Of a DNA stretch of 64,000 bases, positions 1 through 64,000 are shown piece after piece. The stretch's first letter is position 1, and the number at the start of each line of letters is the position of its first letter. The position numbers were made by a program, and so were the translations under genes. This stretch comes from Deltaproteobacteria bacterium (GTDB taxonomy: Bacteria > Desulfobacterota > Binatia > UBA9968): assembly GCA_009692615.1 (NCBI GenBank), contig SHYW01000001.1, forward strand, positions 14,348-78,347. The letters run 5' to 3'. The notes beneath the pieces were generated by a model, which ran no database searches, was not told the origin of the DNA, and worked only from the letters and a program-made list of their open reading frames with translations.

Positions 1-665
1 CTGAACTTTCCGGCGGCGCTGAGATCGTTAGGCGAAAATGTTTGCGCGGTTTTACGATTGCCGCGAGCCAACAGGGTCAGCGCAGTGTCGCCGGTGGCGA
101 TGGCGCGAAAGGCGCTGCGGCGATCTTCTAAATAAATTGCCTCGCTCCTGCTCTGCCAGTTGAAACTCTGTTCTTGCAGCGCCGCCATTACCGCGAAGCC
201 AAGCGGCGCTTCGCGCGCCAAGATCGCATCGCTCATGTCGAAGGGCGCGCCCAGTTTCTCTGCCTCGGCGGCGATGGCGATGCGTCCACTGGCGTTGTCG
301 TATGGGGTGAGTTGAGCAAGGCGGCGAAAATCGCTCAACGCTTTGGCGTAGTCGACGTTGTTGGCGAGCAGGCCGATACTTTTGTAGGCGCGCTCGACTT
401 GATTCAATGCAATCGGTTCCTGGGTTGCGATTGGATCGCCTGCGCTCGCTGAGCGGCCGAGGACGATGTCGCGTTTCAACGGTAGACCGCGAAAGCTCGC
501 GATGTCTTGGGCCAGGGCGGCGAACGCGGTGGGCGAAGCTTGGTTAGACTGGCGCGGTTCAGTAGCGATGCAGCTCGTCAGGGCGGCGAGCAAACAGGGT
601 ACGATAGTCCAAGTTAATAATGTGCGGGACGATGGCAGAAAAACTTGCCGGCTCGGATCATTCAC
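1..665 (-). CDS. Putative lipoprotein, partial (N-terminal ~220 aa in window, 3' end beyond window start)
   Basis: Minus-strand frame is open from the GTG at 665 down to position 1 with GC-rich third codon positions. N-terminus VNDPSRQVFLPSSRTLLTWTIVPCLLAALTSC has a signal peptide and a lipobox (LTSC). The start abuts the rlpA stop (TGA-GTG). The + strand ORFs 174..452 and 466..693 are antisense artefacts. Confidence 0.45.
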   Translation of the reverse strand, partial: MNDPSRQVFLPSSRTLLTWTIVPCLLAALTSCIATEPRQSNQASPTAFAALAQDIASFRGLPLKRDIVLGRSASAGDPIATQEPIALNQVERAYKSIGLLANNVDYAKALSDFRRLAQLTPYDNASGRIAIAAEAEKLGAPFDMSDAILAREAPLGFAVMAALQEQSFNWQSRSEAIYLEDRRSAFRAIATGDTALTLLARGNRKTAQTFSPNDLSAAGKF

Positions 666-1310
666 TCATTTCTCCATGATCACGACTGAATAGCCGGCTT
701 GGCTCACTTGACGCGCCTGCTCTTCGGCGGCGCCGCGGTTGGCAAAGTTGCCGAGATGGACGCGGTAGTAGGTGTTGTCTTTCGACTGCAAGGTGTTGAT
801 CGTCACGTTGGCGTAGGATTTGGCGAGACGCTCGCGCAGCTGCTGGGCATTTTCCAACTGTGTGAACGAACCCATCTGCAAGGTGTAGTCGAGTGACGAG
901 CGAATGGTCTCGATGCGCGTCGGGCTACCGAGGACATCGATGCGCACCAGCGCCGTGCCGGGGCCGACCATCTTGATCGATTGCGCCGCCGCGTAGGAGA
1001 GATCGATGATGCGATTCTTGGCAAACGGGCCGCGGTCGTTGACCAGCACTTCAGTCGTGCTGCCGTTTTCCAGATTGGTCACCATGACCTTGCTGCCCAG
1101 CGGCAGCGTCTGATGCGCCGCGGTGAGTTCGTTTTGATCGTAAATCTCGCCGCTGGCGGTGGCTTTGCCGTGAAAGCCGGGACCATACCAAGAAGCGATA
1201 CCGGTTTGGCTGACGCGACTGTCCGAAGTGGGCGGCGTTACTTTGGAGCCAGTTATCGAGCAGCCGGCGATTAGCGTCAGGGCGAGAAGGAAGAGTGTTC
1301 GGCGCATCAT
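666..1310 (-). CDS. rlpA: Septal ring lytic transglycosylase RlpA family lipoprotein (DPBB domain + C-terminal SPOR domain)
   Basis: Lipoprotein signal MMRRTLFLLALTLIAGC. DPBB motif GIASWYGPGFHGKATASGEIYD...NDRGPF. C-terminal SPOR-like region (YRVHLGNF...). The ORF-track start at 1358 probably over-extends; MMRR at ~1310 is the likely start. Confidence 0.8.
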   Translation of the reverse strand: MMRRTLFLLALTLIAGCSITGSKVTPPTSDSRVSQTGIASWYGPGFHGKATASGEIYDQNELTAAHQTLPLGSKVMVTNLENGSTTEVLVNDRGPFAKNRIIDLSYAAAQSIKMVGPGTALVRIDVLGSPTRIETIRSSLDYTLQMGSFTQLENAQQLRERLAKSYANVTINTLQSKDNTYYRVHLGNFANRGAAEEQARQVSQAGYSVVIMEK

Positions 1311-1533
1311 TTTTATCTCGACAAGAGTTTCTAAATTGCGGCTGGGGATTTGCTTCATTGCCGGGAGTATAGCGAAAAGCGCCGCGGGTGAAAAGTATTT
1401 TGCCAGTTAATCGTTATGCTGAGCAAATTATTTAAGCCGCGCGGTGCTCGTGGTCTCGACCGGCTTCGTGCTAGTTTACCCAAGCATGGCTTTGTGTTAG
1501 CGTACTCGCACCTTGAACAGGAGTGTCTAAAGT

Positions 1534-2280
1534 ATGTCGGGTCATTCGAAGTGGAGCACGATCAAGCATAAGAAGGCCGCCAAGGACGCCAAGCGGGGCA
1601 AGGTCTTCACCAAGTTGATCAAGGAAATCACCGTAGCGGCGCGCATGGGCGGCGGCGATATCAACGCCAATCCGAGATTGCGCACGGCGGTGTTGACCGC
1701 GCGCGGCAGCAGTATGCCGAGCGACAACATCGAGCGGGCGATCAAAAAAGGCACCGGCGAGTTGGAAGGGGTGACCTACGAAGAAATTCAATACGAAGGC
1801 TACGGCCCAGGCGGCGCGGCGATCATCGCCCAGGTTTTGACCGACAATAAGAATCGCACAGTCTCCGAGATCCGCCGGCTGTTCAGCAAGCATGGCGGCA
1901 ACATGGGTGAGACCGGCTGCGTGTCGTGGATGTTCGAGAAGAAAGGCATAATCGGCATCGACAAGTCGCAGATCGACGAGGATCGCTTGATGAGCATCGT
2001 GCTCGACGCCGGCGCCGAGGATGTGCGCGACGAAGATGAGATTTTCGAGGTCGTCACGCAGCCGGAAGACTTCGCCACGGTCAAAGAACGCTTGGATCAG
2101 GAAAAGATCGCCGTCACCAGCGCCCATGTGACCTTGGTGCCAAAAAATACCGTCGACATCGATGCCAAGCATGTCGAGCAGATTCTCAAACTCAGTGAAG
2201 AGCTGGAAGATCATGACGATGTCCAGAACGTGTCCGCCAATTTCAATATTTCCGACGAGCTGATTGAGAAGGTCAGCTAG
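1534..2280 (+). CDS. yebC: YebC/PmpR family DNA-binding transcriptional regulator
   Basis: [37 protein letters not shown] is the canonical YebC N-terminus. Lies upstream of ruvCAB as in many bacteria. Confidence 0.9.
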
Positions 2281-2285
2281 CCCAA

Positions 2286-2855
2286 GTGGCCGACGCGACG
2301 AAGCAAGAGCCGCCGCGCATCATTCTCGGCATCGACCCAGGCACGGTCATCACCGGCTGGGGCGTGGTTCAGGTGATCGGCAGTGCTTTGCGCCATGCCG
2401 GCCACGGTACGATCAATTCTTCCCAAGCCGAGCCCCAAGCGGTGCGCTTGAGCCGGATTTTTAACGGCTTGACCAAAGTGTTGCGCGAGTACCAGCCAGA
2501 CGGCGTCAGTCTGGAGAAAGTGTTCTTCGCCCTCAACGTTCAGAGCGCATTAAAATTGGGCCAGGCGCGCGGTGTGGCGTTGCTCGCCGCGGCCGAACAG
2601 GGAATCGACGTCCACGAATATGCCGCGGTGGAGATTAAATCGGCGGTGGTCGGTAACGGCCACGCGACCAAGCAGCAGGTGCAAATGATGATCGGTTCGC
2701 TGCTGCGCGTGTCGGGGCGAGTCCCGGTGGATGCGGCCGATGCCTTGGCTGCGGCGATCTGTCATCTCAACCGGCAGAACTTCCAAGCCCGCGTGGCCGA
2801 GGCGCTGCCGAAGCGGCCGACGCCGATTCGTCCGCGCGGTACGCGCGTGCGTTAG
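2286..2855 (+). CDS. ruvC: Crossover junction endodeoxyribonuclease RuvC
   Basis: ILGIDPGTVITGWGVV start, RuvC catalytic Asp/Glu pattern, position in ruv operon. Confidence 0.9.
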   Translation: MADATKQEPPRIILGIDPGTVITGWGVVQVIGSALRHAGHGTINSSQAEPQAVRLSRIFNGLTKVLREYQPDGVSLEKVFFALNVQSALKLGQARGVALLAAAEQGIDVHEYAAVEIKSAVVGNGHATKQQVQMMIGSLLRVSGRVPVDAADALAAAICHLNRQNFQARVAEALPKRPTPIRPRGTRVR

Positions 2856-2878
2856 CGTTAACTTAGCGACCGCGTCTT

Positions 2879-3499
2879 TTGCGCGGTGCAACCTCTTTTA
2901 CCATCGTGATCGCACAAATCAGCGGCCAGCTGGCGCAAAAACTTCCCGGTGAGATCGTCGTCGATGTCGGCGGCGTCGGCTATCAAGTGTTCATCCCGCT
3001 AAACGTCTTTTACCGGCTGCCGGAGATCGGCGCCGACATCAAATTGCAGATCCACACCCATGTGCGCGAGGATTCCTTGCAGCTGTTCGGCTTTCACGAT
3101 GTCGGCGAGAAGCAAGTTTTTTTGCTGCTCACCAGCGTCTCGGGCATCGGCCCCAAGCTGGCGCTGAATATTCTTTCCGGCATTCCCGCCGATGATTTGG
3201 CGCGGGCGCTCAAGGACGGCGATCAAGTGCGCTTGGTGGCGATCCCCGGCGTCGGCAAAAAACTCGCCGAGCGGATGATCGTCGAGCTCAAGGACAAATT
3301 CGCCTCCCTAGCGCCGTTTACGCTCGACGTGCCGAAGTCGGCGGTCGCCTCGCAGCTGCTGCTCGACGCGGTTTCCGCCCTGGTCAATCTGGGCTATAAA
3401 AAACCTGACGCGGAAAAATATGTCGGCGATGCGCTCAAGAGCGGCCACCACACGTTGGAAAGCGTCTTGAAAGAGACCTTGCGCCGGCTGAGCTTTTAA
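2879..3499 (+). CDS. ruvA: Holliday junction branch migration protein RuvA
   Basis: IAQISGQL...[14 protein letters not shown] and HhH motifs [29 protein letters not shown]. The true start may be the GTG at ~2906. Confidence 0.9.
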
Positions 3500-3516
3500 C
3501 TATTGTAGTTCTATTC

Positions 3517-4536
3517 ATGCAAGACGGTGAGCGCACTGACGAAGATTTGGGTTTTGAGCTGAGCCTTAGGCCGCGCGGCTTCGACGAATACGTCGGCCAA
3601 GAGCAGGTCAAGGAGAATCTCAAAGTCGCCATCGCCGCGGCCAAGGGGCGACACGATGTGCTCGACCATCTGCTCTTTCACGGCCCGCCGGGGTTGGGCA
3701 AAACTTCGCTGGCTTATATCATCGCCAGAGAAATGGGCGTGAATATCAAAGCGACCTCCGGTCCGGTGGTCGAACGGGCCGGCGATCTGGCGGCGCTGCT
3801 GACCAATCTCGAGGATGGCGACATTCTTTTCATCGACGAGATTCATCGCCTCAATCACGTTGTCGAAGAAGTCCTCTATCCGGCGATGGAGGACTATCAG
3901 ATCGATCTGATGATCGGCCAGGGGCCGGCGGCGCGTTCGATCAAGCTCGATTTGAAACGCTTCACTCTGATCGGCGCGACCACGCGCTCGGGGCTTTTGA
4001 CCTCGCCGCTGCGCGATCGCTTCGGCCATATTCATCGCTTGGATTTCTACGATGCCACCGCTCTGACGCGGATTCTCAAACGCTCGGCGGCGATTCTCAG
4101 CGTCGCCGAAGAGGGCGACGGCATCGCCGAAATCGCCGCGCGCTCGCGCGGCACGCCGCGCATCGCCAATCGCTTGCTGCGCCGGGTGCGCGACTACGCC
4201 CAGGTCAAAGGCCGCGGCATCATCACAAAGAACATCACCGACGAGGCGCTGCGCATGTTGGCGGTCGACCATCTCGGTTTGGATAAGATGGATACCATGC
4301 TGCTCTTGACGCTGATCGACAAGTTCGCCGGCGGCCCGGTAGGAGTTGAGACCTTGGCCGCCGCCATCGGCGAAGAGCGCGATACGATCGAAGATGTTTA
4401 CGAGCCGTTTTTGATTCAGGCCGGCTTCATCCAGCGCACGCCGCGTGGGCGCATGGCGACGGTGTTGGCCTACGAACACTTCGGCCGCCAGCAGGGCGCC
4501 GCGCCGGCGCCGAAAAAACAACCGACGCTGTTTTGA
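3517..4536 (+). CDS. ruvB: Holliday junction branch migration DNA helicase RuvB
   Basis: Walker [16 protein letters not shown], Walker [11 protein letters not shown], RuvB C-terminal winged helix. Confidence 0.95.
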
Positions 4537-4554
4537 TGATCGTGGGAGTGGGCG

Positions 4555-4776
4555 ATGGCAGGATTGGGCAGATTGCTAATTTATCTGGGCTTGGCTGTGG
4601 CCGGCGTCGGGTTGTTATTATCGTTCGCGTCAAGGCTGCCGTGGCTGCGCTGGCTCGGCCATTTGCCCGGCGATATCGCCATCGAGCGCGAGAATTTTTC
4701 TTTTTACTTTCCCTTGGTCAGTTGTATGCTTGTCAGCGCGATCATTTCGCTGATCGTTTATTGGGTCAAAAGGTAG
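4555..4776 (+). CDS. DUF2905 family small membrane protein
   Basis: 73 aa with two TM segments and the motif GHLPGDIAIERENFSFYFPL typical of DUF2905. Confidence 0.6.
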   Translation: MAGLGRLLIYLGLAVAGVGLLLSFASRLPWLRWLGHLPGDIAIERENFSFYFPLVSCMLVSAIISLIVYWVKR

Positions 4777-4802
4777 TCCCACTGTTGAGCTAGGCCGAGC
4801 CG

Positions 4803-7043
4803 ATGGAAGCTGCAAGTCCGGTAAATAACGTGGAGCAATCCCGCAAATTCGAAGAAACCAAGCGCCGTAGGCGCGAGGCCGTCGTCATTTTCGTGACCAC
4901 CGTCATCTTGGTGGCGCTGATTTATTTCGAAGTGCAGTTGCCCGAGGTCGTGCCGGAATATACCCTGGGCAGCAATATCGTTTTCTTTCTGGTGATCAAC
5001 GTCACGATCATCCTGCTTGGCTTGCTGGTGTTCTTAGTCGTACGCAATGTCGTCAAGCTGGTCTTCGAGCGTAGACGGGGCATCCTCGGTTCGAGATTGC
5101 AGAGCCGTCTGGTCATCGCGTTCGTCGGCTTGTCCTTGGTACCCTGCGTGCTGCTATTCGTCATCGCCGGCGGTCTGCTGACCCGGTCCTTCGACCGTTG
5201 GTTCGACATCAAAGTCGAGAGCGCGCTTCAAGGTTCGTTGGAAATCAGCCAGACCTACTATCAAAATTCCGCCAACAACGCGATTTTTTACTCGCGCCAG
5301 TTGAGCCGGGCGATTAGCCGCGAACGATTGTTCACCGCCGATAACGCCGCGCAGCTGAAAGAATTCATCGAACGTAAGCAGAAAGAATATAATCTTGGCA
5401 CGGTGACGCTTTATTCCCCCGACGGCCGATCCTTTGCGGTGGCGTTCAACGAGCGGGTGCCCACTGGCGTCACGGTGAAACCGGCGGGGGATTTACTGAC
5501 CCGGGCGCTGCGCGGTCTCGATGGCGCCAGCACGCAGGTGTTCGGCGACGCCGATGTGATTCGCGGCGCGGCGCCGATCTATGGCGACGAGAAACGGATT
5601 ATCGGCGCGGTGGTGGTCGACTACTTCGTGCCCAAGAGCGTCAGCAAGCGGGCGTCGCAAATCTCGCAATCCTATGAGAATTATAAATACCTGAGCTTCC
5701 TCAAGACCCCGGTGAAAAACAGCTATATCCTAACGCTGTTTTTGATGACGTTGGTGTTGGTGCTGGTGGCGACTTGGTGCGGCATTTATCTGTCGCGCGG
5801 GATCATCGTGCCGATTCAAAAACTCGCCGAGGGCACCCATGAGGTGGCCCAGGGCAATTGGGATTATCAGATCGAGTCGGGCGGCGACGACGAGCTCGGC
5901 GTGCTGATGAACTCGTTCAATCATATGACCGGCGATCTGAAGCAGATCAAGCTCGAACTGGAACGGCGCGGAAAAGCGGTGGAAATGTTGCTCGCCAACA
6001 TCGCCGCCGGGGTTGTGTCGGTGGATACGGCGGGCAAGATCACCACCTGGAATAAAGCCGCGGAAAAGGTTTTGGGTGTCGCGGCGCTAGACGCCATGGG
6101 CAAACATTATCAAGAAGTCTTCCGCGCCGAAGGTCTGGGGACGATACGCGAGATCGTCGAAACCATCGAGAACGTTTCCGGGCCGCGCAGCATCGAGCGC
6201 GAGATCAAGATTCCGTCGGCCCAACAGGTGCTCACGGCGGTGGTCAGCGCCGCGACGCTGCGCGACGACGCCGAGCTGACCCTCGGCATCATGATTTTCC
6301 TAGAGGACATTACCGAAATTAAAAAAGTCCAGCGCATGGAAGCCTGGCGCGAAGTGGCCCAGCGCATCGCCCATGAGATCAAAAACCCGCTGACGCCGAT
6401 CCAGCTTTCCGCCGAACGCCTGCGCAAGCGCTACTCCGAACTGCTCAAAGAGGACGGCGCGATTCTCGACAAGTGCACCACCACGATCATTCAACAGGTC
6501 GACGAGCTGAAAAATCTGGTCAACGAATTTTCCCAGTTCGCGCGCTTGCCATCGGCGCAGCTGTTGTCCAACGATCTCAACGAGGTTGTCAACGAAGCGT
6601 TGTTTCTGTTCAAGGAAGGGCACAACGGCATCGACTTTGAGTTTCGCGGCGGGGTGATTCCGCCGGTGGAAATCGACCGCGAGCAGATCAAGCGCGTACT
6701 GATCAATTTGCTCGACAACGCGGTGGCGGCGGTGCAGGGCGGCGGCGCGATCAAGCTGGCGACGGTGTATGATCCACGGCGTGCCGTGGTGACCCTGGAT
6801 GTCGCCGACGACGGTTGCGGCTTGGCGCCGGACAGCCGCGCGAAAATTTTCGAGCCTTACTTTTCGACTAAGCACAACGGCACGGGACTTGGGCTCACCA
6901 TCGTCAGCCAAATCATCGAGGACCATCGCGGCTACATTCGCGCCCTGCCGAATCAGCCGCGCGGCACGCGTTTTACCATCGAGTTGCCGGCGGCCAACGG
7001 CGCCGGGCCGCTCGATTCGGCGAAAAAAGTGTTACACTCATAA
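4803..7043 (+). CDS. NtrY-like sensor histidine kinase (multi-TM sensor, HAMP, PAS, HisKA, HATPase_c)
   Basis: Three N-terminal TM helices, a ~200 aa extracytoplasmic region and a fourth TM. HAMP (IVPIQKLAEGTHEVAQGNWDYQIE). PAS (LLANIAAGVVSVDTAGKITTWNKAAEKVLGV). H-box HEIKNPLTPIQLSAERLRKR. G1/G2 boxes DDGCGL...GTGLGLTIV. Confidence 0.8.
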   Translation: MEAASPVNNVEQSRKFEETKRRRREAVVIFVTTVILVALIYFEVQLPEVVPEYTLGSNIVFFLVINVTIILLGLLVFLVVRNVVKLVFERRRGILGSRLQSRLVIAFVGLSLVPCVLLFVIAGGLLTRSFDRWFDIKVESALQGSLEISQTYYQNSANNAIFYSRQLSRAISRERLFTADNAAQLKEFIERKQKEYNLGTVTLYSPDGRSFAVAFNERVPTGVTVKPAGDLLTRALRGLDGASTQVFGDADVIRGAAPIYGDEKRIIGAVVVDYFVPKSVSKRASQISQSYENYKYLSFLKTPVKNSYILTLFLMTLVLVLVATWCGIYLSRGIIVPIQKLAEGTHEVAQGNWDYQIESGGDDELGVLMNSFNHMTGDLKQIKLELERRGKAVEMLLANIAAGVVSVDTAGKITTWNKAAEKVLGVAALDAMGKHYQEVFRAEGLGTIREIVETIENVSGPRSIEREIKIPSAQQVLTAVVSAATLRDDAELTLGIMIFLEDITEIKKVQRMEAWREVAQRIAHEIKNPLTPIQLSAERLRKRYSELLKEDGAILDKCTTTIIQQVDELKNLVNEFSQFARLPSAQLLSNDLNEVVNEALFLFKEGHNGIDFEFRGGVIPPVEIDREQIKRVLINLLDNAVAAVQGGGAIKLATVYDPRRAVVTLDVADDGCGLAPDSRAKIFEPYFSTKHNGTGLGLTIVSQIIEDHRGYIRALPNQPRGTRFTIELPAANGAGPLDSAKKVLHS

Positions 7044-7061
7044 GCGGAGTCAGGAGGGCGG

Positions 7062-8342
7062 GTGCAAGAAATTCTGCTGCAAAAGACCATTTTGGTCGTC
7101 GACGACGAGGACGGCGTGCGCGAATCGGTGTGCGAAGTCTTGAGCGACGAAGGTTATCGCGTCGTCGATACCGCCGACGGCACGCGGGTGATGGAAATGA
7201 TTCGCAAAGAAAAGCCCGAGTTGGTTTTGCTCGACATTTGGATGCCGCAGGTGGACGGCATCGGACTCCTCAAGGAAATCAAAAGCCAGGAGCCCGATAT
7301 CAACGTCGTGATGGTTTCCGGCCACGGCAACATTCATACCGCGGTGACGGCGACCAAATATGGCGCCTTCGATTTCATCGAGAAGCCGGTTTCGTTGGAC
7401 GGCCTGCTGGCCACGGTGCAGCGCGCGCTGGGCGAGTTGCCCGGCGCCCGCGAGCAAAAAAAGCTCCGCGTGCACAAAGCCAAGAGCGTGAAGGCGGCGA
7501 AGAATAGTTCGCCGACGGTGAAGCAGCGGACTTTGAAAAAGAGCGTCGTACTCTCGGGCCAGGGACTCCATTCGGGGGTCAAGAGCGGTTTGATCTTGCA
7601 TCCCTTGCCGCCCAACAGCGGTATTCAATTCACCGGCATCTCCGCCGAGGTTCGGGTGCCGGCGCATTTGGATTATGTCGGCTCCACCGGTTACGCCACT
7701 TCGCTGCGCTCGAAAGGTTTCGCCGTCGGCACGGTGGAGCATTTGCTGGCGGCGTTGCACAGCTACGGCATCACCAACCTATTGATCAAAGTGCAGGGCG
7801 AAGTGCCGATCATGGACGGCTCGGCGTTGGACTTCGCCCAGTCCATCGAAGAAGCGGGCATCGATGAGGAAGACGCCGAGTTGGCACCCATCGTCATCGA
7901 GCGGCGCTATCAGGTTGACGCCGAGGGCGGCGAATCGATCGCCATCGAGCCCGCCGAAGCTTTGTCGGTGCGCTACCTCATGCGTTATCCGGCGCCGGTG
8001 GGGGAGCAGGAATACACCTATCACCATCGCGATGCGGCGTCGTTCAAAAATGAAATCGCGCCGGCGCGCACTTTCGCTTTTCTCCGCGACATCGCCAAGC
8101 TGCAAACCATGGGCTTGGCTAATGGCGGGCGGTTGAGCAATTTTATCCTCATCGACGACGAAAAAATCGTCAACACGGAACTGCGTTTTCCCGAGGAATT
8201 CGCGCGCCATAAAATATTGGACATCCTCGGCGATTTCTATTTGCTCGGCCGGCCGATTCGCGGCGCGATCACCGCGCGCATGACCGGCCACTCGGACAAC
8301 ATCGCGTTGCTGCGGCAAATCCGCGAAGCGATGAAACTCTAA
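7062..8342 (+). CDS. lpxC: Response regulator receiver domain fused to UDP-3-O-acyl-N-acetylglucosamine deacetylase (REC-LpxC fusion)
   Basis: GTG start preceded by AGGAGG. Residues 1-125 form a CheY-like REC domain (VVDDEDG, LLDIWMPQVDG, VVMVSGHG, FIEKPV). A K-rich linker follows. From ~152 a full LpxC begins (VKQRTLKK.. as in E. coli MIKQRTLK) with GLHSG, TVEHLLAAL (E78/H79), PIMDGSA, HKILDILGD (H238/K239/D242/D246) and TGHSDN (H265). Open reading frame is continuous with no stop. Confidence 0.8.
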   Translation: MQEILLQKTILVVDDEDGVRESVCEVLSDEGYRVVDTADGTRVMEMIRKEKPELVLLDIWMPQVDGIGLLKEIKSQEPDINVVMVSGHGNIHTAVTATKYGAFDFIEKPVSLDGLLATVQRALGELPGAREQKKLRVHKAKSVKAAKNSSPTVKQRTLKKSVVLSGQGLHSGVKSGLILHPLPPNSGIQFTGISAEVRVPAHLDYVGSTGYATSLRSKGFAVGTVEHLLAALHSYGITNLLIKVQGEVPIMDGSALDFAQSIEEAGIDEEDAELAPIVIERRYQVDAEGGESIAIEPAEALSVRYLMRYPAPVGEQEYTYHHRDAASFKNEIAPARTFAFLRDIAKLQTMGLANGGRLSNFILIDDEKIVNTELRFPEEFARHKILDILGDFYLLGRPIRGAITARMTGHSDNIALLRQIREAMKL

Positions 8343-8365
8343 CCCGCTAGACGAAAGACCGCACG

Positions 8366-8815
8366 ATGGACTCCAGCGCCCAGTATCAAAAACTTTTTAC
8401 CATCAACGAAGCCAACGAACTGCTGCCGATCGTGCGGCCGTTGGTGGAGCGGATCTTGGATAACATTCGGCGCTTGAAACGCGCCAGCGAAACTGTGATT
8501 CGCACCCAGCAGCTCGATCCCGAAGCGCCGGACCTGATGAAACATCTGCATGCCGACGATGAGATCGCCCGGCTTGTCGGCGAAGTGCAGCAGTGGGTTG
8601 ACACCATCAACGGTCATGGTTGCCAGTGTAAAGGCGTGGAGCAAGGATTGATCGACTTTCCCTGCGTCTACGGCGCCGAGGTGGTGTTTTTATGCTGGCA
8701 GCTGGGCGAACCGAGCGTGAGTTTTTGGCATCGCATCGAGGACGGCTTCGCGGGCCGCAAACCGCTACTCGACGGCGAGGAGGCCGAGCCCGACAGCGGC
8801 ACGTCGATTCATTAG
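8366..8815 (+). CDS. DUF2203 domain-containing protein
   Basis: FTINEANELLPIVRPLVERI ... GLIDFPCVYGAEVVFLCWQLGEPSVSFWH fits the DUF2203 family pattern. Confidence 0.55.
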   Translation: MDSSAQYQKLFTINEANELLPIVRPLVERILDNIRRLKRASETVIRTQQLDPEAPDLMKHLHADDEIARLVGEVQQWVDTINGHGCQCKGVEQGLIDFPCVYGAEVVFLCWQLGEPSVSFWHRIEDGFAGRKPLLDGEEAEPDSGTSIH

Positions 8816-8840
8816 GTCAGCCGGAGGTTTCTCGTTTTCC

Positions 8841-8947
8841 GATCATCCCCCTTTGAAAAAGGGGGACCGAGGGGGATTTGAATTCTGCGCGGGTAAAAAA
8901 CTACTGAAGAAAATCCCCCCTTCCCCCCTTTTTCAAAGGGGGGATCG
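8841..8947. repeat. Intergenic inverted-repeat element: two ~37 bp arms, each itself a CCCCCTTTGAAAAAGGGGG-type hairpin
   Basis: Left arm GATCATCCCCCTTTGAAAAAGGGGGACCGAGGGGGATTT (8841..8879). Right arm AAATCCCCCCTTCCCCCCTTTTTCAAAGGGGGGATCG (8911..8947) is its near reverse complement. Lies between DUF2203 and queG. Generates the spurious ORF 8812..9063 (PPFSKGDD / PFEKGGKGGF). Confidence 0.7.
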
Positions 8948-8962
8948 TTCAATAGTAAATCT

Positions 8963-10141
8963 ATGAAAGCGAAGCCGGCGGATGACGCCGCGGTGTTGTC
9001 CGCGCGAATTAAAACCGCGGCCCAACAGCTGGGTTTTGAATTGGTCGGCATCTCGGCGGTCAAAGCGCCGCTCCATGAGCAGTCTTTTGCGCAGTGGCTG
9101 CGCGACGGCTTCGCCGGCGAATTGGGCTACATGGCGCGCACTGAAACGTTGCGCCGCGATCCTCATGAGTTAGTTCCCTGGGCCGAGTCGGTAATTTCGG
9201 TGGGGCTCAATTATTTTACGCCGCCGGCGCGGCCCGAGTCGGTGGCCGGAACCGCCGGATGGATTTCCCGCTACGCTTGGGGCGACGACTATCACGAGCT
9301 CATGCAGGGCAAATTGCAGGCGCTGCTGCAAAGCATCGAGCAGCATGCGGGAACGCCGGTGCAGGGACGCGCCTTCGTCGACTCGGGGCCGGTGCTCGAG
9401 CGCGATCATGCTGGGGTCGCCGGTCTCGGCTGGATCGGCAAAAATACCCAACTGATTTCGCCCAAGAAGGGCTCGTGGTTTTTTCTCGGTGAGCTGTTCG
9501 TCGATCTGCCGTTAGTCTATGACCGGCCGATCCGCGACCGCTGCGGCAAGTGCGATCTCTGTCTCAAAGCCTGTCCGACCCAAGCTTTCGTCGGCCCCTA
9601 CATTCTCGACGCTCGCCGCTGCATATCTTATCTCACCATCGAGCTCAAAGGTTTCATGCCGCGCCACCTACGGCCGCTGGTCGGCAATCATATTTTTGGC
9701 TGCGACATTTGTCAGGATGTTTGCCCGTACAATGTGAAAGCCGAGGCCAGCGCCGAGAGCGCCTTCGGCCCGCGGCCGGGTCTGCATGCGCCGCAGTTGA
9801 CGCCGTTGCTATCGCTCAGCGCCGCCGAGTTTCGCGAAAAATTTCGCGGCAGCCCGATCTTGCGCGCCAAGCGGCGCGGTTTTTTGCGCAACGTCGCCGT
9901 CGCGCTCGGCAATCTCAAGAATCGCGCCGCCGTACCGGCGTTGATCGATGCCTTGAACGACGAAGAACCGTTGGTGCGCGGCCACGTTGCTTGGGCTTTG
10001 GGTGAGATCGGCGGCGATTCGGCGCTCGCTGCTTTGTCTCGCCGCCGGCAAATCGAATTGGATGAAACGGTGCTGAGTGAAATTGACGAAGCGGTGAAAT
10101 CGCTGAGTCCGTTGAGTGCGATGGCGCCGGTCGAGTCCTGA
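8963..10141 (+). CDS. queG: Epoxyqueuosine reductase QueG (4Fe-4S, cobalamin) with C-terminal HEAT repeats
   Basis: CGKCDLCLKACPTQAF and CDICQDVCPYN ferredoxin motifs, QueG N-terminal region, C-terminal HEAT-like LVRGHVAWALGEIG. Confidence 0.9.
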   Translation: MKAKPADDAAVLSARIKTAAQQLGFELVGISAVKAPLHEQSFAQWLRDGFAGELGYMARTETLRRDPHELVPWAESVISVGLNYFTPPARPESVAGTAGWISRYAWGDDYHELMQGKLQALLQSIEQHAGTPVQGRAFVDSGPVLERDHAGVAGLGWIGKNTQLISPKKGSWFFLGELFVDLPLVYDRPIRDRCGKCDLCLKACPTQAFVGPYILDARRCISYLTIELKGFMPRHLRPLVGNHIFGCDICQDVCPYNVKAEASAESAFGPRPGLHAPQLTPLLSLSAAEFREKFRGSPILRAKRRGFLRNVAVALGNLKNRAAVPALIDALNDEEPLVRGHVAWALGEIGGDSALAALSRRRQIELDETVLSEIDEAVKSLSPLSAMAPVES

Positions 10142-10222
10142 CTGGGTTTCCTTGATCTTCCCAGTTCTGGATGTTAATTCTCGCGGTGCATTTAAATAAT
10201 ATTTATTGAGGAAAATCTTTCC

Positions 10223-11011
10223 ATGTCAGATTTCGTACTGTTCGAACAAAAGGGCCATGTCGCGATTGTCACGATCAACCGGCCCGACCGCATGAATGCT
10301 CTGGGCCATGAGGTGCGAACCGGTTTGGTCGACGCGTTTCTAAAAGTTCGCCATGAGCCGTCGATCAAAGTCGCGGTGATTACCGGCGCCGGCGATAAGG
10401 CGTTTTCCGCGGGCGCCGATTTGAAAGAGCACAACGAAATTTTTCAAAAGAAATCTTATCGCGTCGGGCCCGACTATGGCGCGCTCGACGAGCCGCCGCA
10501 CTCGAGTCAACTTGCCATCGAAACCTACAAGCCGACCATCGCGGCGGTGAACGGCTACGCGCTGGCCGGCGGCTGTGAATTAACTTTGGCGTGCGATATT
10601 CGTATCGCATCGGAAAATGCCCGCTTCGGTTTGCCGGAAGCGAAGCGCGGCCGCGGCGCCAATTTCGCCACGGTGATGTTGCAGTATTTGATTCCGCGCG
10701 GCATCGCCATGGAAATGCTTTTCACCGGCGAGCAGATTTCCGCGCAGGACGCGTTGCGTTTTGGTCTGGTCAACCGGGTGGTGCCGTTGGCGGAATTATT
10801 ACCGACCGCAGTGGCGTTGGCGGATAAGATCGCCGAAAACGCGCCGGTGTCGTTGCGCCGCATTAAAGAACTGTCGGTGAAGTCGATCGGCTCGCCGTTG
10901 CTGTTCGCATTGAAAATGGCGCCGGGGCCGAGCCCCTATGAAAGCCAAGACGCGCGCGAAGGCGCCAAGGCTTTCGCTGAAAAGCGCTCTGCGAAATATA
11001 AGGGCGACTGA
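10223..11011 (+). CDS. Enoyl-CoA hydratase/isomerase (crotonase) family protein
   Basis: VAIVTINRPDRMNAL, ITGAGDKAFSAGADLKE, and the AAVNGYALAGGCELTLACDIRIA oxyanion-hole region. Confidence 0.85.
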   Translation: MSDFVLFEQKGHVAIVTINRPDRMNALGHEVRTGLVDAFLKVRHEPSIKVAVITGAGDKAFSAGADLKEHNEIFQKKSYRVGPDYGALDEPPHSSQLAIETYKPTIAAVNGYALAGGCELTLACDIRIASENARFGLPEAKRGRGANFATVMLQYLIPRGIAMEMLFTGEQISAQDALRFGLVNRVVPLAELLPTAVALADKIAENAPVSLRRIKELSVKSIGSPLLFALKMAPGPSPYESQDAREGAKAFAEKRSAKYKGD

Positions 11012-11038
11012 AACTAAGGGTACTACGAGGCGCGCAAA

Positions 11039-11069
11039 GGTAGGGGGCGAAAAATTTTGCGCCCCTACG
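11039..11069. repeat. GGGGCG-stem palindrome (GTAGGGGGCGAAAAATTTTGCGCCCCTAC)
   Basis: Imperfect palindrome immediately upstream of the HMGL-like gene start, overlapping its GAGGAG RBS. Same family as 12307, 18122 and 51184. Confidence 0.6.
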
Positions 11070-11079
11070 AGGAGAGACT

Positions 11080-12240
11080 ATGAGCAACTATCCCAAAGTG
11101 GTTTTGACCGAAGAAGGCATGCGCGACGGTTTGCAAATTGAGCGCGCCGATATTCCTGTGGCGGGGAAGATTCGTTTGCTCGATATGTTGTCCGAGACTG
11201 GGCTTAAAGACATTGCCGTCGGTTCTTTTGTCAGCCCGCGCTGGGTGCCGCAGATGGCGTGCATCGACGAACTGGTCAAAGGCTTTCATCCCAAGCCCGG
11301 CGTCAGCTACACGGCGACGGCGTTGAACGACATGGGCCGGGAGCGCTTGCGCCAATATATTCCGCCGTTGAACGATCTCAAATATCAGGCGCAGACCGCG
11401 GTGTATCTGTGCGACGTGTTCGCTCAGCGTAATATCAACCGCACCATCGCCCAGCAAATGGCGCGCTGGCCCAAGGTGATCGACGAAGCCAAAGCGAAAA
11501 GCGCAAAGGAAGCCGGCATCAGCGTCAGTGCGGCGTGGGGCTCCAACTGGACCGGCCAAGTGTCGCAGGAAGACCGCATGAAGATGCTCGATCGCCAATA
11601 TCAACTTTGGGACGCAGCGGGGATTCCCGTCACCAAGATCGGCATCTCAGATCCGATGGGCTGGAACATGCCGGATCAAGTGGAGCGCCAGCTCGAAGCG
11701 ATTAAAAAACGCTGGCCGGCGATCAAGAGCTTTAACTTACATTTGCACAACACCCGCGGCATGGCGCTGACTTCCTCCTACGTAGCGATGCGCAACTTGG
11801 ATGCCAGCGACACCATGCGCTTGCAGCCGGCCATCGGCGGCATGGGCGGTTGTCCGTTTTGCGGGAACGGCCAGTCGGCGGGTTTGGCGCCGACGGAAGA
11901 TTTGATTCACATGATGGACGGCATGGGCATCGACACCGGCGTCGATCTCGACAAGTTGATCGAGGCGGTGTGGGTCGCCGAAGAGTTGGTCGGTCATCCG
12001 CTGTGGGGTCATGTGTCGAAGGGGGGACCGCGGCCGAGCGGCAAAAAACTTTACTCGATGGACATGCCGTTCGTCGAAACCCTCGATCATGCGCGCCACT
12101 TCATCAAAGGCGCCGCGGCGTACAAGGACGCGCCGTCGCCGTGGAAAGAAACGATCAAAAGCCCGCAGCGTCCGGAGACGATGAACGGCGATGCAGCGAA
12201 ATCGACTTCAGAGCAGAGCGGGCGCTGGCTGCCGTTGTAG
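11080..12240 (+). CDS. Hydroxymethylglutaryl-CoA lyase-like (DRE-TIM metallolyase) family protein
   Basis: EEGMRDGLQ (EVGPRDGLQ-type motif). HLHNTRGMA metal-binding motif. TIM-barrel aldolase layout. ~80 aa C-terminal extension. Confidence 0.8.
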   Translation: MSNYPKVVLTEEGMRDGLQIERADIPVAGKIRLLDMLSETGLKDIAVGSFVSPRWVPQMACIDELVKGFHPKPGVSYTATALNDMGRERLRQYIPPLNDLKYQAQTAVYLCDVFAQRNINRTIAQQMARWPKVIDEAKAKSAKEAGISVSAAWGSNWTGQVSQEDRMKMLDRQYQLWDAAGIPVTKIGISDPMGWNMPDQVERQLEAIKKRWPAIKSFNLHLHNTRGMALTSSYVAMRNLDASDTMRLQPAIGGMGGCPFCGNGQSAGLAPTEDLIHMMDGMGIDTGVDLDKLIEAVWVAEELVGHPLWGHVSKGGPRPSGKKLYSMDMPFVETLDHARHFIKGAAAYKDAPSPWKETIKSPQRPETMNGDAAKSTSEQSGRWLPL

Positions 12241-12306
12241 GATCACATTCGACAGAAATGTTTGAGGCGTTTTCTTCCTCATCGCGGAGGACGGGCGGTT
12301 TGCGAT

Positions 12307-12333
12307 GTAGGGGCGAAATTTTTTTCGCCCTAC
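12307..12333. repeat. GGGGCG-stem palindrome (GTAGGGGCGAAATTTTTTTCGCCCTAC)
   Basis: Near-perfect palindrome between the HMGL-like gene and the acyl-CoA synthetase gene. Confidence 0.6.
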
Positions 12334-12396
12334 AATAATCCGTCGTGGCACATCCAGGTAGTCATTGCGACGCTAATAATTCACCGGAGGAAGTTT

Positions 12397-14474
12397 TCGT
12401 GTCCGATCCTAGAGTTGGTTTACTATTTGATCCTAAATCCGTTGCCATCATCGGCGCCTCGGCGGATCTTGCCAAGGCGTCGGGGCTGCCGCTGCGCAAT
12501 ATTATTAACTCGAAATTCGCCGGCAAGATTTATCCTGTCAATCCGCGCGCGACGGAAATTAGCGGGCTTACCTGTTATCCAACCGTGACGGATTTGCCTG
12601 AAGCGCCCGATGTCGTGATCCTGATGGTCGATGCGAAACTGACGGCGCAAATCTTAGAAGAGTGCGGCAGGAAGGGCGTGAAAACCGCGATCATCGGTTC
12701 CGCCGGTTTCAGCGAGGACGGGCCGGAAGGGCAAGCGCGCCAAGACGAAGTCAGCGCCATTGCCAAACGCTACGACATTCGCGTCTGCGGCCCCAACTGT
12801 CACGGCACCTTCAATGTTTATAAAAATATTCCCTGCGGCTACGATCACGCCTTCGCTCTACCGATCAAGCCGGGACCGGTGGCGATCGCGTCGCACAGCG
12901 GCGCACTCTTGGGCGTCATCGGCCATCGCGCCGTGCAGGCCAATCAGGGATTTAGTTATATGGTCAGCAACGGCAACGAGATGGATGTCGATCTGTGCGA
13001 CTTCACCGAGTTTTTTCTTGAAGACGACAACACCCAAGTGGTCGCTGTGCTGATGGAAGGTTTGAAGAACGGGCCGCGCTTTCTCCAACTCGCCGAGCGC
13101 GCGCACGAGCTTGGCAAAAAGATTGTCGTGCTCAAAGTCGGCAAGTCCGAGCGCGGCGCGTTGACGACCCTGGCGCATACCGCGCGCATGGCCGGCGCCG
13201 GCGAAGTTTACGAAGCGGCGTTTCGCCAGCACGGTATTATTTCAACGGATACCGTCGAAACCTTTCTAGGTAGCGCGCAGTTGGCGGCGCACCAACCGGT
13301 GCCGCGCGGCGGACGCCTCGTCGTCATGACATCCAGCGGCGCGGGCGCCAGTTTGATGGCCGACAAGGCGAGTGAATATGGCATCGAGCTTGCCGATATT
13401 TCCGAACAAGCTCAGTCGCGCATCCCGCAACGGCGCACGGCGATCTTGACCAATCCTTTCGACACCGCCGGCACTTCGCGGGCGCCGGGATTTCTTCAGG
13501 CGGCATGTGAAGCATTAGCCGAAGATCAAGCCAACGACTGCATGCTCATGTACATGGGGCCGCTGGCGGTGCGCCACGAATATGGCCGGCAGTTTGCCGC
13601 CGCCGCGGAGAAATTCAGCAAGACGGCGGCGGCGATCATCAATCTGTCCGAAACCGACATGCGCGATATTTTTCAAGAGAAGCATATCCCAGTCTACGAT
13701 GCGGCGACGGATGCCTGTTTCAGAATGCTGCGCGGTTACATCGATTACGGCCAGTTCCTTGAACGGCGCAAAGCTGCGCCACGCCGCAGTTCGAATTCAC
13801 AACCAGTGCGCGCCGGTGTCGAGGCAATTCTCAATGCGCAACGCGGAACGAAAATGCTGCCCGCTGCGCCAACGGTTGAGTTGTTGAACGCCTATGGATT
13901 TTCTTGCGCGAGCGCCGTTCTCGTTTCATCGATCGCTGAAGCGAAAGCGGCCGCGGCGAAACTTGGCTATCCGGTCATTCTCAAGGGTTTAGCGCCGAAT
14001 GTGGCGCATCGCAGCGATGCGGGATTGGTCAGTGGAAAAGTCTCCGACGATGGCGGGCTTGAAAAAGCGTTTGCCGCAATCGCCGCTAAGTTAGCGGCGC
14101 CGCTGTCGGTCAGCGTCGAGAAGTTTATCGATCATGACCTCGAAGTGATTCTTGGCGTGAAGTATGACGCGACCTTCGGCCCGGTGATCCTCTGCGGTCT
14201 GGGCGGGATTTTTACCGAGGTCTTAAAAGATTTTGCGCTTCGGCTCGCGCCGCTGACTCAAGCCGACGCCGAAGAAATGCTGGCGGCGCTCAAAGCTTAT
14301 CCGGTCTTGCAAAAATCGCCGCACAATGTCGAGGCGCTTATCCTTGCACTGCTCCGGCTGTCCGATCTCGCCGTGGAACTCAATGGCAGGATTCAGGCGG
14401 TGGATATCAATCCCATCGGCTTAAGCGGCGCATCGGCGCCGGCCTTGGTGCTCGACGCCAAGATTCATTGGTAA
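12397..14474 (+). CDS. Acyl-CoA synthetase (NDP-forming), fused CoA-binding/ligase-CoA and ATP-grasp domains (acetate--CoA ligase family)
   Basis: CoA-binding Rossmann VAIIGASADLAKASGLPLRN..YPVNP. Succinyl-CoA-synthetase-like alpha domain. C-terminal ATP-grasp (GYPVILKGLAPNVAHRSDAGLV). Likely GTG start at ~12397 after GGAGG; the ORF-track ATG at 12345 is probably upstream of the true start. Confidence 0.8.
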
Positions 14475-14494
14475 ATTTAGCGGAAGCGGATGTC

Positions 14495-15541
14495 ATGAAA
14501 TCGTCGACGAGTTTTCTTGCAAGATTTTGTTTGGCCCTTGCGTTGGTTCCGCCCGCGCTTGTTGCGGCCCAGAGCGAGCACGACTTCAAAGGCAAAACCA
14601 TTCGCATCGTCATCGGCACCAGCACCGGCGGTGGTGTCGATCTCTATGCGCGCTTGGTGGCGCAGTTTCTCGGTAAGCATTTGCCGGGCGAGCCGTTTAT
14701 CATGGCGCAAAACATGCCCGGCGCGAGTTCCGTGGTTGCCGCCAATTACGTCTACAGCGTAGCCAAGCCCGACGGCTTGACCTTGGGCGCATTGCAGGGC
14801 GGCGCCTTTTTCGATCAGGTTCTCGGTCACAGCGCGGTGAAGTTCGATTGGTCCAAGTTCACTTGGATCGGCTCATCGGAGCGGCTGGAAGCGCAGCTCT
14901 ACATGCGCGCCGATAGCCCGTACAAAACTCTCGACGACATTCGCCGCGCCAGCGAGCCGCCGCGCTGCGGCGGCGCCGGCACCGGCGCGACCGGCTACTT
15001 CGTGCCGAAGGTGCTGGAAGAAACCCTCGGACTGAAATTCAAAACCGTCACCGGTTATCAGAGCGGCGGCGAGATCGATGTCGCCGTCGAGCGCGGCGAA
15101 CTGCATTGCCGCGCCTTTGACATCGGCAGCTTCGTCGGCCGCGATCCGACCCGCACTTGGTTCAAAAATGGTTATGTGAAGAGTTTGATTCAGACCGGCA
15201 GGAAACGCGACGTTCGCTTGGGCGACGTGCCGACGCTCTACGAATTGATGGACAAGCAGAAAACTTCCGATGCGCTGCGCCGCATGGCGACTGTGGTGCT
15301 CTCCTCCGGCGGTTTCGGCCGCCCGATGGTGGCGCCGCCAGGAATGCCGGCCGAGATCGCACGGATTATTCGCGACGGCTACGCGAAGATGTTGAAAGAT
15401 GCGGAATTCATCGCCGAAGTAAAAAAGCGCCGCTACGATCTCGAACCGATCGGTTGGGAAGAGATGCAGAACTTGGCTAAAGAAGTGGTGAGTCAGCCTA
15501 TCGACGTGGTGGAACGGGTGAAAAAGATTTTAGAAAATTAG
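14495..15541 (+). CDS. Tripartite tricarboxylate transporter substrate-binding protein (Bug/TctC family)
   Basis: Signal peptide MKSSTSFLARFCLALALVPPALVAA. Bug-family motifs KTIRIVIGTSTGGGVDLYARL and MPGASSVVAANYV. Paralog of 52525..53574. Confidence 0.8.
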   Translation: MKSSTSFLARFCLALALVPPALVAAQSEHDFKGKTIRIVIGTSTGGGVDLYARLVAQFLGKHLPGEPFIMAQNMPGASSVVAANYVYSVAKPDGLTLGALQGGAFFDQVLGHSAVKFDWSKFTWIGSSERLEAQLYMRADSPYKTLDDIRRASEPPRCGGAGTGATGYFVPKVLEETLGLKFKTVTGYQSGGEIDVAVERGELHCRAFDIGSFVGRDPTRTWFKNGYVKSLIQTGRKRDVRLGDVPTLYELMDKQKTSDALRRMATVVLSSGGFGRPMVAPPGMPAEIARIIRDGYAKMLKDAEFIAEVKKRRYDLEPIGWEEMQNLAKEVVSQPIDVVERVKKILEN

Positions 15542-15586
15542 CGCGCCGGCGCATTGTTTCCGTTTTACGCCGGTGTGAGTTCCTCC

Positions 15587-15624
15587 GTGTTTGACTACTA
15601 AAACTGTTTTCAGTATTCAAACAC
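15587..15624. promoter_or_regulatory. Palindromic candidate operator immediately upstream of lexA
   Basis: GTGTTTGA-N22-TCAAACAC outer inverted repeat enclosing the near-palindrome TACTAAAACTGTTTTCAGTA. Ends 2 nt before the lexA ATG. Identity as a LexA box is inferred from position only. Confidence 0.3.
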
Positions 15625-15625
15625 T

Positions 15626-16234
15626 ATGCTGCCTGTGCTGACGGATCGCCAAAAAGCGATCTACAGTTTTCTCCTAAAAAATATTCGCGACAACGGTTTT
15701 GCACCGTCGATTTCGGAAATCGGTAAGCAATTCAAAATCGCCTCTACCAACGGCGTTTCCGATCATTTAAAAGCTTTAGAGAAAAAAGGATATATCCGCC
15801 GGGTCGGCACCCGGGCCATCGAAGTGCTCAGCGTCTTGGGGAAGACCGTTCTAGGCACGACGCGCGAAGTGCCGTTACTTGGGCGGGTGGCGGCCGGCAA
15901 GCCGCTCTTGAGCGAGGAAAATATCGAAGGGCTGCTGTCGATTCCCAGCGACATGGGCAGCGGCAAACTTTTTGCCTTGCAGGTCAAAGGCGACAGCATG
16001 ACCGGCGCCGGCATCCTCGACGGCGACCGGGTGATCATCAAGCAGCAGGGCGGCGCGGAGAACGGCGAGATTGTCTGCGCGATCATCGACGGCGAAGCGA
16101 CCCTCAAACGATTCTACAAAGAAGACGGCGTCGTGACGCTCAAGGCGGAAAATGAAAAATACCCGCCGATCACGGTTTCCCAAGGCGAGTTCCGCATCGC
16201 CGGAAAAATTGTCGGCCTGCTGAGGAAGTTTTAG
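15626..16234 (+). CDS. lexA: LexA transcriptional repressor (SOS regulon)
   Basis: Winged-HTH N-domain (ISEIGKQF...HLKALEKKGYIRR). Ala-Gly cleavage site (VAAGKP). S24 peptidase Ser/Lys dyad (GDSM ... TLKRF). Confidence 0.9.
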   Translation: MLPVLTDRQKAIYSFLLKNIRDNGFAPSISEIGKQFKIASTNGVSDHLKALEKKGYIRRVGTRAIEVLSVLGKTVLGTTREVPLLGRVAAGKPLLSEENIEGLLSIPSDMGSGKLFALQVKGDSMTGAGILDGDRVIIKQQGGAENGEIVCAIIDGEATLKRFYKEDGVVTLKAENEKYPPITVSQGEFRIAGKIVGLLRKF

Positions 16235-16297
16235 CAGCGATTTTGGTATTACAACTGACGAATAATTTTCAGCGAGTCCGACTGTGAGATCAGAATT

Positions 16298-18058
16298 ATG
16301 AAATCGGAAATTCCGAGCGAAGCGAGGATCGACGCGTTCACCGCCGAAGTGATTCGCAGCGCGCTGATCGCGATCACCGGCGAGATGAAGACCAATCTGA
16401 TGCGCACGGCGTATCACACGATCATCTACGAGGCGGAGGATTTTACCGTCGGGTTGTTCGACGCCGACGGCAACACGATTTCTATCGGCCTCGGTCTGCC
16501 GATGTTCATCCGCGGTTTGTCCGACGCGATCAGAGCCAAGATCGCCCATTGGGGCAAGGACAATATTCATCCCGGCGATATTCTCCTCACCAACGACAGC
16601 TACATCATGGGCAGCCATTTGAATCACATGATTTATACGCTGCCGATTTTCAACGACGGTGAGCTGGTGGCGTTCTCATCGTCGATGGCCCATTGGCAGG
16701 ATATCGGCGGGCAGTTGGGCGGCATTACGCGGGATATTTTCTCCGAAGGTTTGCAGCTGCCGTTCGTCAAACACTTTCGCGCCGGCGTCGAGAACAGCGA
16801 GATCACCGACATCATCAAAGCCAACGTGCGGGTGCCGTCGCGGGCGATGGGCGACCTGCGGGCGCAGCTGGCGGCGATCCGCACCGGCGAACGGCGGGTC
16901 ATGCATCTTCTCAAACGCTACGGCAATCGGGCGTTCAAAGAGAGCATTCAAATAGTTTTCGAGCAGAGTGAAAAGCTGGCGCGGGCGGCGGTGGAGAAAA
17001 TTCCCGACGGCGTTTATCAGGCCGAGTCGTTTATGGACGACGACGGCGTCAACATCGGCAAGCATATTCCGATCAAAGTGCGCATCGAAGTGCGCGGCGA
17101 TCAGATGACCATCGACCTCTCCGGGGTCGCGCCGCAGGTGGCGGGCTTTTACAATTCCGGGCCGACCGCGGGCCGCTCGGCGGCGGAATTGGTTTTCAAA
17201 TGCATCACCACGCCGCTGCTGTTGCCGATCAACGAAGGTTCGTTTCGACCGTTGAAAATTATTTTACCGCCGGGCCGGGTGGTGAGCGCGATGAAGCCGG
17301 CGCCGGTGCGGGTCTGGCACACGGTGCCGATGACGGTGTGCGACACGCTGTTCAAAGCGCTCGCCGACGCTTGTCCGGAGCGGACGATTGCCGGGCATTA
17401 CGCCGATCTGTGCATCGTCAATCCCCATGGCTTCGATATTGAAACAGGAAAATTCTTTTTTGCGCATATCGGCCATCCCGGCGGCGGCTGGGGCGCCAAG
17501 TCGGATCAGGACGGCATGAGCGCGACGGTGGCGCTCAACGACGGCGACACCCACAACTCGCCCATCGAAGCGACCGAAGCGAAGAGTCCCATCGTCATCG
17601 AGCAGCGCGCGCTGCGCCAAGACTCCGGCGGCGCCGGCAAGTTTCGCGGCGGTCTGGGCGTGGCGCAGCAAACCCACGTGCGCAAAACCGCGACGATCTA
17701 TTCGCGCATGGAGCGGACGATTTGCGCGCCCTGGGGTTTGCACGACGGCAAAGCGGCACTGGCCAATCGCGTGTCGATCATCCGGCGCGACGGTACGAAA
17801 AAGAGTTTCGCCACCGGTAAATTCAATCCGACGGAGCTCGCCGAAGGCGACGGCTTTTTGGTCGAGACCGCGGGCGGCGGCGGCTTTTGGAGTGCCTTGG
17901 AGCGGGAACCCGAGAAAGTGCTGAGCGATGTGCGCTCAGGTTACGTCTCCTTGGACGCGGCGCGCAGTGAATACGGCGTGGCGATCACCCAGCGCGGACG
18001 CAGGTTTGAACTCGATGTTGAAACGACCGCGGTGTTGCGGCGCAGTTTGGATCGATGA
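16298..18058 (+). CDS. Hydantoinase B/oxoprolinase family protein (HyuB-like)
   Basis: Full-length HyuB architecture (IRSALIAITGEMKTNLMRTAYHTIIYEAEDFTVGLFD...). No adjacent HyuA partner in the window. Confidence 0.85.
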   Translation: MKSEIPSEARIDAFTAEVIRSALIAITGEMKTNLMRTAYHTIIYEAEDFTVGLFDADGNTISIGLGLPMFIRGLSDAIRAKIAHWGKDNIHPGDILLTNDSYIMGSHLNHMIYTLPIFNDGELVAFSSSMAHWQDIGGQLGGITRDIFSEGLQLPFVKHFRAGVENSEITDIIKANVRVPSRAMGDLRAQLAAIRTGERRVMHLLKRYGNRAFKESIQIVFEQSEKLARAAVEKIPDGVYQAESFMDDDGVNIGKHIPIKVRIEVRGDQMTIDLSGVAPQVAGFYNSGPTAGRSAAELVFKCITTPLLLPINEGSFRPLKIILPPGRVVSAMKPAPVRVWHTVPMTVCDTLFKALADACPERTIAGHYADLCIVNPHGFDIETGKFFFAHIGHPGGGWGAKSDQDGMSATVALNDGDTHNSPIEATEAKSPIVIEQRALRQDSGGAGKFRGGLGVAQQTHVRKTATIYSRMERTICAPWGLHDGKAALANRVSIIRRDGTKKSFATGKFNPTELAEGDGFLVETAGGGGFWSALEREPEKVLSDVRSGYVSLDAARSEYGVAITQRGRRFELDVETTAVLRRSLDR

Positions 18059-18081
18059 AGGGCCTCGGATTCGGAGTGTCT

Positions 18082-18182
18082 CTCGCAAAGGCGCAAAGAC
18101 GCAAAGTTCGGAAAGATGTTTTGTAGGGGCGCGATTCATCGCGCCCTCTGACTTAACCTTTGCGCCTTAGCGCCTTTGCGAG
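18082..18182. repeat. Composite hairpin element: CGCAAAG-octamer arms + GTTCGGAAA core + embedded GGGGCG palindrome
   Basis: Left arm CTCGCAAAGGCGCAAAGACGCAAAG. Right arm CCTTTGCGCCTTAGCGCCTTTGCGAG is its reverse complement with 2 mismatches. Core TTCGGAAAGATGTTTTGTAGGGGCGCGATTCATCGCGCCCTCTGA. Lies between hyuB and the MBL-fold gene. Confidence 0.7.
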
Positions 18183-18223
18183 AAAAAATCTCTTTCCGAA
18201 CCGACCTTGGAAAAAAGTGAATT

Positions 18224-19063
18224 ATGGAACAGCTCACAGCAAACGTTTTCGTGGAAACGCAGCAGAAGGGCGCCAATCATGGGTTGGTGACGACTTCGGA
18301 CGGGCTGGTTCTCATCGACACGCCGCACAGGCCGAGCGACGCAGTGCGTTTGCGCGCTGAAATTGAGCGGCGCGGCAAGCTGCGTTACATCATCAATACC
18401 GAGCCGCACAGCGACCACTGGACCGGCAATGCGTTTTTCGACGTGCCGGTGATCGCCCACCATGGCGTGCGCGCGCGCATCCTTGAAACTGACACAGCGA
18501 CTCATCTCGCGCGGGTCGCTTCTTTTGGACCTGAAGAGCCGAAGCTCTTGGAGAACTATCGCGCCAACGCGCCGGTGATTACCTTCGAAAGCGAGATGAA
18601 ACTTCACGTCGGCAATCACACCTTCCGCATGATCCACATGCCCGGCCACACGCCCTATCAAGCGGCGGTGATCGTCGAAGAGGAAGGCGTGACGTTCACC
18701 AGCGATAATATTTTCTGTAAAGTGCAGACCTGGATACAGGAAGGCCAGCCAGATGACTGGCTGAAATCGCTCGAATCGTTGCGTGCGCTGGGCGAAGATA
18801 CTTTCGTTCCCGGCCACGGGCCGGTGTGTGATAAAAGTTATTTAAATGAGCAAGGCGGGTTCATTCAAGAATGGCTCGACTACGTGCGCGGCGCCATCGG
18901 GCGCGGCATGAGCAAAGAAGAATGCGTGACGAATCTCACGTCGTTGACCGACAGATATCCGATGGATGTCGAGCAAGACGGCATGGCGCCGCGGGTGATG
19001 CAGCTGAATGTTGCTAATCTGTACGACTATTTGACGGCGGCGGGAATCCACGCTCGTAGGTGA
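18224..19063 (+). CDS. MBL-fold metallo-hydrolase
   Basis: Metallo-beta-lactamase motifs: HSDHWTG (HxHxDH), HMPGHTP, PGHGP. Confidence 0.8.
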   Translation: MEQLTANVFVETQQKGANHGLVTTSDGLVLIDTPHRPSDAVRLRAEIERRGKLRYIINTEPHSDHWTGNAFFDVPVIAHHGVRARILETDTATHLARVASFGPEEPKLLENYRANAPVITFESEMKLHVGNHTFRMIHMPGHTPYQAAVIVEEEGVTFTSDNIFCKVQTWIQEGQPDDWLKSLESLRALGEDTFVPGHGPVCDKSYLNEQGGFIQEWLDYVRGAIGRGMSKEECVTNLTSLTDRYPMDVEQDGMAPRVMQLNVANLYDYLTAAGIHARR

Positions 19064-19128
19064 TAGAGATCAGAAGTTAGAAGTCAGAGTTCAGACGGCA
19101 GAAGTCAGCAAAGAATGGGAGGGTCGCC

Positions 19129-20118
19129 ATGAAGTTAAGAAGTCTTATCGCGGTGTTCGTAAGTCTTGTGTTCACAACAGCTTCATTCGCCGCCGCGCAA
19201 CAGCCGGCAAAAATCCCGCGCATCGGTTACGTGTCGGGAACCGGTGACGCGATTAATCAGGGTCCCTACGTCGAGGCATTGCGCCGAGGTCTGCGCGAGC
19301 TCGGTCACGTCGAGGGGAAAAACTTCATAATCGAGTATCGCGGCGCCGAGGGGAAACTAGATCGTGTCCCAAGTCTCGTAACCGAGCTTCTGCAACTCAA
19401 GGTGGATATCCTTGTCGCGTCGATTCCCCAAGCAATCTTCGCGGCAAAGAAGGCAACCCAAGCGATTCCGATTGTTATGGTAACCGGTCTGGATCCTGTC
19501 GCGACTGGACTTGTCGATAGCTTGGCGCACCCCGGAGGAAATATCACTGGACTCGCCACACTGAGTCTGGAGTTAAGCGAGAAGCGACTGGCGTTGCTTA
19601 AGGAGGTCGTGCCGCGGGTATCGCGCGTTGGAGTTCTGCGGAATCCAACCGAGCAAGCTGGAATTATTGCTTTCAAAGAGTATGAAACCGCGGCGCGCAT
19701 TCACAAAGTCTAACTACGATCCCTTGACGTTCAAGGGCCAAACCCTGACTTAGAGGCGGCTTTTCAAAGCGCGGCCAAAGCACGCGTGGGCGCGCTCATC
19801 ACCGTCACGACCGCGCCTCTGCTGCTGCAGTCGGAGCGAATCGCCCAACTGGCCATTAAGCACCGCTTGCCTTCGATGTTCCAAGGCGCAACTTGGGTAG
19901 ATGCGGGCGACCTGATGTCTTACTCAAGCAATGATCTTGACGCTTTTCGCCGCGCCGCCACGTACATTCACAAAATTCTCAAAGGCACGAAGCCCGCTGA
20001 TATACCCGTTGAGCAGCCGATGAAGTTCGAGTTCGTGATCAACTTGAAGACGGCGAAGCTGATCGGGCTGAACATCGCGCAGTCGGTGCTGTTCCGGGCG
20101 GACCGGGTGAATCAGTGA
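19129..20118 (+). pseudogene. ABC transporter substrate-binding protein (ABC_sub_bind/PF04392-type) interrupted by a single in-frame TAA
   Basis: ORFs 19129..19713 and 19786..20118 are in the same frame. Read together they align end-to-end with intact paralog 20126..21133. The only disruption is the TAA at 19711..19713; it aligns with a Leu codon in the paralog. Confidence 0.7.
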
Positions 20119-20125
20119 AGAAGGC

Positions 20126-21133
20126 ATGAGGCATGAGGCGAAAGTAATGAGAAATCAGATGAAACGATTTATTTTAGTATTAGCCCTGAGTTATTTGTTC
20201 TCATCGCTTAACGGTTTGACGCTGGTCGGCGCCGCGGAAAAAGTTCCGCGCATCGGTATTCTTTTCATGGGCGGCAAAGATCAGCCGCATCTGGAATCGT
20301 TCAAGCAAGGTCTGCGCGCGCTTGGTTACACGGAGGGGAAAAACATTATCATCGAGTACCGCTACGCCGAAGGCAACCAGGACCGGCTCGGCGATCTTGC
20401 CGCCGAGTTGGTGCGCGACAAAGTCGATGTCATCGTTACCACCTCTGGGATCAGCGCCAACGCGGCTCGACGGGTAACCCAAACGCTACCGATCGTCATG
20501 ACCACCGGCGATCCACTTGAGTCGGGGCTTGCCGCGAGCCTGGCGAAACCGGGCGGAAACGTGACCGGCTTGAGCATCATGTTGGCCGACATGAGCGTCA
20601 AGCGGCTAGAGCTGCTTAAAGAATCCTTTCCCAAACGAACCCGCGTTGCGGCGCTGTGGAGCCCGGGCCAGCGCGAAGCGGTCATCGGATTTAAAGAAAC
20701 TGTAGATGCCGCCAAAGTTTTATCCTTACGTTTGCATCCGTTGGAAATAAAGTCGGCCGCTGATATCGACCCCGCGTTCGATGCGATGACCAAGGCGCGC
20801 GACAGTGCACTGGTGGTAATCCTGTCGCCGCTCGCCACGCTGAACTCGAAACGCATCGTCGAGCTCGCGCTTAAGCACCGTCTACCGGGAATCTATCCGA
20901 CTCGACAGTTTGTCGAGGAGGGCGGGCTGATGGCCTACGGCCCGTTGATCGGCGATCTGTACCGCCGCGCGGCAACCTATGTGGACAAAATTCTCAAAGG
21001 AAGAACGCCCGCCGACCTGCCCATCGAGCAGCCGATGAAATTCGATTTCGTCATCAGCCTGATAGCGGCCAAGCAGATCGGCGTGACGGTTGCGCCGAAT
21101 GTGCTGGTGCGGGCGCAGAGGGTGATTCGATGA
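20126..21133 (+). CDS. ABC transporter substrate-binding protein (ABC_sub_bind family, PF04392)
   Basis: Signal peptide, then RIGILFMGG...GKNIIIEYRYAEGN...PIVMTTGDP..GGNVTGLS, the hallmark order of this family. Intact 335 aa. Confidence 0.8.
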   Translation: MRHEAKVMRNQMKRFILVLALSYLFSSLNGLTLVGAAEKVPRIGILFMGGKDQPHLESFKQGLRALGYTEGKNIIIEYRYAEGNQDRLGDLAAELVRDKVDVIVTTSGISANAARRVTQTLPIVMTTGDPLESGLAASLAKPGGNVTGLSIMLADMSVKRLELLKESFPKRTRVAALWSPGQREAVIGFKETVDAAKVLSLRLHPLEIKSAADIDPAFDAMTKARDSALVVILSPLATLNSKRIVELALKHRLPGIYPTRQFVEEGGLMAYGPLIGDLYRRAATYVDKILKGRTPADLPIEQPMKFDFVISLIAAKQIGVTVAPNVLVRAQRVIR

Positions 21134-21171
21134 GCCGAGTCGTTAAGGGGATTGAGTAACGATTGCCAATA

Positions 21172-21624
21172 TCAGGGTCCGGGCGACGGCGTGAGTTTGG
21201 TTTCGAGTGCGGCGACTTCTTGTAAGGCAAGCCACTCGTCCGGGTTGAGCACGGAGATCGTAGCGGCATCGAAGTCTTTTTTGTTTCGGGTGATGAGATG
21301 ATTGACGGCGATCGATTCAGCGCTGACAAGTTGAATATTGTCTTCAAAGTCGGGGCCTGCAGCGATGATTGCCCGATCGAGGACGGCTTGACTCAAAGCT
21401 ACCAGATGAAGCCCACTCAAGATCGCTTGGGCGTCGGCACGCGCGGTAGTTTCGTCTACGACTCTGCGCCGAAAGAAATAAATCAAGGGCAATGTGAGCG
21501 CGGATGTCGAGCTCTCGATCTCTTGCGAGCGCCGCGCCAGGTTAAGCACACGGAGACTCTCTGTCCAACCGCGCCGCTTGGTCATCACGTCAATGAAGAC
21601 ATTGACGTCGATGAAAATCTTCAA
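21172..21624 (-). CDS. vapC: Type II toxin-antitoxin system VapC family toxin (PIN domain)
   Basis: MKIFIDVNVFIDV N-terminus with conserved acidic PIN residues. 4-bp overlap with the upstream small antitoxin ORF. Confidence 0.8.
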   Translation of the reverse strand: MKIFIDVNVFIDVMTKRRGWTESLRVLNLARRSQEIESSTSALTLPLIYFFRRRVVDETTARADAQAILSGLHLVALSQAVLDRAIIAAGPDFEDNIQLVSAESIAVNHLITRNKKDFDAATISVLNPDEWLALQEVAALETKLTPSPGP

Positions 21625-21911
21625 TCGGTTATTCTCCGCGCAACGATCTCACGAATCAGCGCCTTGTCGTCCTCGACGGGATTTGCCGGATGGATACCGA
21701 CTAGGGCAAGAAGATCAGGATCGATCGCCACGTCGCGACACGGCTTTGCTAACTCGTCGCGGTCGGTGTCGTTGTGTCGCGCTAGCGCTTCATCCCGCTC
21801 TTTTTGTTCAAGGAGGGAAAGCAGCTGGCGTTCGAGGGCGCGCAAGGTCGATGCATCCTCGTTGCGCACGAGCTTGAGCAACTCATTTACTTGTTCTGGT
21901 GTTTTACCCAT
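21621..21911 (-). CDS. Putative antitoxin partner of VapC (unclassified family)
   Basis: ~97 aa ORF directly upstream of vapC, overlapping it by 4 bp (ATGA). No recognisable RHH/AbrB/Phd signature. Confidence 0.5.
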   Translation of the reverse strand: MGKTPEQVNELLKLVRNEDASTLRALERQLLSLLEQKERDEALARHNDTDRDELAKPCRDVAIDPDLLALVGIHPANPVEDDKALIREIVARRITD

Positions 21912-22034
21912 GGTGGACCAGATTATAGACGGCGGCCTGACCAAGGGTCAAGCTCGCACTGGGCGTCGATAAGATATTCGCCAAGCAGATCGGCTTGAAA
22001 ATACCGCTATTGATTGTTGCCTCATGCCTATCGC

Positions 22035-23024
22035 CTATCTGCCAAACGCGCCGCTCTTTTCCAACTCGACCAAATAGCGCCGGTCTATCATGTCGGCGGG
22101 CTTGATCGCTTTGGCGCGCGCGTCGAGAGGCGCGATCTCGTCGAGGGACGCTTGCAGCGCGGCTTCATGAATTTCCAAACGTTGCTCCAGCGCGGGGATC
22201 TCGGATTGGTAGGCGGCATCGAGCACTTTGGTGTCGGTGATGCGCATGTATTTGCCGATCACCTTGTAAACGAAGGCTCGGTCCGTGTGCATGATTCTCG
22301 ACGCTTCCGCCATGGAGCGCATGAAGCGGCCGATGACCGGGCCGCGTTTGTTGATCAACGAGCGCAGGGTGACGACGCAGGTCGCGGCGTAGGGAATCTT
22401 GAGATCAAAACCGTTGACGACATAACGGTAGCCGCGAGACGCCACCTGAAAGTCTCCCGGCGCTACCAATCCAGCGGCGTCGACGTTGCCGCCGAGCAGC
22501 GCTGCGACCGTTTCCGGTCCGCCGCCGGTTTGAATGGTCTGAATGTCACGGCTGGCATCCATGCCCAAACGTTTCAGCGCTTGTACGACGAAAAAGTGGG
22601 TGTTGCCGCCGAAGCGGCCGACGGCGACTTTCTTGCCCTTGAGATCTTGCGGGCTCTTGATGTCGGCCTTGCCCATGATGCTGTGGGTTAAAAAATTTTT
22701 CATGCCGCCGATGAAGACTAGATCGGTGCTGCCTTGAACGATGGCGCGGACGTTGGCAACCGCGCCGGTGACGCCGATCTCGGCATCGCCGCTCAACGTC
22801 GCCGCGGTGGCGACCGGCGACGAGGGGATGAAAACTAAATTGAAGTCGAGATCGTATTTCTTGAACAGGCCGGCTTCCCGCGCGATCCAGGGCATCGACT
22901 GCGACAACACTTGCGCCGAGTGAAGACCGATCAACCGGTCCGCGGACCTGGCGTGTCTGGGACAGCCGATGGTCATGATGGAGACGAGCAGAATGGACAA
23001 TGAGATTTTGTCGGCGATTCGCAT
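22035..23024 (-). CDS. ABC transporter substrate-binding protein (NMT1/THI5-like, NitT/TauT/SsuA family)
   Basis: Signal peptide. MPWIAREAGLFKKYDLDF and the two-lobe NMT1 pattern. Paralogs at 38582, 39732 and 51304. Confidence 0.75.
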   Translation of the reverse strand: MRIADKISLSILLVSIMTIGCPRHARSADRLIGLHSAQVLSQSMPWIAREAGLFKKYDLDFNLVFIPSSPVATAATLSGDAEIGVTGAVANVRAIVQGSTDLVFIGGMKNFLTHSIMGKADIKSPQDLKGKKVAVGRFGGNTHFFVVQALKRLGMDASRDIQTIQTGGGPETVAALLGGNVDAAGLVAPGDFQVASRGYRYVVNGFDLKIPYAATCVVTLRSLINKRGPVIGRFMRSMAEASRIMHTDRAFVYKVIGKYMRITDTKVLDAAYQSEIPALEQRLEIHEAALQASLDEIAPLDARAKAIKPADMIDRRYLVELEKSGAFGR

Positions 23025-23038
23025 TTTCGTGGTCCTCC

Positions 23039-24340
23039 TTAACGCGTCATCACGGCTAACGATTCAACATGAAAGGTTTGGGGAAAAAAATCGATCGGTT
23101 GCACTGAGCGAAGTTTATAACCCAGCTTGGCGAGGTTGGCCAGGTCGCGCGCCAAGGTCGTCGGGTTGCAAGAGACGTAAATAATTTTCTCGGCTTTGAG
23201 CGCGGCCAAGTCGGCTTCGATGCCTTTGGCGCCGGTGCGCGGCGGGTCGAGGACGATTTTGTGATAGCTCTGCCGTTGGCGTTTTAGGCGCGCCACTGCT
23301 TGGGGCACGCTGGCGCATTGCCATTCGATATTTTCCAGCCGATAGCGCTGCGCGTTGAGTTCGCCGCTGGCAATCGCCGCGCGATGACCTTCGATAGCCG
23401 TCACCTGGGCGACGCGACGAGCCATTGGCAAAGTGAAATTGCCGGCGCCGCAGTAGAGATCGAGAACCTTATCTTGGGGTTTAAAATCGCCGGCGGCGAG
23501 CAGTTGCTCGATCATTTGCCGGTTGCCGTCGCTGTTTACTTGAGTGAAGACATCGGCGTCGACTTCGAGCGTGAGTTCTCCTTGGAGTCTGACGGTGATC
23601 AGCGTGCGGCCGTAAACTTTTCGTTCGTGGCGCGTTTGAATGATCAAGCCGCCGATGCCGTTGTCGGCGCCGACCAATCGTTCGCAGGCTGACTCGTTGC
23701 CAGTGAGAAACGACTCGGCTGGCTGGGCGACCGCGACGAGTTCGTTAGCTTCATCGCCGCCGACCAGCTCCAAATGTTCGATTGCGCCGTTGAGTTCGTT
23801 GAGCCAACGGCGCAGTTCAGCGAGTGGCGCGTTCAAGCGCGCGTCGGCGATCGAGCAGGAGTCGATTTCGACAATGCTGTGGGAGCCGGGGGCGAAGAAT
23901 CCCAAAGTGCCATCGGCGCCGACTTGCAGACGAATGCGCCGGCGATAGTGAAATGGATCGTCGGCGGCGATGATCGGCTTCAGTTCAAAATCGCCGAGCT
24001 TGCCGATGCGCCCGAGCGCGTCGGCGACGCTTTGCTGTTTGGCTTTGAGTTGCGCCGGATAGTTTAGATGCTGCCAGGAGCAGCCGCCGCAACGGCCGAC
24101 GTAAGGGCAGGGCGGTGTTTGGCGCAGCGGCGAGGGCTCGATGAGGCGCAGGATTTCGCCGATAGCGTAGCGCTCTTTGGATTCGACAATCCGCGCCAGG
24201 AGCTTATCGCCAGGCGCGCTGTCGGCGATCATCACCGCCTTGCCATCCAGGCGGCCGACGCCGTAAGGCCCGTAGGCGAGAGCGTCGATAACGATCTCGG
24301 CCTCTGGTTTGAGTTCAACTTTCGCGTTAGTCTGTGCCAT
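23039..24340 (-). CDS. rlmD: 23S rRNA (uracil(1939)-C(5))-methyltransferase RlmD (TRAM + 4Fe-4S + class I MTase)
   Basis: N-terminal TRAM domain. Cys cluster CPYVGRCGGCSWQH. SAM-binding LDLYCGAGNFTLP. Catalytic ...DPPRTG... The real start is probably MAQTNAKV; the ORF-track start extends into the promoter. Confidence 0.85.
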   Translation of the reverse strand: MAQTNAKVELKPEAEIVIDALAYGPYGVGRLDGKAVMIADSAPGDKLLARIVESKERYAIGEILRLIEPSPLRQTPPCPYVGRCGGCSWQHLNYPAQLKAKQQSVADALGRIGKLGDFELKPIIAADDPFHYRRRIRLQVGADGTLGFFAPGSHSIVEIDSCSIADARLNAPLAELRRWLNELNGAIEHLELVGGDEANELVAVAQPAESFLTGNESACERLVGADNGIGGLIIQTRHERKVYGRTLITVRLQGELTLEVDADVFTQVNSDGNRQMIEQLLAAGDFKPQDKVLDLYCGAGNFTLPMARRVAQVTAIEGHRAAIASGELNAQRYRLENIEWQCASVPQAVARLKRQRQSYHKIVLDPPRTGAKGIEADLAALKAEKIIYVSCNPTTLARDLANLAKLGYKLRSVQPIDFFPQTFHVESLAVMTR

Positions 24341-24419
24341 CTGTGCAATCCGGACAAAGAAACAAGAACATTTAACCGCAAAGAACGCAAAGTAGGCAAA
24401 GAAAAAACATCGGCAAGAC

Positions 24420-24785
24420 ATGGAACCGCAAGACGATCCGCGCTTTATCAAAGGCATCGAGGAGTTTAACCGGCAGCTTTTTTTTGAGTGTCATGAGACC
24501 CTCGAAGAGTTGTGGCTCGAAGAGCGCGGCGAAGACCGCAAGTTTTATCAAGGCATCATTCAAGTCGCCGCCGGCTATTACAAGTTGCAACAGGGTGTGC
24601 CGGTTGGCGCGCTCAAGTTGTGGCGTACGGGACTAGAAAAGCTTCAGCCCTTCGAGCCGGTCTACTACGGCATCAACGTCGAGTCGTTGATCGGCGCCGT
24701 ACGCGCCAACTTGGCGCAGTTGGAAGCCGGCGAACCCAACGCCGTCGATGTCTTGTTGCCGCCGACCATCGCATTGTTCTGCTAA
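24420..24785 (+). CDS. DUF309 domain-containing protein
   Basis: FNRQLFFECHETLEELWLEERGEDRKFYQGIIQVAAGYYKLQQG matches the DUF309 consensus. Confidence 0.6.
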   Translation: MEPQDDPRFIKGIEEFNRQLFFECHETLEELWLEERGEDRKFYQGIIQVAAGYYKLQQGVPVGALKLWRTGLEKLQPFEPVYYGINVESLIGAVRANLAQLEAGEPNAVDVLLPPTIALFC

Positions 24786-24794
24786 CCAACCCGC

Positions 24795-25481
24795 ATGATC
24801 CGCTGCCGCGACCTTCACAAAGTTTATCAGCAGGGCGACAATCGGATTACCGCGCTGGCGGGGATCTCATTGGAGATCGCCAAGGGTTCGTTCACCGCGG
24901 TGATGGGGCCGAGCGGCTCGGGCAAGAGCACGCTGCTGCATTTAATCGGCGGTTTGGACCGGCCGAGCGGCGGTGAATTGTTGGTCGACGGCCGCTTGAT
25001 CGGCCAGATGGCCGACGACGAGATCACGCTGTTTCGGCGCACGCAGATCGGTTTTGTTTTTCAGTTTTTCAATTTGCTGCCGACGCTGAGCGCGCTGGAA
25101 AACGTCGCGCTGCCCTTCGTGCTCGACGGTAAATCCAAATCGGAAGCCGACGGCCGGGCGAATGCGCTGCTCACCAAAGTCGGTTTGCACAATCGCCAAC
25201 ATCATTTGCCTGAAGCGATGTCGGGCGGCGAAATCCAACGCATCGCTATCGCTCGCGCACTGTCGTTCAATCCGCCGGTGCTGCTCGCCGACGAACCCAC
25301 CGGCAACCTCGACTCCAAGACCGGCGCCAGCATTCTCGCCCTGCTCAGCCAAATCAATCAAGAAGAAGGCTGCACGGTGGTGATGGTGACGCACAGTGGC
25401 GAGGCGGCGGGATTTGCCAGTGGGCGGATTTATTTGCGCGACGGAAGATTGGAACCGGCAGGGGTGAAGGGTGAAGGGTAA
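24795..25481 (+). CDS. ABC transporter ATP-binding protein (LolD/MacB/FtsE-like)
   Basis: Walker A GPSGSGKST, Q-loop, signature LSGGEIQRIAIARAL, Walker B LLADEPTGNLD. Confidence 0.85.
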   Translation: MIRCRDLHKVYQQGDNRITALAGISLEIAKGSFTAVMGPSGSGKSTLLHLIGGLDRPSGGELLVDGRLIGQMADDEITLFRRTQIGFVFQFFNLLPTLSALENVALPFVLDGKSKSEADGRANALLTKVGLHNRQHHLPEAMSGGEIQRIAIARALSFNPPVLLADEPTGNLDSKTGASILALLSQINQEEGCTVVMVTHSGEAAGFASGRIYLRDGRLEPAGVKGEG

Positions 25482-25536
25482 CCCCGCTTTCTTCGATGCG
25501 CCTTACCCCTAACCCTTTACCCCTTACCGTATTTGC

Positions 25537-28119
25537 ATGCTGCGTTTATTAACTACCATCTCCTGGCGTCATGTGCGGCGCCATCGGCTGCGCACGCTAC
25601 TTACTTTCTTAGGTATGGCGCTGGGCGTGGCGGTGATTGTCGCCATCGCTTTGGTCAATCGTTCGCTCACCACTTCGTTTCAATCGACCATCGAACAGAT
25701 CGCCGGTAGGGCGGTGTTGCAGGTGAGCAACAGCGAGAGCGGTTTTGCCGAGGCGTTGTTTCCGATCGTTCGCGACACCGACGGAGTTGCCGATGTCGCC
25801 GCGGCGGTGGACGGCTTTTTGCCCGTGAGCGGTGTGCCCTCGGAGCGGCTCTATGTTTACGGCGTCGACTTGCTGACCGATTTCGTCATGCGCGATCATC
25901 AATTTGTCGGCGCTGATTTTGGATTCGATGGCGCCTTAGATTTTATCGCTCAGCCGGACTCCATCGCTCTCACCGAAACGTTTGCGCACCGTTACGGCTT
26001 GCTACTGGGCTCGGCGATCACGCTCAACACCAGCCTGGGCAAACAGGTCTATCGCGTGCGCGCCTTGCTCAAAGAAACCGGCACGGCGAAAGTGTTCGGC
26101 GGCAACTTCGCCTTGATGGATTTGCCTACCGCGCAACGTGCTTTCGGCAAACAGGGCAAACTCGACATCGTCGACATTACCGTCGAAGCGGGCGCGTCCA
26201 TCGAAAGCGTGCAAGCGCGCCTGCGCCAGCGCCTCGCCGGCGCCGTCGATGTCGAGCGGCCGAGAAAGCGCGGCGAACAGATCGAGTCGCTGCTCACTTC
26301 CTTTCGGGTCGGACTTTTCTTCGTTAGCTTGATCGCGCTGTTCGTCGGTTTTTTTCTGATCTACAACACGGTGGCGGTGTCCGTGGTCCAGCGCAAACGG
26401 GAGTTCGGCACCCTGCGTTGCATCGGCATGCGGCGCGGCGAGCTGTTGCGTCTGATCGTGGTCGAAGCGTTATTGCTGGCCATCGTCGGCGCCGCCATCG
26501 GCTGCGTGATCGGCTGGGCGCTGGCGCAAGCCGCGCTGTTGGCCGTGGGCGAGACCGTGCGTAATCTTTTTTCTTCCATCGGTCTCAGCGGCAGCAGTCT
26601 CACGCCGCGCGAGCTTGGCCTGGCTTTGGCGAGCGCCATCGGCGTCGCCCTATTCGCGGCGTTGCATCCGGCCCTCGATGCGGTTTCGATCAGCCCGCTG
26701 GAAAATGCCCGCCAAGCTCTGTGGCGGCCGGTGTTTGACGGGCGCAAGTCTTGGGCGACGCGCTTTGGCATCATCAGTTTTGCCGTCGCGCTGGCGCTGA
26801 TCGGCGCGGCGCCGCTGATTTCCGGCGCGGTGCGCCAATTTAGCTTCGGCGTCGTTGGTATGTTGATATTCTTGCTCGGTCTAGCCTTCTTCGCGCCGCT
26901 GATCATTCATCATGCGGTGCGCGGCTTCTGGCGCTCATCGCTGCGCTTTCCCGGTATCAGCTGGGCTGAAAGCCGTTTAGCAGCGGACAGCTTGCGCCGT
27001 AATCCGTTTCGCTCGGCGATCACGGTGGCGACGTTGATCATCAGTTTGGCAGCGATTTTTACCATCGCCGCCTTCGTCAACAGCGTGCGCGGCTCGCTCC
27101 TAGCGTGGGTCGATCAGATGGTGACGGCGGATATTATCATCAGCTCCGGCGCCCGAACCGCCGGGCCGCGCAATGTCTCGTTGCACGAAGAGCCGACGGC
27201 GGGCTTGCGCGCGTTGCCGGGAGTCAAGGTCGTCGATCTTTATCGGTTGGTGCGGGCCAATTATCAAGGCCGACCCATCGTCGTCGAATCGTTTTCCGCG
27301 GTGGCCTCGGCGAGCGTGCGCACGCTGCCGATGGCTGAGGGCAATGGCGCGCGGGCGTTGCGCGAGATGGCCGAAGGCAAAGGCGCGATCATCAGCGAAA
27401 GCTTTCAAACTCGCTTTAAGAAAAACCTCGGCGACGACATCGAGATCGTCACGCCGAGCGGCCCGGCGACCTTCAAAGTGTTGGCGGTCTACATCGACTA
27501 CTCGTCGGATATCGGCAGCGTGCTGATCGATCGGGCGCTTTATAAAAAATATTGGCGCGATGAATTGGTCGATGCTTTCGATCTCTGGTTGGAACCTGGC
27601 GCCGACATGCCGGCGCTGATTCAGCGCATTAAAGACGACTACGGCGAACGCTATCGACTGTTCATCAGCAGCCACCGCGAACTCAAGGACGCCGTCGTGC
27701 GCATCATGGAGCAATCCTTCGTGGTCAATTACGCCGTCGAAATCGTCGCCATCGTCGTCGCGATCTTCAGCGTGATCAATACTATGTTAGCGTCGGTGCT
27801 CGACCGTGGCCGCGAGATCGGCGTGTTGCGCGCCATCGGCGCCACTCAGGTGCAAGTGCGGCGCAGCATCGTCATGGAAGCGGCAGCGATGGGTTTGATC
27901 GGCGGTCTACTCGGTCTGTTCGCCGGCTCGCTGATGGCCTATCATCATGTGGTCTACAACACCAAGTTGCTCACCGGCTGGACGTTTCAGTTTTATTATC
28001 CTTACGGCATCGCCGGTTTGTCGGTGTTCGCCGCGATAATCCTGTGCGGCCTCGCCGGCTGGGGCCCGGCGAAACAAGCGGCGTCAACGCCGATCGTCAC
28101 TGCGATCGGGTATGAATAA
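25537..28119 (+). CDS. ABC transporter permease with two FtsX-like domains (MacB/LolCE-like, 860 aa)
   Basis: Two repeats of a TM helix, a large extracytoplasmic MacB_PCD-like domain and a 3-TM FtsX module. Directly downstream of the ATPase. Confidence 0.85.
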   Translation: MLRLLTTISWRHVRRHRLRTLLTFLGMALGVAVIVAIALVNRSLTTSFQSTIEQIAGRAVLQVSNSESGFAEALFPIVRDTDGVADVAAAVDGFLPVSGVPSERLYVYGVDLLTDFVMRDHQFVGADFGFDGALDFIAQPDSIALTETFAHRYGLLLGSAITLNTSLGKQVYRVRALLKETGTAKVFGGNFALMDLPTAQRAFGKQGKLDIVDITVEAGASIESVQARLRQRLAGAVDVERPRKRGEQIESLLTSFRVGLFFVSLIALFVGFFLIYNTVAVSVVQRKREFGTLRCIGMRRGELLRLIVVEALLLAIVGAAIGCVIGWALAQAALLAVGETVRNLFSSIGLSGSSLTPRELGLALASAIGVALFAALHPALDAVSISPLENARQALWRPVFDGRKSWATRFGIISFAVALALIGAAPLISGAVRQFSFGVVGMLIFLLGLAFFAPLIIHHAVRGFWRSSLRFPGISWAESRLAADSLRRNPFRSAITVATLIISLAAIFTIAAFVNSVRGSLLAWVDQMVTADIIISSGARTAGPRNVSLHEEPTAGLRALPGVKVVDLYRLVRANYQGRPIVVESFSAVASASVRTLPMAEGNGARALREMAEGKGAIISESFQTRFKKNLGDDIEIVTPSGPATFKVLAVYIDYSSDIGSVLIDRALYKKYWRDELVDAFDLWLEPGADMPALIQRIKDDYGERYRLFISSHRELKDAVVRIMEQSFVVNYAVEIVAIVVAIFSVINTMLASVLDRGREIGVLRAIGATQVQVRRSIVMEAAAMGLIGGLLGLFAGSLMAYHHVVYNTKLLTGWTFQFYYPYGIAGLSVFAAIILCGLAGWGPAKQAASTPIVTAIGYE

Positions 28120-28167
28120 GATCGATTAGCCGCAAAGAACGCAAAGTCGGGGAATCTCCGATTCTCG

Positions 28168-28728
28168 CTACGAGGTCGGCAGTTCGGTGAACATGACGAA
28201 GCGGGCGCGGCGGTTTTGCACGCGGCATTCTTCGCTGGCTTCGAAGCAGGCGGGGGCTTCTTTGCCGTAGCTGATGGTCACTAATCGGTCGGCGGCGATG
28301 CCTTGTTCGATTAAGAAAGCTTTCGCCGCTTGGGCACGCTTGGCGCCTAGCGCGAGGTTGTATTCCGCCGAGCCGACATCGTCGCAGTGGCCTTCGACTT
28401 CCACTCTGGCTTTGGCATTGGCTTTCATCCACGCGGCGTTTTTCTTGAGCACTTCCTGGGCCTCGGCTTCGAGGTCGACACTGTCGAATTTGTAATAGAC
28501 ATCTTGCAGCGCAGCGCCCGGCGGGGTGACCGCGGCGACGCCGCGGTTGATCGCTTCCAAGGCCGACGGCGAGCGCGCCGCGACCGTGGTTGGCGCCGGG
28601 TTGAGCGAGGTCGATGTCGAGAACAAGTTGGCGATCGGCGATTCGTTGGCTGTGCACCCGGCGAGAACGATAGCCGCGCAAAAATAGCCGACGGTGAAAC
28701 TTCTAGAGCGAATTGTTAGATTGAACAT
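28168..28728 (-). CDS. pal: Peptidoglycan-associated lipoprotein Pal / OmpA-family protein
   Basis: Lipobox LAGC. OmpA-like domain (YYKFDSVDLEAEAQEVL...VEVEGHCDDVGSAEYNLALGAKRAQAAKAFL...ISYGKE). Confidence 0.8.
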   Translation of the reverse strand: MFNLTIRSRSFTVGYFCAAIVLAGCTANESPIANLFSTSTSLNPAPTTVAARSPSALEAINRGVAAVTPPGAALQDVYYKFDSVDLEAEAQEVLKKNAAWMKANAKARVEVEGHCDDVGSAEYNLALGAKRAQAAKAFLIEQGIAADRLVTISYGKEAPACFEASEECRVQNRRARFVMFTELPTS

Positions 28729-28819
28729 GATCAGCGAATAATAAAAAGTTATAGATCATCCTCGCGATTTGATCGCGGCTTGTCAAGTTTTTTTGCCAAT
28801 TATTGTCGCGCGTGGCGAT

Positions 28820-29242
28820 TCATTTGAGTTCGCCAGTCCACCGCGAAAAAATCGCACCACAGATTGCCCCGAAGGAATCGATCATGACATCCGCCAAGCT
28901 GGCGCTGCGGCTCGGCACGAAGGCTTGATGCCATTCGTCGCTCGCCGCGTAGATCGTTGCTATGACAATGCACCAGAGCCCGCGGACGATGGGCGATCGC
29001 TTGGGAAATTCCCGGCGCACAGCGCGGAGGAGCAAACTGGCGAGAATGAAATATTCGCTCCAGTGGCCGAGCTTGCGTAGAGTGAGATGGATGGCGGCGA
29101 ATTGTGCGGCGCTGAGGGCGGGAAATAGTGCGGCGAGTAGCGGTTCGAGCCAGGAGGCGGTGTTGGCGCCATAAAAATTATCGCCGGAGAAAAAGAAAAT
29201 CACCGCCATCCAACCGGCCACCGGTCCCCAGCTTTTCATCAT
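28820..29242 (-). CDS. VanZ family protein
   Basis: Four-TM small membrane protein with a VanZ-like pattern (..HLTLRKLGHWSEYFILASLL.. SDEWHQAFVPSRSASLADVMIDSFG). Confidence 0.6.
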   Translation of the reverse strand: MMKSWGPVAGWMAVIFFFSGDNFYGANTASWLEPLLAALFPALSAAQFAAIHLTLRKLGHWSEYFILASLLLRAVRREFPKRSPIVRGLWCIVIATIYAASDEWHQAFVPSRSASLADVMIDSFGAICGAIFSRWTGELK

Positions 29243-30516
29243 GCGCTAGCCGTCGCTTGAGCCGGCTTCGGTTGCAACAAGGCAAAATAAAGCAGCGCGG
29301 TCAGCCAGCAGATCGCCATCAAAGCCCAGTAAAGCATCTGGTAACTTCGCGTGCGGTCGTAGACAATGCCGGCGAGCAGCGGCCCGAGGACGCTGCCCCA
29401 AGTGTAGAGAAAGCTCATGCTGCCGCGAATCTTGGCGAAGTTGTGCCGGCCGAAAAAATCGCCGACGGTGGCCCAAGTAGTCGGAAACAATCCTTCGAAG
29501 ACGCTGAACAGCAACAGCGCAATCCACAGCTGCCATAGCTGTCTGCCGTTGAACAAAAAATAAATCGCCACGCTGCCGAGCAGCATGAAGCCGGCCATCA
29601 AGCGCGGTTTGTCGAAGCGATCGCCGAGCCAGCCGATCAATAAATGCGTCGGCATGCCGCAGATGGCGATGACGCTCAAATAAAAAGCTCCTTCGGTTTC
29701 CGAGTAGCCTTTCCAAACCAGGATCGGCACGAAGTGGACCAGTACGGCACTGGAGCAAGCGGCGCGCAGGGTGGTGGCGACGGTCAGCAGCCAAAATTGA
29801 TGGGTGTGGAGCGTTTGGCTGAGCGACAGCTCGCGCGCGGCGGTTGCCGTGGCGGTGTCACGATTTTCTTTCGTTTCGTTGAAACGTGCGGTATCGCCGT
29901 CGGACAATAATCCCAGGCTTTCGGGTGAACGGTGAACGCAAAACGCCAGCGGTAAGCCGACGAGGAGAAAGGCGATGCCGGAACCGATGGACGCGCTGCG
30001 CCAACCCCAGCTGTGTACTGCGTAGGCGAGAAACGGCGTTAGCAGCGCGCCGCCGAGGGCTATGGATCCGCTGGTGATCGACATGGCCAAGGCGCGTTTG
30101 CGGATGAACCAAGTGTTGGCCAACGCCATCGTCGCGTCCATGAAACCGGCTTGGTAGGGGAGCGAGATGATGCCCATGTAGACGATCAGCAGCATGGTGT
30201 AACTGTGCACACCGGCCAAGAGCAGGTAGCCGACGCCGGCCAGCGCGATGGCGATGGCGATCACCGGACGCGGCCCGTAGCGGTCGATGCAGTAACCGGC
30301 GACCGGTCCTTCCAAGGCGCCTTGGGCGCGCGCCAGCGAGAAGACCAGCGATGTCGCGGTGCGCGTCAGGCCCAGTTCTTCAGTCACCGGCAAAAAAAAC
30401 ACCGAGATGCCGTAGGCGTGCAAGCCGCCGCCGAGCACGCGGATGGCACAGCTGACCGCGATCATACGCCAGCCGAAGTAGAGGCCGCGGAGTTTGTCGG
30501 GAATTGCTTGAAACAT
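29239..30516 (-). CDS. MFS transporter
   Basis: 12-TM MFS topology (GLYFGWRMIAVSCAI...GPVAGYCIDRYGPRPV). Tandem paralog of the upstream gene; 1-nt stop/start overlap (TGATG). Confidence 0.8.
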   Translation of the reverse strand: MFQAIPDKLRGLYFGWRMIAVSCAIRVLGGGLHAYGISVFFLPVTEELGLTRTATSLVFSLARAQGALEGPVAGYCIDRYGPRPVIAIAIALAGVGYLLLAGVHSYTMLLIVYMGIISLPYQAGFMDATMALANTWFIRKRALAMSITSGSIALGGALLTPFLAYAVHSWGWRSASIGSGIAFLLVGLPLAFCVHRSPESLGLLSDGDTARFNETKENRDTATATAARELSLSQTLHTHQFWLLTVATTLRAACSSAVLVHFVPILVWKGYSETEGAFYLSVIAICGMPTHLLIGWLGDRFDKPRLMAGFMLLGSVAIYFLFNGRQLWQLWIALLLFSVFEGLFPTTWATVGDFFGRHNFAKIRGSMSFLYTWGSVLGPLLAGIVYDRTRSYQMLYWALMAICWLTALLYFALLQPKPAQATASA

Positions 30517-31835
30517 CAGTGCGGTTTCGGAGGGCGCAGCGTGGCGTAGAGCAAACCCGCGGTGATGGCGACGGCGATGTAAGCCGACATCAGTGGCGCG
30601 TAACTTTGGTAGCGGTCATAGACATAACCGGTGATCACCGGACCGAGGGCTGGCCCCCAGAGATAGAAAAAACTCATGCTGCCGCGGATGGTGGCGAAAT
30701 GTTTGCGGCCGAAAAAATCTCCCACGGTCGCCCAGCTCACCGGGAACAAGGCTTCGACGAAGGTAAAGAGAATCGTGAACAGCCACAGTGTCCATTCACT
30801 TTCGCCGTAGGCCAAGATCGCCACGGCGCCGGCGCCGATGAACATGCAGATCGCCATCAACGTCGGTTTGTGCACGCGATCGGCGATCCAACCAACCAGC
30901 AAGTGGGATGGCAAACTCATCAGCGCCATGGTCGCGAGCATCGCCGCGGCGCGCGCCTCGCTGGCGCCGCGCCAGACCATGATCGGCACGAAGTGCACGG
31001 TGATCGAATTAAAGACGCCGACGCGGGTGGTCGTGGCGAGAACTAGTTTCCAGAAGGCGGCGGTTTTTAGCGCTTGTTTTAGGGTGAATTCGTTATCGGA
31101 TTCGAGTGCGTGTTCCTGATCGTGTTCGGAAATTGCTGGCGATTTATCTTTTGGTTCGGCTGGCGGGGCGCCGTCGGGGAGTAGGCCCATGGCTTCGGGG
31201 GAGCGCTTGACGTAGAGCGCTACGGGGATTCCCGCTAGGATCAGACAAGCGCCGGCGATGAAAGCGCCATGACGCCAACCCCAGGTTTGCACGGAGTAGG
31301 CGAGCAATGGCGTGATCAAAGTGCCGCCGATGCCGATGGAGCTGCTGATCAGCGTCATCGCCATGGCGCGGTGGCGGATGAACCAGGAATTCGCCAAGAC
31401 CATCGGCGAGTGCATGAAGCCGGCGGAGAAGGCCAGGGAGATGACACACAGATAGATTGTCAGTAGGGCGGTGTAATTCTGCACGGTGGCAAGCAGCATG
31501 TAGCCCAAGCCCGAGAGCAAAATGCCGGCGAGCATCATCGGCCGGGGCCCGAAGCGATCGATGACATAACCGGCTAGCGGCCCCTCGATGGCGCCTTCGG
31601 CGCGGGCCAAGGAAAAAACTAACGAGGTCTGGGCGCGCGATAAACCTAGTTCATTGGTGATCGGCAGAAAGAAAATCGTGAAGCCGTAAAGATGAAAGCC
31701 ACCGCCGAGCATGCGGATCGCCGAACCGGCGGCAACCATGCGCCAGCCGTAAAAAAGGCCGTTGAGCTGTGCGGTGAGTTTGCTGGTCATCGGTGTATCG
31801 GTAGGGAAAGTTCCAGCGAGGCGAATTCTTTTCAA
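30516..31835 (-). CDS. MFS transporter (tandem paralog)
   Basis: Shares the same MFS N-terminal block (GWRM..GGG.H.YG...FFLP...ELGL.R...SLVFSLARA.GA.EGP.AGY.IDR.GPRP) with 29239..30516. Confidence 0.8.
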   Translation of the reverse strand: MKRIRLAGTFPTDTPMTSKLTAQLNGLFYGWRMVAAGSAIRMLGGGFHLYGFTIFFLPITNELGLSRAQTSLVFSLARAEGAIEGPLAGYVIDRFGPRPMMLAGILLSGLGYMLLATVQNYTALLTIYLCVISLAFSAGFMHSPMVLANSWFIRHRAMAMTLISSSIGIGGTLITPLLAYSVQTWGWRHGAFIAGACLILAGIPVALYVKRSPEAMGLLPDGAPPAEPKDKSPAISEHDQEHALESDNEFTLKQALKTAAFWKLVLATTTRVGVFNSITVHFVPIMVWRGASEARAAAMLATMALMSLPSHLLVGWIADRVHKPTLMAICMFIGAGAVAILAYGESEWTLWLFTILFTFVEALFPVSWATVGDFFGRKHFATIRGSMSFFYLWGPALGPVITGYVYDRYQSYAPLMSAYIAVAITAGLLYATLRPPKPH

Positions 31836-31941
31836 CCTATCCGAGGGAGGCGAAGTCTGTCAACGCGGTCTGCGAAAATCGCTGATAGCCGCGTTTCTGG
31901 GTTGTCGTTGGGTGAACGCACGAATGTCGCTGGGGGATTTT

Positions 31942-32017
31942 TTCACCACAGAGCACACAGAGAACACAGAGTTCGGAAAAGTATTTTCTCTGTGATCTCT
32001 GTGTGCTCTGTGGTGAA
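31942..32017. repeat. Hairpin element with CACAGAG-octamer stems and GTTCGGAAAA loop
   Basis: TTCACCACAGAGCACACAGAGAACACAGAG - TTCGGAAAAGTATTTT - CTCTGTGATCTCTGTGTGCTCTGTGGTGAA. The 30-bp stem has 1 mismatch. Between the MFS gene and the M24 peptidase gene. Confidence 0.75.
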
Positions 32018-32195
32018 TCAATCTTCGTTTTGAGACTAGATCCCTCACGTTCGTTCGGGATGACAATCTGGATAATGGCTTGCACCCCAGGTTGTCATTT
32101 CGACCGTAGGGAGAAATCTGTCCGGCTCCGGTGCGCTCGCCGTCATTCCCGTGTAAACGGCAATCAAGGTTCGTTTCTGGCAAAAAAGCTAAACT

Positions 32196-33350
32196 TTATC
32201 CCTTGCAGGTCACCCACTGGCGCGGGTAAGCGTTCAAACTTTCGCAGCCATATTTTTTTATCACCAGAGTTTCGCCGAATTGCAGGCCCATCTTTTCGTC
32301 GTAGGTCATGAGATTGGGCTGGATGACGATCACCATGTTCTCGCGAAAGGTGATCTCGCGCGAGTCGTGGCGCTTGCGGGATTTGGTTTGAAAGATCGGC
32401 GGATATTGATTGACGCCGTGGACTAGATCGTCGTAGGTGCTGTAGCCGCGCTGGTGAATGATCTCCGCCGCTTCTTCGGCTTCGGTGGTGGTCGCGCCGT
32501 CCTTGATTACCTTCGACAAAATGTCGAAGGCTTCCATCGCTGCGTCGTGCATTTTTTGCCAATTCGGCGTGGGGCCCTCGCCGATGGAAAAGGTTCGGTG
32601 GATCTGGCCGCTGTAGCCGGAGTAGGCGCCGCTGATCTCGCTGATCAAGGCGTCGCCTTTTTGCAGCTTGCGATTGGAATGGAACTGGGATGGCACGCAG
32701 AAGTCCGGGTTCGCCATCGGCATGCTGCTGATGAAATGAATCCCGGCGTAGCCGCCGGCTTTTAGATAAACCGGTTCGATGATCGCGGGAATTTCATCTT
32801 CGCGCAGGCCGGCGTGCAAGCCTTCGGCCAGCGCTTGGATCGATTGGTCGGTGAGCTTAGAGGCGGTGCGGATGCGTGCGATTTCGTCGTCGCTCTTGAT
32901 CGTCCGCATCATGCGCAGCTTGCCGCCTAGTTCGACAAAAGTCGCGTTGGGATATTTTTCGCGCAGCCGATTGAAGACCTGATAGGAGATCGATCCGACC
33001 AGGCCGATCTTTTTTCCTTCCAGGCCGCGCTCGGCGATTAATTCGACGACGCTGTTCGTAGTATTCGCGCCGGCCCAGCGCAGGTCGGGAATCCACGACA
33101 TCACCTTCGCCATTGGGTAGTGATTGAACAGCTGCATCAAGATCACCGGTGGCTTGCCGGTTTGCATAAGCAGATAAGCTTCCCGGCTGCTCGGCCAATC
33201 GCTCAGCCAATAAATGTCGGAGGAATAACGCCCGCTGCCGTAAATCACGGCGGCATCAACGCCTTCCTGTTCCATGAGAGCATAGAAAGCGCGATGGCGG
33301 CGATTCAGTTCGGCGTCGGAAAATGTCGGATAGTCGGATCGTTGGCGCAT
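32196..33350 (-). CDS. M24 family metallopeptidase (creatinase/Xaa-Pro dipeptidase-like)
   Basis: N-terminal creatinase_N domain plus C-terminal pita-bread fold with metal ligands (..HGVNQ.. ..ENMVIVIQP..). Confidence 0.8.
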   Translation of the reverse strand: MRQRSDYPTFSDAELNRRHRAFYALMEQEGVDAAVIYGSGRYSSDIYWLSDWPSSREAYLLMQTGKPPVILMQLFNHYPMAKVMSWIPDLRWAGANTTNSVVELIAERGLEGKKIGLVGSISYQVFNRLREKYPNATFVELGGKLRMMRTIKSDDEIARIRTASKLTDQSIQALAEGLHAGLREDEIPAIIEPVYLKAGGYAGIHFISSMPMANPDFCVPSQFHSNRKLQKGDALISEISGAYSGYSGQIHRTFSIGEGPTPNWQKMHDAAMEAFDILSKVIKDGATTTEAEEAAEIIHQRGYSTYDDLVHGVNQYPPIFQTKSRKRHDSREITFRENMVIVIQPNLMTYDEKMGLQFGETLVIKKYGCESLNAYPRQWVTCKG

Positions 33351-33418
33351 AGTTAAGAACTCCTAATGTGAATTGTCAGTTGGGCCGCGGCGATTTCGCG
33401 ATCGGCGGTTGCTTCGGT

Positions 33419-34126
33419 CTAGGCCAGCAGTCGGCCGTAGCCGGGAATGGGAATTTTCATGCCCAGGGTCTGCAGCACCCACCACAAGGCCGCCGCCGTC
33501 GAAGCAACGACCGGCCGGCCGGTGTCATCTTCCAGTTGCTGTACATAGCCGACGGTGCGCCAGCGGCCTTGGAGCACGAGACTATCGACATCGGGGTTTT
33601 GGCGAAACAGTTCGCGGGCGACTTTGTAGGATGCGTAGTCCGGCAGTTTTACTTGATCCACCGGCTTTGAAACTTCGAGTCCTTTGATCGCCCTTACTTG
33701 GACGCCGCCGTCGTCATAATATTTTTTGACCGCTTGGTTGATCGAATCTTTATAAGCCGTGACAATCACGGTGCTTTTAACTTGCAAATATTTCAGCGCC
33801 GCGGCCGTGGCGCCCATCGCCGTGCTGACTGGCAAGCCGACTTGGCGCGAAAGTTGGTCGACCACTTCCTGCTCTGCGGCGAAGCCGCGCTGAGTGCCCA
33901 GCGTGATGCCGCCCATCAAAATGACGTCGCATTCTTCAGCCTTGAAAATTCCCAAGCCGGCGCTTAGGGCGTCGATCGCCTTGTTAAATTCGCTTTCGGT
34001 GTGCGACTGAACGTTCAGTCCCGACGAAACGATGGTGAAGCCTTCGGGAAGGATCAAATCCCAATCCGAGGGGGTTTCGAAAACCGAGGGAGAGAGATAG
34101 CCGATGCGTGCTTTCCAACCGGACAT
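33419..34126 (-). CDS. Asp/Glu/hydantoin racemase superfamily protein (maleate isomerase / arylmalonate decarboxylase-like)
   Basis: ~235 aa. IGYLSPS start, two Cys-containing half-domains (VILMGG..TLG; TVIVTAY). Resembles maleate cis-trans isomerase family. Confidence 0.65.
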   Translation of the reverse strand: MSGWKARIGYLSPSVFETPSDWDLILPEGFTIVSSGLNVQSHTESEFNKAIDALSAGLGIFKAEECDVILMGGITLGTQRGFAAEQEVVDQLSRQVGLPVSTAMGATAAALKYLQVKSTVIVTAYKDSINQAVKKYYDDGGVQVRAIKGLEVSKPVDQVKLPDYASYKVARELFRQNPDVDSLVLQGRWRTVGYVQQLEDDTGRPVVASTAAALWWVLQTLGMKIPIPGYGRLLA

Positions 34127-34344
34127 GGAGCCTCCTTAACTGCTGTGAACTTTTCTTATCTCAAGCTGGTGGCGATGGGAAGCTTTGGCAAGCGTTTTGA
34201 CCCGCGTCGCGGCAAATCAAGAGACATCGCTGAAATAAAATGTTATCCTTACGTCTAATCGATAACCACCCCGGCCAAGGTGTCGGCAATAATGAAAGGG
34301 ATAACCTGGAGTACCAGCTAGAGCTTATGAATCTTAAAGCAGAA

Positions 34345-35487
34345 ATGAATTCGATTAAATTTCTTCAATGGCTTCGTTTGAGTGTCGTAGTCGGGTTGCT
34401 GCTGGCCGGTCGGGACAGCCAAGCGGCGGGCACAGAGCCACAAGAGTTTAACCGGCGTGCCACGGCCACGGCGCAGTTGCTGGCCGGCATCATGCCCAAT
34501 CCTCCTGAGCCTGCGTTCAATCGCTTTACCGAACTCGATGCTTGGAAAGAGCATCAAAAATGGATGACCAGTCAATGGGCTTTGGTGCGCGGCCGGCTCA
34601 ATACCATGGAAACGTGGCGCGACCACGAAGTGAAAGTCACCGGCGCTGCGAAAAAGACCATGCTCTACCCGTTCAGCGGCCCGGACTTTATCAATGCCTA
34701 TGCGCTGTTTCCCGATCACGCGCGCTATGTGTTTTTCAGTTTGGAGCGGCCCGGCGCGCTGCCCGACATGGAATCGGTAACCACGGTGCAGTTTATTAAA
34801 CTACTAACCGACGTGCGCGGCGCCTTTCGCGACATCTTCGAGCGTAATTATTTTATTACCTCCTACATGACCAAGCAGCTGACCACGCCGTGGGTGCGCG
34901 GCACGGTGCCGGTGATGGCGACCATGATGGCGTTGATGAACCGGCGCATCGTGCGCATCGAACCCATCGATTTATTTCCCGAGTTGAACCGTGCCTACGA
35001 CACTCCAGACGCCAAGCGGCCGCGCTTGTTGCTGCGCGGCGTGCGCGTCGACTTCGCCAACCCGGCCGCGGCCGGAATTCAGCAGCTTTATTATTTTTCC
35101 TTGGACGCCACGGATAAAGCGCTCGATTATTATCCCGAGTTTCTCAATTGGGTCGGCCAGTACAAACCGGCCACCGCGCTGATCAAGTCGGCATCCTACC
35201 TGTTACATGATGGCCAGTTCGCCAAGACTCGGGCGACGATTTTGGAATCAGCCGATTTAGTCGTGCAGGACGATACCGGGATACCTTACCGCTTTTTGAA
35301 TCAAGCGCCCTGGCATGTGAAGTTGTTCGGCAGGTACAGCAAGCCGATTCGGCCGATGGAATACGCCTATCAAAAAGATCTCGAAAGCGCGTTCAAGGCC
35401 GCTCCCGACCAAGCCGACTTGCCGTTCCCGTTCGGCTATCATTGGCGCAGCAAACAATCGGCTTTGATGTTGGCCCATCGTCAGTAA
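34345..35487 (+). CDS. Hypothetical secreted protein (signal peptide, ~380 aa, no recognised domain)
   Basis: N-terminal MNSIKFLQWLRLSVVVGLLLAG signal. No family recognised from sequence. The ORF-track start at 34240 is probably upstream of the true start. Confidence 0.5.
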   Translation: MNSIKFLQWLRLSVVVGLLLAGRDSQAAGTEPQEFNRRATATAQLLAGIMPNPPEPAFNRFTELDAWKEHQKWMTSQWALVRGRLNTMETWRDHEVKVTGAAKKTMLYPFSGPDFINAYALFPDHARYVFFSLERPGALPDMESVTTVQFIKLLTDVRGAFRDIFERNYFITSYMTKQLTTPWVRGTVPVMATMMALMNRRIVRIEPIDLFPELNRAYDTPDAKRPRLLLRGVRVDFANPAAAGIQQLYYFSLDATDKALDYYPEFLNWVGQYKPATALIKSASYLLHDGQFAKTRATILESADLVVQDDTGIPYRFLNQAPWHVKLFGRYSKPIRPMEYAYQKDLESAFKAAPDQADLPFPFGYHWRSKQSALMLAHRQ

Positions 35488-35491
35488 TCGA

Positions 35492-36358
35492 GTGAGAGCT
35501 TCGCCGGCGCTTTTCCTGATCGGAGCTTGTCTCGCCCTTATGGCGCAAAGCTGTGCCACGCAAATCTCTCGACGCACCTTTCAAACCAGCGACGGCGTGA
35601 CGCTATCGCTGCTTGAAGCCGGTTCGCAACACACGAAGGATTCCAATATCACCATCGCGCTGATCACCGGCTGGTCCATGCCGGCGGCGATCTGGCAAAA
35701 TCAAATCGAACATTTTAGCCGGCGGTATCACACCCTGGCGCTTGACCCGCGCGGCCAAGGCGAGTCGGAAGTGCCGGCGGCTGGTTTCACCGCGGAGCGG
35801 CGCGCCGCCGACTTACAAGAATTTCTTGCGCCATTAAAAAACGTCTTGCTGGTCGGCTGGTCGCTCGGCGCCATCGAGTCGCTGCAATACCTTCACATGT
35901 TCGGCGCCGAACGGCTGGCCGGTCTAGTATTGGTCGACAGTTCGGTGGGCGAAGAACCGGCGCCGGCGCCGGGCGGGACTTTTTTACAGGCGCTGCGCGA
36001 CGAGCGCGACAAAACTCTCGACGGGTTTGTCCGAGCGATTTTCAAGAAACCGTTGAGCGAAGATGAAGTCGCGCGTTTAATCGGCGGCGCCAAGCGCATG
36101 CCGGTGGAAAGCAGTATCGCGCTGTTGTCCTATCCGTTTCCGCGCACACACTGGAAAGAAATCGCCCACGCATTTAAAAAGCCGCTGCTTTATGTGGTAA
36201 CGCCGCAGTTTGAAGAGCAGGCGCAAAACCTGCAGAAGAACCGGCCTGGGACGCAGGTAGAAGTTTTCAAAGACGCCGGCCACACTTTGTTCGTCGATGA
36301 AGCGGAGCGTTTCAACGCGCTGATTGAGAAATTCGCTGCATCGCTGTCGCGCCGTTAA
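35492..36358 (+). CDS. Alpha/beta hydrolase fold protein (secreted)
   Basis: Signal peptide. Nucleophile elbow GWSLG. Asp/His in C-terminal half. Confidence 0.8.
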   Translation: MRASPALFLIGACLALMAQSCATQISRRTFQTSDGVTLSLLEAGSQHTKDSNITIALITGWSMPAAIWQNQIEHFSRRYHTLALDPRGQGESEVPAAGFTAERRAADLQEFLAPLKNVLLVGWSLGAIESLQYLHMFGAERLAGLVLVDSSVGEEPAPAPGGTFLQALRDERDKTLDGFVRAIFKKPLSEDEVARLIGGAKRMPVESSIALLSYPFPRTHWKEIAHAFKKPLLYVVTPQFEEQAQNLQKNRPGTQVEVFKDAGHTLFVDEAERFNALIEKFAASLSRR

Positions 36359-36452
36359 TCTCTAGCTTTCACCTTCCAGACCCTTTAGGGTCGGCACCTG
36401 TACGAGCTGACAAGAAGAGTTAGCGCTAGCGGACCAAGGTGAGGCAACTAAT

Positions 36453-37037
36453 ATGGTCAAATTATTTTGTCCGAACATCGTTGCCCGATTAACTTTTTTG
36501 ATTGTCTTCGCGACCACTTTCGCAGGCTGTCAGGATAAGTGGAAGGCACCCTGGCGACTAGATTCAAAGTACTCAGACTATCTGACAACAATGGCATGGG
36601 ATTATAAAATGATTGCAGGGCACGGCAGTGCTAACACGGTTGATGGCATGCTTATCTATAAGATAGGAGATAAAATTCCAAATGGGGCGAATCGAATTTT
36701 TAGTCTTGAAGAACTTTTTGAGCGGGACATTCTATATGAGAGCCGTGACAAGGAATTCATCCGAAAGTTTTTGGAAGCCGCGCAAGACGAAGTCAAGCCT
36801 ACGCCTACTGAAGCATGCCAAATTGATTGGAACGAAGCATCTTTACATGTGATTCTACTCGACAATACGTTTATGAGAGCAGGTTATTTCATATTTAGGA
36901 CATGTAAAAATGCGGACAACGGAACTGTGTTTACCATGCGCTTTACTCATTATCGCACAAAGTCGTTAGTTCCACTGATAAGGGCAATCGACCCTGTGCT
37001 GCATCACGATCCGCAGTTGCCATTATCCACGCGTTAG
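36453..37037 (+). CDS. Hypothetical lipoprotein encoded in a low-GC islet
   Basis: Lipobox FATTFAGC. The gene is ~45% GC against ~62% for neighbours. No recognisable domain. Confidence 0.5.
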   Translation: MVKLFCPNIVARLTFLIVFATTFAGCQDKWKAPWRLDSKYSDYLTTMAWDYKMIAGHGSANTVDGMLIYKIGDKIPNGANRIFSLEELFERDILYESRDKEFIRKFLEAAQDEVKPTPTEACQIDWNEASLHVILLDNTFMRAGYFIFRTCKNADNGTVFTMRFTHYRTKSLVPLIRAIDPVLHHDPQLPLSTR

Positions 37038-37039
37038 CT

Positions 37040-37290
37040 CGGGAACTGGTCGAAAGATTTTTCGCCCCTATAATAACTCCTTCGTCTGCTTCGTATCTTC
37101 CTGGTGAAATCTACGGCTCGCGGAACAGCCTTCGTAGGATGTGGCGACCGCAGGGAGCCGCATCGTCGGTAAATCGCGCGTGCTCGATGCGGTTCGCGGA
37201 CTCACCGCATCCTACGAGAATCCCTGCGTGTTCTTCGTGCCTTCGTGGTGAAATATGCCGTTGTCGAACGCTACGGTTCGCCGAACAGCC
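37040..37290. repeat. Complex repeat region: CTTCGTG-octamer tracts, internal hairpin, and direct duplication of the amidohydrolase gene 3' end
   Basis: A ~50 bp direct repeat (..CTTCGT..GGTGAAAT..CTACGG.TCGC.GAACAGCC) at ~37072-37122 and ~37222-37285 flanks an inverted repeat (CCTTCGTAGGATG ... CATCCTACGAG). The second copy overlaps the stop region of gene 37271..38434. Confidence 0.6.
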
Positions 37291-38434
37291 GCACGGTGTT
37301 GTCGTAGAGCAGTTTTTGCTTTTGCCTTTCGGTCAGATCCTGCCGTTCGAGGATTTCCAACGCGGCGTTGTCTCTGCCTTCGCCGTGGGGGAAATCGGAG
37401 GAGAACAGGACGTGGTCTTCGCCGATCAATTCGAAGAGCAAGTGGAGCATGCGATCGTCGGCTTCGGCGGCCATGAAGATTCTCCCCGACTTCACATATT
37501 CGCGAATGCTCGCCCGCGGCAGTTCGCCGGCGTTGGGCATGCTCAGGCCAAACGGGTGAGCGCCGCGGTCGAGGGGCAAGTAATGATCCATGCGCGAGAC
37601 CATGTAGAAAATCCATTCGGCGCCGAATTCGAGAAACGCGACTTTCAAATCCTGATAGCGGTCGAGCAAGCGGTGGCCGACGATGGCCATGAAGGCCAAC
37701 TGTGCAGGTAGCGACATGCCGATGATGTGGCAGTCGTAAATGCTCCGTCCCAACTGCGCCAGCGGCGGATAGCTCATGCCCATGTGCACGCAGAGCGGCA
37801 GCTTCGTACGCGCGAACTTATCCCAGATCGGCAGAAAACTCGGATCGGAAAGCAGCCGTTCGCCGGCGGTGCCGAAGACCACGGCTGCTCTGGCGCCGAG
37901 CCGCTGCATCTCTTCGATAGCGGCCAAGGCTTCGCGCGGCTCGCGCAGCGGTAATAAGCCCGACCATTTAAGCCAGGTCGGATTGGCCGCGCATTGTTTG
38001 GCGATGTAGCGATTGTAAGCGCGAAACAACGCGGCCTCGAATTCCGCATCGCTGGTCATATGCGCATAAAGCGTGCTGGGAAACAACATCTGAGCGTCGA
38101 AGCCCATGCGCTCCATGTCGGCCAGCCGCGCCTGGGGATCGTTGAGCGTCATGCTGCCGACCGAACAGTGCTCGCGCTTCATATCGGCGCCGAATTCGCT
38201 CAGCACGTTGCGCGGCGTGTTCGCCTGCTGGGCGCCGGGACCAAGCGCGTGGGGTTCGAGCGACCCTTCGATCAACCAACCGGCGTTGAAATTTCCCAAA
38301 CCGGTTTCGTCGTGCACCGTCACCGGCCGCGGCCGGCGCGCACGAAACTGTTCGGGGAGGTCCTCCCACATACGCGGATTGATCGAGCCATGGGCGTCGG
38401 CGTCAAATACTCGGTAGCCTTGAAGCATAATCAA
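37271..38434 (-). CDS. Amidohydrolase family protein (amidohydrolase_2, PF04909)
   Basis: TIM-barrel metal-dependent hydrolase pattern (DADAHG..., HMGMSYP, FSSDFPHGEG). Paralog of 40836..41864. Confidence 0.8.
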   Translation of the reverse strand: MIMLQGYRVFDADAHGSINPRMWEDLPEQFRARRPRPVTVHDETGLGNFNAGWLIEGSLEPHALGPGAQQANTPRNVLSEFGADMKREHCSVGSMTLNDPQARLADMERMGFDAQMLFPSTLYAHMTSDAEFEAALFRAYNRYIAKQCAANPTWLKWSGLLPLREPREALAAIEEMQRLGARAAVVFGTAGERLLSDPSFLPIWDKFARTKLPLCVHMGMSYPPLAQLGRSIYDCHIIGMSLPAQLAFMAIVGHRLLDRYQDLKVAFLEFGAEWIFYMVSRMDHYLPLDRGAHPFGLSMPNAGELPRASIREYVKSGRIFMAAEADDRMLHLLFELIGEDHVLFSSDFPHGEGRDNAALEILERQDLTERQKQKLLYDNTVRLFGEP

Positions 38435-38480
38435 ATTTTCCTTTTCAAGTGTTTCATCGGTGCCATGTTCAAATTGTTTT

Positions 38481-38564
38481 GTTCACCACGAAGCGCACGA
38501 AGGACACGAAGGGTTCGGATAATTTAATCTTCAACCTTCGTGATCTTCGTGTCCTTCGTGGTGA
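38481..38564. repeat. Hairpin element with CACGAAG-octamer stems and GTTCGGATA loop
   Basis: TTCACCACGAAGCGCACGAAGGACACGAAGG - GTTCGGATAATTTAATCTTCAA - CCTTCGTGATCTTCGTGTCCTTCGTGGTGAA. Between the amidohydrolase gene and the SBP pseudogene. Confidence 0.75.
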
Positions 38565-38581
38565 ATATCCTGTCTCATCGT

Positions 38582-39553
38582 TCAGCGCAGTTTGCGCCGC
38601 GCCTCGGCGAGAAACCCGTTTTCTTCGAGAGCGCGCACGAAGGCCGGGTTGTTGAGTTGGTTGATGTCGACCTGGGTGACTTTGGGATTGATCTTGGCGA
38701 CGATGCGCTGGACGATTTTCCAGGCGGCGGGATCGGGCATGAGTTCGATGGTCGCCATCTGGGTCAGCACTTTGTAGGAGGCTTCGGCGTCTTCGAGGCG
38801 CGGGAAACGAAAACTCTTGCGCAGGATCTCCGTAACGTCGGTTTTGGCTGCGGGGTCGTGGATCAGCAGGACGCTGTCGATCAGGCCCTTGAGCAAGCGC
38901 GTGATGGTGTCCGGCGAACTCGACGGCGTGTCGCGCAGAAAGCAAATGGTCGTGCCTTGATAGGGTATCGGTAGTTTGCCGATATCGGCGAGAACATTGG
39001 CGTCGACGCCGCCGTTGCCGAGGGCCTGGGTGACCGTGGCGGTGTCGCCGAGGATGCGCATTTTTAAATCGTACTTGTCCGCATCGATACCGAGAAAATC
39101 CAAAGCGATCATGGTCTGCAACCAAAAGCCGCCGCCGATGCTTTGCACGCCGAAGGTTTTGCCGCGCAACTCTTCCAGCGTGCGGATTTCTTTTCTTGCG
39201 ATTAGCTCCCGGGGAATCTTCTGCACCGGTGAGGCGACGCATTGCAATCGCATACCGCCGGCCGCGGCGCTGAGCGCGTTGGCCGGCGAGCCGTAGTTGT
39301 ATTGCACTTGGCCAGACGAGAGCGTCGCCATACTGAGCGAGCCGTTGCGCAGTTGCACGAGGCGAACGTCAAGGCCGTATTTTCTAAACGTGCCTCTCTC
39401 AATGCCGACCCACATGGGCCCGACGGTTTCGTTTTGGCCGGCGTAGGCGACGAGTGTCGGGCTCGGGGTTTGAGCATTCGCTACGCTTACGCCCGCCGTC
39501 TAGGCGATCATGACCGCGTTTAACGCTAAACGGATTTGCCGCTTCTGCTGCAT
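38582..39553 (-). pseudogene. NMT1/SsuA-family ABC substrate-binding protein with in-frame TAG inside the signal peptide
   Basis: ORF 38582..39415 starts at MWVGIERGTFRKYGLD, which aligns to the internal MPWIAxEAGLFxKYDLD of its paralogs. Manual upstream translation gives MQQKRQIRLALNAVMIA*TAGVSVANAQTPSPTLVAYAGQNETVGP-MWVG, with the TAG at 39500..39502 (minus strand) and ATG at 39553. Confidence 0.65.
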
Positions 39554-39731
39554 GGCGCGACCCTCTCGCGATGGGCAATGGGAACCGATTTCTGCCAGTA
39601 TACTGAAAAAGCCTGTAGGAGTCCTTCGACGAAGCTTAGGACGAACGGAGGGGATTTAAAATCATTGAAGATTTTCCGTTCATGCTGTGGCTCTCGAAGC
39701 ATTCCGAAACTTTTTTCAGCAATTTGCTAAA

Positions 39732-40742
39732 TCATTGCCAGAGCCGTTTGAAAAAACCGCTTTTCTCCAACTCGTCGACGTAACGGTTGTCGTAATAAGC
39801 TGTCAGTGGAGTCTTTTGCGCTGCCTGGCCATCGATCAACTTCAGACCGACGAGTTGCTCGGCGAGATCCTTGAAAACCTCAGGCGGCACGCGCGGGTCT
39901 TTGGCGAAGGCGTCGATGCCGGCCTGATAGCTTTCTTCGAGCATGATGGTGCGGCTAATTTTAGTGTACTTGCCGAGCACCTTGACGGCCAAGGCTTTAT
40001 CGTCGTGAATCTTCTTCAAGCCGTCGTACACCGCGGCGATGAAACGTTTGACCACATCGGCGTTCTTGTCGGCGTAGCCGCGCCGCGCGACGATGCCTTG
40101 TTCGATGAAACGGATATTCATGTCGCGGATCTGTTTGATGCTCACCAGCTCGCGAAAACCTTTTTCGCGCAGGACGACGCTTTGCGGCGCCGGAATCATG
40201 GCGCCGGCGATGGCGTTGGTGCTGAGCGCGGTCATGGACTCCGGATAGCCGCCGGTTTGCACGATGACGGCGTCGCTAACATTGGACCGGTCCAAGATCG
40301 CCTTCGCGGTGAAATGGGACACCGAGCCGAAGCGGGTTACGCCGACGGGCTTGCCGGACAATTGCCCGATTTGGGTAATCGACGGCTGGACGTAGAGCGG
40401 CACGCTGAAGGATTTCACCAACGCGGCGACTTGGATGACGTCGCCGCCCTTGAGCACGTTGGAAATCACCGCCGGACCCGCCATACCGGCGAGATCGGCT
40501 TCGCCGGCGAGCATCGACTGCACGATCATCGACGACGCTCCGGCGAATATCGGATCGACTTCCAAGCCATGCTTCTCGAACAGCCTCGCTTCATAGGCCA
40601 CTAGAAAAGGCAGGCTGTGATAGGAAATCGGTGAGTAGGGAAATTTAATCTTGTCGAGGGCGAACGTAGAGCCCGCGAAAATTAGCAGCGAAGCCAGTAA
40701 TGTCAGGGAGCGTAGCAAATTTTTCATTGATATTAACCTCAA
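39732..40742 (-). CDS. ABC transporter substrate-binding protein (NMT1/THI5-like)
   Basis: Intact 336 aa with signal peptide (MKNLLRSLTLLASLLIFAGSTFA). Same family as 22035, 38582 and 51304. Confidence 0.8.
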   Translation of the reverse strand: MRLISMKNLLRSLTLLASLLIFAGSTFALDKIKFPYSPISYHSLPFLVAYEARLFEKHGLEVDPIFAGASSMIVQSMLAGEADLAGMAGPAVISNVLKGGDVIQVAALVKSFSVPLYVQPSITQIGQLSGKPVGVTRFGSVSHFTAKAILDRSNVSDAVIVQTGGYPESMTALSTNAIAGAMIPAPQSVVLREKGFRELVSIKQIRDMNIRFIEQGIVARRGYADKNADVVKRFIAAVYDGLKKIHDDKALAVKVLGKYTKISRTIMLEESYQAGIDAFAKDPRVPPEVFKDLAEQLVGLKLIDGQAAQKTPLTAYYDNRYVDELEKSGFFKRLWQ

Positions 40743-40835
40743 GAAGAACCCCTCGATAAGGAGTGACGGCCTACTCGGGGAACCGGAAAGAATTAATCCG
40801 ATTTCCCGAGTAGCGCGCAGCGCGTAGCGAGGGAT

Positions 40836-41864
40836 TCAGATTTTGTAAAAGCGCCGAGCGTTGTCGCCCAGGATCGCCGCTTTGTGTTCGTCCTTCAAAT
40901 CTTTGCGCACGACGATCTCGTCGATTTCTTCCAAGCAGTTGTCCAGCGAAATCTCGTGGGGAAAATCCGAGGCGAACATGAAAGGCTCGGGGCCGACGCG
41001 CTCGATGGCGTAGGCTAGCGCTTTCTCGTTACCTTCGCAGCTGCAAAATAATTTGCCGCTGGAAAAATATTCCACCGGTTTGCGTTTGATTCTTAGCCCG
41101 CCGTATTCCTGTTCTCGGGAGAGACGGTCGAGCACCATCGGTATCCAGCAGGTACCGCCTTCCAAGAAGCCGACCCGCAGGTCGGGAAATTCATCGAGCA
41201 CGCCGTCGACGATCATGCCCGTGGCGGCGATGGCCAGCGGCACCGGCATACCGAGGGCGCGGGTGGCGGGGAAGACTGTATAGGAATTGAAACCGAGATC
41301 GCCGTAACAGCCGCCGTGGACGGCGAGGGCGCAATCGAGCTTGGCGGCTTCTTCATAAACCGGCCAGAAATGTTTGGCGCTCAAGTGCGGGTTGAGTCCG
41401 TTGGACGGCAGCATGGCGGCAACCATGCCGAGATCTTTGACGGCGCGGCGTAATTCTAATACCGCGGCGGAAACATCTTGCAGGGGAATCAAGGCGATGC
41501 CTTTGAGGCGGGAATTGTATTTCAAATATTTCGCCGCGAGCCAGTCGTTATACGCTTTCGCATAAGCGATCGCCCATGGGGTAAAAACCACTTGGCCATA
41601 GGCGAGACCTTCGGTGGGGAAAAGCGCGCTAAATTCCAAACCCATCTTGTCGAGAAACTGCACCCACTTCTCCGGGCCGACGCTGGGATCGAAGGTTCCC
41701 GGTTTGCGCTCTTCCAAGCGCGGTGTGTGAAAGCGGTCGAGACTCGGCAAGACGCGCCGCGGATTCATATGACCGGTGGTTTTAAACGGCTCGCCGACCA
41801 GCCGGATGATCTCGTCGGTGTTCTCCATCACGTGGCCGTCGCAATCGACATACTTGTGCGCCAT
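40836..41864 (-). CDS. Amidohydrolase family protein (amidohydrolase_2)
   Basis: MAHKYVDCDGHV start (metal-binding HxH equivalent) and ASDFPHE near the C-terminus. Paralog of 37271..38434. Confidence 0.8.
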   Translation of the reverse strand: MAHKYVDCDGHVMENTDEIIRLVGEPFKTTGHMNPRRVLPSLDRFHTPRLEERKPGTFDPSVGPEKWVQFLDKMGLEFSALFPTEGLAYGQVVFTPWAIAYAKAYNDWLAAKYLKYNSRLKGIALIPLQDVSAAVLELRRAVKDLGMVAAMLPSNGLNPHLSAKHFWPVYEEAAKLDCALAVHGGCYGDLGFNSYTVFPATRALGMPVPLAIAATGMIVDGVLDEFPDLRVGFLEGGTCWIPMVLDRLSREQEYGGLRIKRKPVEYFSSGKLFCSCEGNEKALAYAIERVGPEPFMFASDFPHEISLDNCLEEIDEIVVRKDLKDEHKAAILGDNARRFYKI

Positions 41865-42128
41865 GGTTCTGCCTCCCAATGCTTTGCATTTCCTCCTGCA
41901 TAGTGAAGCTTGGGGTCGGCTGTCAACAGCTGATCGGAATTGCTGTAAAAATTATTTCGCAGTAGACGCATCGGATGATTAGCCGCAAAGAGCGCAAACC
42001 GCACAAAAAAGGAATCGGAATCGTAGGAACAAGGCGTGCCTTGCCCCTGTGGCGGTGGTGGAATGTTCGTCCAGATTTGCTTGCGAAGACAAAAACCTTT
42101 GCGTAGGATCGACGCGGTTGGAGTTGTC

Positions 42129-42932
42129 TGCATGGGATCGCTTAGCGGTATCATAATTTTTGCATTGGCGCTTATGACGGCGGCGATTTCGATGAGTGCT
42201 AATTCGAAGCAACCGGAGGACATGGTGCGCGTGGCCGGCGGGGCTTTTTTGATGGGCAGCAAAGATGGAGCAGAAGATGAACGGCCGCAGCATTCAGTCG
42301 ATGTCGCGGCTTTTTTCATCGATCGTACCAAGGTTACCAATTCCCAGTTCGCCGAGTTTCTCAATGACATCGGTCCCAAGGGAGCCAAGGGAGAAAATTA
42401 TTTCGATGTCGAGGACAACGACGCCCGTGTGCATCGGCGCGATGGCACGTGGCAAGCGGACGTTGGTTTTGAAAATAATCCCGTCGTCGAAGCGTCTTGG
42501 CATGGCGCGCTGACGTTTTGTCGTTGGCGCGGCAAACGTTTGCCCAGCGAAGCTGAATGGGAGAAGGCGGCGCGCGGCACCGATGGGCGAAAATATCCCT
42601 GGGGCAACGAACCGCCGGATGGGACGCGGGCGCATTTCAACGGCGGCTGGAACGATTTTCGTCCGGTGGGAAGTTTTCCCAAGGGGGTCAGTCCCTACGG
42701 CATCCTCGATGGCGCGGGCAATGGCTGGGAGTGGGTGAGTAGCGCCTATCTGCCGTATCCTTACAGATCGAATGACGGCCGCGAAGATCTCAGCCGCGAG
42801 CAGGTGCGCGTCACCCGCGGCGGCGGTCAAGATGGGCGCGCCGACGAATTGACCACGACTCATCGCGGGCGCCATGTGTCGCGCAACCCGCGCGGCGGCC
42901 ATCATAACATCAGTTTTCGCTGCGCCGGCTGA
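42129..42932 (+). CDS. Formylglycine-generating enzyme (FGE-sulfatase/SUMF1) family protein, secreted or membrane-anchored
   Basis: N-terminal hydrophobic segment then MVRVAGGAFLMGS...RPQHSVDVAAFFIDRTKVTNSQFAEF...GKRLPSEAEWEKAARGTDGRKYPWG... = PF03781 pattern. No DinB_2 domain, so not EgtB. Confidence 0.8.
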   Translation, partial: CMGSLSGIIIFALALMTAAISMSANSKQPEDMVRVAGGAFLMGSKDGAEDERPQHSVDVAAFFIDRTKVTNSQFAEFLNDIGPKGAKGENYFDVEDNDARVHRRDGTWQADVGFENNPVVEASWHGALTFCRWRGKRLPSEAEWEKAARGTDGRKYPWGNEPPDGTRAHFNGGWNDFRPVGSFPKGVSPYGILDGAGNGWEWVSSAYLPYPYRSNDGREDLSREQVRVTRGGGQDGRADELTTTHRGRHVSRNPRGGHHNISFRCAG

Positions 42933-42945
42933 ACCTTCATCCACC

Positions 42946-43590
42946 ATGTCAGTCTATCTCGTCATTAAAGGTATCCTCATCGGTTTCGTCGTCGCCGTGC
43001 CAGTGGGACCGTTGGGTATTCTGTGCATCAACCGCGCGCTTGGCACGGGCGCGCTGTGCGGATTGTTGTCGGGACTCGGTGTGGCCACGGCGGACGCCTT
43101 GGCTGCGGGGATCGCCGCGCTAGGAATTTCGTTGGTGTCAGGCATCTTGAGCGATTATCAAATTCCCTTGCGCGTCGTCGGCGGAATTTTTCTCTGCTAC
43201 TTGGGCTGGCAGACTTATTGGACGGAGCCTAAAGCGCAAGCCGCGTCGGGCCAAGTCAGCGGCCTGTTGAACGCCTATGCGACGACTTTTTTTTTGACCA
43301 TCTCCAATCCGGTAACGATACTTTCATTCATCGCGATTTACGCCGGTTTGCATGTGCCGAGCTTGCACGGCCGCTATTTCGCTGCCACGGCGCTTGCCTG
43401 CGGCGTGTTTGTCGGCTCGGCTTCCTGGTGGGTCGCGATGTTCGTGACGATGACCGTCTGCCGCAGTAAGTTCGACTTGCGCTTGGTTCATTGGGTGCAT
43501 CGCATCTCCGGTGTCCTGATCGGCGGTTTCGGCATCGCGATTCTGCTCAGTTTGACGCCGCTGAAAGCCATGATCGGCATTGAGTTCTAA
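42946..43590 (+). CDS. LysE/RhtB family amino-acid exporter
   Basis: ~214 aa, six TM segments, LysE-type N-terminal motif (GILIGFVVAVPVGPLGILCI). Confidence 0.7.
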   Translation: MSVYLVIKGILIGFVVAVPVGPLGILCINRALGTGALCGLLSGLGVATADALAAGIAALGISLVSGILSDYQIPLRVVGGIFLCYLGWQTYWTEPKAQAASGQVSGLLNAYATTFFLTISNPVTILSFIAIYAGLHVPSLHGRYFAATALACGVFVGSASWWVAMFVTMTVCRSKFDLRLVHWVHRISGVLIGGFGIAILLSLTPLKAMIGIEF

Positions 43591-44563
43591 CATGGCCAAC
43601 CCGCAAGATTCGTCAGTGCGCCACGATGGCGCGGTTCCTTCAGCGGTCAACTGCGTGTTGGCGGGCTCTTATCTTCTCGTCAATGTTTATCAGTTTGTCG
43701 TTTTGCCGCTTTGGCTACTGCCGAGTGCGCGTCCCTGGGGTTGGACGCTACTGCCATTCGCGCTGCTCAATAATCCGTTCTGGAGTCTGCTGCACGAGGC
43801 GATACACGATCTGCTCCATGCGAACCGGCGCGTGAACGGCGTCATCGGCCGCGGCCTGGCGATTTTGTTCGGCTCGCCGTTTCGCATTCTGCGCCTAAGC
43901 CATCTGTTGCATCATAAATTGAATCGCCTGCCAGTGGAGGGAACGGAATATTACGATCGTGACAAAAGTACCAAAGCCGCGGCGGCGCCGGGATATTTTT
44001 TTCAGATTTTAATTGGGCTGTATTTAGTCGAGGTGGTGAGCCCGATGTTGTTTCTGCTGCCGCGCGCTTGGTTGCAATGGTTCAAAGCGCGCTATATGCC
44101 GCCGCAAAGCGTCAGCGCTATCTTGATGCAGAACTGGCTTGGCGCCGAAGCGCTGCGCGAGATTCGCGTGGATGGATTGCTAACGTTGACCTGGCTGTCG
44201 TTATCGTTTTGGCTTTACGGCGAAAACTGGCCGATGCTTCTAGCGCTGTTATTGGCGCGCGGCTTTTTGATTTCTTTTCTCGATAACGTTTATCACTACG
44301 CGACGCCGGTGAGCGATATATTCTACGCCAAAAATCTGTGTTTGCCGGCGCCGTTGAGCAAACTGTTGCTTAATTTCAATCTGCACGGCATCCATCACAT
44401 CAACCCGGCGATCTCGTGGATTCATTTGCCGAAAGCGTTCGCGGTGCAAGCGGGCAAGGTTCAAGGCGGCTATTTCGCCGCCGCGCTCAGCCAATTCGGC
44501 GGCCCCATCGCGCTGCAGGACTTGCCTCAGAGCGGTGTGGCACTGAGCTTGCGCGCGGAATGA
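43580..44563 (+). CDS. Fatty acid desaturase family protein
   Basis: Three His boxes (HEAIHDLLH, HLLHHKLN, HGIHH) with a membrane-desaturase TM pattern. Confidence 0.8.
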   Translation: MSSNMANPQDSSVRHDGAVPSAVNCVLAGSYLLVNVYQFVVLPLWLLPSARPWGWTLLPFALLNNPFWSLLHEAIHDLLHANRRVNGVIGRGLAILFGSPFRILRLSHLLHHKLNRLPVEGTEYYDRDKSTKAAAAPGYFFQILIGLYLVEVVSPMLFLLPRAWLQWFKARYMPPQSVSAILMQNWLGAEALREIRVDGLLTLTWLSLSFWLYGENWPMLLALLLARGFLISFLDNVYHYATPVSDIFYAKNLCLPAPLSKLLLNFNLHGIHHINPAISWIHLPKAFAVQAGKVQGGYFAAALSQFGGPIALQDLPQSGVALSLRAE

Positions 44564-44618
44564 TATGGGTGGGACGGGCGCAGCATGCCGCGCCCCTACG
44601 GGACATTCTAAATTCGGC

Positions 44619-45647
44619 TCAGTTTTGTTTGCGAAACAGCAGGACGGAAAACCATTGGTTGGGATCGGTGAAGTGGGCCACCGGCGCTAGGCCGAAGAAA
44701 CCCAACTGTTCTTGCAAGCGGTTGGGATCGAACTTGCGGCTGATCTCGACGAGGATATTTTCGTTTTCCTGCCATTCGAAATTCGCACCGCTATCGGCGA
44801 AGCGAATTCGTTGGCGGGCGGTGGCGACACCGTGCATTTCAATTTGCCGCCACTCGGGATTGAACCACGAGTCGTAGCGCATTCGTTCGACATCGAAGTT
44901 ACCGGCCATGCGCCGGTTGATGTTTTGAAAGACGTTTAAGATAAACTTGGCGGTGATGCCTCGGCTGTCGTTGTAGGCGGCTTCCAGGAGTTTCGGATCT
45001 TTGACGCGATCGGCGCCGAGCAGCAAATAATCGTTGGGCCCCATGGCCGCCGACAGGGCGCGAAAAAAGCGCGGGAAGTCGGTGAGATTGAAGTTGCCGA
45101 TGGTGCTGCCGAGAAAGACGAATAGGGTCGGCAGGTTTTTATCGATGGCGCCGAAGCCTGCTTCGTAGCGTGAGTGAATGCCGTGAAATTCGATTTGCGG
45201 AAAATCTTTTTGCACAGCGCTTTGCGATGCGAGCAGACCGGCGGCGCTGACATCGATGGGGGCAAAGATGCAATGGCGCCGTTGCGCCAGTTGCTCGGTG
45301 AGCAAATGGACGGTTTTCTTGCTGTAGCCGGCGCCGAGCTCGACGATGCATTCAACCGGCGCGCTGGCGATGATGTCTTTGGCGCGGGCTTCGAGGATGC
45401 TATTCTCCGTGCGGGTCAGATAATATTCCGGTAACTCGCAGATCTCTTCGAACAGTTCCGAGCCGGTGTCGTCATAAAGATGATAAGCTTCGAGCCAGCG
45501 CGGCTGATCCCAAAGGGTCGTCAAGATCGACATCGTCGGTGCGCCGTCGAGATCGGCGCCGGCTAACGACCAGATGCCGGGATGGTGCGAAAGCCAATGG
45601 AGTCGTTGCTCGGTGGCGAAAATACGTGGCGGTGTCGGTTGTTTCAT
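44619..45647 (-). CDS. egtD: L-histidine N-alpha-methyltransferase EgtD family (Methyltransf_33)
   Basis: LPEYYLTRTENSILEA, ECIVELGAGYSKKTVHLL (SAM site), FVFLGSTIGNF, YLLLGADRVKD, VEISRKF all match EgtD blocks. Likely start MKQPTPPRIF. Confidence 0.75.
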   Translation of the reverse strand: MKQPTPPRIFATEQRLHWLSHHPGIWSLAGADLDGAPTMSILTTLWDQPRWLEAYHLYDDTGSELFEEICELPEYYLTRTENSILEARAKDIIASAPVECIVELGAGYSKKTVHLLTEQLAQRRHCIFAPIDVSAAGLLASQSAVQKDFPQIEFHGIHSRYEAGFGAIDKNLPTLFVFLGSTIGNFNLTDFPRFFRALSAAMGPNDYLLLGADRVKDPKLLEAAYNDSRGITAKFILNVFQNINRRMAGNFDVERMRYDSWFNPEWRQIEMHGVATARQRIRFADSGANFEWQENENILVEISRKFDPNRLQEQLGFFGLAPVAHFTDPNQWFSVLLFRKQN

Positions 45648-45702
45648 GGACGGGGAGACTATAAAAGAAATTGACCAACGATGCGACCCCGAGCGAGCTT
45701 CA

Positions 45703-46470
45703 ATGTCTAATCCATCGAGCACGATAAAATTTCACGACGTCAATTTCGTACTGCCCGGCGGTAAGAAGCTGCTGGCCAATCTCAATCTCGACGTCGGCGC
45801 CGGCGAGACCTTGGTGTTACTCGGCCGTAGCGGCTCGGGCAAGACCACGACGATGAAACTGATCAATCGGTTGATCGATCCGACCTCGGGACGGCTGGAA
45901 GTTGAAGGCAAAGCGACAGTCGACTGGGATCCGATCCAACTGCGCCGGCGCATCGGCTACGTGATCCAAGAGATCGGTTTGTTTCCCCATCTGACCATCG
46001 AACAGAATATCGGCGTGGTGCCACGCTTGGAAGGCTGGGCCGCTGAACGCATTCAACTGCGTGCGCGCGAACTTTTAAATCTAGTTGGCCTAAACGCTGA
46101 CAGTTTTGCCGGCCGCTTTCCCAGGGAACTATCCGGCGGCCAGCGCCAACGAGTCGGCGTGGCGCGGGCGCTGGCCGCCGATCCGCCGGTGATTTTGCTC
46201 GACGAACCGTTCGGCGCCCTCGATCCAATCACCCGCCGCGAGATTCAACGGGAGTTCAAAAATCTCCAGCAGGAACTCGGCAAGACCATGGTTTTCGTCA
46301 CCCATGATATCGCCGAAGCGTTCGTGCTGGCCAATCGCATCGCCCTGCTCAAGGACGGCGAAATGATTTTACTTGGGCCGCCCGCCGAGTTGCTCGAATC
46401 GAACCATCCCGAGGCGCGCGCCTTCGCCGAGTGCTTTCACGACGGCCAGAATATAGCGAGGCCGGCGTGA
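45703..46470 (+). CDS. Glycine betaine/quaternary-amine type ABC transporter ATP-binding protein (OpuCA/EgtV-like, no CBS domain)
   Basis: Walker A GRSGSGKTT, signature LSGGQRQRVGVARAL, Walker B LLDEPFGALD. Divergent from egtD. Confidence 0.85.
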   Translation: MSNPSSTIKFHDVNFVLPGGKKLLANLNLDVGAGETLVLLGRSGSGKTTTMKLINRLIDPTSGRLEVEGKATVDWDPIQLRRRIGYVIQEIGLFPHLTIEQNIGVVPRLEGWAAERIQLRARELLNLVGLNADSFAGRFPRELSGGQRQRVGVARALAADPPVILLDEPFGALDPITRREIQREFKNLQQELGKTMVFVTHDIAEAFVLANRIALLKDGEMILLGPPAELLESNHPEARAFAECFHDGQNIARPA

Positions 46471-48026
46471 CCCTGCTGGAATTTTTCACGCACAATCGTG
46501 GCGAGTTGGGCGAGCTGATCTTAGAACATTTGTTTCTGGTCATCGTTTCCACCAGCATCGCGATCCTGATCGGCGTGCCCCTCGGGATTCTCTTGACCCG
46601 CAAACCGGGGCTCAGCAAACCGGTGTTGGGCTTCGCCAACATCATGCAGACGGTGCCGAGTCTGGCGCTGTTCGGTTTTTTGATCCCGCTCAATTTCTAT
46701 TTCTTCGGGGTCAAGATTGTCGGCGGCATCGGCGCCCACACCGCGATCGTCGCTTTGGTGCTCTATTCGCTGTTGCCGATCATTCGCAATACCTTTACCG
46801 GCATCAACAACGTCGATCCGGCGATCCGCGAAGCCGGGCGCGGCATGGGCATGACCGATCGCCAACTGCTCTTTCAAGTGGAATTGCCTTTGGCTCTCGG
46901 CGTGATCATCGCCGGCGTGCGCGTCGCCACGGTGATCTGCGTCGGCACGGCGACCATCGCCGCCGCCATCGACGCCGGGGGATTGGGGCGCTACATCTTT
47001 CGCGGTTTGCGCGCCAACGACAATGTCTTGATCCTCGCCGGCGCGCTGCCCGCCGCGCTGATTGCCTTGGCGGCGGATTTACTTTTGGGTTATGTCGAGC
47101 GGGCGATTCAGCTAAGCGGCGCGATCAGAATCAATACTCGCAAACTGGTTTGGTCGGCTGCGGCGCTTGGCTGCGGGGTTCTGGTCGCGAGCTATTTTCT
47201 CATTGGCAAGAGCGGCGCGCGCATCGCGGTGGGTTCTAAGGATTTCACCGAGCAGGTGATTCTCGGCGAGATTCTCGCCCAGGCGATCGAAGCGACAACC
47301 GGCGCCCAGGTGGTGCGCCGCTTCGATCTTGGCGGCAACTTGGCGCATGAAGCGATGATCGCCGGCGAGATCGATCTTTACGCCGAATACACCGGCACGG
47401 GTCTGCTGGCGATACTCAAAGAGAAGCCCATCGCCGATCCCCAGGAAGTTTATCGGCGTGTTCAGGGCGAGTATGCCAAGCGGTTCAACTTCGTTTGGAC
47501 CGAGCCCTTGGGTTTCAACAATACCTTCGCGATTTTGGTGCGCGGCGAGGACGCGCGCAAGTTCAATCTCAAAACCGTCAGCGATGCGGCGAAGGTGTCG
47601 GCGCAATGGCGCGCCGGCTTCGGCCAAGATTTCATGTCCCGCGCCGACGGTTATCCGGGTTTTTCCAAAGCCTACGGTTTTCACTTCGAAGAAACCCGCG
47701 AGATGGATCTGTCGCTCACCTATCGCGCCTTGGCGGAAAAACAGGTCGATCTGATCGCGGGCAATTCCACCGACGGTTTGATCGCGCGTTACGGATTGTT
47801 TCAACTGGCCGACGACCGCAAATACTTTCCACCCTATGACGCCGTGCCGGTGGTGCGCCAAGCGACGCTAGAAAAATATCCCGCGCTGCGTGAAGTGTTG
47901 AAGCGGCTCGGCGCGATTCTCACCGTCGACGAAATGCGCAAGCTCAATTACGCCGTGGACGGCGAAAAGCGCCAAGCTAAAGAAGTCGCGCGGGAGTTCT
48001 TGCTGAGCAAAGGTCTTCTGCGTTAA
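46467..48026 (+). CDS. ABC transporter permease fused to OpuAC-type (PF04069) substrate-binding domain (OpuCB/OpuCC fusion, EgtU-like architecture)
   Basis: N-terminal BPD-transporter permease with EAA-like loop (AIREAGRGMGMTDRQLLFQVELP). C-terminal SBD (GSKDFTEQVILGEILAQ...). The GTG start at ~46467 overlaps the ATPase stop (GTGA). Confidence 0.85.
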   Translation: MTLLEFFTHNRGELGELILEHLFLVIVSTSIAILIGVPLGILLTRKPGLSKPVLGFANIMQTVPSLALFGFLIPLNFYFFGVKIVGGIGAHTAIVALVLYSLLPIIRNTFTGINNVDPAIREAGRGMGMTDRQLLFQVELPLALGVIIAGVRVATVICVGTATIAAAIDAGGLGRYIFRGLRANDNVLILAGALPAALIALAADLLLGYVERAIQLSGAIRINTRKLVWSAAALGCGVLVASYFLIGKSGARIAVGSKDFTEQVILGEILAQAIEATTGAQVVRRFDLGGNLAHEAMIAGEIDLYAEYTGTGLLAILKEKPIADPQEVYRRVQGEYAKRFNFVWTEPLGFNNTFAILVRGEDARKFNLKTVSDAAKVSAQWRAGFGQDFMSRADGYPGFSKAYGFHFEETREMDLSLTYRALAEKQVDLIAGNSTDGLIARYGLFQLADDRKYFPPYDAVPVVRQATLEKYPALREVLKRLGAILTVDEMRKLNYAVDGEKRQAKEVAREFLLSKGLLR

Positions 48027-48041
48027 GGGTGGGGTGCCCGG

Positions 48042-48347
48042 TCAGGCTGCGCGTTTTCGTTTTGGGCGTGGGGTAAAATGAATGGCGATACCAACGGCAT
48101 CCAAAATAGCCGCAAGTGATGAAAACTTTGGATTACCTTTTTCAGATAGCACGCGGTAAAGATTCTCGCGATTGAGCGCGGTTAGCTTCGAAAGTGCTCG
48201 AACTCCTCCTCCAGCTTCAACGACGTTACGAAGCCCGACAAAGAACACTTCTTCGGAGTCGTGGTAACAAGCATTAAGATATTCCGCGGCTTCATTGGGA
48301 TCGCGGAGCTGTTTGAGTAGTTCACTTTGATAGCTTCTTGTCGGCAT
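48042..48347 (-). CDS. Putative addiction module antidote protein (HigA-like, TIGR02684-type HTH)
   Basis: DPNEAAEYLNACYHDSEE...GGVRALSKLTALNRENLYRVLSEKGNPKFSSLAAILDAVG matches the family consensus. Lies downstream of and overlapping the killer gene. Confidence 0.7.
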   Translation of the reverse strand: MPTRSYQSELLKQLRDPNEAAEYLNACYHDSEEVFFVGLRNVVEAGGGVRALSKLTALNRENLYRVLSEKGNPKFSSLAAILDAVGIAIHFTPRPKRKRAA

Positions 48348-48675
48348 GATATTCCCTCCACAGTTTTTTGGCCTGCGCGATATCGCGCTTCTGCGAACCT
48401 TTGTCGCCGCCGCAGAGCAGCACAACCAAAAACAATCCATCAGGGCCGAAGTACACCCGGTATCCTGGGCCAAAGGCAATGCGCAATTCATGGACGCCGT
48501 CGCCGATGCTTTTGGAGTCTCCCAGGTTTCCGAGGCGAACACGGTCGAGTCGTGCGCGAATGGTGGCTCGCGCCTTTATGTCCTTGAGCTGATTTAGCCA
48601 ATCGAGAAACGGTATTTTTCCATCGATTGCCTCATAGATGAGAAGCTGCCGTTCCACGCGTGAATCGTAGCTCAA
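48322..48675 (-). CDS. Type II TA system RelE/ParE-superfamily toxin (addiction module killer protein, HigB-like)
   Basis: KIPFLDWLNQLKDIKARATIRARLDRVRLGNLGDSKSIGDGVHELRIAFGPGYRVYF is typical of TIGR02683. Toxin-first gene order. Confidence 0.75.
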   Translation of the reverse strand: MSYDSRVERQLLIYEAIDGKIPFLDWLNQLKDIKARATIRARLDRVRLGNLGDSKSIGDGVHELRIAFGPGYRVYFGPDGLFLVVLLCGGDKGSQKRDIAQAKKLWREYHADKKLSK

Positions 48676-48753
48676 AAGCTACTACGCTGCAATCTGCGAT
48701 CTTGAGTAGAACATGTTGCTTTGCGAAATCGCTGGCGGTCGAGCCGTACGCTA

Positions 48754-49920
48754 CTAACCTTTATGTGCGCGAATGATATTTTGCCCCAGGCGCCAGCGCA
48801 GCACTTCGTTGGCGCCTTCGGTGATGCGGGTGCTGCGGATTTGGCGGTACCACCATTCGAGCGGCAGTTCCTTCATCAAACCCAAACCGCCGTGCACTTG
48901 GATCGAGCGGTCGACGACGCGGCTAGCCATTTCAGTCGCCATGACTTTGACCATGTAGGAGAGATCGCGCACGTCTTCGCCGCGGTCGACGCGCCAGGCG
49001 CATTCGTAGACCATGTTGCGCACGGCGTGAATCTCCATGGCCGAGTCGGCGATCATGAATTGAATCGCTTGGCGCTCGGATAGCGGCTTGCCGAAGGTGA
49101 CGCGCACTTTGGAACACTCGATCATCATGTCGAGGGCGCGCGAGGCGATACCGACGGGGCGGGCGCCGTGGCCGCGGATGCGTCCTTCGCCGATCCATTT
49201 TTGCGCGATGGAAAAGCCGCCGCCGATCTCGCCGATCAGGTTGTTCGCCGGCACGCGGACGTTTTCGAAATACAATTGCCATGGTGCTTCACCCATCATC
49301 GCTGGCCATTGGCGCTCGAGATTGACGCCGGGGCTTTTCAAATCCACCGCGAAGCAGCTGATGCCGCCGCGCGCTTTCTTCTCCGGGTCGGTGACCGCCA
49401 TCAGTTGCACGTAGTCGGCGCGGCCGGCCGCGGTAATAAATCTCTTGGTGCCGTTAATAATAAAATCATCGCCATCGCGTACCGCACGGGTGCGCATGTT
49501 GGCCGGGTCGCTGCCGGCGTCGGGTTCGGTTTGGGCGAAGCAGAACTTCATCTCGCCGCGCAGCACCGGTTTTAAAAACCGTTCCTTCTGTTCGTCGCTG
49601 CAATAAAATAATACCGGCCGCACCTCCGGTCCGAATAATTCTAGACTGCGAAATGGCAGAGAAGCGGCGCGGGCGATCTCTTCGTGAATCACGCAGCGCG
49701 GCAACAATCCCAGGCCGGCGCCGCCATATTCCTCCGGTACGTCGAGCATCCACAAGCCCATCGCCTTGGCTTTTTCCTGCAATGGCTTGAGCAGATGATC
49801 GGGCATGGGCCCTTCGCTGTCGTGGCGGTACTCGCGTTCCAGCGGGATCAGATCTTTGTCGACGAACTTGCGCACGGTGGCGCGCAGGATTTGGATTTCT
49901 TCGGGTAAGTTGAAGTCCAT
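48754..49920 (-). CDS. Acyl-CoA dehydrogenase family protein
   Basis: N-terminal helical, middle beta-sheet (FITAAG..) and C-terminal four-helix domains. Catalytic Glu region near the C-terminus. Confidence 0.9.
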   Translation of the reverse strand: MDFNLPEEIQILRATVRKFVDKDLIPLEREYRHDSEGPMPDHLLKPLQEKAKAMGLWMLDVPEEYGGAGLGLLPRCVIHEEIARAASLPFRSLELFGPEVRPVLFYCSDEQKERFLKPVLRGEMKFCFAQTEPDAGSDPANMRTRAVRDGDDFIINGTKRFITAAGRADYVQLMAVTDPEKKARGGISCFAVDLKSPGVNLERQWPAMMGEAPWQLYFENVRVPANNLIGEIGGGFSIAQKWIGEGRIRGHGARPVGIASRALDMMIECSKVRVTFGKPLSERQAIQFMIADSAMEIHAVRNMVYECAWRVDRGEDVRDLSYMVKVMATEMASRVVDRSIQVHGGLGLMKELPLEWWYRQIRSTRITEGANEVLRWRLGQNIIRAHKG

Positions 49921-49976
49921 GTCTGCTCTCCGTTAAATGTTCCTTTTGTGACTGTACATTCGTCCTTAATCACCTC

Positions 49977-50070
49977 CGTCATGCCGGCGCAGGCCGGCAT
50001 CCAGGTTAAGTATAAATGCGACGGGTGACAAACCTGGATTCCCGCCTACGCGGGAATGACGGAATGACGG
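49977..50070. repeat. Inverted pair of VIPAQAGIQ-type repeats (CCGTCATKCCGGCGCAGGCCGGMATCCAG)
   Basis: 49977..50006 CCGTCATGCCGGCGCAGGCCGGCATCCAGG and 50032..50061 CCTGGATTCCCGCCTACGCGGGAATGACGG in opposite orientation, followed by a partial tandem AATGACGG. Between the acyl-CoA dehydrogenase and FAH genes. Confidence 0.7.
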
Positions 50071-50080
50071 AAACAAGATT

Positions 50081-51028
50081 CTAGTCGCTCGCGACAATTT
50101 TATTCGACAGCGCGCCGATCTTGGACGACGACACTTCGACGGTGTCGCCGACTTTCAAGAACAGATCGAGGGGCCGTTTGCCTTCGGCGCTGCGGCGCGA
50201 TTTATCCGCCGCGGTTCCGGCCGAGGTGCCGCCGGCGATGACGTCGCCGGGGACGAAGGTGAAATCTTGAGATAAATATTCCAACACTTCGCCGAAGTTC
50301 CAGATCATCTCGCTAGTGCTGTAGCTCTGACGCACCACGCCATTGATTCGCGTCTCGACGTCGACTTCTTGCTGGCCGGTTTCGCCGACGACGATGCACG
50401 GACCCATGGATGCGGCGCCGTCGAAGTTCTTTTGCAAATTATAGCTTACCGCGCGGTCGGTGCCGCCGCCGTCGCGAATCGACCAGTCGTGGAATAATGT
50501 CACGCCCCAGACATAGTCATTTACTTTGGCGGCGGAAATATTTTTGCCGCGCTTGCCGATGACGATTGCGACCTCGCCTTCATAGTCGAAATAAGTCACG
50601 CGCTTGGGAAATGGAATCTCGCCGCCCGGTCCGGCGACTTCGGCGGGAACTTTCCAAAATCCCCACTGGCCGGCCTTCTTCGCTTCCGCTGCGACTTCCT
50701 CGACGGTGATGTCGGTCTTGCCCAAGCGGTTAGCCCACATGCCGAGCAGATGATTGGCGTAGTTGCCGCCGACGCAAGCGATGCGCCGCTCGGGCCAGGG
50801 CGCGTGCAACTGAACGGCATTCAAAGCTTGGACAACACCATCACCGCCCGGCGCAGTATTACTGAACCGTTCGACGACCTGTTTGGCTTCCGCTAAGGCG
50901 GGTGCTCCAGCTTCGATAAAATCTAACAGCCGCGTCGGCAATTGCGACGAGCCGCGATTGAGATCGATGACGCGGTCATCCAACAAAGCGCCGACGCGCC
51001 GTTGCGGACCGAATACTACGATTTTCAT
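50081..51028 (-). CDS. Fumarylacetoacetate hydrolase (FAH) family protein
   Basis: MKIVVFGPQRRVGALLDDRVIDL N-terminus plus the FAH C-terminal fold with a metal-binding Glu/Asp pattern. Confidence 0.85.
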   Translation of the reverse strand: MKIVVFGPQRRVGALLDDRVIDLNRGSSQLPTRLLDFIEAGAPALAEAKQVVERFSNTAPGGDGVVQALNAVQLHAPWPERRIACVGGNYANHLLGMWANRLGKTDITVEEVAAEAKKAGQWGFWKVPAEVAGPGGEIPFPKRVTYFDYEGEVAIVIGKRGKNISAAKVNDYVWGVTLFHDWSIRDGGGTDRAVSYNLQKNFDGAASMGPCIVVGETGQQEVDVETRINGVVRQSYSTSEMIWNFGEVLEYLSQDFTFVPGDVIAGGTSAGTAADKSRRSAEGKRPLDLFLKVGDTVEVSSSKIGALSNKIVASD

Positions 51029-51183
51029 TTTCTCGCCTCCAAATTATTTCCGTGTGGATTGGCGTAACATCTCGGTCGGCTTTGGGTCAAGCGGTCGAAC
51101 ATCTTCGAATTAGGAGGTTGGCCGCACCCTTCGACCGGCTCAGGGCGATCGGGATGCAAAGGTCGCAAAGAACGTTCGGGATT

Positions 51184-51210
51184 GCAGGGGCGACCGGCTG
51201 GTCGCCCTGC
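51184..51210. repeat. GGGGCG-stem palindrome (GCAGGGGCGACCGGCTGGTCGCCCTGC) preceded by CGCAAAGAACGTTCGGGA
   Basis: Same composite layout as the 18082..18182 element (octamer + TTCGGRA + GGGGCG hairpin). In the divergent promoter region. Confidence 0.6.
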
Positions 51211-51303
51211 CGATGCATTTTTGCTCGCTGCGTGTAGCGCTATCTGTTATGCTCGCGCGGTCTCCAAGTCCGCAGCATTGCCAATGATTCAGGAGGTGCC
51301 GTT

Positions 51304-52314
51304 GTGAGGGGAAATCCTGTCGTCCGCTTTTTGTTGATTTGGCGAGTTGTGAGTTTTTTTCTTTGGCTGTGGATGGGAACCGGCCTCGCCGCCGATAAGC
51401 TTGTCGGTTTTTATTCGGCGCGCACCATGTCGCAAGCGATGCCGTGGATCGCCGAGGAAGCCGGGCTGTTTCGCAAGTACGATTTGGATTTTCAGCTGCT
51501 TTACATTTCTTCCGCTCAAATGGTCACTGCCGCGATGCTCGGCGGCGACGCCCAGGTGGCGATCAGCGGCGGCGAAGCGATCGTGCGCGCGGTGGCCCAG
51601 GGCGCGAGCGATTTAGTTATTATCGCCAGCGCCAAGAATACGCTCACGCACAGCATTCTCGCCAAGCCGGAAATCAAGCGGCCGCAAGATTTAAAAGGCC
51701 GGCGCTTCGGTTTGTCGCGTCTCGGCAGCAACTCGCACTATTTCGTCGTGCAGGCGCTACGGCAATTCGGTATGGAGCCCAGCGATGTGAATATCATTCA
51801 GACCGGCGGCCAGGTGGAAAATCTTGCCGCCTTGTTCGGCGGCGCGGTGGATGCCGCGACGATGACCGGACCGTCGGGCGGGGCGCGGGCGTTGGCCTAA
51901 GGTTTTCGTTACGTCGTCTACGGTCCCGATCTACGCATTCCGTTCGCGGCGGCGACGCTGATCACGCGCCGGTCGATCTTGAATGCCCGCGGGCCGGTGA
52001 TCGAAAAATTCGTCCGCGCCTGCGCCGAAGCGATGAAACTCATGTTCACGGACAAAGAGCTGACTTACAAAGTCTTGGGCAAACAGCTGCGCATCACGGA
52101 CCGCAAAGTCTTGGACAGCGCCTATGACGAAGAGATAAAGGCGTTAGAGCCGCGCTTGGAATTCAAGCTAGAAGCGCTGCAGGCGATCATCGACGAGACC
52201 GCTAAGACCGACGCGCGGGTGAGAAAAATCAAGCCGATGGACCTGATCGACCGGCGCTATTTAGATTCGTTCAATAAGAGCGGATTCTTCGACAAGCTGT
52301 GGGCGGGGAAGTGA
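51304..52314 (+). pseudogene. NMT1/SsuA-family ABC substrate-binding protein interrupted by a single in-frame TAA
   Basis: ORFs 51304..51900 and 51979..52314 share a frame. Translation across the gap gives ...ALA*GFRYVVYGPDLRIPFAAATLITRRSILNARGPV, collinear with paralog 22035..23024 (..QVASRGYRYVVNGFDLKIPYAATCVVTLRSLINKRGPV..). GTG start after GGAGG. Confidence 0.65.
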
Positions 52315-52382
52315 ATCAAGCGATGAGGGTACTTGTCTCGCGAGGTTGTCCCCACCGATGCGGTTCTCTTCGCTCGCCGCAT

Positions 52383-52523
52383 CCTAACAGGCTGCTGAAA
52401 AAAGTGGAACATGCTTCGACAAGCTCAGCATGAATGGATTTTCTCTCAATGATTTCAATCTCCGATCCGTTCGTCCTGAGCTTGTCGAAGGACTCCGAAG
52501 GGTTTTTCAGCATCCTGCTAAGG
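52383..52523. repeat. MITE-like nested inverted repeat of the FDKLRTNG type
   Basis: Outer arms CCTAACAGGCTGCTGAAAAA / TTTTTCAGCATCCTGCTAAGG. Inner arms CTTCGACAAGCTCAGCATGAATGG / CCGTTCGTCCTGAGCTTGTCGAAGG. Produces the spurious ORF 52316..52513 containing SFDKLRTNG. Confidence 0.7.
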
Positions 52524-52524
52524 A

Positions 52525-53574
52525 CTAATTTGCCAGCATTTTGTTGACCCGCTCGGTGACTTCCTTGGGTTGGTCCATGACCTTTTTGATCAGCGTTTCC
52601 AGTTCGTCGCCGGGAGTCGGATCGACGTCCATTTTGGCTTTCTCGGTTTCCTTGAGCAGCTCGGTGTCTTTGAGCGCGTTGGCATAGGCGTCGCGCAGGA
52701 TTCTGATCCGGTCCACAGCGGTTCCCGGTATCGTTAGCATGGGCCGGCCCAACTCGCCGCCGGTCATGATCACATGTGCCACGCGCCGGCTGACCTCGGC
52801 GGATTTATATTCCTCGAACAATTCGTAGATGGTTGGCGTGTCAGGTAAGCGGGAGTCCCGTTTGCCGCCGGTCTGAACGATGTGGCGGTCGAAATCTTTG
52901 CGGTGCCAGCTATTGAAGGGCTCGCGGCCGAAGTGGGCGGAGATGTTGTGGGCGCGGCAAACCACCTCGCCTTTTTCCACGGCGAGATCGATTTCGGCGC
53001 CGCCCGGATAACCGATTACGTTATTGAATTTTGCGCCGATCGCATCCTCGAGCAGCTTTCCCAGCAAATAGTCGGTGCTGACGGTTCCTGACGAGCCGCA
53101 TTTCGGCGGCTCTTTCGCCTTGATGATATCTTTGATCGATTTATAGGGCGCGTCGCTGCGCATGTAGAGCAGCACGGTTTCACTGGCCGGCGAGCCGATC
53201 CAGGCGAACTTGCGGACATCGAACTGGACTTCTTTGCGCCCAACCAGCTGGTCCATGTAAATGTTGTACTGGACCATGCCGAGAGTGAGACCGTCGGGTT
53301 TGGCGACGTTGTAGACATAGTTCGCCGCCACCAGTGAGCCGGCGCCGGGCATGTTCTGGACGACAATTTCGGGGTTGCCAGCAATATACTTGGGCATGTA
53401 TTTGGCGAAGATGCGCGCCCAGCGATCGTAAAATCCACCCGGGGTCGAGCCCACTACCAGGCGAATGGATTTGCCTTTGTAGAACGGTTCCTGCGCCGAA
53501 AGGCGGCCGGCAAATACGAAATGGCAAAGAGAAGCAAACATGACGAACAGTAAGCCGACAGCAAGTTTCTTCAT
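52525..53574 (-). CDS. Tripartite tricarboxylate transporter substrate-binding protein (Bug/TctC family)
   Basis: Signal peptide; KSIRLVVGSTPGGFYDRWARI and MPGAGSLVAANYV. Paralog of 14495..15541. Confidence 0.8.
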   Translation of the reverse strand: MKKLAVGLLFVMFASLCHFVFAGRLSAQEPFYKGKSIRLVVGSTPGGFYDRWARIFAKYMPKYIAGNPEIVVQNMPGAGSLVAANYVYNVAKPDGLTLGMVQYNIYMDQLVGRKEVQFDVRKFAWIGSPASETVLLYMRSDAPYKSIKDIIKAKEPPKCGSSGTVSTDYLLGKLLEDAIGAKFNNVIGYPGGAEIDLAVEKGEVVCRAHNISAHFGREPFNSWHRKDFDRHIVQTGGKRDSRLPDTPTIYELFEEYKSAEVSRRVAHVIMTGGELGRPMLTIPGTAVDRIRILRDAYANALKDTELLKETEKAKMDVDPTPGDELETLIKKVMDQPKEVTERVNKMLAN

Positions 53575-53607
53575 GACACCTCCAAAATCAGATTCATGCC
53601 GAGAAGT

Positions 53608-54735
53608 TTATTTCACTTTGTATTCCCTTGCCGCGTCCTCGTTGATTTCGAGACCGAGCCCTGGGGTCTCGCTCAAGCTGATCCAATTATCGGTCAGCTT
53701 CGGCAGGTTTTTATAAACCACATTGGCCGTCAGCCAGTTGTTGACGTGAATTTCGGCGCGCCAACCGTTGGGCACCGCGGCTTGTAAATGAAAGTCGAAA
53801 TGATCGCCGTTGCCAATCGGCAGATTGAACGCGTGGGCGAGACCGGCGGCCTTCATGCCCATGGTAAAGCCGCCGACGGAGAGCACGTGGATGTTCAAAA
53901 AATCGACGGCATCCTGCTTGACCAAGTCGGCGAGTTTGAAAAAGTTCTCCCACTGTCCGGCGGCGATCGGGATGCTGGTCTGCTTGCGCAATTGCGCGAG
54001 TAGATGCGGATCGTTGTGCACGATCGGCTCTTCGAACCACATGAGATTGTACGGCTCGAAGCGCTTGCACCAGCGCACCGCGGCATCGAGCTTCATCAAA
54101 CAGTTGGCGTCGACCATTAACTCGACATCATCGCCGACGGCGTCGCGCACGGCTTTTACGCGGGCTTCATCTTCGGCCGGATTATCTTCGCGATGCTCGC
54201 CGCTGGCGCCCGAAGGGTCCATGGCGCCGCGAATGTTGGATCGTCCCACTTGAATCTTGAGCCGCGTCTGCCCGTTGGCGAGCCAATGCTTTGCCGCGGC
54301 GGCAAGCTCGTCGCGGCTATAAGCGCGCAGGCCGAAGGTGATGTAGGCTGGAATCGATTTCTGCGCGCCGCCGAGCAGGCGCCACACCGGCGCATTGTAA
54401 AATTTGCCCTTGATGTCCCACAGCGCGACGTCGATGGCGCTCACGGCGAAGCTCCACACGCCGGCGTGGGCGCGGGTGTTAAACTTCCACAGCATCTGAT
54501 GCATCAAGCGCTCGTTCTCCAACGGGTCCTGGCCTTTCAGAAACGGCAAAAGCTCATGCTGGATTGCCGCCGCGGTGGCGGAATGCATGAAGCCGCCGAA
54601 CTGTGAAATGCCGACGAGGCCATCGTCGGTTTTGACTTTCAGCAAGCGCACCGCGGTGTGTAGCGGTTGCTTGAACAAAGGCGGCGTGACCGGGATATTT
54701 TGCAGCTCGATGATTTCGATATCGGCGATCTTCAT
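53608..54735 (-). CDS. Mandelate racemase/muconate lactonizing enzyme family protein (enolase superfamily)
   Basis: Capping domain plus TIM barrel with metal ligands (..LMVDANC.., ..FEEP.., ..AAGQWE..). Catalytic K-x-K region (LKIQVGR). Confidence 0.85.
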   Translation of the reverse strand: MKIADIEIIELQNIPVTPPLFKQPLHTAVRLLKVKTDDGLVGISQFGGFMHSATAAAIQHELLPFLKGQDPLENERLMHQMLWKFNTRAHAGVWSFAVSAIDVALWDIKGKFYNAPVWRLLGGAQKSIPAYITFGLRAYSRDELAAAAKHWLANGQTRLKIQVGRSNIRGAMDPSGASGEHREDNPAEDEARVKAVRDAVGDDVELMVDANCLMKLDAAVRWCKRFEPYNLMWFEEPIVHNDPHLLAQLRKQTSIPIAAGQWENFFKLADLVKQDAVDFLNIHVLSVGGFTMGMKAAGLAHAFNLPIGNGDHFDFHLQAAVPNGWRAEIHVNNWLTANVVYKNLPKLTDNWISLSETPGLGLEINEDAAREYKVK

Positions 54736-54830
54736 GATGGCGCTCCTGATGGTTTAAAAATACAAAAAATTTATAATCGGGCCATACGGCTTTTTTGGCT
54801 AGGATTTAGTTTGTCGTCGTTCTTTCCTTT

Positions 54831-55259
54831 TCAACGCTTCGACGTCGGCCAGGTCTTGCGTCCGTGCGGCCGCGAGTTTTTTTTTATCAAGTGTTCTCTG
54901 GAGAGTACGGAGACCGGTTGATCGGCGAACTTCGAAATCAACCGGCCAGCCCAAGCTTCGGCGAACTGGACACCGTCGATTACGGTCAAGACGTCGATGC
55001 GTATGGGTTCAACGCCGATCTGAAAAATGAGGCCAGGTGTCGAATGGTCTTTCTCCGTCAGGTCATGCAACGGGGCGCCGAAGGCGCGGAGAGCTTCGAT
55101 GACTCGCGTCGCGTTTTCAGGGGAAGGACGGACCCAAACGTCGAGGTCTTGGGTGGCGCGGACATGACCATGCGCGGCCAAGGCGTGAGCACCGACGAGG
55201 AGAAATTCAACTTGCCGGCCGTTGAATTCTGCTAATAGATCTCTGAAGTCTTCGTTCAT
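54831..55259 (-). CDS. Nucleotidyltransferase-fold protein (MNT/DUF6036-like), possible TA component
   Basis: EFLLVGAHALAAHGHVRATQDLDVWV resembles the minimal nucleotidyltransferase of MNT-type antitoxins. Overlaps a 71-aa upstream ORF by ~50 bp. Confidence 0.45.
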   Translation of the reverse strand: MNEDFRDLLAEFNGRQVEFLLVGAHALAAHGHVRATQDLDVWVRPSPENATRVIEALRAFGAPLHDLTEKDHSTPGLIFQIGVEPIRIDVLTVIDGVQFAEAWAGRLISKFADQPVSVLSREHLIKKNSRPHGRKTWPTSKR

Positions 55260-55422
55260 GGACGTGGGCCGGTTGCCAAGCTAGGCAGAGCAGAGTCAAT
55301 TCCCAAACAGCGTTGATCCGCTCTTCGGGCGTAGCGTTATCCCAATGTTGCTCGTCGGGGACGGCAGCTCCGGGCCGTATGATGCGGGTAGTGATCTTCT
55401 TGCGTCCGTCCGGTTGGTTCAT
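55207..55422 (-). CDS. Small hypothetical protein upstream of and overlapping the NTase-like gene
   Basis: 71 aa, no recognised domain. Coding status is uncertain. Confidence 0.3.
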   Translation of the reverse strand: MNQPDGRKKITTRIIRPGAAVPDEQHWDNATPEERINAVWELTLLCLAWQPAHVHERRLQRSISRIQRPAS

Positions 55423-55542
55423 ACAGCGAGTTTATAGCACATTCCAAAAGGCACTTCTGCTCACTGCTCCGTTTTCTCGATCCACACTTTCGCGCCCCAT
55501 TCTTATACCCTCCCTTTGGGAGAGGGCTAGGGTGAGCGCACC

Positions 55543-56534
55543 TCACCTGATAATCTTAGTCCCCCGCGCCAGCACGTCGGTGTTGATGGTCACGCCGATC
55601 TTGTTTGCCGTCTGCAGGTTGATCACGAACTCAAACCTCATCGGCTGCTGCACCGGTAGTTCGGCGGGCTTGGTACCTTTTAAAATCTTGTCCACGTACC
55701 AGGCGATCTGACGGTGAGTTTCATCGAGGTCCGCTGCGTAGGACATCAGCCCGCCCGCTTCTACATCAAGTTTACTGCCGTACATCGACGGTAACCGGGA
55801 CTTTAACGCAAAGTTCGCGATACGTTTTCCGTTAGCCCCGAATAGCCCGCCCTGGAGCACGTAGAGTCCATCCGGGCGCTGCTTACTCATCGCGGCGAAA
55901 ACTTTCTCGAAATCGTCGACGCCTCGTACCTCCCAAGGCTGAAGAGTCAACTTCAGCGCACGCGCCACGTCTGGGAAATCCTTTTTCAGCAGGCGTTCAC
56001 TGGTGGATTGGCCGGTTCATAGAGAACCGCGACACGTTGAAGTTTTGGCAGCGCTTCTTTGAAGATTTCCAGCCTTTTGCTGGCTAGGTTTGTGCTAAGG
56101 TGGGCAATGCCCGTAACGTTGCCGCCGGGACGGGCAAGGCTTTTAATCAGACCAGAGTCGACTGGATCGAGTCCACCGCCCGTCATTACGATGGGAATCG
56201 TCTTGGTCGCTTCCATAACGGCCCGGATCCATTGGTACGCTCCAGCGACCACGATGACATCACAGTTGAGAGCGACTAACTCGGACGCAAGCTTGGGGGC
56301 TCGATCGAGGTTTGCCTCACCATATCGGTAGTCAATCGAGATGTTTTGTCCTTCCACATAACCTAGCTCGCGCAGTCGCTTACCGACTGCCTCGGAACGG
56401 GCGGACTCAGCAGATGGATAGGTGTTCGAAAGATACCCGATCCGGAAAAGTTTTTTTGGCTGCTGCGCGTGGGCGAGCGAAGCAGTAGTCAGAAACAAAG
56501 TTGCCAGTCGCCGGACGGCGGTTCTTCTGTTCAT
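55543..56534 (-). pseudogene. ABC_sub_bind (PF04392) substrate-binding protein disrupted by a frameshift
   Basis: The N-terminal ORF 55986..56534 (signal peptide..RVAVLYEPANPPVNAC*) and C-terminal ORF 55543..55968 are collinear with paralog 20126..21133 but in different frames. The switch lies at a T5/A5 homopolymer around 55982..55992; the alternative frame continues LLKKDFPDVARALKL. Confidence 0.6.
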
Positions 56535-56706
56535 TTTTTCCCCTCAGATATTCAAGGACGAATTCGCTGCCGTCCTGTCGTTATTCCTGCGTTATCGTCA
56601 CCTGGATTTTCGCTCCATGATGTATTTCTTTTATCCCTGACAGACATTAATCCGAGTGATTCACCATGAGCAAGTGCAAAATTTCTCAAACGTGCAGCGA
56701 AAACAA

Positions 56707-57416
56707 CTATAACCCCAGATACGCCTTCCGCACGCGTTCGTCGCGCAACAATTCTCTGCCGCTCCCAGACATAACGATGCGGCCGTTCTCCATCACGTAA
56801 GCCTGCTGCGCCAATTTAAGCGACAGCGCGACGTTCTGTTCGACCAATAAGATCGTTGCGCCTTTTTCATTGAGCGTGCGAATCGCGTGCAGCATGTCGC
56901 GGGCGACGTTGGGCGCCAGTCCGAGGGACGGTTCGTCGAACAGGATCAGCTCGGGACGGCCCATTAAGCAGCGCGCGATGGCGAGCATCTGCTGTTCGCC
57001 GCCCGACAGCGTACCGGCGAGTTGTTCGCGTCGTTCGGCGAGTTTTGGGAAGAGGGCGAAGACTTCGTGGAAGGACTGCTGTAGCTTCCCGCGTGCGCGC
57101 GTGAGCAGCGCGCCGGTCAGCAAGTTTTCCTGCGTCGTTAGTGAAGGAAACAATTGGCGGCCTTCGGCGACTTGGCCGATGCCCAGCTCGCAAATTTCGT
57201 GGGAGTCGAGGCCGGTGATGTCCTCGTCGGCAAAACGAATTACGCCCGCGCGCGGGCGCTCGATGCCGGCGATGGCGCGGATCAAAGAAGTTTTCCCCCC
57301 GCCGTTGGCACCGACGATGGCGACGATTTCACCGGCAGCGATTTCCAACGACACATCGTCGAGCGCTTGGGCGTCGGCGTAGAACAGATCGAGATTTTTC
57401 ACTTCGAGCAGCGCGC

Positions 57417-57420
<4 letters not shown>
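56707..57420 (-). CDS. livF: Branched-chain amino acid ABC transporter ATP-binding protein LivF
   Basis: Walker A GANGGGKTS, LSGGEQQMLAIARCL, LivF-type length (237 aa). Confidence 0.85.
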
Positions 57421-58141
<721 letters not shown>

Positions 58142-58145
<4 letters not shown>

Positions 58146-59113
58146 CTGTTCACCTTCAGTTTGCGCGCCAAGGCCGGCCAGATACCGTTCGGCAGAAAGA
58201 CCACGACGAAAAATAGCGCGAGGCCGTAAATCAGTTGCTTGACACCGGGCACATCCCAGCCGAGGGCGGCGACCAGCTCGGTGCTACCGTCGGCGAGCAA
58301 GGTGAGCAACGCCGCGCCGACGATCGGGCCGAACAATGTACCGATGCCGCCGATGATCGGGCCGAGAATTATTTCAATCGATCGGCTGATGTTGAAAATC
58401 TGGTCGGGAAAAAGGTTGTTGTAGTAGAAAGCTTGAAACACGCCGGCGGGCGCCATCAGCGCGGCGCTGAGCGTCATCGCCAGCATTTTCCAGCGAAAGA
58501 TATTTATGCCGAGCGCCTGCGCCGCCTCTTGGTTCTCGCGAATCGCTTGCCAATAAAAACCGGCGCGGCTGTGCAGCAACCAGCGGCAAAGCGCCAATGC
58601 CGCCGCTGTCAATGCCAGTATGAGGTAGTAGAACAGCGCCGGCGGGCCGCGCAGATTGAGCAGATCGATTTGCTCGCGTTGGACAACTTTTAGAAATAAT
58701 CCACCCGAGCCGCCCACCCAGTTGAAATGATCGAAGCCGATGCGGGTGAACTCGGCGAACGCGATGGTCAGCAAAGTGAAATAAACGCCGGCGATGGCTG
58801 AACGAAAGGCGAGGGCGCCGATGACGGCGGCGACTAGCACGGATAATGAAATTGAAAGCCAGACGGTTGCCCACGGGCCAACGCCGAAGTGATGATACAG
58901 CGCGGCGGCGGCATAGGCGCCGACGCCGAGATAAAGCGAATGGCCGAGGGAGAGCTGGCCGGCGAAGCCGAGCAAAATATTCCAAGCTTGGCCGGTGTAG
59001 GCGAAGAACAGAAACAGTGTCGCTAGCGAGAGTACGTAGTTATTTGCAAAACTTGGTAGCAGCAGAAAAAGCGCGGCCAACATCGAGAGCCAAGCGATGG
59101 CGCGGCGGTTCAC
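58142..59113 (-). CDS. livM: Branched-chain amino acid ABC transporter permease LivM
   Basis: Multi-TM permease. The real start is probably the GTG overlapping the livH stop (TTGTGAAC); the ORF-track start at 59452 runs antisense into livH. Confidence 0.8.
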
Positions 59114-59985
59114 AACTTTCCACCGAGCAAGCCGCGGGGGCGTACTAGCAGGACGATGATCAGTAGCGCAAAGCTGATCATGCTTTTCGCCGACGGCGTG
59201 ATGAGCAGTCCGGCGAGTGCTTCCGAGACGCCGATGAGGACGCCGCCGAGCAGCGCGCCGTGAATAGAGCCGAGGCCGCCGACGATGACGATGACGAAGG
59301 CGAGCAACGTGTAGGTCGGTCCGAGGGCGGGGGTAAGATCGCCGAGCAGCAACATCATGCAGCCGGCAACCGCGACCGAGGCAGAGCCGAGGCCAAAGGC
59401 GACGGCGTAGCAGCGCTTGACGTCGAGGCCGACGACTTTGGCGCCGAGCCAATTGTCGGCGCAGGCGCGGATCGCCGTGCCGGTGTCGGTGCCGCGAAAG
59501 AAGGCGACCAGCGCTGCCGATGTCGCGAAGGCGACCAGCGCGGCGTAAAGTTTACCGCGATCGATGAGCAACGGGCCGAGCTCTATCGATTCCAGCAAAT
59601 AGTCAAGACTGATGTTGCGCGCATCGGGACCGAAGATAATCAGCTGCGCATTGGTCAGGATCACGGCGAGGGCGAGCAGCAGCAAGAACTGCGCATGATC
59701 GGGGCGGGTGATAAACGGATCGATGATCTTGGCCTGCAACAGATAGCCAAAAAAGAAAAATAGGATCGCTACAGGCACGATGGCGAGAAATGGATTGAGA
59801 CCCAGTGTCGTGAACAAAAGCACGGCGAGATACATCGCCAGCGTCATCATCTCGCCATGGGCGAAGTTAACCACCCGCGCGACGCCGAAGATCACCGACA
59901 GGCCGAGCGCCATCAGGCCGTAGACGAGGCCGGTGAGGACGCCGGAAATAATCACGTTAGCGAGAGTGACGAGATCAGTGGGCAT
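59110..59985 (-). CDS. livH: Branched-chain amino acid ABC transporter permease LivH
   Basis: LVNGVLTGLVYGLMALGLSVIFG-type N-terminus. Probable start MPTDLV; the upstream 19 codons lie inside the repeat element. Confidence 0.8.
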   Translation of the reverse strand: MPTDLVTLANVIISGVLTGLVYGLMALGLSVIFGVARVVNFAHGEMMTLAMYLAVLLFTTLGLNPFLAIVPVAILFFFFGYLLQAKIIDPFITRPDHAQFLLLLALAVILTNAQLIIFGPDARNISLDYLLESIELGPLLIDRGKLYAALVAFATSAALVAFFRGTDTGTAIRACADNWLGAKVVGLDVKRCYAVAFGLGSASVAVAGCMMLLLGDLTPALGPTYTLLAFVIVIVGGLGSIHGALLGGVLIGVSEALAGLLITPSAKSMISFALLIIVLLVRPRGLLGGKL

Positions 59986-60033
59986 GGAATGGTGAGAATT
60001 GCTGTCAAAGTGAAATCGAGTTCCTCCCGATTC

Positions 60034-60119
60034 CGTCATTCCGGCGCAGGCCGGAATCCAGTCATAGTCCCATTCGCTGCTAATTGCGAGTTTGGATGCC
60101 GGCCTTCGCCGGCATGACG
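60034..60119. repeat. Inverted pair of VIPAQAGIQ-type repeats
   Basis: 60034..60062 CCGTCATTCCGGCGCAGGCCGGAATCCAG and 60093..60119 TGGATGCCGGCCTTCGCCGGCATGACG. Between the livK-like gene and livH. Confidence 0.7.
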
Positions 60120-60123
60120 AACC

Positions 60124-61380
60124 TCAGATTCGCTTGTACTCCGCCCAAGGGAAAATCGGTTTTGCTTCGGCGGACGGCGTCGGCAGCACGACGACCGGTT
60201 TCTGGCCTTGGTTCTGAATGCAGGCGGACAGATTGCCTTCCACTTGGCCCTTGGCGTTGAACTTGATCGGCGCGCCGATCATCATGCGGTTTTTGATTTC
60301 CGTCGTGCGAATCGCTTCGGTCAGCGTCTGTGCATCGGTGGATTTCGCACGTTTGTAGGCGTCGGCGGCGATCAGGATCGCTTCGAAAGTGAAACCGACG
60401 TTGAGCGCGTGAAAGCGCAGCTGGTCTTTCGGATTCTGTTTTCTAAATGCCGCGTCCACGGATTTTGTCAGCGCGGCTTTGGGATCGAACCATGGAACGT
60501 TGGAGATGCAGCCTTCGGAGAGTTTGCCGAGGGTTTGAAAAAACTGGTTCTCGTACATGCCCGGCGAGCCTGGGCTGACGATGCCCATAATATTCCAGCG
60601 CTGCTTGACGATCTCGCGGCGCAGCACGATGGCATCGTTCAAGCGGCAGACGAGCATGAGGAAATCCGCCTTGGTCGCTTTGGCTTTCGACACTTCGACC
60701 GTCAAGTCTTTCGCCGCGGGATCGTAGGCGATGGTGTCGAGCAATTTAAATGGCAAGTTCAACTGCGGCAAGATCGCCGCGATCGCTTTGGCGTTGGCTT
60801 GTCCAAATGTGTCGTTGACGTGCATGAACAGCGCCGTGCGCGGCGTTATGCCAGTAGCTTTGAAAAGATCTTCGGTCAGCGTCAGCCCGTTTTTTACTAA
60901 TTCGCTGGCGACGGGAAAATTGCGAAAGACGAATTTATAACCTTGCTCGGTGATCTGCGGCGCGGCGGCGATGTTGATCACAAACGGTACGCCGCGCTGT
61001 TCGGCGACTTGCGCGATGGCCGCGGCAGCGCCCGAATCGAACGGCCCGACCAGGCAGTGCGCGCCTTCCTGAATCAAGCGCTCGGCGCGCGTGCGCGCGG
61101 TGTCGACGTTGGTATCCGTGTCGGCGTTCATCAGTTCGATGTCGACGCCGAGCAATTCCTTGATAACTTCCGGCGCGAGGTCCGCGCCTTTCTGACAGGA
61201 CTGGCCGATCAAACCTTGCAAACCGGATTTCGGCAGCAGCACGCCGATTTTTAATTTCCCCGACTCGGCGCGCACGATGTTAAACGGCGCCAACGCCGCG
61301 GCGCCAGCGGTTAAGAGGATTTTGTTGAAACGGCGGCGGTTAATCATTTGTCTCATGGGATTGGCCTTACTGGCAGACAA
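60124..61380 (-). CDS. livK: Branched-chain amino acid ABC transporter substrate-binding protein (LivK/Peripla_BP_6 family), Tat-type signal
   Basis: NRRRFNKILLTAGAAALAP twin-arginine signal, then KIGVLLPKSGLQGLIGQ, typical of type I periplasmic binding proteins. Confidence 0.8.
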   Translation of the reverse strand: MSASKANPMRQMINRRRFNKILLTAGAAALAPFNIVRAESGKLKIGVLLPKSGLQGLIGQSCQKGADLAPEVIKELLGVDIELMNADTDTNVDTARTRAERLIQEGAHCLVGPFDSGAAAAIAQVAEQRGVPFVINIAAAPQITEQGYKFVFRNFPVASELVKNGLTLTEDLFKATGITPRTALFMHVNDTFGQANAKAIAAILPQLNLPFKLLDTIAYDPAAKDLTVEVSKAKATKADFLMLVCRLNDAIVLRREIVKQRWNIMGIVSPGSPGMYENQFFQTLGKLSEGCISNVPWFDPKAALTKSVDAAFRKQNPKDQLRFHALNVGFTFEAILIAADAYKRAKSTDAQTLTEAIRTTEIKNRMMIGAPIKFNAKGQVEGNLSACIQNQGQKPVVVLPTPSAEAKPIFPWAEYKRI

Positions 61381-61624
61381 TGACTATTTCCGCGCTAATG
61401 TGTCAAGGCCGTCAACCGTTGCGGCAGAAATTGTTCGTCTCGGTATTGCTAGCTTCGCGCCGATCGCTCTTGGGTTAAATAGTTTTCGCATTGGCGTATT
61501 TGTGTCAATAGCTAGTGCGTCAAGGCGCATTCGTTCCGATCGAAAACAACCTTAGCTTTACGCGGAGAGGCGGAGTCTCATGGATTCACGATTGAGTTGT
61601 CGGCATTTGCAGCGAACCGTGGCG

Positions 61625-62140
61625 ATGGTGCTGTTGACGGTCCTAGCCGTTTGGTTTGCCAGTGTCGCTGCCGCGCGGGCGCAACAAAAAAGTAACGTTT
61701 CAGTCGCTAGCACGGCGCCCGCGCAGAGTGACAATGGCGCTAAAGCGGAAGCGCAGCCGGGACAACCCAGCGGTGTGCTTCATCCGCTGGATTTTCAACG
61801 GGTGCAATGGGCCTACCATTCGCTCTACATCACCGCCATCGGAGTTGTCGGCTGCATTCTCGCGCTGTTTATCTGTCTCTACTTTGGTAAAGACGTCAAG
61901 AACAGATTCGAGCCATTTTTCGGCGATGGCCAAGTCACCCAGCTTGTGGTGATCATCGCCGTGACTGGTAACGTTTGCAGCCTGGCTATCGCCGGCATCC
62001 TCAGCGCCAGTGAAGTCTCGGCGATCTACGGCGGCATTATCGGTTACGTCCTCGGACGAGGTAAAAAATCGGGTGATTCCGACAGGGGCAGTTCAGCGAA
62101 TGGCAAGCACGCGCCGGACGCCGCCAGCCATCAGCCGTAA
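61625..62140 (+). CDS. Hypothetical small membrane protein
   Basis: Signal or TM segment then three hydrophobic helices. Gly/Ser-rich C-terminus. No family recognised. Confidence 0.4.
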   Translation: MVLLTVLAVWFASVAAARAQQKSNVSVASTAPAQSDNGAKAEAQPGQPSGVLHPLDFQRVQWAYHSLYITAIGVVGCILALFICLYFGKDVKNRFEPFFGDGQVTQLVVIIAVTGNVCSLAIAGILSASEVSAIYGGIIGYVLGRGKKSGDSDRGSSANGKHAPDAASHQP

Positions 62141-62160
62141 TGATTCGATACGGCTAAATT

Positions 62161-62865
62161 GTGGCGAGCGAAAACCTTCAGCAGTTTTGGGACGAGTACG
62201 CTCTTTACTATACCAAGCTAAATCTTTCCCCGGTCCATCAGCGCTTTGTCGCAGACACTTGTCGTGCGGTCGCCGCCCGTGAAGGCGAAGAGATCCTCGA
62301 TTTGGGTTGCGGTCCGGGAATCATCGCCAAGGCGCTCGCCAAATGCGGTGCGCGGGTCATGGCAGTGGACTACTCCAAGACCATGCTGCGATTCGCGACG
62401 GAGGATGTTATCGACGCGTCGCGAGGGTTTGATGGATCGTTGCGCTTTGTCCACGCCGACGCGCAGGAATTTCTCAAGTCGACGGCGGACAATTCTTTCG
62501 ACGTCGTGGTTGCGAGCTTGTTGGTTTCCTACATTGGCACGGCGCTGAGCCGCCAGTCGGTGTTGGCGGAAGTGTTTCGTGTATTACGCCCCGGCGGCCG
62601 ATTGATCATGAACAACCCCAAGCCCCACGCGGAATTTTCGCGGGTGTTCTGGAAATCCGGCTGGACGGCGATTCGGCATATTGTTTACGCCGTCCAACTT
62701 TTGCGCTATGCGTTTCGCTTCAAGCGCTTCGACCGCCAGGATAAATTTCACTTCTTGTCGAAAAAAGAAACTGTCGAGTTGCTAACCGGCAGCGGTTTTG
62801 AGTTCGAGCCGTCGAACGCCATCAGCGCGTCGTTGGCCGATACCGTATTTTTGAGCGTGGCGTGA
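62161..62865 (+). CDS. Class I SAM-dependent methyltransferase
   Basis: Motif I ILDLGCGPGIIAKALA. Motif post-I VMAVDYS. LRPGGRLIM. Confidence 0.75.
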   Translation: MASENLQQFWDEYALYYTKLNLSPVHQRFVADTCRAVAAREGEEILDLGCGPGIIAKALAKCGARVMAVDYSKTMLRFATEDVIDASRGFDGSLRFVHADAQEFLKSTADNSFDVVVASLLVSYIGTALSRQSVLAEVFRVLRPGGRLIMNNPKPHAEFSRVFWKSGWTAIRHIVYAVQLLRYAFRFKRFDRQDKFHFLSKKETVELLTGSGFEFEPSNAISASLADTVFLSVA

Positions 62866-62909
62866 AAACCGAATTCAACCATGAGCGCAAATCGTTGACG
62901 CGGCTCATT

Positions 62910-63986
62910 TCAAAACTCTTCGCAGCGCCACTTCTGCTCGCCCCAGATATCGGCGCCGCCGATGATCGCGTCCCGGGCTTCCATGGGTAATTCGCCGCGC
63001 GCGGAGACCGGCGCTGCGCCAGGGAAGGGAAATATTTTGATCTCGTTGTAGGGACCGACTGTGCGCGACATCGCCGGTAACTCGACCGGCCGGTCGAGGC
63101 TGCCGGTGCTGACGATGGCGTCAGCTTCCGGAACGTAGAAGAGCACGGCGCTGTCGCTGCCTTGTTTGCCGCCGTTCTCGTAGGTGACCAGCGTGGTCTT
63201 GATGCCGATCCGTTCGCAGGCGCGCACGGCGAACATGACATCGACGAAGGCATTGCCGCCGCCGATCCACGTGATCAACGTGCCATCGGCGCCCATCGCT
63301 TTCGCCAACCCCGCGGCGTTTTGCGCTCCGACTTCTTTGCCGTGACTGGTTTCGAAACGAATGCGCTGCAAGACCACGCCGGCGAAGTTCAATGTTTTGC
63401 CGTGAGCTTCATACAAGCCGAGAATCAGCGGATGGTTTTGCCAATCCCAAGTGGTCGGATAGTAGCCGCGGCCCGATCTCGTCGTGTCCACCGTCACGGC
63501 ACCGTCGAAGATTTCGTTGGGGTGGACAAACGTCGCGAGGGATTCGCGCAGCGAGATGCCGTAATAGCCGACGCCGGAGTGCACATGCTGCGGATCGGTG
63601 ATGCAGCCTTGGATCAGCATTACCGTTGGCAGCTGGGGATTTCGTTCGCGTATGTCGTAGACTGTAACGTTTTCAGGCTCAAGCGTTTGCGTGATGGCGG
63701 CGATTCGTTCGGCGACTTTGAATTCCGCTTGCTGGATCGCGTGGTGCGCGTCGAGTTCGCCGAGGCCGGGGGCGATGCGGAAGTTGACGATCAAATGCGC
63801 ATGTTGACTAAAACGCGAGATCGCCTCGCCGGGACCGGTCATGTCGAGGGTCGCGCTGCGTTGTACCGTGGTGCCGGCGCGAATCGTGCATTCGTAGGCC
63901 GCGGCGGCGATCACGGTCATGCCTGACAAACGATGGGTGCGTCCTGCGCCGACGTTCGCCACCGGTCCTAAGATGCCGGGAAACAC
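62910..63986 (-). CDS. Glycine/sarcosine/betaine/D-proline reductase component B-like family protein (GRDB family)
   Basis: Resemblance to GrdB/PrdB-type subunits over the length. No in-frame TGA, so not a selenoprotein form. The start codon at 63986 is near the window edge and the gene may extend beyond it. Confidence 0.5.
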   Translation of the reverse strand: MFPGILGPVANVGAGRTHRLSGMTVIAAAAYECTIRAGTTVQRSATLDMTGPGEAISRFSQHAHLIVNFRIAPGLGELDAHHAIQQAEFKVAERIAAITQTLEPENVTVYDIRERNPQLPTVMLIQGCITDPQHVHSGVGYYGISLRESLATFVHPNEIFDGAVTVDTTRSGRGYYPTTWDWQNHPLILGLYEAHGKTLNFAGVVLQRIRFETSHGKEVGAQNAAGLAKAMGADGTLITWIGGGNAFVDVMFAVRACERIGIKTTLVTYENGGKQGSDSAVLFYVPEADAIVSTGSLDRPVELPAMSRTVGPYNEIKIFPFPGAAPVSARGELPMEARDAIIGGADIWGEQKWRCEEF

Positions 63987-64000
63987 GATGCCGTTGCCGG

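Follow-up and report, generated by a model that had tools for sequence, protein, structure and literature searches.

Organisation of the locus

Within the window, the whole 64,000-nucleotide stretch of DNA analysed here, the gene for a sensor histidine kinase is followed on the same strand by one open frame whose product, according to Pfam, consists of a receiver domain (REC), a disordered tether of about 30 aa and a full LpxC (Table 1). The frame begins at GTG 7062, which is separated by 18 nt from the stop codon of the kinase gene (7041-7043), and this short gap suggests that the two genes are co-transcribed. A further, internal GTG at 7518 has no Shine-Dalgarno sequence upstream as read from the sequence, and the residue at this position differs among relatives; LpxC is therefore unlikely to be translated alone. 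The first-pass annotation had placed both domains on one uninterrupted reading frame, and no frameshift or stop was found between the halves. An identical protein (P0001) is present on a 109,441-bp NCBI MAG contig and the architecture recurs in relatives. The E-values of the two domain matches, together with the same continuous frame in well over 100 independent assemblies, rule out a chance juxtaposition.

Table 1. Features of the kinase-fusion locus, in positions of the window
Feature	Position	Strand	Remarks
DUF2905 small membrane protein gene	4555..4776	+	PF11146, E 7e-23; between ruvB and the kinase gene
NtrY-type sensor histidine kinase, 746 aa	4803..7043	+	directly upstream of the fusion
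Shine-Dalgarno AGGAGG	7052..7057	+	sequence read; 4 nt 5' of the fusion GTG
REC-LpxC fusion gene	7062..8342	+	426 aa and stop codon; single open frame
NtrX-type receiver domain (by sequence match), aa 9-122	7086..7427	+	D14, D15, D58 (putative phospho-acceptor), S86, K108
Variable disordered tether, aa 123-152	7428..7517	+	Lys-rich in the fusion protein of the window
Full LpxC deacetylase domain, aa 153-426	7518..8339	+	H170, E226, H227, T337, H383, K384, D387, D391, H410
DUF2203 gene	8366..8815	+	PF09969, E 2e-34; 23 nt 3' of the fusion

Both domains of the fusion protein retain their key residues

The N-terminal domain matches Response_reg (PF00072) at aa 10-119 with an E-value of 1.1e-30 (106.4 bits). 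The best NCBIfam regulator model for the fusion protein is NtrX (NF051870), with aa 9-158 covering profile positions 3-154 at 144.7 bits against a cutoff of 600, and the top PDB matches of REC are the Brucella NtrX structures 4d6x and 5m7n; by sequence match, the receiver is NtrX-type. In the AlphaFold model (pLDDT 83-97 for REC) it displays the (beta-alpha)5 fold, with five alternating strand-helix units running from the strand at 9-13 to the helix at 112-122. Furthermore, the five residues listed in Table 1 are invariant among 116 short-form homologues (proteins of the REC-tether-LpxC type) that are 37-91% identical, in line with the initial description of a CheY-like receiver with all key residues present. 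The acidic pair of that description exists, but its numbering as D13/14 was wrong: counting the GTG codon as residue 1, the pair is D14/D15.

The LpxC half starts at V153 (VKQRTLKK) and matches PF03331 at aa 155-420 over profile positions 1-266 of 268 (E 1.6e-81; 274.2 bits, cutoff 27). It also scores 246.6 bits with the NCBIfam lpxC equivalog TIGR00325 (cutoff 187.25). Identity to the P. aeruginosa and E. coli enzymes is 36-39%. The motifs TVEHLL, ARTF, HKILDxxGD and GH coincide, position by position, with those of the solved P. aeruginosa enzyme in an alignment that stops at residue 275 of the 305-residue chain, with the query running six residues further. H19, E78/H79, T191, H238/K239/D242/D246 and H265 of E. 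coli LpxC correspond to H170, E226/H227, T337, H383/K384/D387/D391 and H410 of the fusion, where the zinc ligands (E. coli H79, H238 and D242) are thus present as H227, H383 and D387. All of these residues are invariant in the 116 homologues. The AlphaFold model of this half (pLDDT about 90-98) has the two-domain beta-alpha-alpha-beta LpxC fold and superposes in Foldseek on Aquifex LpxC with a TM score of 0.96-0.97 and an rmsd of 1.1-1.2 Å over about 273 columns. The domain had been called catalytically intact, and the residue-level alignment revealed no mutated active-site position. The C-terminal tail of E. coli LpxC, about 24 aa, is missing from the fusion.

Between the two domains the model is poorly ordered (pLDDT below 50 over aa 127-148), and column conservation falls to 0.31, compared to 0.78 for REC and 0.77 for LpxC. 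Across the family the tether measures 24 to 95 aa and is rich in A, G, S, R and P; the Lys-rich linker reported at first is real in the window protein, but basic character is not general in the family. Such variation in length and sequence would suit a passive leash no less than a gate.

Regulator-LpxC fusions constitute a large family

The REC-LpxC architecture is found in MAGs labelled Binatia, Deltaproteobacteria/Thermodesulfobacteriota, Nitrospinota, Spirochaetota and Thermoanaerobaculia. In a neighbour-joining tree without support values, the fused LpxCs form one clade separate from all ordinary stand-alone LpxCs sampled, and the nearest named stand-alone LpxCs belong to Nitrospirota and NC10, not to Binatia. 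The REC and LpxC halves co-diverge (r = 0.89, a value reached by none of 300 permutations). Across 33 loci, divergence of the fusion locus tracks that of its neighbours RuvB and YebC (r = 0.67-0.88), which indicates that the fusion is probably a vertically inherited core gene. Database entries name these proteins plain LpxC or "NtrX", which makes the regulator-LpxC link invisible in genome annotations. Full-text literature searches returned no description of the architecture, nor does it figure in a 2025 review of lipid A regulation, in agreement with the earlier view that it was uncharacterised. The reservation that it might prove common and already annotated is half borne out: the architecture is frequent in metagenomes and does carry annotation, though only as plain LpxC or NtrX. 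The family is large, drawn from uncultured bacteria and without a published study that we could find.

Long and intermediate forms point to an NtrX-like ancestor

Two further architectures are new here. Many relatives carry a long form in which REC, Sigma54_activat, AAA_lid_14 and HTH_8 precede LpxC, that is, a whole NtrX-like regulator with an AAA+ domain devoid of GAFTGA is fused to the enzyme; the second is an intermediate REC-HTH_8-LpxC form. The best regulator model of the long forms is again NtrX, with nearly the whole profile covered at 247-335 bits, below the cutoff of 600. When 28 full long forms and 2 intermediates were searched by regular expression only, the GAFTGA and Walker B patterns gave no match; by the same kind of test Walker A is retained in about two thirds. 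On this test neither form has the GAFTGA loop and Walker B motif with which sigma-54 enhancer-binding proteins remodel sigma-54 at the expense of ATP. Of the REC, AAA+ and HTH_8 set of the NtrX/NtrC family, the window protein retains REC alone. NtrX had been described as absent from the locus, which is right for the AAA+ and HTH_8 domains, but its receiver remains, fused to LpxC.

Because the receiver is of the NtrX type and a whole NtrX-like regulator is fused to LpxC in related lineages, the window protein is most likely a trimmed NtrX-LpxC, derived from NtrX without being an NtrX. In such a history, a full regulator (REC-AAA+-HTH_8) would have become fused to LpxC, and the AAA+/HTH core would have been deleted afterwards, in the window lineage and independently in others. 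The LpxC domains of three reduced proteins (P0137, P0148 and P0127) are 69-82% identical to those of long forms and at most 61% identical to those of other short forms, and this closeness to long forms argues that the long-to-short change happened repeatedly. The long form nearest to the Binatia branch is only 62% (LpxC) and 53% (REC) identical to it, and the deepest branches of the neighbour-joining tree, which carries no support values, are all short forms; for the Binatia branch the long-to-short polarity would thus be a matter of parsimony, not proof.

An NtrY-like kinase accompanies most fusion genes

The sequence of the kinase predicts three N-terminal transmembrane segments, followed by about 180 aa outside the cytoplasm and, after a fourth transmembrane segment, by HAMP, PAS, HisKA and HATPase_c domains. 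NtrY_N reaches 32.5 bits in Pfam (cutoff 23.2), and the other four domains also pass their gathering cutoffs. No NtrY equivalog model occurs among the NCBIfam matches of the kinase, the best of which (the LIC_11548 family and AtoS) lie far below their cutoffs; the kinase is NtrY-like by architecture only. Its H-box (AHEIKNPL) and its N, G1, F and G2 boxes are kept in 62-66 homologous loci, and a homologue lies directly 5' of the fusion gene in Binatia-type and long-form loci. The proposed NtrY-like kinase directly upstream is thus confirmed by its Pfam domains, the 18-nt gap and the conserved boxes. An adjacent kinase is absent in several lineages (L039-L046, P0162 and P0200), and such lineages count against a kinase-REC-LpxC pathway.

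Among the other neighbours, the DUF2203 gene follows the fusion in most of the closer Binatia-type loci (L001-L035, L047, L052, L061 and L076-L078) where the contig reaches that far, and is absent at more distant short-form and long-form loci; its membership of the REC-LpxC system is uncertain. DUF2905 is a frequent, not an obligatory neighbour, present in most Binatia-type loci as well as in L054, L055 and L080 and absent from L045, L049 and L053.

A model for receiver-controlled LpxC and its alternatives

We consider it somewhat better than an even chance (roughly 55%) that the locus encodes a working two-component pathway of NtrX-LpxC ancestry, in which the NtrY-type kinase governs phosphorylation of D58 and thereby the activity of the attached LpxC. 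The membrane kinase would sense a signal, related to the envelope or to redox state by analogy with NtrY, and determine how far D58 of the NtrX-derived receiver is phosphorylated. The receiver may then alter the deacetylase activity of LpxC through a defined interdomain contact while the flexible tether holds both domains, in the way that the receiver of CheB gates the esterase attached to it. Such a mechanism would tune lipid A synthesis post-translationally, without proteolysis of the FtsH/LapB type. The uninterrupted frame, the invariant residues, the conserved upstream kinase and the co-divergence of the two halves all support the original proposal of a two-component pair with LpxC as its output domain; from them we infer phosphotransfer and an effect on catalysis, with its direction, in short a phosphorylation switch. 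The AlphaFold pTM is 0.85 for the window protein and 0.83 for a homologue 39% identical, despite the disordered tether; these values are higher than expected without fixed packing, and suggest that in the models REC and LpxC are packed in a fixed arrangement. Tentatively, and with somewhat less than even confidence, we propose that the sole LpxC of Binatia, and of several further uncultured lineages, is itself a response regulator. If so, this would be a mode of LPS control without described precedent, and the transcriptional link between NtrYX and lpxC in alphaproteobacteria would reflect an old and general function of NtrYX in homeostasis of the outer membrane.

The strongest alternative, which we consider unlikely, is that the receiver controls the amount or location of LpxC and not its rate, by way of stability (as a degron or adaptor like RssB or CpdR), dimerisation or membrane recruitment. 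Dimer rearrangement is a common signalling route of NtrC-family receivers, and a disordered, variable tether fits control of stability or localisation. The reviewed controls of LpxC, besides P. aeruginosa MurA and transcription, likewise concern stability (FtsH/LapB, possibly Lon) and localisation (N. meningitidis Ght) (PMC12444477), and with the E. coli C-terminal tail missing from the fusion proteolysis would need another handle. Arguing against it, the pTM values of two distant members suggest a fixed intramolecular contact, and no protease or adaptor gene conserved beside the fusion locus was found in the locus neighbourhoods.

Only about half as probable as this alternative is an accessory role, in which a housekeeping lpxC lies elsewhere in the genome and the fused paralogue gives lipid A synthesis a conditional boost or has a related substrate. 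The fused clade stands apart from stand-alone LpxCs and reaches across several phyla whose cultured members also possess canonical LpxCs, a distribution that hints at lateral spread. However, there is no second lpxC in the 64-kb window or within 10 kb on either side in 79 loci, and no two fusion loci were seen in one assembly. The fused LpxC passes the TIGR00325 cutoff, its identity to the P. aeruginosa and E. coli enzymes is ordinary for cross-phylum orthologues, and every substrate and catalytic residue is invariant. The closest named stand-alone LpxCs being from Nitrospirota and NC10 rather than Binatia, and the apparently vertical inheritance of a syntenic locus, also speak against a paralogue.

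We regard as more doubtful still a fusion without regulatory meaning, created when a lost stop codon or a deletion joined a regulator gene and the adjacent lpxC, with LpxC constitutive and the receiver a leftover or phosphate sink. In its favour, operon neighbours often fuse, conservation of the tether is poor and an adjacent kinase is missing in some lineages. A leftover domain, however, should decay, whereas REC is as conserved as LpxC, keeps its five phospho-residues invariant even at 37% identity and was retained at every loss of the AAA+/HTH core; the kinase, too, persists with intact motifs. An assembly, frameshift or gene-calling artefact is refuted by recurrence, since the frameshifts present at the locus in some long-read assemblies split the fusion gene and never join it, and the continuous frame occurs in more than 100 independent clusters (NCBI, ENA, JGI and Logan assemblies), with 51 short-form frames (415-485 aa, one truncated at a contig end) and 13 complete long-form frames in species-representative genomes.

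LpxC controls the flux through LPS synthesis and is a major target for antibiotics, and its regulation is an active question that takes in FtsH/LapB/YejM, MurA and, in alphaproteobacteria, NtrYX and possibly Lon. A large conserved family of LpxC-receiver proteins, usually beside an NtrY-type kinase, would represent a new way of regulating the enzyme, and suggests that outer-membrane lipid synthesis may be wired straight to a two-component signal. The series from NtrX-LpxC through REC-HTH-LpxC to REC-LpxC may serve as a natural "Rosetta stone" that ties NtrYX, itself still poorly understood, to lipid A control well beyond alphaproteobacteria, and in it a transcription-factor lineage appears to have turned more than once into an enzyme-output regulator. 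One recombinant protein would be enough for a direct test of regulation between REC and LpxC.

Comparison with known systems

CheB (REC-methylesterase), PleD and WspR (REC-GGDEF) and RpfG (REC-HD-GYP) share with the fusion an N-terminal receiver, a flexible linker, a C-terminal enzyme and a cognate kinase (a putative one for the fusion), the arrangement to be expected where phosphorylation gates an enzyme. In contrast to these enzymes of signalling or adaptation, the output here is a zinc amidase of the essential lipid A pathway, and the receiver is of the NtrC/NtrX lineage and not that of CheB. Packing of the CheB kind, with the unphosphorylated receiver lying on the catalytic domain and inhibiting it, is hypothetical in the fusion. 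The described controls of LpxC, namely FtsH/LapB(YciM)/YejM in E. coli, MurA in P. aeruginosa and possibly Lon in alphaproteobacteria, act through separate partners instead of a fused domain, and none involves His-Asp phosphotransfer; proteolysis of E. coli LpxC uses a C-terminal degron that the fusion does not have. LpxC-FabZ (NCBIfam NF009667; 427-459 aa) is the only other widespread LpxC fusion in our sample. Its partner is a metabolic enzyme attached as a C-terminal extension, whereas that of REC-LpxC is an N-terminal signalling domain, and in the tree LpxC-FabZ proteins group with the stand-alone LpxCs and not within the REC-fused clade.

Two-component systems are linked to lpxC by independent functional evidence. 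NtrYX, which is linked to the cell envelope as well, represses transcription of lpxC in C. crescentus and, by a factor of 8.8, in R. sphaeroides (PMC7240162, PMC12444477), an effect that the R. sphaeroides study judged to be indirect (PMC7240162). In D. vulgaris, lpxC is the only mapped target of the sigma-54-type response regulator DVU2934, and in S. fumaroxidans it adjoins the operon of the orthologous regulator (PMC3333781). Like the fusion, DVU2934 is an NtrC-class two-component regulator dedicated to lpxC in a 'deltaproteobacterial' lineage, a likeness of function and not one drawn from homology comparison; there, regulator and enzyme are separate genes and control is transcriptional. A close counterpart is NtrY/NtrX of Brucella, Rhodobacter and Caulobacter, since the window kinase has the same order of domains (NtrY_N-HAMP-PAS-HisKA-HATPase_c) and the receiver matches NtrX best. 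The long forms resemble NtrX almost from end to end of the model and, as NtrX does, lack GAFTGA, while the window protein has lost AAA+ and HTH_8 and gained a covalently attached LpxC; together they score 145-335 bits against the NtrX equivalog cutoff of 600. The known control of lpxC by NtrX is transcriptional, whereas the fusion joins LpxC covalently to the receiver itself.

Results

The fusion gene is read from a GTG codon (residue 1), preceded at 4 nt by AGGAGG, and starts 18 nt downstream of the kinase stop codon (see table). Pfam places the receiver at residues 10-119 (E 1.1e-30) and a complete LpxC at residues 155-420 (E 1.6e-81, profile positions 1-266 of 268), and the protein scores 246.6 bits with the NCBIfam lpxC equivalog TIGR00325 (trusted cutoff 187.25). 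Matching the LpxC half to the solved P. aeruginosa, E. coli and Aquifex enzymes gave E values of about 1e-46 to 1e-50 with the TVEHLL, ARTF, HKILDxxGD and GH motifs in register, and its AlphaFold model superposes on Aquifex LpxC with a TM of 0.96-0.97 and an rmsd of 1.1-1.2 Å. The key residues are D14/D15, D58, S86 and K108 in the receiver and H170, E226/H227, T337, H383/K384/D387/D391 and H410 in LpxC; the E. coli-type C-terminal LpxC tail is missing. By all sequence and fold criteria tested, the window protein is an LpxC with a receiver, which bears out the first-pass annotation of a receiver and an intact LpxC in one continuous frame; the residues listed there are correct, with the numbering off by one. 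Lacking the AAA+ and HTH domains, the protein does not qualify as an NtrX. Translation of LpxC alone from an internal start is disfavoured by the lack of a Shine-Dalgarno sequence in front of the internal GTG at 7518 and by the residue at the ancestral LpxC methionine position, which differs between relatives; the sequence thus offers no evident way to make LpxC separately.

The kinase contains NtrY_N, HAMP, PAS, HisKA and HATPase_c domains, each above the Pfam gathering cutoff, and is NtrY-like by architecture; its H, N, G1, F and G2 boxes are conserved in 62-66 loci. Together with the 18-nt gap, these features agree with the earlier placement of an NtrY-like kinase directly upstream. The Binatia-type gene order is yebC-ruvC-ruvA-ruvB-DUF2905-kinase-[REC-LpxC]-DUF2203-queG. 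Across 33 loci, the divergence of LpxC, REC and kinase tracks that of RuvB and YebC (r = 0.67-0.88), which indicates that the fusion locus behaves as a vertically inherited core gene in Binatia-type genomes. The DUF2203 and DUF2905 genes may be unconnected to the system. A promoter and terminator scan of window positions 4300-10400 gave counts no higher than in shuffled sequence. The rest of the window holds transport and catabolic genes and nothing LPS-related, with neither lpx genes nor a second receiver; further window genes are included in the table, among them an EgtD-like gene that hints at ergothioneine or hercynine synthesis.

Searching 5.8 billion proteins, we found both PF00072 and PF03331 in all of the best 120 matches (75-100% identical), which derive from assemblies of NCBI, ENA, JGI and Logan, with the plain annotation "UDP-3-O-acyl-GlcNAc deacetylase". 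At one genome per species, contigs supplied 79 homologous loci, all hosts being uncultured MAGs. The short REC-LpxC lineage accounts for 61 of these, namely 51 ORFs 415-485 aa long (one truncated where its contig stops) and 10 contig-end or frameshift cases; 16 loci belong to the long-form lineage, one has no lineage assigned, and only one, betaproteobacterial, carries an ordinary stand-alone LpxC. The family is large, coherent and multi-phylum, and is hidden by current annotation. Several of the taxon labels on these records are plainly not to be relied on. Four contigs with full Binatia-type synteny (L019, L031, L036 and L004) carry the names Verrucomicrobiia, Eisenbacteria, Mycobacterium sp. 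or Syntrophobacter sp. and are probably mis-binned or mislabelled.

In 116 aligned short forms, 37-91% identical to the window protein, the phospho-chemistry set of REC and the catalytic set of LpxC are both complete and invariant. Mean column identity is 0.78 in REC, 0.77 in LpxC and 0.31 in the tether between them, and pairwise REC and LpxC distances are correlated with r = 0.89 (0/300 permutations as high). This co-variation, together with the conservation, points to an old fusion that is inherited as a single unit. A conserved basic tail for binding membrane or DNA, as which the lysine-rich linker might be read, is not a family feature, given that only 68% of linkers carry a net positive charge (median +2, range -6 to +9).

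The LpxC half alone was searched against 1.84 billion cluster representatives. The 150 best clusters (clustered at 50% identity) included 28 REC-LpxC, 15 REC-AAA-LpxC and 1 REC-HTH-LpxC, along with 13 that have other N-terminal extensions, and no ordinary stand-alone LpxC exceeded 48% identity. In a neighbour-joining tree without support values, the REC-bearing LpxCs form one clade, apart from all stand-alone LpxC and LpxC-FabZ proteins sampled, in which long and short forms are interleaved. Four of the proteins with other extensions (P0124, P0134, P0140 and P0143) group with the long forms, which fits 5'-truncated long forms. Close clade members that seemed to be unfused copies are fragments or frameshift artefacts: P0142, P0169 and P0174 lie on contigs of just 0.9-1.3 kb, P0153 (L080) lies on a frameshift-ridden contig that retains the RuvA-RuvB-DUF2905-kinase context, and L034, L065, L071, L075, L076 and L077 consist of collinear fragments lying in different reading frames. 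Such frameshift-ridden assemblies of the fusion locus (L080, L034, L065, L071, L075-L077), apparently from long reads, split the fusion gene and adjoining genes, and the resulting fragments create false stand-alone LpxC cluster entries. The only genuine stand-alone genes are P0210, basal in the clade, and the betaproteobacterial L079.

In other, apparently unfused relatives, LpxC proved to be the C-terminus of one 724-769-aa ORF directly after a homologous NtrY-like kinase. The long forms (loci L056-L074; e.g. P0122, P0139 and P0150), 680-769 aa in length and from MAGs labelled Thermodesulfobacteriota, Deltaproteobacteria and Nitrospinota, have the order REC-AAA+(no GAFTGA)-AAA_lid-HTH_8-LpxC. 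Pfam finds Response_reg, Sigma54_activat, AAA_lid_14 and LpxC in the L063 example, and HTH_8 additionally in others (P0139). NtrX is the best NCBIfam regulator model in 3/3 long forms scanned, nearly full length, with 247-335 bits, under the 600-bit equivalog cutoff; IMG names the long forms "NtrX" and NCBI names them LpxC. Pattern matching found a GAFTGA or Walker B pattern in 0/28 long forms and 0/2 intermediates, which rules out a true sigma-54 activator. NtrX is itself characterised by this degenerate state, lacking GAFTGA and Walker B.

The intermediates have lost the AAA+ domain and kept the DNA-binding domain. A DUF4390 gene lies just upstream of the kinase of one of them, P0137. Three proteins resemble particular long forms, P0137 matching P0146 (LpxC 82%, REC 75% identical), P0148 matching P0132 (74% and 66%) and P0127 matching P0125 (69% and 62%), whereas none exceeds 61% identity to another short form, which argues that the AAA+/HTH core was lost separately at least three times. 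The nearest long form to the Binatia branch of the window is 62% identical in LpxC and 53% in REC. Parsimony favours descent of this branch from a long form, given its NtrX-type receiver, matching domain order and same kinase partner, but this falls short of proof, since no support values accompany the tree and short forms occupy its deepest branches, among them the Spirochaetota-type P0162 and also P0200. The contig of P0162 (1.8 Mb) carries the spirochaete-type markers TP0873_N and FliD, and relatives are labelled Spirochaetota.

Besides these deep branches, a REC-LpxC clade of about 475 aa (L039-L046) has no adjoining kinase; in L040, the one locus scanned, the orphan gene lies between divergent nusA and rho. 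The linker of this clade is longer and includes 'RRLVRENRELRSRI', a stretch that resembles a vestige of an NtrC-type REC-AAA+ linker. No second lpxC was found by tblastn in the 64-kb window, nor in the 10 kb flanking the gene on each side in the 79 loci, and no assembly supplied two of these loci.

Coordinates and lengths of the genes and proteins discussed
Feature	Location	Strand	Length	Remarks
DUF2905 small membrane protein gene	window 4555-4776			conserved upstream neighbour in Binatia-type genomes
NtrY-type kinase gene	window 4803..7043	+	746 aa	
REC-LpxC fusion gene	window 7062..8342	+	426 aa	single unbroken ORF
DUF2203 gene	window 8366-8815			conserved downstream neighbour of the kinase/REC-LpxC pair in Binatia-type genomes
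Epoxyqueuosine reductase QueG	window 8963-10141	+		C-terminal HEAT-repeat extension
ORF	window 34240-35487	+	415 aa	no Pfam match at E ≤ 1e-5
EgtD-like histidine-specific SAM methyltransferase	window 44619-45722	-		PF10017, E 1e-91
Long-form example	L063 8630..10825		731 aa	directly 3' of NtrY-like kinase
P0137	L087:5913-7388		491 aa	intermediate REC-HTH_8-LpxC; kinase directly upstream
P0127			505 aa	intermediate REC-HTH_8-LpxC
P0162	L081:8001-9260			deep-branching REC-LpxC; no neighbouring kinase
P0200	L082:8001-9269			deep-branching REC-LpxC; no neighbouring kinase
Orphan REC-LpxC example	L040:9890-11329			no adjoining kinase

Discussion

The kinase, receiver and deacetylase are all intact and co-inherited. 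In the mechanism we propose, the kinase would set the phosphorylation of D58 in the receiver, which, depending on the state of D58, would act on the attached LpxC. We put the probability that the cell has no LpxC but the fused enzyme, and that phosphotransfer switches it, at roughly 40%. AlphaFold predicts a disordered tether (pLDDT <50 at residues 127-148) and gives a pTM of 0.85 for the window protein and 0.83 for the orphan P0162, which is 39% identical. Such values, obtained although LpxC makes up just 64% of the chain, suggest that REC packs on LpxC in a defined way, and this predicted packing favours a CheB-like gate on catalysis. The main rival, in which phosphorylation sets the stability, oligomeric state or localisation of LpxC, is plausible because the window protein lacks the E. 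coli C-terminal tail and because the LpxC controls covered by a 2025 review (PMC12444477), MurA activation and transcriptional controls apart, work through stability or localisation. That the receiver is vestigial is unlikely, since its phospho-residues are invariant and REC was kept repeatedly while the AAA+/HTH core was lost.

Response regulators with an enzyme as output, such as CheB, PleD and RpfG, are already known and resemble the fusion in this respect. In the searchable full-text literature, which leaves subscription-only papers such as response-regulator censuses outside its scope, we found no description of a REC-LpxC or NtrX-LpxC fusion; within that literature LpxC as a response-regulator output is unprecedented, and the first-pass remark that the architecture is uncharacterised holds. 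A 2025 review of lipid A regulation covers FtsH/LapB, MurA, Lon and transcriptional control by NtrYX and ChvGI, and the words "receiver" and "fusion" are both missing from it (PMC12444477).

The two-component reading of the first-pass annotation stands, while its statement that NtrX is absent is amended in light of the long forms: the window protein would be a trimmed NtrX-LpxC, a refinement for which descent in Binatia is not proven. Transcriptional links between such regulators and lpxC are on record. Loss of NtrYX in R. sphaeroides raises lpxC mRNA 8.8-fold and increases LPS (PMC7240162), NtrYX represses lpxC in C. crescentus too (PMC12444477), lpxC is the only mapped target of an NtrC-class regulator in D. 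vulgaris (PMC3333781), and the sigma-54 regulons predicted for Myxococcia are enriched for LpxC genes (PMC12316311). The finding bears on an active field and can be tested directly. Whereas the link between NtrYX and lpxC in R. sphaeroides and C. crescentus is a functional one, the REC-LpxC family makes this association physical, by fusion.

Follow-up and report, generated by a model that had tools for sequence, protein, structure and literature searches.

Several intergenic palindromes with stems built from short tandem units occur in a 64,000-nt stretch of a metagenome-derived Candidatus Binatia genome (contig SHYW01000001.1; hereafter the window). They raise the question of whether they are structured RNAs maintained by selection on base pairing or copies of a REP/MITE-like DNA repeat, the two options proposed in an initial annotation, of which the latter is the one that fits. 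With moderate confidence, we interpret the three complete hairpins as copies of an interspersed, non-coding, palindromic REP/MITE-like family whose self-complementarity is kept by DNA-level processes.

Three intergenic hairpins are present in the window

At the three places initially noted, intergenic hairpins are present with arms that are 79-92% complementary, far above chance:

18065..18200, no strand assigned: locus 1, sister-type palindrome (arms, folds, covariance-model match)
31936..32023, no strand assigned: locus 2 (arms, folds, covariance-model match, orthologous copy)
38482..38565, no strand assigned: locus 3 (arms, folds, covariance-model match)

The arms of locus 2 (31936-31971 and 31988-32023; 36 nt, 92% complementary) enclose the centre of a layout that runs GATTTTT-TCACC, three CACAGAG units with a 9-nt period, TTCGGA (31972-31977), AAAGTATTTT and the complementary arm, with an M24 peptidase gene and an MFS gene on either side, both on the minus strand. 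Among the three, locus 3 (arms 38482-38512 and 38535-38565; 31 nt, 87% complementary) most resembles the canonical metagenome consensus. It consists of TTCACC, three CACGAAG units with a 9-nt period, GG-TTCGGA (38514-38519), an AT-rich tip and the complementary arm, a degenerate TCTTCAACC standing opposite TTCGGA. The stop of an NMT1-like gene lies 17 nt before it and an Amidohydro_2 gene downstream, both on the minus strand. Locus 1 (arms 18065-18106 and 18158-18199; 42 nt, 79% complementary) follows the Hydantoinase_B stop by 7 nt and precedes a Lactamase_B gene, both on the plus strand, and a search for a promoter-like site there found none. Its unit arrays occupy 18084-18106 on the left (three CGCAAAG units, 8-nt period) and 18157-18180 on the right, an inner TTCGGA (18107-18112) lies directly 3' of the left arm and an extra outer pair is formed by TTCGGA (18070-18075) and TCCGAA (18195-18200). 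Locus 1 is a sister type, distinguished by its 8-nt period, an outer anchor CTCTCG...CGAGAG in place of the TCACC...GGTGA found elsewhere and a loop that contains a GTAG-type REP hairpin; its arm type is also present in L043, L235 and L292 (L numbers are our labels for compared sequences). The tandem units had been described as 7-8 nt long. The 7-nt core stands, but units repeat every 8 nt at locus 1 and every 9 nt at the other two loci, so that each unit consists of a core plus a 1-2 nt spacer.

Matches to CRCRRAGNNCRCRRAG number 10 against 0.13 expected, and its 8-nt-period version is found 3 times against 0.02 expected. For either strand of the three loci, z-scores of the RNA fold lie between -7 and -12 and dG values between -47 and -75 kcal/mol (-70.5 and -74.7 for the two strands of locus 1, -61.8 and -57 for locus 2, -52.8 and -47.3 for locus 3), and no shuffled sequence folded as stably. 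A covariance model built on 36 copies, window copies excluded, matches exactly these three loci (E = 1.4e-5, 3.7e-16 and 2.5e-22 for loci 1, 2 and 3), with similar scores for both strands.

The hairpin arm is modular and shared by several phyla and phages

Each arm is composed of an outer anchor, (T)TCACC or, in the sister type, CTCKCG, and three purine-rich units, to which the Binatia subfamily adds TTCGGA as an inner anchor. Units follow the pattern C-R-C-R-R-A-G plus spacer, with 80-100% purine at the arm's free positions and cores varying freely among AG, GA, GG and AA. When two arms face each other in inverted orientation across a short AT-rich tip, they yield three 7-bp helices split by small internal loops. 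At least 120 soil-metagenome contigs and at least 120 viral contigs carry the arm, the family is also found in Bacteroides and Gemmatirosa, and the anchor and unit pattern is conserved in Binatia, Gemmatimonadota, Bacteroidota and phages. Thirty-six copies with unrelated flanks, at sites that are not orthologues of the window loci, share the unpaired spacers (GA opposite CT; TC) and the tip consensus. Rfam holds no family matching the hairpins, and this short, palindromic, intergenic repeat family of several bacterial phyla and phages is apparently undescribed.

The initial annotation had regarded GTTCGGAWA as a conserved loop. The initial claim of a dispersed family holds. Within Binatia, 12 of 30 arms have TTCGGA immediately after them, with unit types CACAGAG, CACGAAG, CGCAAAG and CGCAGAG. 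It pairs with TCCGAA around an AT-rich tip of about 10 nt in 57 of 89 complete metagenome copies. Few copies outside Binatia have it: on viral contigs, 3 of the 43 complete hairpins and 2 of the 74 single arms do. Since TTCGGA is paired in canonical copies, the supposed loop is the inner end of the arm.

Unpaired arms and accompanying modules

Five unpaired arms accompany the three complete hairpins, and all eight copies are intergenic. The first four arms below confirm fragments listed initially, while the fifth was absent from that list; two further modules adjoin the hairpins:

24372..24401, plus strand: unpaired arm TTAACC-GCAAAG AA CGCAAAG TA GGCAAAG, in a divergent intergenic region with a DUF309 gene start 19 nt downstream
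28124..28146, plus strand: unpaired arm GATTAGC-CGCAAAG AA CGCAAAG, in a convergent intergenic region, 5 nt past a MacB/FtsX gene stop
41977..42006, plus strand: unpaired, decaying arm GATTAGC-CGCAAAG AG CGCAAAC CGCACAA, within a divergent intergenic region
51153..51182, plus strand: unpaired arm GATGCAAAG GT CGCAAAG AAC-GTTCGGGA, followed by a REP-like hairpin GGGGCGACCGGCTGGTCGCCC
37233..37253, minus strand: unpaired arm TTTCAC-CACGAAG G CACGAAG, 18 nt past the Amidohydro_2 gene stop
18123..18146, plus strand: GTAG-tagged REP-like hairpin GTAGGGGCGCGATTCATCGCGCCC, nested in the locus 1 loop
38452..38481, minus strand: flank module CAAAACAATTTGAACATGGCAC, the start of a tail of about 50 nt accompanying the hairpin

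The tail module adjoins the hairpin at many unrelated sites, and GGTGAACAAAACAAACTGAACGTGGCAC... is found in 13 metagenome copies, each then followed by different genes. The hairpin nested in locus 1 is a member of a separate repeat family, carrying the GTAG tag of REP elements (defined in PMC3733652), and its identical sequence recurs in L125, L136 and L186.

Such true GTAG-type REPs and REPIN-like doublets within the window, together with the intergenic, palindromic and high-copy nature of the elements and their two inverted arms, as in the REPINs described in PMC3733652, could suggest that the family itself consists of classical REP/REPIN elements mobilised by a REP-associated tyrosine transposase (RAYT). 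We consider this very unlikely. The ends of the elements lack a GTAG or CGTC tag, the arms are tandem arrays instead of small palindromes, and a crude motif scan of 2.26 Mb of DNA for the RAYT that had been suggested as a check found nothing. Neighbouring copies enclose ordinary metabolic genes, with no transposase among them or found otherwise.

On viral contigs, unpaired arms account for 74 of 117 copies and complete hairpins for 43, and L213 contains direct tandem arrays of arm plus TTCGGA without a partner arm. Single arms might thus be the functional entity, serving as binding-site arrays for a conserved protein (a multimeric RNA-binding protein, nucleoid protein or dedicated recombinase) that reads CRCRRAG nonamers and TCACC on DNA or single-stranded RNA, with the hairpin being secondary. 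The strict purine pattern, the conservation of anchor and units across phyla and the dispensable pairing of the spacers are in line with this proposal. It is nevertheless unlikely: the elements have no linked candidate protein, a reader of specific sequence would need to accept all four core types, and binding sites by themselves leave the near-perfect palindromy of most complete copies unexplained. The sharing of anchor and units by distant phyla is still uncommon in selfish DNA, a point against the favored reading, and it hints at some partner that is conserved as well.

Copies turn over at orthologous sites

Hairpins are located in co-directional, convergent and divergent gaps at a ratio of 51:11:6 (background 269:74:86), at a distance of 8-180 nt from a facing stop codon and always clear of ORFs. 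Copies are also found between late structural genes of genuine caudoviruses and, in Bacteroides, between gmd and fcl. A U-tract follows the hairpin at none of the three loci, and classical intrinsic termination is therefore not supported.

Where the window has a CGCAAAG arm ahead of the DUF309 gene, the orthologous site in L123, L127, L124, L130 and L137 holds other family members or remnants, among them a CACGAAG hairpin in L123 and a CGCAGAG/CGCGGAG hairpin in L127. At one end of the range, the orthologue of the site at 28124 is a simple GC hairpin in L129 and L137; at the other, L127 has a full TTCGGA hairpin. No element occupies the site downstream of the M24 peptidase gene in L122 or L124, or the gmd-fcl site in Phocaeicola. 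Orthologous copies of B. ovatus and B. finegoldii are identical at 56 of 72 positions when aligned directly and at 68 of 72 with one flipped, so that the copy is inverted in place. A target-site duplication and a clean filled-versus-empty pair were looked for and neither was found.

The range from simple hairpin to large mosaic at a single orthologous site, the different unit types at one site among genomes and the presence in Binatia of intergenic arrays or hairpins with unrelated units (GTTCAAN, ACTCCAAT, GCAGGGAG, GATCCTCG, TCAGAAG, CCTTACC) would also be expected if elements arose repeatedly and locally at terminator hairpins by slippage and palindrome formation, their likeness reflecting a shared mutational bias or constraint. 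This origin appears quite improbable, as the GA/CT and TC spacers, the tip consensus and the 50-nt tail, details that do not pair, recur at more than 100 unrelated sites, which points to template copying, and the TCACC anchor is identical in distant phyla.

Arm complementarity is not explained by base-pair covariation

In a set of 28 hairpins whose unit cores are mixed, a unit is identical to its in-register partner in 44% of cases, to another unit of its own arm in 56% and to an out-of-register unit across the stem in 49%. Only 14% of spacer dinucleotides are complementary in register, and the RNAalifold covariation term amounts to only -0.73 kcal/mol. The compensatory covariation claimed initially does not operate at the level of base pairs, and selection on individual base pairs was rejected as the keeper of arm complementarity. 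Unit identity is a property of the entire element, not of in-register pairs. One double compensatory change separates locus 2 from its orthologous copy (L121, 5805-5878), where spacer CA:TG of the window is replaced by GG:CC around an identical 16-nt loop; this could reflect selection on structure.

That change, the identical loop, the very stable fold and the occurrence in Binatia of TTCGGA behind arms with four different unit types are the observations favoring a strand-specific structured small RNA or cis-regulatory RNA with a functional GTTCGGAWA loop and a stem kept by compensatory evolution. We regard such an RNA as extremely unlikely. Both strands are equivalent in fold and score, TTCGGA lies on the coding strand at locus 1 and antisense at loci 2 and 3, and its pairing in canonical copies, the Bacteroides flip, the missing or replaced copies at orthologous sites, the absent in-register covariation and the negative Rfam and locus 1 promoter searches all argue against it.

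For the favored REP/MITE-like family, self-complementarity would be maintained by three processes. Copies would be made from shared templates, as suggested by the recurrence of identical unpaired spacers and of one tip consensus at many sites that are unrelated; units would slip within arms; and the two inverted arms recombine or convert one another, as shown by the copy flipped in place in Bacteroides. In combination, these processes would cause one unit type to fill the whole element. When read through in a neighbouring mRNA, either strand would form a similar long interrupted hairpin, and any action of the element is probably that of a hairpin that works in either orientation, be it between cistrons or at the 3' ends of mRNAs. 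As for REP/BIME or phage intercistronic hairpins, it may serve as a 3' exonuclease barrier, an RNA-processing site or a partial transcription stop.

Comparison with known systems

REP/BIME elements and the RAYT-mobilised REPINs of Enterobacteria and Pseudomonas, for which action as RNA hairpins has been proposed (PMC3733652), resemble the family in being short, high-copy intergenic palindromes found mainly in co-directional or convergent gaps and downstream of coding regions, in forming mosaics with other short modules and in folding two inverted arms into a long hairpin. The family differs in its untagged ends, in the RAYT search that found none and in an arm of tandem 8-9-nt purine-rich units, and its pattern extends over several phyla and phages, in contrast to the mostly lineage-specific REP families.

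Bacterial MITEs such as Correia/NEMIS in Neisseria, RUP and BOX in pneumococcus and ERIC possess terminal inverted repeats, are 70-150 bp long and dispersed in many copies, form hairpins within transcripts and vary in presence or absence per site among relatives. The family is similar in size, inverted ends, dispersal, hairpin folding and site presence or absence. In contrast to MITEs, it shows no target-site duplication and is almost all inverted repeat, with about 10 nt between internally repetitive arms, and we know of no parent insertion sequence with matching ends. The cyanobacterial STRR sequences, which Mazel and colleagues are said to have described in 1990, are reportedly short tandemly repeated repetitive heptamers. 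They share with the family tandem 7-nt units, dispersed intergenic location and several sequence types, but are direct arrays of other sequences instead of an anchor-units-anchor arm with an inverted partner. Phage late operons carry RNase III or mRNA-stabilising hairpins between cistrons; these and intrinsic terminators are single-copy and differ from each other in sequence, whereas the family is multi-copy and free of U-tracts. Like them, it forms a long stem with internal loops between cistrons or past stop codons, and its copies also lie between phage structural genes.

Three hairpins and five unpaired arms share one architecture

The three intergenic hairpins reported in the initial annotation (loci 1-3) are confirmed by arms that are 79-92% complementary, and the arm fragments listed with them correspond to four unpaired arms, to which a fifth on the minus strand is added here.

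Copies of the element in the window

18065-18106 / 18158-18199, locus 1: hairpin with 42-nt arms, 79% complementary, between Hydantoinase_B and Lactamase_B genes
31936-31971 / 31988-32023, locus 2: hairpin with 36-nt arms, 92% complementary, between M24 peptidase and MFS transporter genes
38482-38512 / 38535-38565, locus 3: hairpin with 31-nt arms, 87% complementary, between NMT1-like and Amidohydro_2 genes
24372-24401: unpaired arm
28124-28146: unpaired arm
41977-42006: unpaired arm
51153-51182: unpaired arm
37233-37253, minus strand: fifth unpaired arm

The arms at loci 1-3 are built from tandem 7-nt cores, each with a spacer of 1-2 nt, and TTCGGA lies 3' of the left arm in all three. The unit period is 9 nt at locus 2 (CACAGAG) and locus 3 (CACGAAG). 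Locus 1 represents a sister type: its CGCAAAG units repeat every 8 nt and its outer anchor is CTCKCG. This arm is also found in three comparison loci (L043, L235 and L292). Window copies retain the TTCGGA inner anchor on one side only; at locus 3 the opposite position holds the degenerate TCTTCAACC. Two-unit patterns gave 10 matches in the window against 0.13 expected and 3 against 0.02 expected. Folds predicted for both strands of the three loci have free energies of -47 to -75 kcal/mol with z-scores of -7 to -12. All eight copies are intergenic and the gene pairs flanking the hairpins are co-directional and metabolic, with the hairpin starting 7 and 17 nt past a stop codon at two of the loci. 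At locus 1 the coding strand carries TTCGGA, whereas at loci 2 and 3 the motif is antisense.

A covariance model derived from 36 copies, none of them from the window, recovers exactly loci 1-3, which supports the dispersed family that had been proposed. Scores are similar on both strands and the other matches of the model are unrelated hairpin repeats. One window protein recurs without a single residue difference on two contigs of the ENA metagenome assembly ERZ1305449. The M24 peptidase has relatives at 79-91% amino acid identity, all of them from metagenome-assembled genomes that bear the names Candidatus Binatia, 'Deltaproteobacteria bacterium' or 'Syntrophobacter sp. SbD2'.

TTCGGA is the inner anchor of the arm in canonical copies

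In 261 kb of Binatia DNA, TTCGGA directly follows 12 of 30 arms, and the arms bearing it carry CACAGAG, CACGAAG, CGCAAAG or CGCAGAG units. A metagenome scan for an arm followed by TTCGGA identified at least 141 distinct elements on at least 120 contigs, almost all from soil. Their consensus is a near-perfect palindrome, with the left half TCACC-ACGAAG nn CACGAAG GA CACGAAG G(G/T) TTCGGA, an AT-rich tip of about 10 nt and the right half TCCGAA CTTCGTG CT CTTCGTG TC CTTCGTG-GTGA. Among the metagenome matches listed, the right arm is present in 89 of the 128 elements with enough downstream sequence, the commonest tip length is 10 nt, and TCCGAA (at most one mismatch) faces TTCGGA in 57 of the 89 two-armed elements. 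The motif initially described as a conserved loop is therefore real in Binatia, but it forms the inner anchor of the arm.

The family extends to other phyla and to tailed phages

A pattern representing the left arm only (TTCACCAC, NNAG and two further NN-CAC-NNAG units) matched at least 120 viral contigs. Among the matches listed, the free positions of the arm are 80-100% purine, a partner arm is present in 43 copies and absent in 74, loops are 1-170 nt long, and TTCGG or TCGGA follows the arm in just 5 of 117 copies. On viral contigs the matches of the TTCGGA-anchored pattern were mostly chance or coding, and some four elements are genuine or probable (L150 and L072, probably also L149 and L167). 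Some arm-bearing viral contigs are genuine tailed phages, with hairpins located between late structural genes (prohead protease, connector, portal, Mu F), and phage contigs also carry CACAGAG hairpins with CGCAAAG arms nested around them. The same architecture is found in Gemmatirosa kalamazoonensis, in Bacteroides ovatus between gmd and fcl, and in Bacteroides finegoldii after nadC. The canonical CACGAAG element had no match in plasmids, and the CACGGAG element none in cultured phages.

Rfam at gathering thresholds contains no family matching the window, Bacteroides or Gemmatirosa loci; at permissive thresholds the sole matches of locus 3 are weak and concern generic microRNA-precursor hairpins and similar models. 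Literature searches by literal sequence and by topic returned nothing beyond incidental PCR primers and general REP/REPIN papers. From these literature and Rfam results, the palindrome family appears to be undescribed so far. To our knowledge, every well-studied family (REP/REPIN, Correia, BOX) is restricted to a narrow bacterial group, whereas this family ranges over uncultured soil Binatia, Gemmatirosa, human-gut Bacteroides and tailed phages. In metagenome-assembled genomes, such elements give spurious ORFs and break assemblies.

Covariation is a property of the whole element

The stems had been interpreted as showing compensatory covariation. Of 73 hairpins whose arms each have three anchored units, 28 have mixed unit cores. 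In these, a unit is identical to its in-register partner in 44% of comparisons, to other units of its own arm in 56% and to out-of-register units of the opposite arm in 49%, and in-register spacer dinucleotides are complementary in only 14%. RNAalifold leaves the spacers unpaired and yields a covariation term of -0.73 kcal/mol, with changes on both sides arising solely from three copies of another unit type. Base-pair covariation for one structure on one strand is thus not found in either analysis, and the compensatory reading of the stems is not sustained. The one counter-example is the comparison of locus 2 with its orthologue in the Binatia relative L121 (5805-5878), in which a CA:TG spacer pair is replaced by GG:CC and the 16-nt loop is identical. 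Covariation is a property of the whole element, not of the base pair. Six identical units per element are not demanded by base-pair selection, but they are by amplification of one unit combined with inter-arm exchange. Tandem-unit hairpins can mimic covariation without selection at the base-pair level, which is relevant to automated searches for structured RNAs.

Elements are flipped or absent at orthologous sites and were probably copied from shared templates

B. ovatus and B. finegoldii carry orthologous copies of the gmd-fcl element, with collinear flanks of 86.8% identity. When the two 72-nt copies are aligned directly, 56 of 72 positions are identical, but 68 of 72 are identical once one copy is flipped, indicating that the element was inverted in place. 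The corresponding site in Phocaeicola massiliensis holds nothing. Orthologous sites in Binatia are similarly variable. Upstream of DUF309 the window has a CGCAAAG arm with no partner, whereas L123 and L127 have hairpins of CACGAAG and of CGCAGAG/CGCGGAG units, respectively, and other genomes hold remnants. Only L121 retains the hairpin found downstream of the M24 gene; L122 and L124 share the neighbouring gene of locus 2 but have no hairpin. At the convergent MacB/OmpA site, the sequence varies from a plain GC hairpin (L129, L137) to mosaics with a full TTCGGA hairpin (L127). Elements are therefore present or absent at orthologous sites in the manner of MITEs, between genomes too divergent for exact insertion boundaries.

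The initial annotation had offered a structured small RNA as one reading of the family. A strand-specific small RNA or cis-regulatory RNA is not supported, given the mixed orientation in the window, the orthologue flipped in place, the variability of orthologous sites and the lack of in-register covariation. Copying from shared templates is favored by non-pairing details that recur at many sites amid unrelated flanks and genes, namely the spacers, the tip consensus, a tail module of about 50 nt and a GCGGC-hairpin module. The metagenome copies were also considered as orthologues of the window loci, but their neighbouring genes are merely 22-42% identical paralogues.

The tail module of about 50 nt, frequently located behind the hairpin, is well kept among copies adjoining unrelated genes, and in L214 (6751-6810) and 12 other metagenome loci it holds a DnaA-box-like TTATCCACA. 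In L213 (966-1127 and 2975-3428) and L064 (3590-4020), whole arms or composites are repeated directly in tandem. The L213 array has a period of 77 nt comprising an arm, TTCGGA and a short CACGGAG arm, and L064 carries a 153-nt triplication of a CGCAAAG arm plus CACAGAG hairpin between a 513-aa ORF and a phage portal gene. A shortened right arm is joined to a module, CCTCCTTTGAAAATACCCGTTTGGGG, in L124 and L210 (...CTCCTTTGAAAATACCCGTTTGGGG), L224 (...CTCCTTTGAAAATGGG) and L180 (...CTCCTTGGAAAATACATGTGC). This recurrent junction suggests that modules were exchanged or inserted into each other.

Gene context is consistent with an orientation-independent hairpin

Hairpins are intergenic and never overlap ORFs; their settings include operon-like gene pairs and phage late modules. 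The gaps that hold them are co-directional in 51 cases, convergent in 11 and divergent in 6, compared with 269, 74 and 86 in the background, so that divergent gaps are under-represented (6 of 68 versus 20%). Unpaired arms are oriented 16:2 sense near 3' ends and 14:4 antisense near 5' ends. A role in 5' untranslated regions was considered for this bias and set aside because split long-loop hairpins give the same bias, and on viral contigs the distance to the start codon does not differ from the control.

Locus 1 shows no promoter-like site, terminator-like sites there are at chance level and a terminator scan did not pick up the element. Several other readings were rejected. A classical intrinsic terminator, in which a U-tract comes directly after a GC-rich hairpin, is not supported, as U-tracts are missing and the hairpins on the coding strand are followed by A-runs or mixed sequence. 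A tandem Shine-Dalgarno-like enhancer (GGAGG within CACGGAGGA) was set aside because the CACAGAG-NA and CGCAAAG variants have no such cores and the family is also present in Bacteroides, in which Shine-Dalgarno pairing is not known to be widely used. CsrA, Hfq (A-R-N) and TRAP-like triplet readers were rejected on inspection of the unit phasing and of variants without GGA.

Short palindromes interspersed in genomes influence how stable mRNAs are, the polarity of operons and the rearrangement of genomes. By analogy with REP/BIME and phage intercistronic hairpins, we infer that the elements may act as orientation-independent RNA hairpins, which would affect 3'-end stability, processing or read-through. 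The mismatched spacers would also prevent a long perfect palindrome in the DNA. The arm TCACC + (CRCRRAGNN)x3 is conserved in Binatia, Gemmatimonadota and Bacteroidota as well as in genuine tailed phages. We consider it rather unlikely that recognition by a conserved cellular or phage factor accounts for this; such a factor might be an enzyme that specifically processes or recombines hairpins, or an undescribed transposition system. If it existed, the family would constitute a new class of orientation-independent intercistronic element, used or tolerated between genes by hosts and phages, and not a lineage-specific REP look-alike. As Bacteroides is genetically tractable and transcriptome maps are published, function and copying mechanism are directly testable there.

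Other repeats and genes in the surrounding DNA

The window contains further repeats of different build. REPIN-like doublets, in which two small inverted GTCATKCCGGCGCAGGCCGGMATCCAG-type palindromes form a larger hairpin, are located at 49975-50063 and 60034-60117, and the family to which they belong (GTCATTCCCGCG..CGGGAATCCAG) also occupies orthologous intergenic sites in L124, L126 and L127. GTAG-tagged REP-like hairpins of the form GTAGGGGCG-N-CGCCCC with a variable inner stem occur at 18123-18146 (nested in the locus 1 loop), 42024-42052 and 51186-51210, and also in L125, L136 and L186; others of these hairpins lie 3' of unpaired CGCAAAG arms. An inverted pair of CTTCGACAAGCTCAGSAYGA modules with 26-nt arms, 88% complementary, lies at 52414-52490, and a CGCAAAG arm in L186 is also interrupted by this module. 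Another long intergenic hairpin with C and G runs (CCCCCTTTGAAAAAGGGGGACCGAGGGGGA...) at 8845-8945 matches the family model weakly, as a generic hairpin (E = 4e-4).

Short heptamer arrays in tandem, lacking an inverted partner, are present in tight co-directional gaps at 19065-19108 and 25501-25528; TCAGAAG-like x5.6 lies immediately upstream of the start codon at 19129 and CCTTACC x4 upstream of the MacB gene. Additional tandem unit types (GTTCAAN, ACTCCAAT, GCAGGGAG and GATCCTCG) are found in Binatia relatives. At 32028-32150, the 170 nt that separate the M24 stop codon from locus 2 form a mosaic of other small palindromic modules (GATCCCTCACGTTCGTTCGGGATGAC, GTCATTTCGACCGTAGGGAGAAATC), parts of which are present twice in L121 (5355-5522 and 9150-9284). 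In the contig gene list, a small PIN-domain gene and an upstream 96-aa partner lie amid metabolic genes at 21172-21911 and are likely a toxin-antitoxin pair.

Comparison with known interspersed repeats

REP sequences are defined as imperfect palindromes of 20-40 bp that bear a GTAG or CGTC tag, left unpaired, at one end (PMC3733652). The family resembles REP/REPIN elements in being high-copy, intergenic and mostly found in co-directional or convergent gaps (51 + 11 of 68). It is not of the GTAG/CGTC REP type, as the tag is absent from its ends, which read (T)TCACC...GGTGA(A) or CTCKCG...CGMGAG, and the sole GTAG hairpin is the separate element nested in the locus 1 loop. Genomes with REP/REPIN elements have a cognate RAYT gene (Y1/HUH transposase), in most cases with repeats on either side of it. 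A crude scan of 2.26 Mb of fetched DNA, a part of the genome, with a RAYT motif pattern gave no match, which is weak evidence against such a gene. No transposase was found between neighbouring copies, where the ORFs are metabolic genes, or beside multi-copy viral loci, where they encode phage structural proteins.

With MITEs the family shares terminal inverted repeats, here arms of 31-42 nt that are 79-92% complementary. It differs in that the flanks of about 140 copies show no target-site duplication; flanking similarity, where present, extends the palindrome. No parent insertion sequence with matching ends, which would encode the transposase, was seen in the fetched loci. Cyanobacterial STRR-type repeats are 7-nt units in direct tandem arrays, scattered through intergenic DNA. 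Unpaired arms of two to three units and other heptamer arrays occur here and may resemble them; the units of the family carry spacers, anchors and usually an inverted partner, and its sequences are not known to be related to STRR1-3. Loci 1-3 are members of a widespread variant of the interspersed-palindrome kind, distinguished by tandem-nonamer arms between two anchors, element-wide unit homogeneity, in-place flips and a distribution across phyla and phages.

Follow-up and report, generated by a model that had tools for sequence, protein, structure and literature searches.

Probable recent pseudogenes of orphan solute-binding proteins in an uncultured bacterium from Lake Baikal

A 64-kb stretch of DNA (the window) contains four periplasmic solute-binding-protein genes that are interrupted by nonsense codons or a frameshift, and we consider them very probably genuine pseudogenes of accessory orphan receptors that arose by ordinary recent pseudogenisation. 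The window belongs to a MAG from Lake Baikal deep water that carries the NCBI name "Deltaproteobacteria bacterium" and EXR70 locus tags; MAGs labelled Candidatus Binatia are among its nearest relatives. The source population is natural, of low diversity and uncultured. The analysis covered the window and the gene calls for approximately 10 kb further upstream. None of the four genes, here g1 to g4, is adjoined by a gene for a cognate permease or ATPase, hence the term orphan.

The interrupted genes and their intact relatives

The four genes and their lesions are as follows (positions in the window).

19129..20118, plus strand: g1, probable ABC_sub_bind (PF04392) pseudogene (Pfam, full-length homologue alignment)
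19711..19713, plus strand: g1 nonsense codon TAA, codon 195
51304..52314, plus strand: g2, probable NMT1/NitT-TauT-type binding-protein pseudogene (PF09084) with GTG start (Pfam, homologues)
51898..51900, plus strand: g2 nonsense codon TAA, codon 199
38582..39553, minus strand: g3, probable NMT1-family pseudogene (PF09084) with two lesions (Pfam, alignments)
39500..39502, minus strand: g3 nonsense codon TAG, codon 18, in the hydrophobic core of the signal peptide
39001..39002, minus strand: junction of a 48-nt in-frame deletion in g3, flanked by GCCA microhomology (protein alignment, DNA alignment against contig L088)
55543..56534, minus strand: g4, probable ABC_sub_bind pseudogene (PF04392) adjoining an intact livHMGF-type transporter operon (Pfam, homologues)
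56001..56003 (approximate), minus strand: g4 1-nt deletion in the codon after CCA, about codon 178 (codon alignment)

The g1 sequence matches the Pfam profile with 146.7 bits (cut-off 25.9) over positions 17-292 of 293, the match running across the stop, and intact homologues are collinear with it over all 329 aa. The best of them (79% identity) sits on a 1.5-kb contig that is too short for gene-order comparison. At the stop the homologues have mostly Q, otherwise E, H or R, and the closest one has the codon GAG. The reading frame is the same and open on either side of the TAA, which replaces the uninterrupted precursor of about 330 aa by an N-terminal product of 194 aa (MSP36884.1, "hypothetical protein EXR70_00155") and leaves a C-terminal orphan ORF of 110 aa. 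By inspection, the N-termini of both g1 and g4 are signal-like. Similarly, g2 scores 78.1 bits (model 9-211 of 216) with a match that continues through its in-frame stop, and instead of an uninterrupted full-length frame it yields a 198-aa product and a 111-aa remnant ORF. Of 12 homologues, 11 have Q at the stop position and one has K, and the codon in the orthologue is CAG. The intact homologues (336 aa) are up to 88% identical, and on contigs L083 and L084 the genes for ACAD, FAA hydrolase, the 336-aa NMT1 protein and MR_MLE follow each other in this order.

The g4 coding sequence is split over two frames (992 nt in total, 3n+2), its halves scoring 83 and 61 bits over model positions 19-141 and 154-292, and one precursor of about 330 aa is replaced by two pieces, a product of 182 aa (MSP36922.1, "hypothetical protein EXR70_00350") and an ORF of 141 aa. 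Full-length intact homologues have 87-88% identity, and contig L086 preserves the order livM, livG, livF and a 330-aa ABC_sub_bind gene. The shift occurs where the window reads CCA CC- AGT and intact relatives read CCG GGC AAT or CCG GCC CAT. The frameshift had been placed at a T5 homopolymer in the first-pass annotation; the frameshift itself stands, but this T5/A5 run (55982-55986) falls beyond the TGA of the upstream frame, and the downstream frame correctly reads L-K-K there.

Gene g3 differs from the others. It starts with an ATG at 39553 preceded by a GAGAGGG ribosome-binding site and encodes a plausible Sec signal peptide, MQQKRQIRLALNAVMIA before the TAG and TAGVSVANA/Q (residues) after it. 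P0423, the only close relative whose N-terminus can be aligned, has W at the stop, pointing to a TGG to TAG change. In addition, the 48-nt deletion removes 16 conserved codons (ATVIPYSFSEAAKRAG) that are present in every homologue, so that no full-length frame is left, and because of it the NMT1 match (47.3 bits) extends only over positions 4-145 of 216. NCBI annotates the 277-aa ORF that restarts at an internal ATG (38582..39415) as MSP36904.1. The closest intact full-length homologue has 52% identity. With its two lesions g3 looks older than the rest.

The following further binding-protein genes are intact.

20126..21133, plus strand: ABC_sub_bind paralogue adjoining g1, about 47% identity to g1 (Pfam, alignment)
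39732..40742, minus strand: NMT1 paralogue adjoining g3 (Pfam)
22035..23024, minus strand: NMT1 paralogue, 55% identity to g2 (Pfam, alignment)
14495..15541, plus strand: TctC-family binding-protein gene (gene calls, Pfam)
52525..53574, minus strand: TctC-family binding-protein gene (Pfam)
60124..61356, minus strand: Peripla_BP_6 binding-protein gene, cognate to the adjoining liv-type transporter (Pfam, gene calls)

Tandem arrays of ABC_sub_bind genes are found in relatives.

The three stops had been located correctly in the first-pass annotation, including that of g3 inside the signal peptide. Its view that each gene carries exactly one lesion applies to g1, g2 and g4 but not to g3, and the description of all four as paralogues holds only within families (45% identity between g1 and g4, 26% between g2 and g3), since they belong to two unrelated Pfam families and pairwise comparison detected no similarity between the ABC_sub_bind and the NMT1 genes. 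Intact neighbouring paralogues, claimed for the three genes with stops, adjoin only g1 and g3.

Recent loss and its concentration in one gene class

Pairwise dN/dS values against intact relatives were 0.19 for g1, 0.14 for g2 and 0.23 for g4, and downstream of the lesions 0.11, 0.13 and 0.35 respectively, the last on small counts. No excess of singleton changes was found at otherwise invariant columns. These three genes were thus under purifying selection until recently, and the lack of a clear rise in dN/dS downstream indicates that their lesions are recent. The broken genes are not decaying recent duplicates: g1, g2 and g4 have intact counterparts with 79-88% identity in other organisms, and the four genes fall into two unrelated families.

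In g3 the truncation costs the product its signal peptide, and in g1, g2 and g4 roughly 40% of the two-lobe fold is missing; we infer that such products can no longer act as periplasmic receptors. Ordinary spontaneous mutations struck the four genes independently, two changing Gln/Glu codons to TAA, one changing TGG to TAG and one deleting a single nucleotide, with the additional loss in g3 of 48 nt between GCCA microrepeats. In the ultra-oligotrophic water column each of many substrate-specific receptors may be individually dispensable, and the lesions probably persisted for this reason. Essential and single-copy genes nearby could not withstand comparable damage, and a filter of dispensability, with no targeted mechanism, would gather the lesions in one gene class.

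Stand-alone binding-protein genes make up 10 of the approximately 62 genes of the window, and 4 of these 10 are broken against none of about 52 others (Fisher p = 3.8e-4, post hoc). The ENA analysis ERZ1305449 provided contigs overlapping the window, whose public gene calls we compared. Neither these calls nor Pfam coverage, a split-ORF scan and tblastn for binding-protein remnants revealed any other split gene in the window, in agreement with the first-pass annotation, which had seen such lesions in no other gene class; the gene calls for the further 10 kb upstream contained none either. As this family bias was noticed post hoc in 64 kb, it may not hold genome-wide. For comparison, pseudogenes represent 1-5% of prokaryotic gene-like sequences, with large transporter families ranking highest (PMC522871).

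The catabolic enzyme genes that adjoin the broken genes (MBL-fold hydrolase, Amidohydro_2, FAA hydrolase and MR_MLE) are all intact, which a simple relaxation of selection on pathways no longer needed does not predict and which may indicate selection specific to the binding proteins. Binding proteins rank among the proteins that oligotrophic bacteria express most heavily, so that a cell disabling receptors whose substrates do not occur in the deep pelagic zone would spare resources. Positive selection could then have raised the lesions to high frequency as part of the streamlining of a lineage with mostly soil relatives. The restriction of the damage to binding-protein genes next to intact enzyme genes would fit such an adaptive loss, as would alleles common to different depths and two haplotypes, and closest intact relatives whose origin lies in other environments (JGI metagenomes and Danish MFD MAGs among them). 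However, three of the four genes are interrupted in the middle, so that translation of the N-terminal half would continue and only part of the cost would be saved, and four events are too few to tell selection from drift plus dispensability. We therefore regard adaptive loss as doubtful, although it is the alternative that fares best, and prefer ordinary pseudogenisation of dispensable receptors.

The lesions in independent data and the genetic code

All four lesions recur on ENA contigs of ERZ1305449, with identical truncated products called (that of g2 on one extra contig only). Logan contigs are assembled directly from the reads of single runs, here SRR8561390 and SRR8561391, which are Lake Baikal samples from 1250 m and 1350 m (PMC7678222). 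Contigs from these two runs match the window at 100% identity through the g1 TAA and the g4 deletion, reproducing both lesions. The g1 TAA is found in L081 (SRR8561390) and L089 (SRR8561391), and the g4 deletion in L082, with 100% identity over 55620-57004. At least two independent samples are involved, and the ENA contigs may share some samples with the Logan runs. The following position separates two natural haplotypes.

19656, plus strand: SNP, A in the window and C in L089, Q176H (contig comparison)

Both haplotypes carry the g1 TAA, 55 nt downstream of this SNP. Recurrence in independent assemblies and runs, and on two haplotypes, indicates that these are true population alleles.

Broken alleles could still coexist with intact ones, the assemblies reporting only the majority allele. 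At least two haplotypes do exist and ERZ1305449 has duplicate contigs for each locus, so that an intact minor allele may be present. However, every contig recovered in every assembly has the broken form, and among 5.8 billion clustered proteins no intact one exceeds 79-88% identity. Pattern scans of JGI metagenomes, a collection that probably leaves out the Baikal data, found no intact g2 or g4 alleles, and the Logan contigs pass unbroken through the g1 and g4 lesion sites, a weaker hint in the same direction. Polymorphism of this kind as the general explanation is improbable.

In draft genomes and MAGs an interrupted coding sequence is frequently an error, and the related long-read MAG loci L008, L020 and L088 contain many fragmented genes. 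The stops and the frameshift might thus derive from sequencing error, polishing or the merging of strain variants, and be carried by no real cell. This reading is already largely refuted and we give it very little credit: the same sequence appears in the NCBI MAG, the ENA scaffolds and the per-run Logan contigs, and a second haplotype from the other run also has the g1 TAA. Furthermore, three lesions are substitutions rather than homopolymer indels and the single-base deletion lies outside a homopolymer, while SNPs within one codon would be phased inside one k-mer, making a chimeric codon implausible. A single mutational step separates each nonsense codon from the residue that homologues have (Q/E to TAA in g1, Q to TAA in g2, W to TAG in g3), and intact syntenic orthologues were found for g2 and g4. 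Together with the reproduced lesions, this upholds within the 64 kb the genuine decay of binding-protein genes proposed in the first-pass annotation. Its alternative, population variants collapsed into the consensus, finds no support: the per-run contigs match the window exactly at the g1 and g4 lesions, and the second haplotype also has the g1 TAA.

Stop usage in 49 intact genes was TGA 20, TAG 15 and TAA 14. TAG terminates yebC and ruvC, and TAA terminates ruvA, in each case at the end of the Pfam model, and in the window in-frame stops are confined to g1-g3; neither codon is thus unused as a terminator or found in frame in many unrelated genes. With TAA or TAG terminating 29 of 49 intact genes there is no recoding, as had been anticipated from these three genes among others. 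Read-through of the stops (by a suppressor tRNA, pyrrolysine or programmed readthrough) and bypass of the g4 lesion by programmed -1 frameshifting, which would give full-length proteins, might be suggested by the natural TGA terminators of all four genes as opposed to internal TAA, TAA and TAG, and by the remainder of g1, g2 and g4 being without further decay, but it is hardly credible given the normal use of both codons at Pfam model ends, the ordinary sense codons (a full codon at the g4 site) in intact relatives, the absence of tRNA genes and Rfam elements in the 64-kb window and the 16 conserved codons also missing from g3. In g4 no slippery X XXY YYZ heptamer exists at the shift (C CAC CAG), the A5 run lies beyond the 0-frame stop, and the frameshift is not conserved, relatives at 76-89% nucleotide identity being single-frame.

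Comparison with known systems

Expansions of orphan binding proteins, such as Bug/TctC of Bordetella and similar ones in other uncultured lineages, comprise many stand-alone genes without an adjoining permease, often next to catabolic enzyme genes. The window resembles them in its share of stand-alone binding-protein genes; unlike in Bug/TctC, the families with broken members are PF04392 and PF09084, and both TctC genes of the window are intact. With stop-codon reassignment or suppression the region has in common in-frame TAA and TAG inside otherwise well-conserved frames, but here both are normal terminators, the in-frame stops affect three genes, and these positions are Q, E or W in homologues.

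Bacterial pseudogenes (Liu et al. 2004, Genome Biol 5:R64, PMC522871) are likewise single-copy genes with nonsense or frameshift lesions and intact counterparts elsewhere, and large, diverse transport-related families are their richest source, as here. Against that background the local density is high (4 of about 62 genes, 4/10 of the binding-protein genes), the lesions are in the receptor component only and not in ATPase or permease, and the organism is free-living and planktonic, unlike host-restricted pathogens. Furthermore, the Baikal alleles are documented in samples of a natural population and not in one isolate.

Lesions in the four binding-protein genes

The four broken genes for periplasmic solute-binding proteins, g1 to g4, were assigned by Pfam to ABC_sub_bind (PF04392; g1 and g4) and NMT1 (PF09084; g2 and g3).

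19129..20118, + strand: g1, ABC_sub_bind; in-frame TAA at 19711-19713, frame open on both sides
51304..52314, + strand: g2, NMT1; GTG start, in-frame TAA at 51898-51900
38582..39553, - strand: g3, NMT1; TAG at 39500-39502, codon 18
55543..56534, - strand: g4, ABC_sub_bind; 992 nt in total, divided between two frames (a 182-aa and a 141-aa ORF)

The first-pass annotation had described them as four paralogous genes. Similarity holds within each family (45% identity between g1 and g4, 26% between g2 and g3), but the two families are unrelated and no similarity was found across them. Intact adjacent paralogues are found for g1 (20126..21133; the public gene call of 328 aa uses another start) and g3, but not for g2 and g4.

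The TAA codons of g1 and g2 were confirmed. The Pfam match runs uninterrupted across the stop in both genes and the reading frame of g1 continues beyond it. The g1 homologues are full length (329 aa, top identity 79%) and have mostly Q at the stop column, otherwise E, H or R. Those of g2 are strongly conserved as a group, averaging 80% identity per column, with a top match of 88% and a length of 336 aa throughout; 11 of 12 sequences have Q at the stop column. Synteny backs the orthology of g2, with acyl-CoA dehydrogenase, FAA hydrolase, an intact 336-aa NMT1 gene and MR_MLE found in two related loci (L083 and L084), and an intact 331-aa ABC_sub_bind gene beyond MR_MLE in L084.

The TAG of g3 does lie inside the signal peptide, a plausible Sec signal (MQQKRQIRLALNAVMIA*TAGVSVANA|Q) whose hydrophobic core it interrupts; a GAGAGGG ribosome-binding site lies upstream of the ATG at 39553. 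The claim of exactly one lesion per gene fails here, since g3 also carries a 48-nt in-frame deletion. In the protein alignment g3 lacks 16 residues (ATVIPYSFSEAAKRAG) that all homologues share, at identities ranging from 20% to 86%. When the DNA is aligned to L088, a related locus, the deletion is clean, with its junction at 39002/39001 of the window and GCCA microhomology bordering it. Because of this deletion the Pfam match halts at model position 145 of 216. The g3 subfamily is much rarer, with only 28 representatives at E < 1e-30, and g3 has 52% identity to its nearest intact full-length relative. P0423, a close relative whose N-terminus can be aligned, carries W where g3 has the stop, implying a change from TGG to TAG. 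The nearest relatives of g3 look disrupted too; the one inspected, L088, is a long-read-style assembly and its unrelated neighbours are also fragmented, so nothing is concluded from it. A single mutational step thus separates each nonsense codon of g1-g3 from a plausible sense codon, and the mutations implied for g2 and g3 are GC-to-AT transitions.

The frameshift of g4 had been placed at a T5 homopolymer. The gene is indeed broken into two frames, but not at this run (A5 on the coding strand, 55982-55986): the TGA of the upstream frame takes its first A, and the downstream frame reads it as L-K-K, like the homologues. Codon alignment indicates a 1-nt deletion at about 56001-56003, in the codon following CCA (CCA CC- AGT in the window versus CCG GGC AAT and CCG GCC CAT in intact relatives). 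Intact homologues have 330-331 aa and up to 87-88% identity, and synteny with locus L086 (livM, livG, livF and an intact 330-aa ABC_sub_bind gene) backs the orthology. In the window, g4 adjoins a liv-type operon that owns an intact Peripla_BP_6 receptor. No slippery heptamer was found at the shift site and the relatives are single-frame. The feature is real and the first reading was right in outline, with two details wrong (the single lesion of g3 and the T5 site of g4).

The window belongs to a 109,441-bp contig of an NCBI MAG labelled "Deltaproteobacteria bacterium". Three of the truncated genes stand in its deposited annotation as proteins for which pseudogene flags are due:

MSP36884.1, window 19129-19713: N-terminal fragment of g1, "hypothetical protein", EXR70_00155
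MSP36922.1, window 55986-56534: N-terminal fragment of g4, "hypothetical protein", EXR70_00350
MSP36904.1, window 38582-39415: g3 without its signal peptide and internally deleted, "ABC transporter substrate-binding protein"

Recurrence and age of the lesions

The truncated products were searched as exact sequences in independent public assemblies. Those of g1, g3 and g4 were found on two contigs each, and that of g2 on one, in the ENA analysis ERZ1305449, with the same gene order as in the window. Assembled scaffolds of a ten-metagenome study of Lake Baikal are at ENA under PRJEB37526 (PMC7678222). In addition, two Logan contigs, assembled per run from reads, are 100% identical to the window, L081 (SRR8561390) over 18968-20040 and L082 (SRR8561391) over 55620-57004; these runs are winter Lake Baikal metagenomes of that study, from 1250 m and 1350 m (PMC7678222). 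The g1 fragment has another allele (Q176H, one SNP at 19656), with the TAA unchanged, in SRR8561391 and in a 24.5-kb ENA contig, so the g1 null allele sits on two haplotypes. This recurrence, together with the second haplotype, shows that the lesions are alleles of the natural population, from two depths, and effectively excludes an assembly or polishing error, an alternative left open by the first-pass annotation. Pattern scans of JGI metagenomes, a collection that probably lacks Baikal data, gave no matches to intact g2 or g4 alleles. Of practical value is that in-frame stops of a MAG could be shown, by exact-protein look-ups and without read mapping, to be real alleles of a natural population.

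Pairwise Nei-Gojobori dN/dS against the closest relatives was 0.19 for g1, 0.14 for g2 and 0.23 for g4, and 3' of the lesion 0.11, 0.13 and 0.35, respectively (the last from small counts). Private substitutions at otherwise invariant columns (three in g1, two in g2) were within the range of intact homologues, with no excess. The inactivation of g1, g2 and g4 is thus recent compared with how long these genes have been diverging from those of relatives, and g3, given its two lesions, may have been inactivated earlier.

Other genes of the window

By our count the window has about 62 genes, of which ten encode stand-alone binding proteins (three ABC_sub_bind, four NMT1, two TctC and one Peripla_BP_6). 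Lesions break four of the ten and none of the other ~52 (Fisher p = 3.8e-4, a post hoc value from one window). Four checks bore out that no other gene class is lesioned here: public gene calls and their Pfam domains on overlapping contigs, Pfam coverage of the remaining ORFs, a split-ORF scan that gave only g1, g2, g4 and one antisense artefact, and a tblastn scan for binding-protein remnants. A GC3 frame plot was too noisy to reveal further frame breaks. The ORF map seemed to have gaps at 30.6-32.2 kb and 57.4-59.1 kb, but intact genes fill both: a second MFS gene in the former and livG/livM in the latter. The enzyme genes adjoining g1-g4 are all intact, and no cognate permease or ATPase gene lies beside any of the four.

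A split-gene scan of 88 related loci gave many false positives (stop-to-stop ORF extensions and antisense ORFs). Three loci with many breaks (L008, L020 and L088) are long-read-style assemblies with unrelated genes fragmented too, so nothing is concluded about a preference for binding proteins in relatives. Three MFD MAG loci of about 1-20 kb each (L003, L008 and L020) carry tandem arrays of up to about eight ABC_sub_bind genes beside the same MBL-fold gene. Frameshifts break up many of the array genes; unrelated genes in L020 are fragmented as well, making long-read indel errors inseparable from real decay.

The MFS genes (29239-30516 and 30516-31835, - strand) are intact tandem paralogues with about 72% nucleotide identity over 300 nt, arranged head to tail with a stop-start overlap, an example of duplicated transporters without decay. 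Small toxin-antitoxin-like pairs lie among the binding-protein genes at 21172-21947, 48042-48657 and 54831-55422 (PIN_3 with a 96-aa partner, a dnstrm_HI1420-family protein with a 111-aa partner, and an unassigned 142-aa/71-aa pair). Gene calls here differ between the two ENA contigs, and among relatives L084 has a ParE/PhdYeFM pair in the corresponding place between MR_MLE and the g4 orthologue. Intergenic hairpin or REP-like elements (TTCACCACAGAGCACACAGAG.../...CTCTGTGTGCTCTGTGGTGAA is an example) were found at 8847-8942, 18065-18199, 31936-32023, 38482-38565, about 39526-39702, 51025-51170 and 52316-52513. Some flank g2 and g3, with no link to the lesions seen, and one ENA contig apparently terminates at the element near 52.4 kb.

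At 7044-8342 (+ strand), directly 3' of an NtrY-like histidine kinase gene (4794-7043), one ORF has an N-terminal response-regulator receiver domain (residues 16-125) and, fused to it, an LpxC deacetylase domain that is complete (161-426). The 426-aa fusion is also called on an ENA contig, and a phospho-regulated LpxC, if true, would be unusual. The low-GC island at 36358-37271 (48% versus 57.6% for the window), with a lipoprotein-like ORF (36411..37037, lipobox FAGC), was possibly acquired horizontally. A short 252-aa FGE-sulfatase-domain gene and a Methyltransf_33 (EgtD-like) gene, at 42027-42932 and 44619-45731 with LysE and fatty-acid desaturase genes between them, might form a pair of the ergothioneine type, in which the EgtB-like partner would be atypically short.

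Origin of the decay

The lesions are best explained as ordinary pseudogenisation that struck accessory orphan binding-protein genes recently and independently, and they would be tolerated because each receptor is individually dispensable. A more specific possibility, which we regard as rather unlikely, is class-specific streamlining in progress, with selection removing expensive orphan binding proteins in succession from a lineage with mainly soil and sediment relatives after it colonised the ultra-oligotrophic deep Lake Baikal; the null alleles would already have swept through depths and haplotypes. The intact enzyme neighbours are compatible with selection as a cost saving, and so is the spread of null alleles over depths and haplotypes, but neither demonstrates selection. 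A literature search for binding-protein-specific pseudogenisation gave nothing relevant.

Much less likely still is partial read-through of TAA and TAG, leaving the genes down-regulated and not dead. Reassignment of these codons had been judged improbable, and both are normal terminators here: 49 intact window genes end in TGA (20), TAG (15) or TAA (14), and yebC (TAG), ruvC (TAG) and ruvA (TAA) stop where their Pfam models end. As for suppressor tRNAs, tRNA and Rfam scans found no tRNA gene or Rfam family in these 64 kb. A diversity-generating retroelement was rejected as the window has no reverse transcriptase, and phase variation and transcriptional slippage as the lesions lie outside repeats and homopolymers, the A5 run being beyond the stop.

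The decay of g1-g4 is thus biologically ordinary. Its main value lies in annotation and in a possible case study of receptor-repertoire shrinkage; if the bias towards binding-protein genes holds genome-wide, the Baikal population would be a convenient natural case of such shrinkage after a change of habitat. Pseudogenes make up 1-5% of prokaryotic genomes, with large transport-related families contributing most (PMC522871), and g1-g4 fit this pattern.
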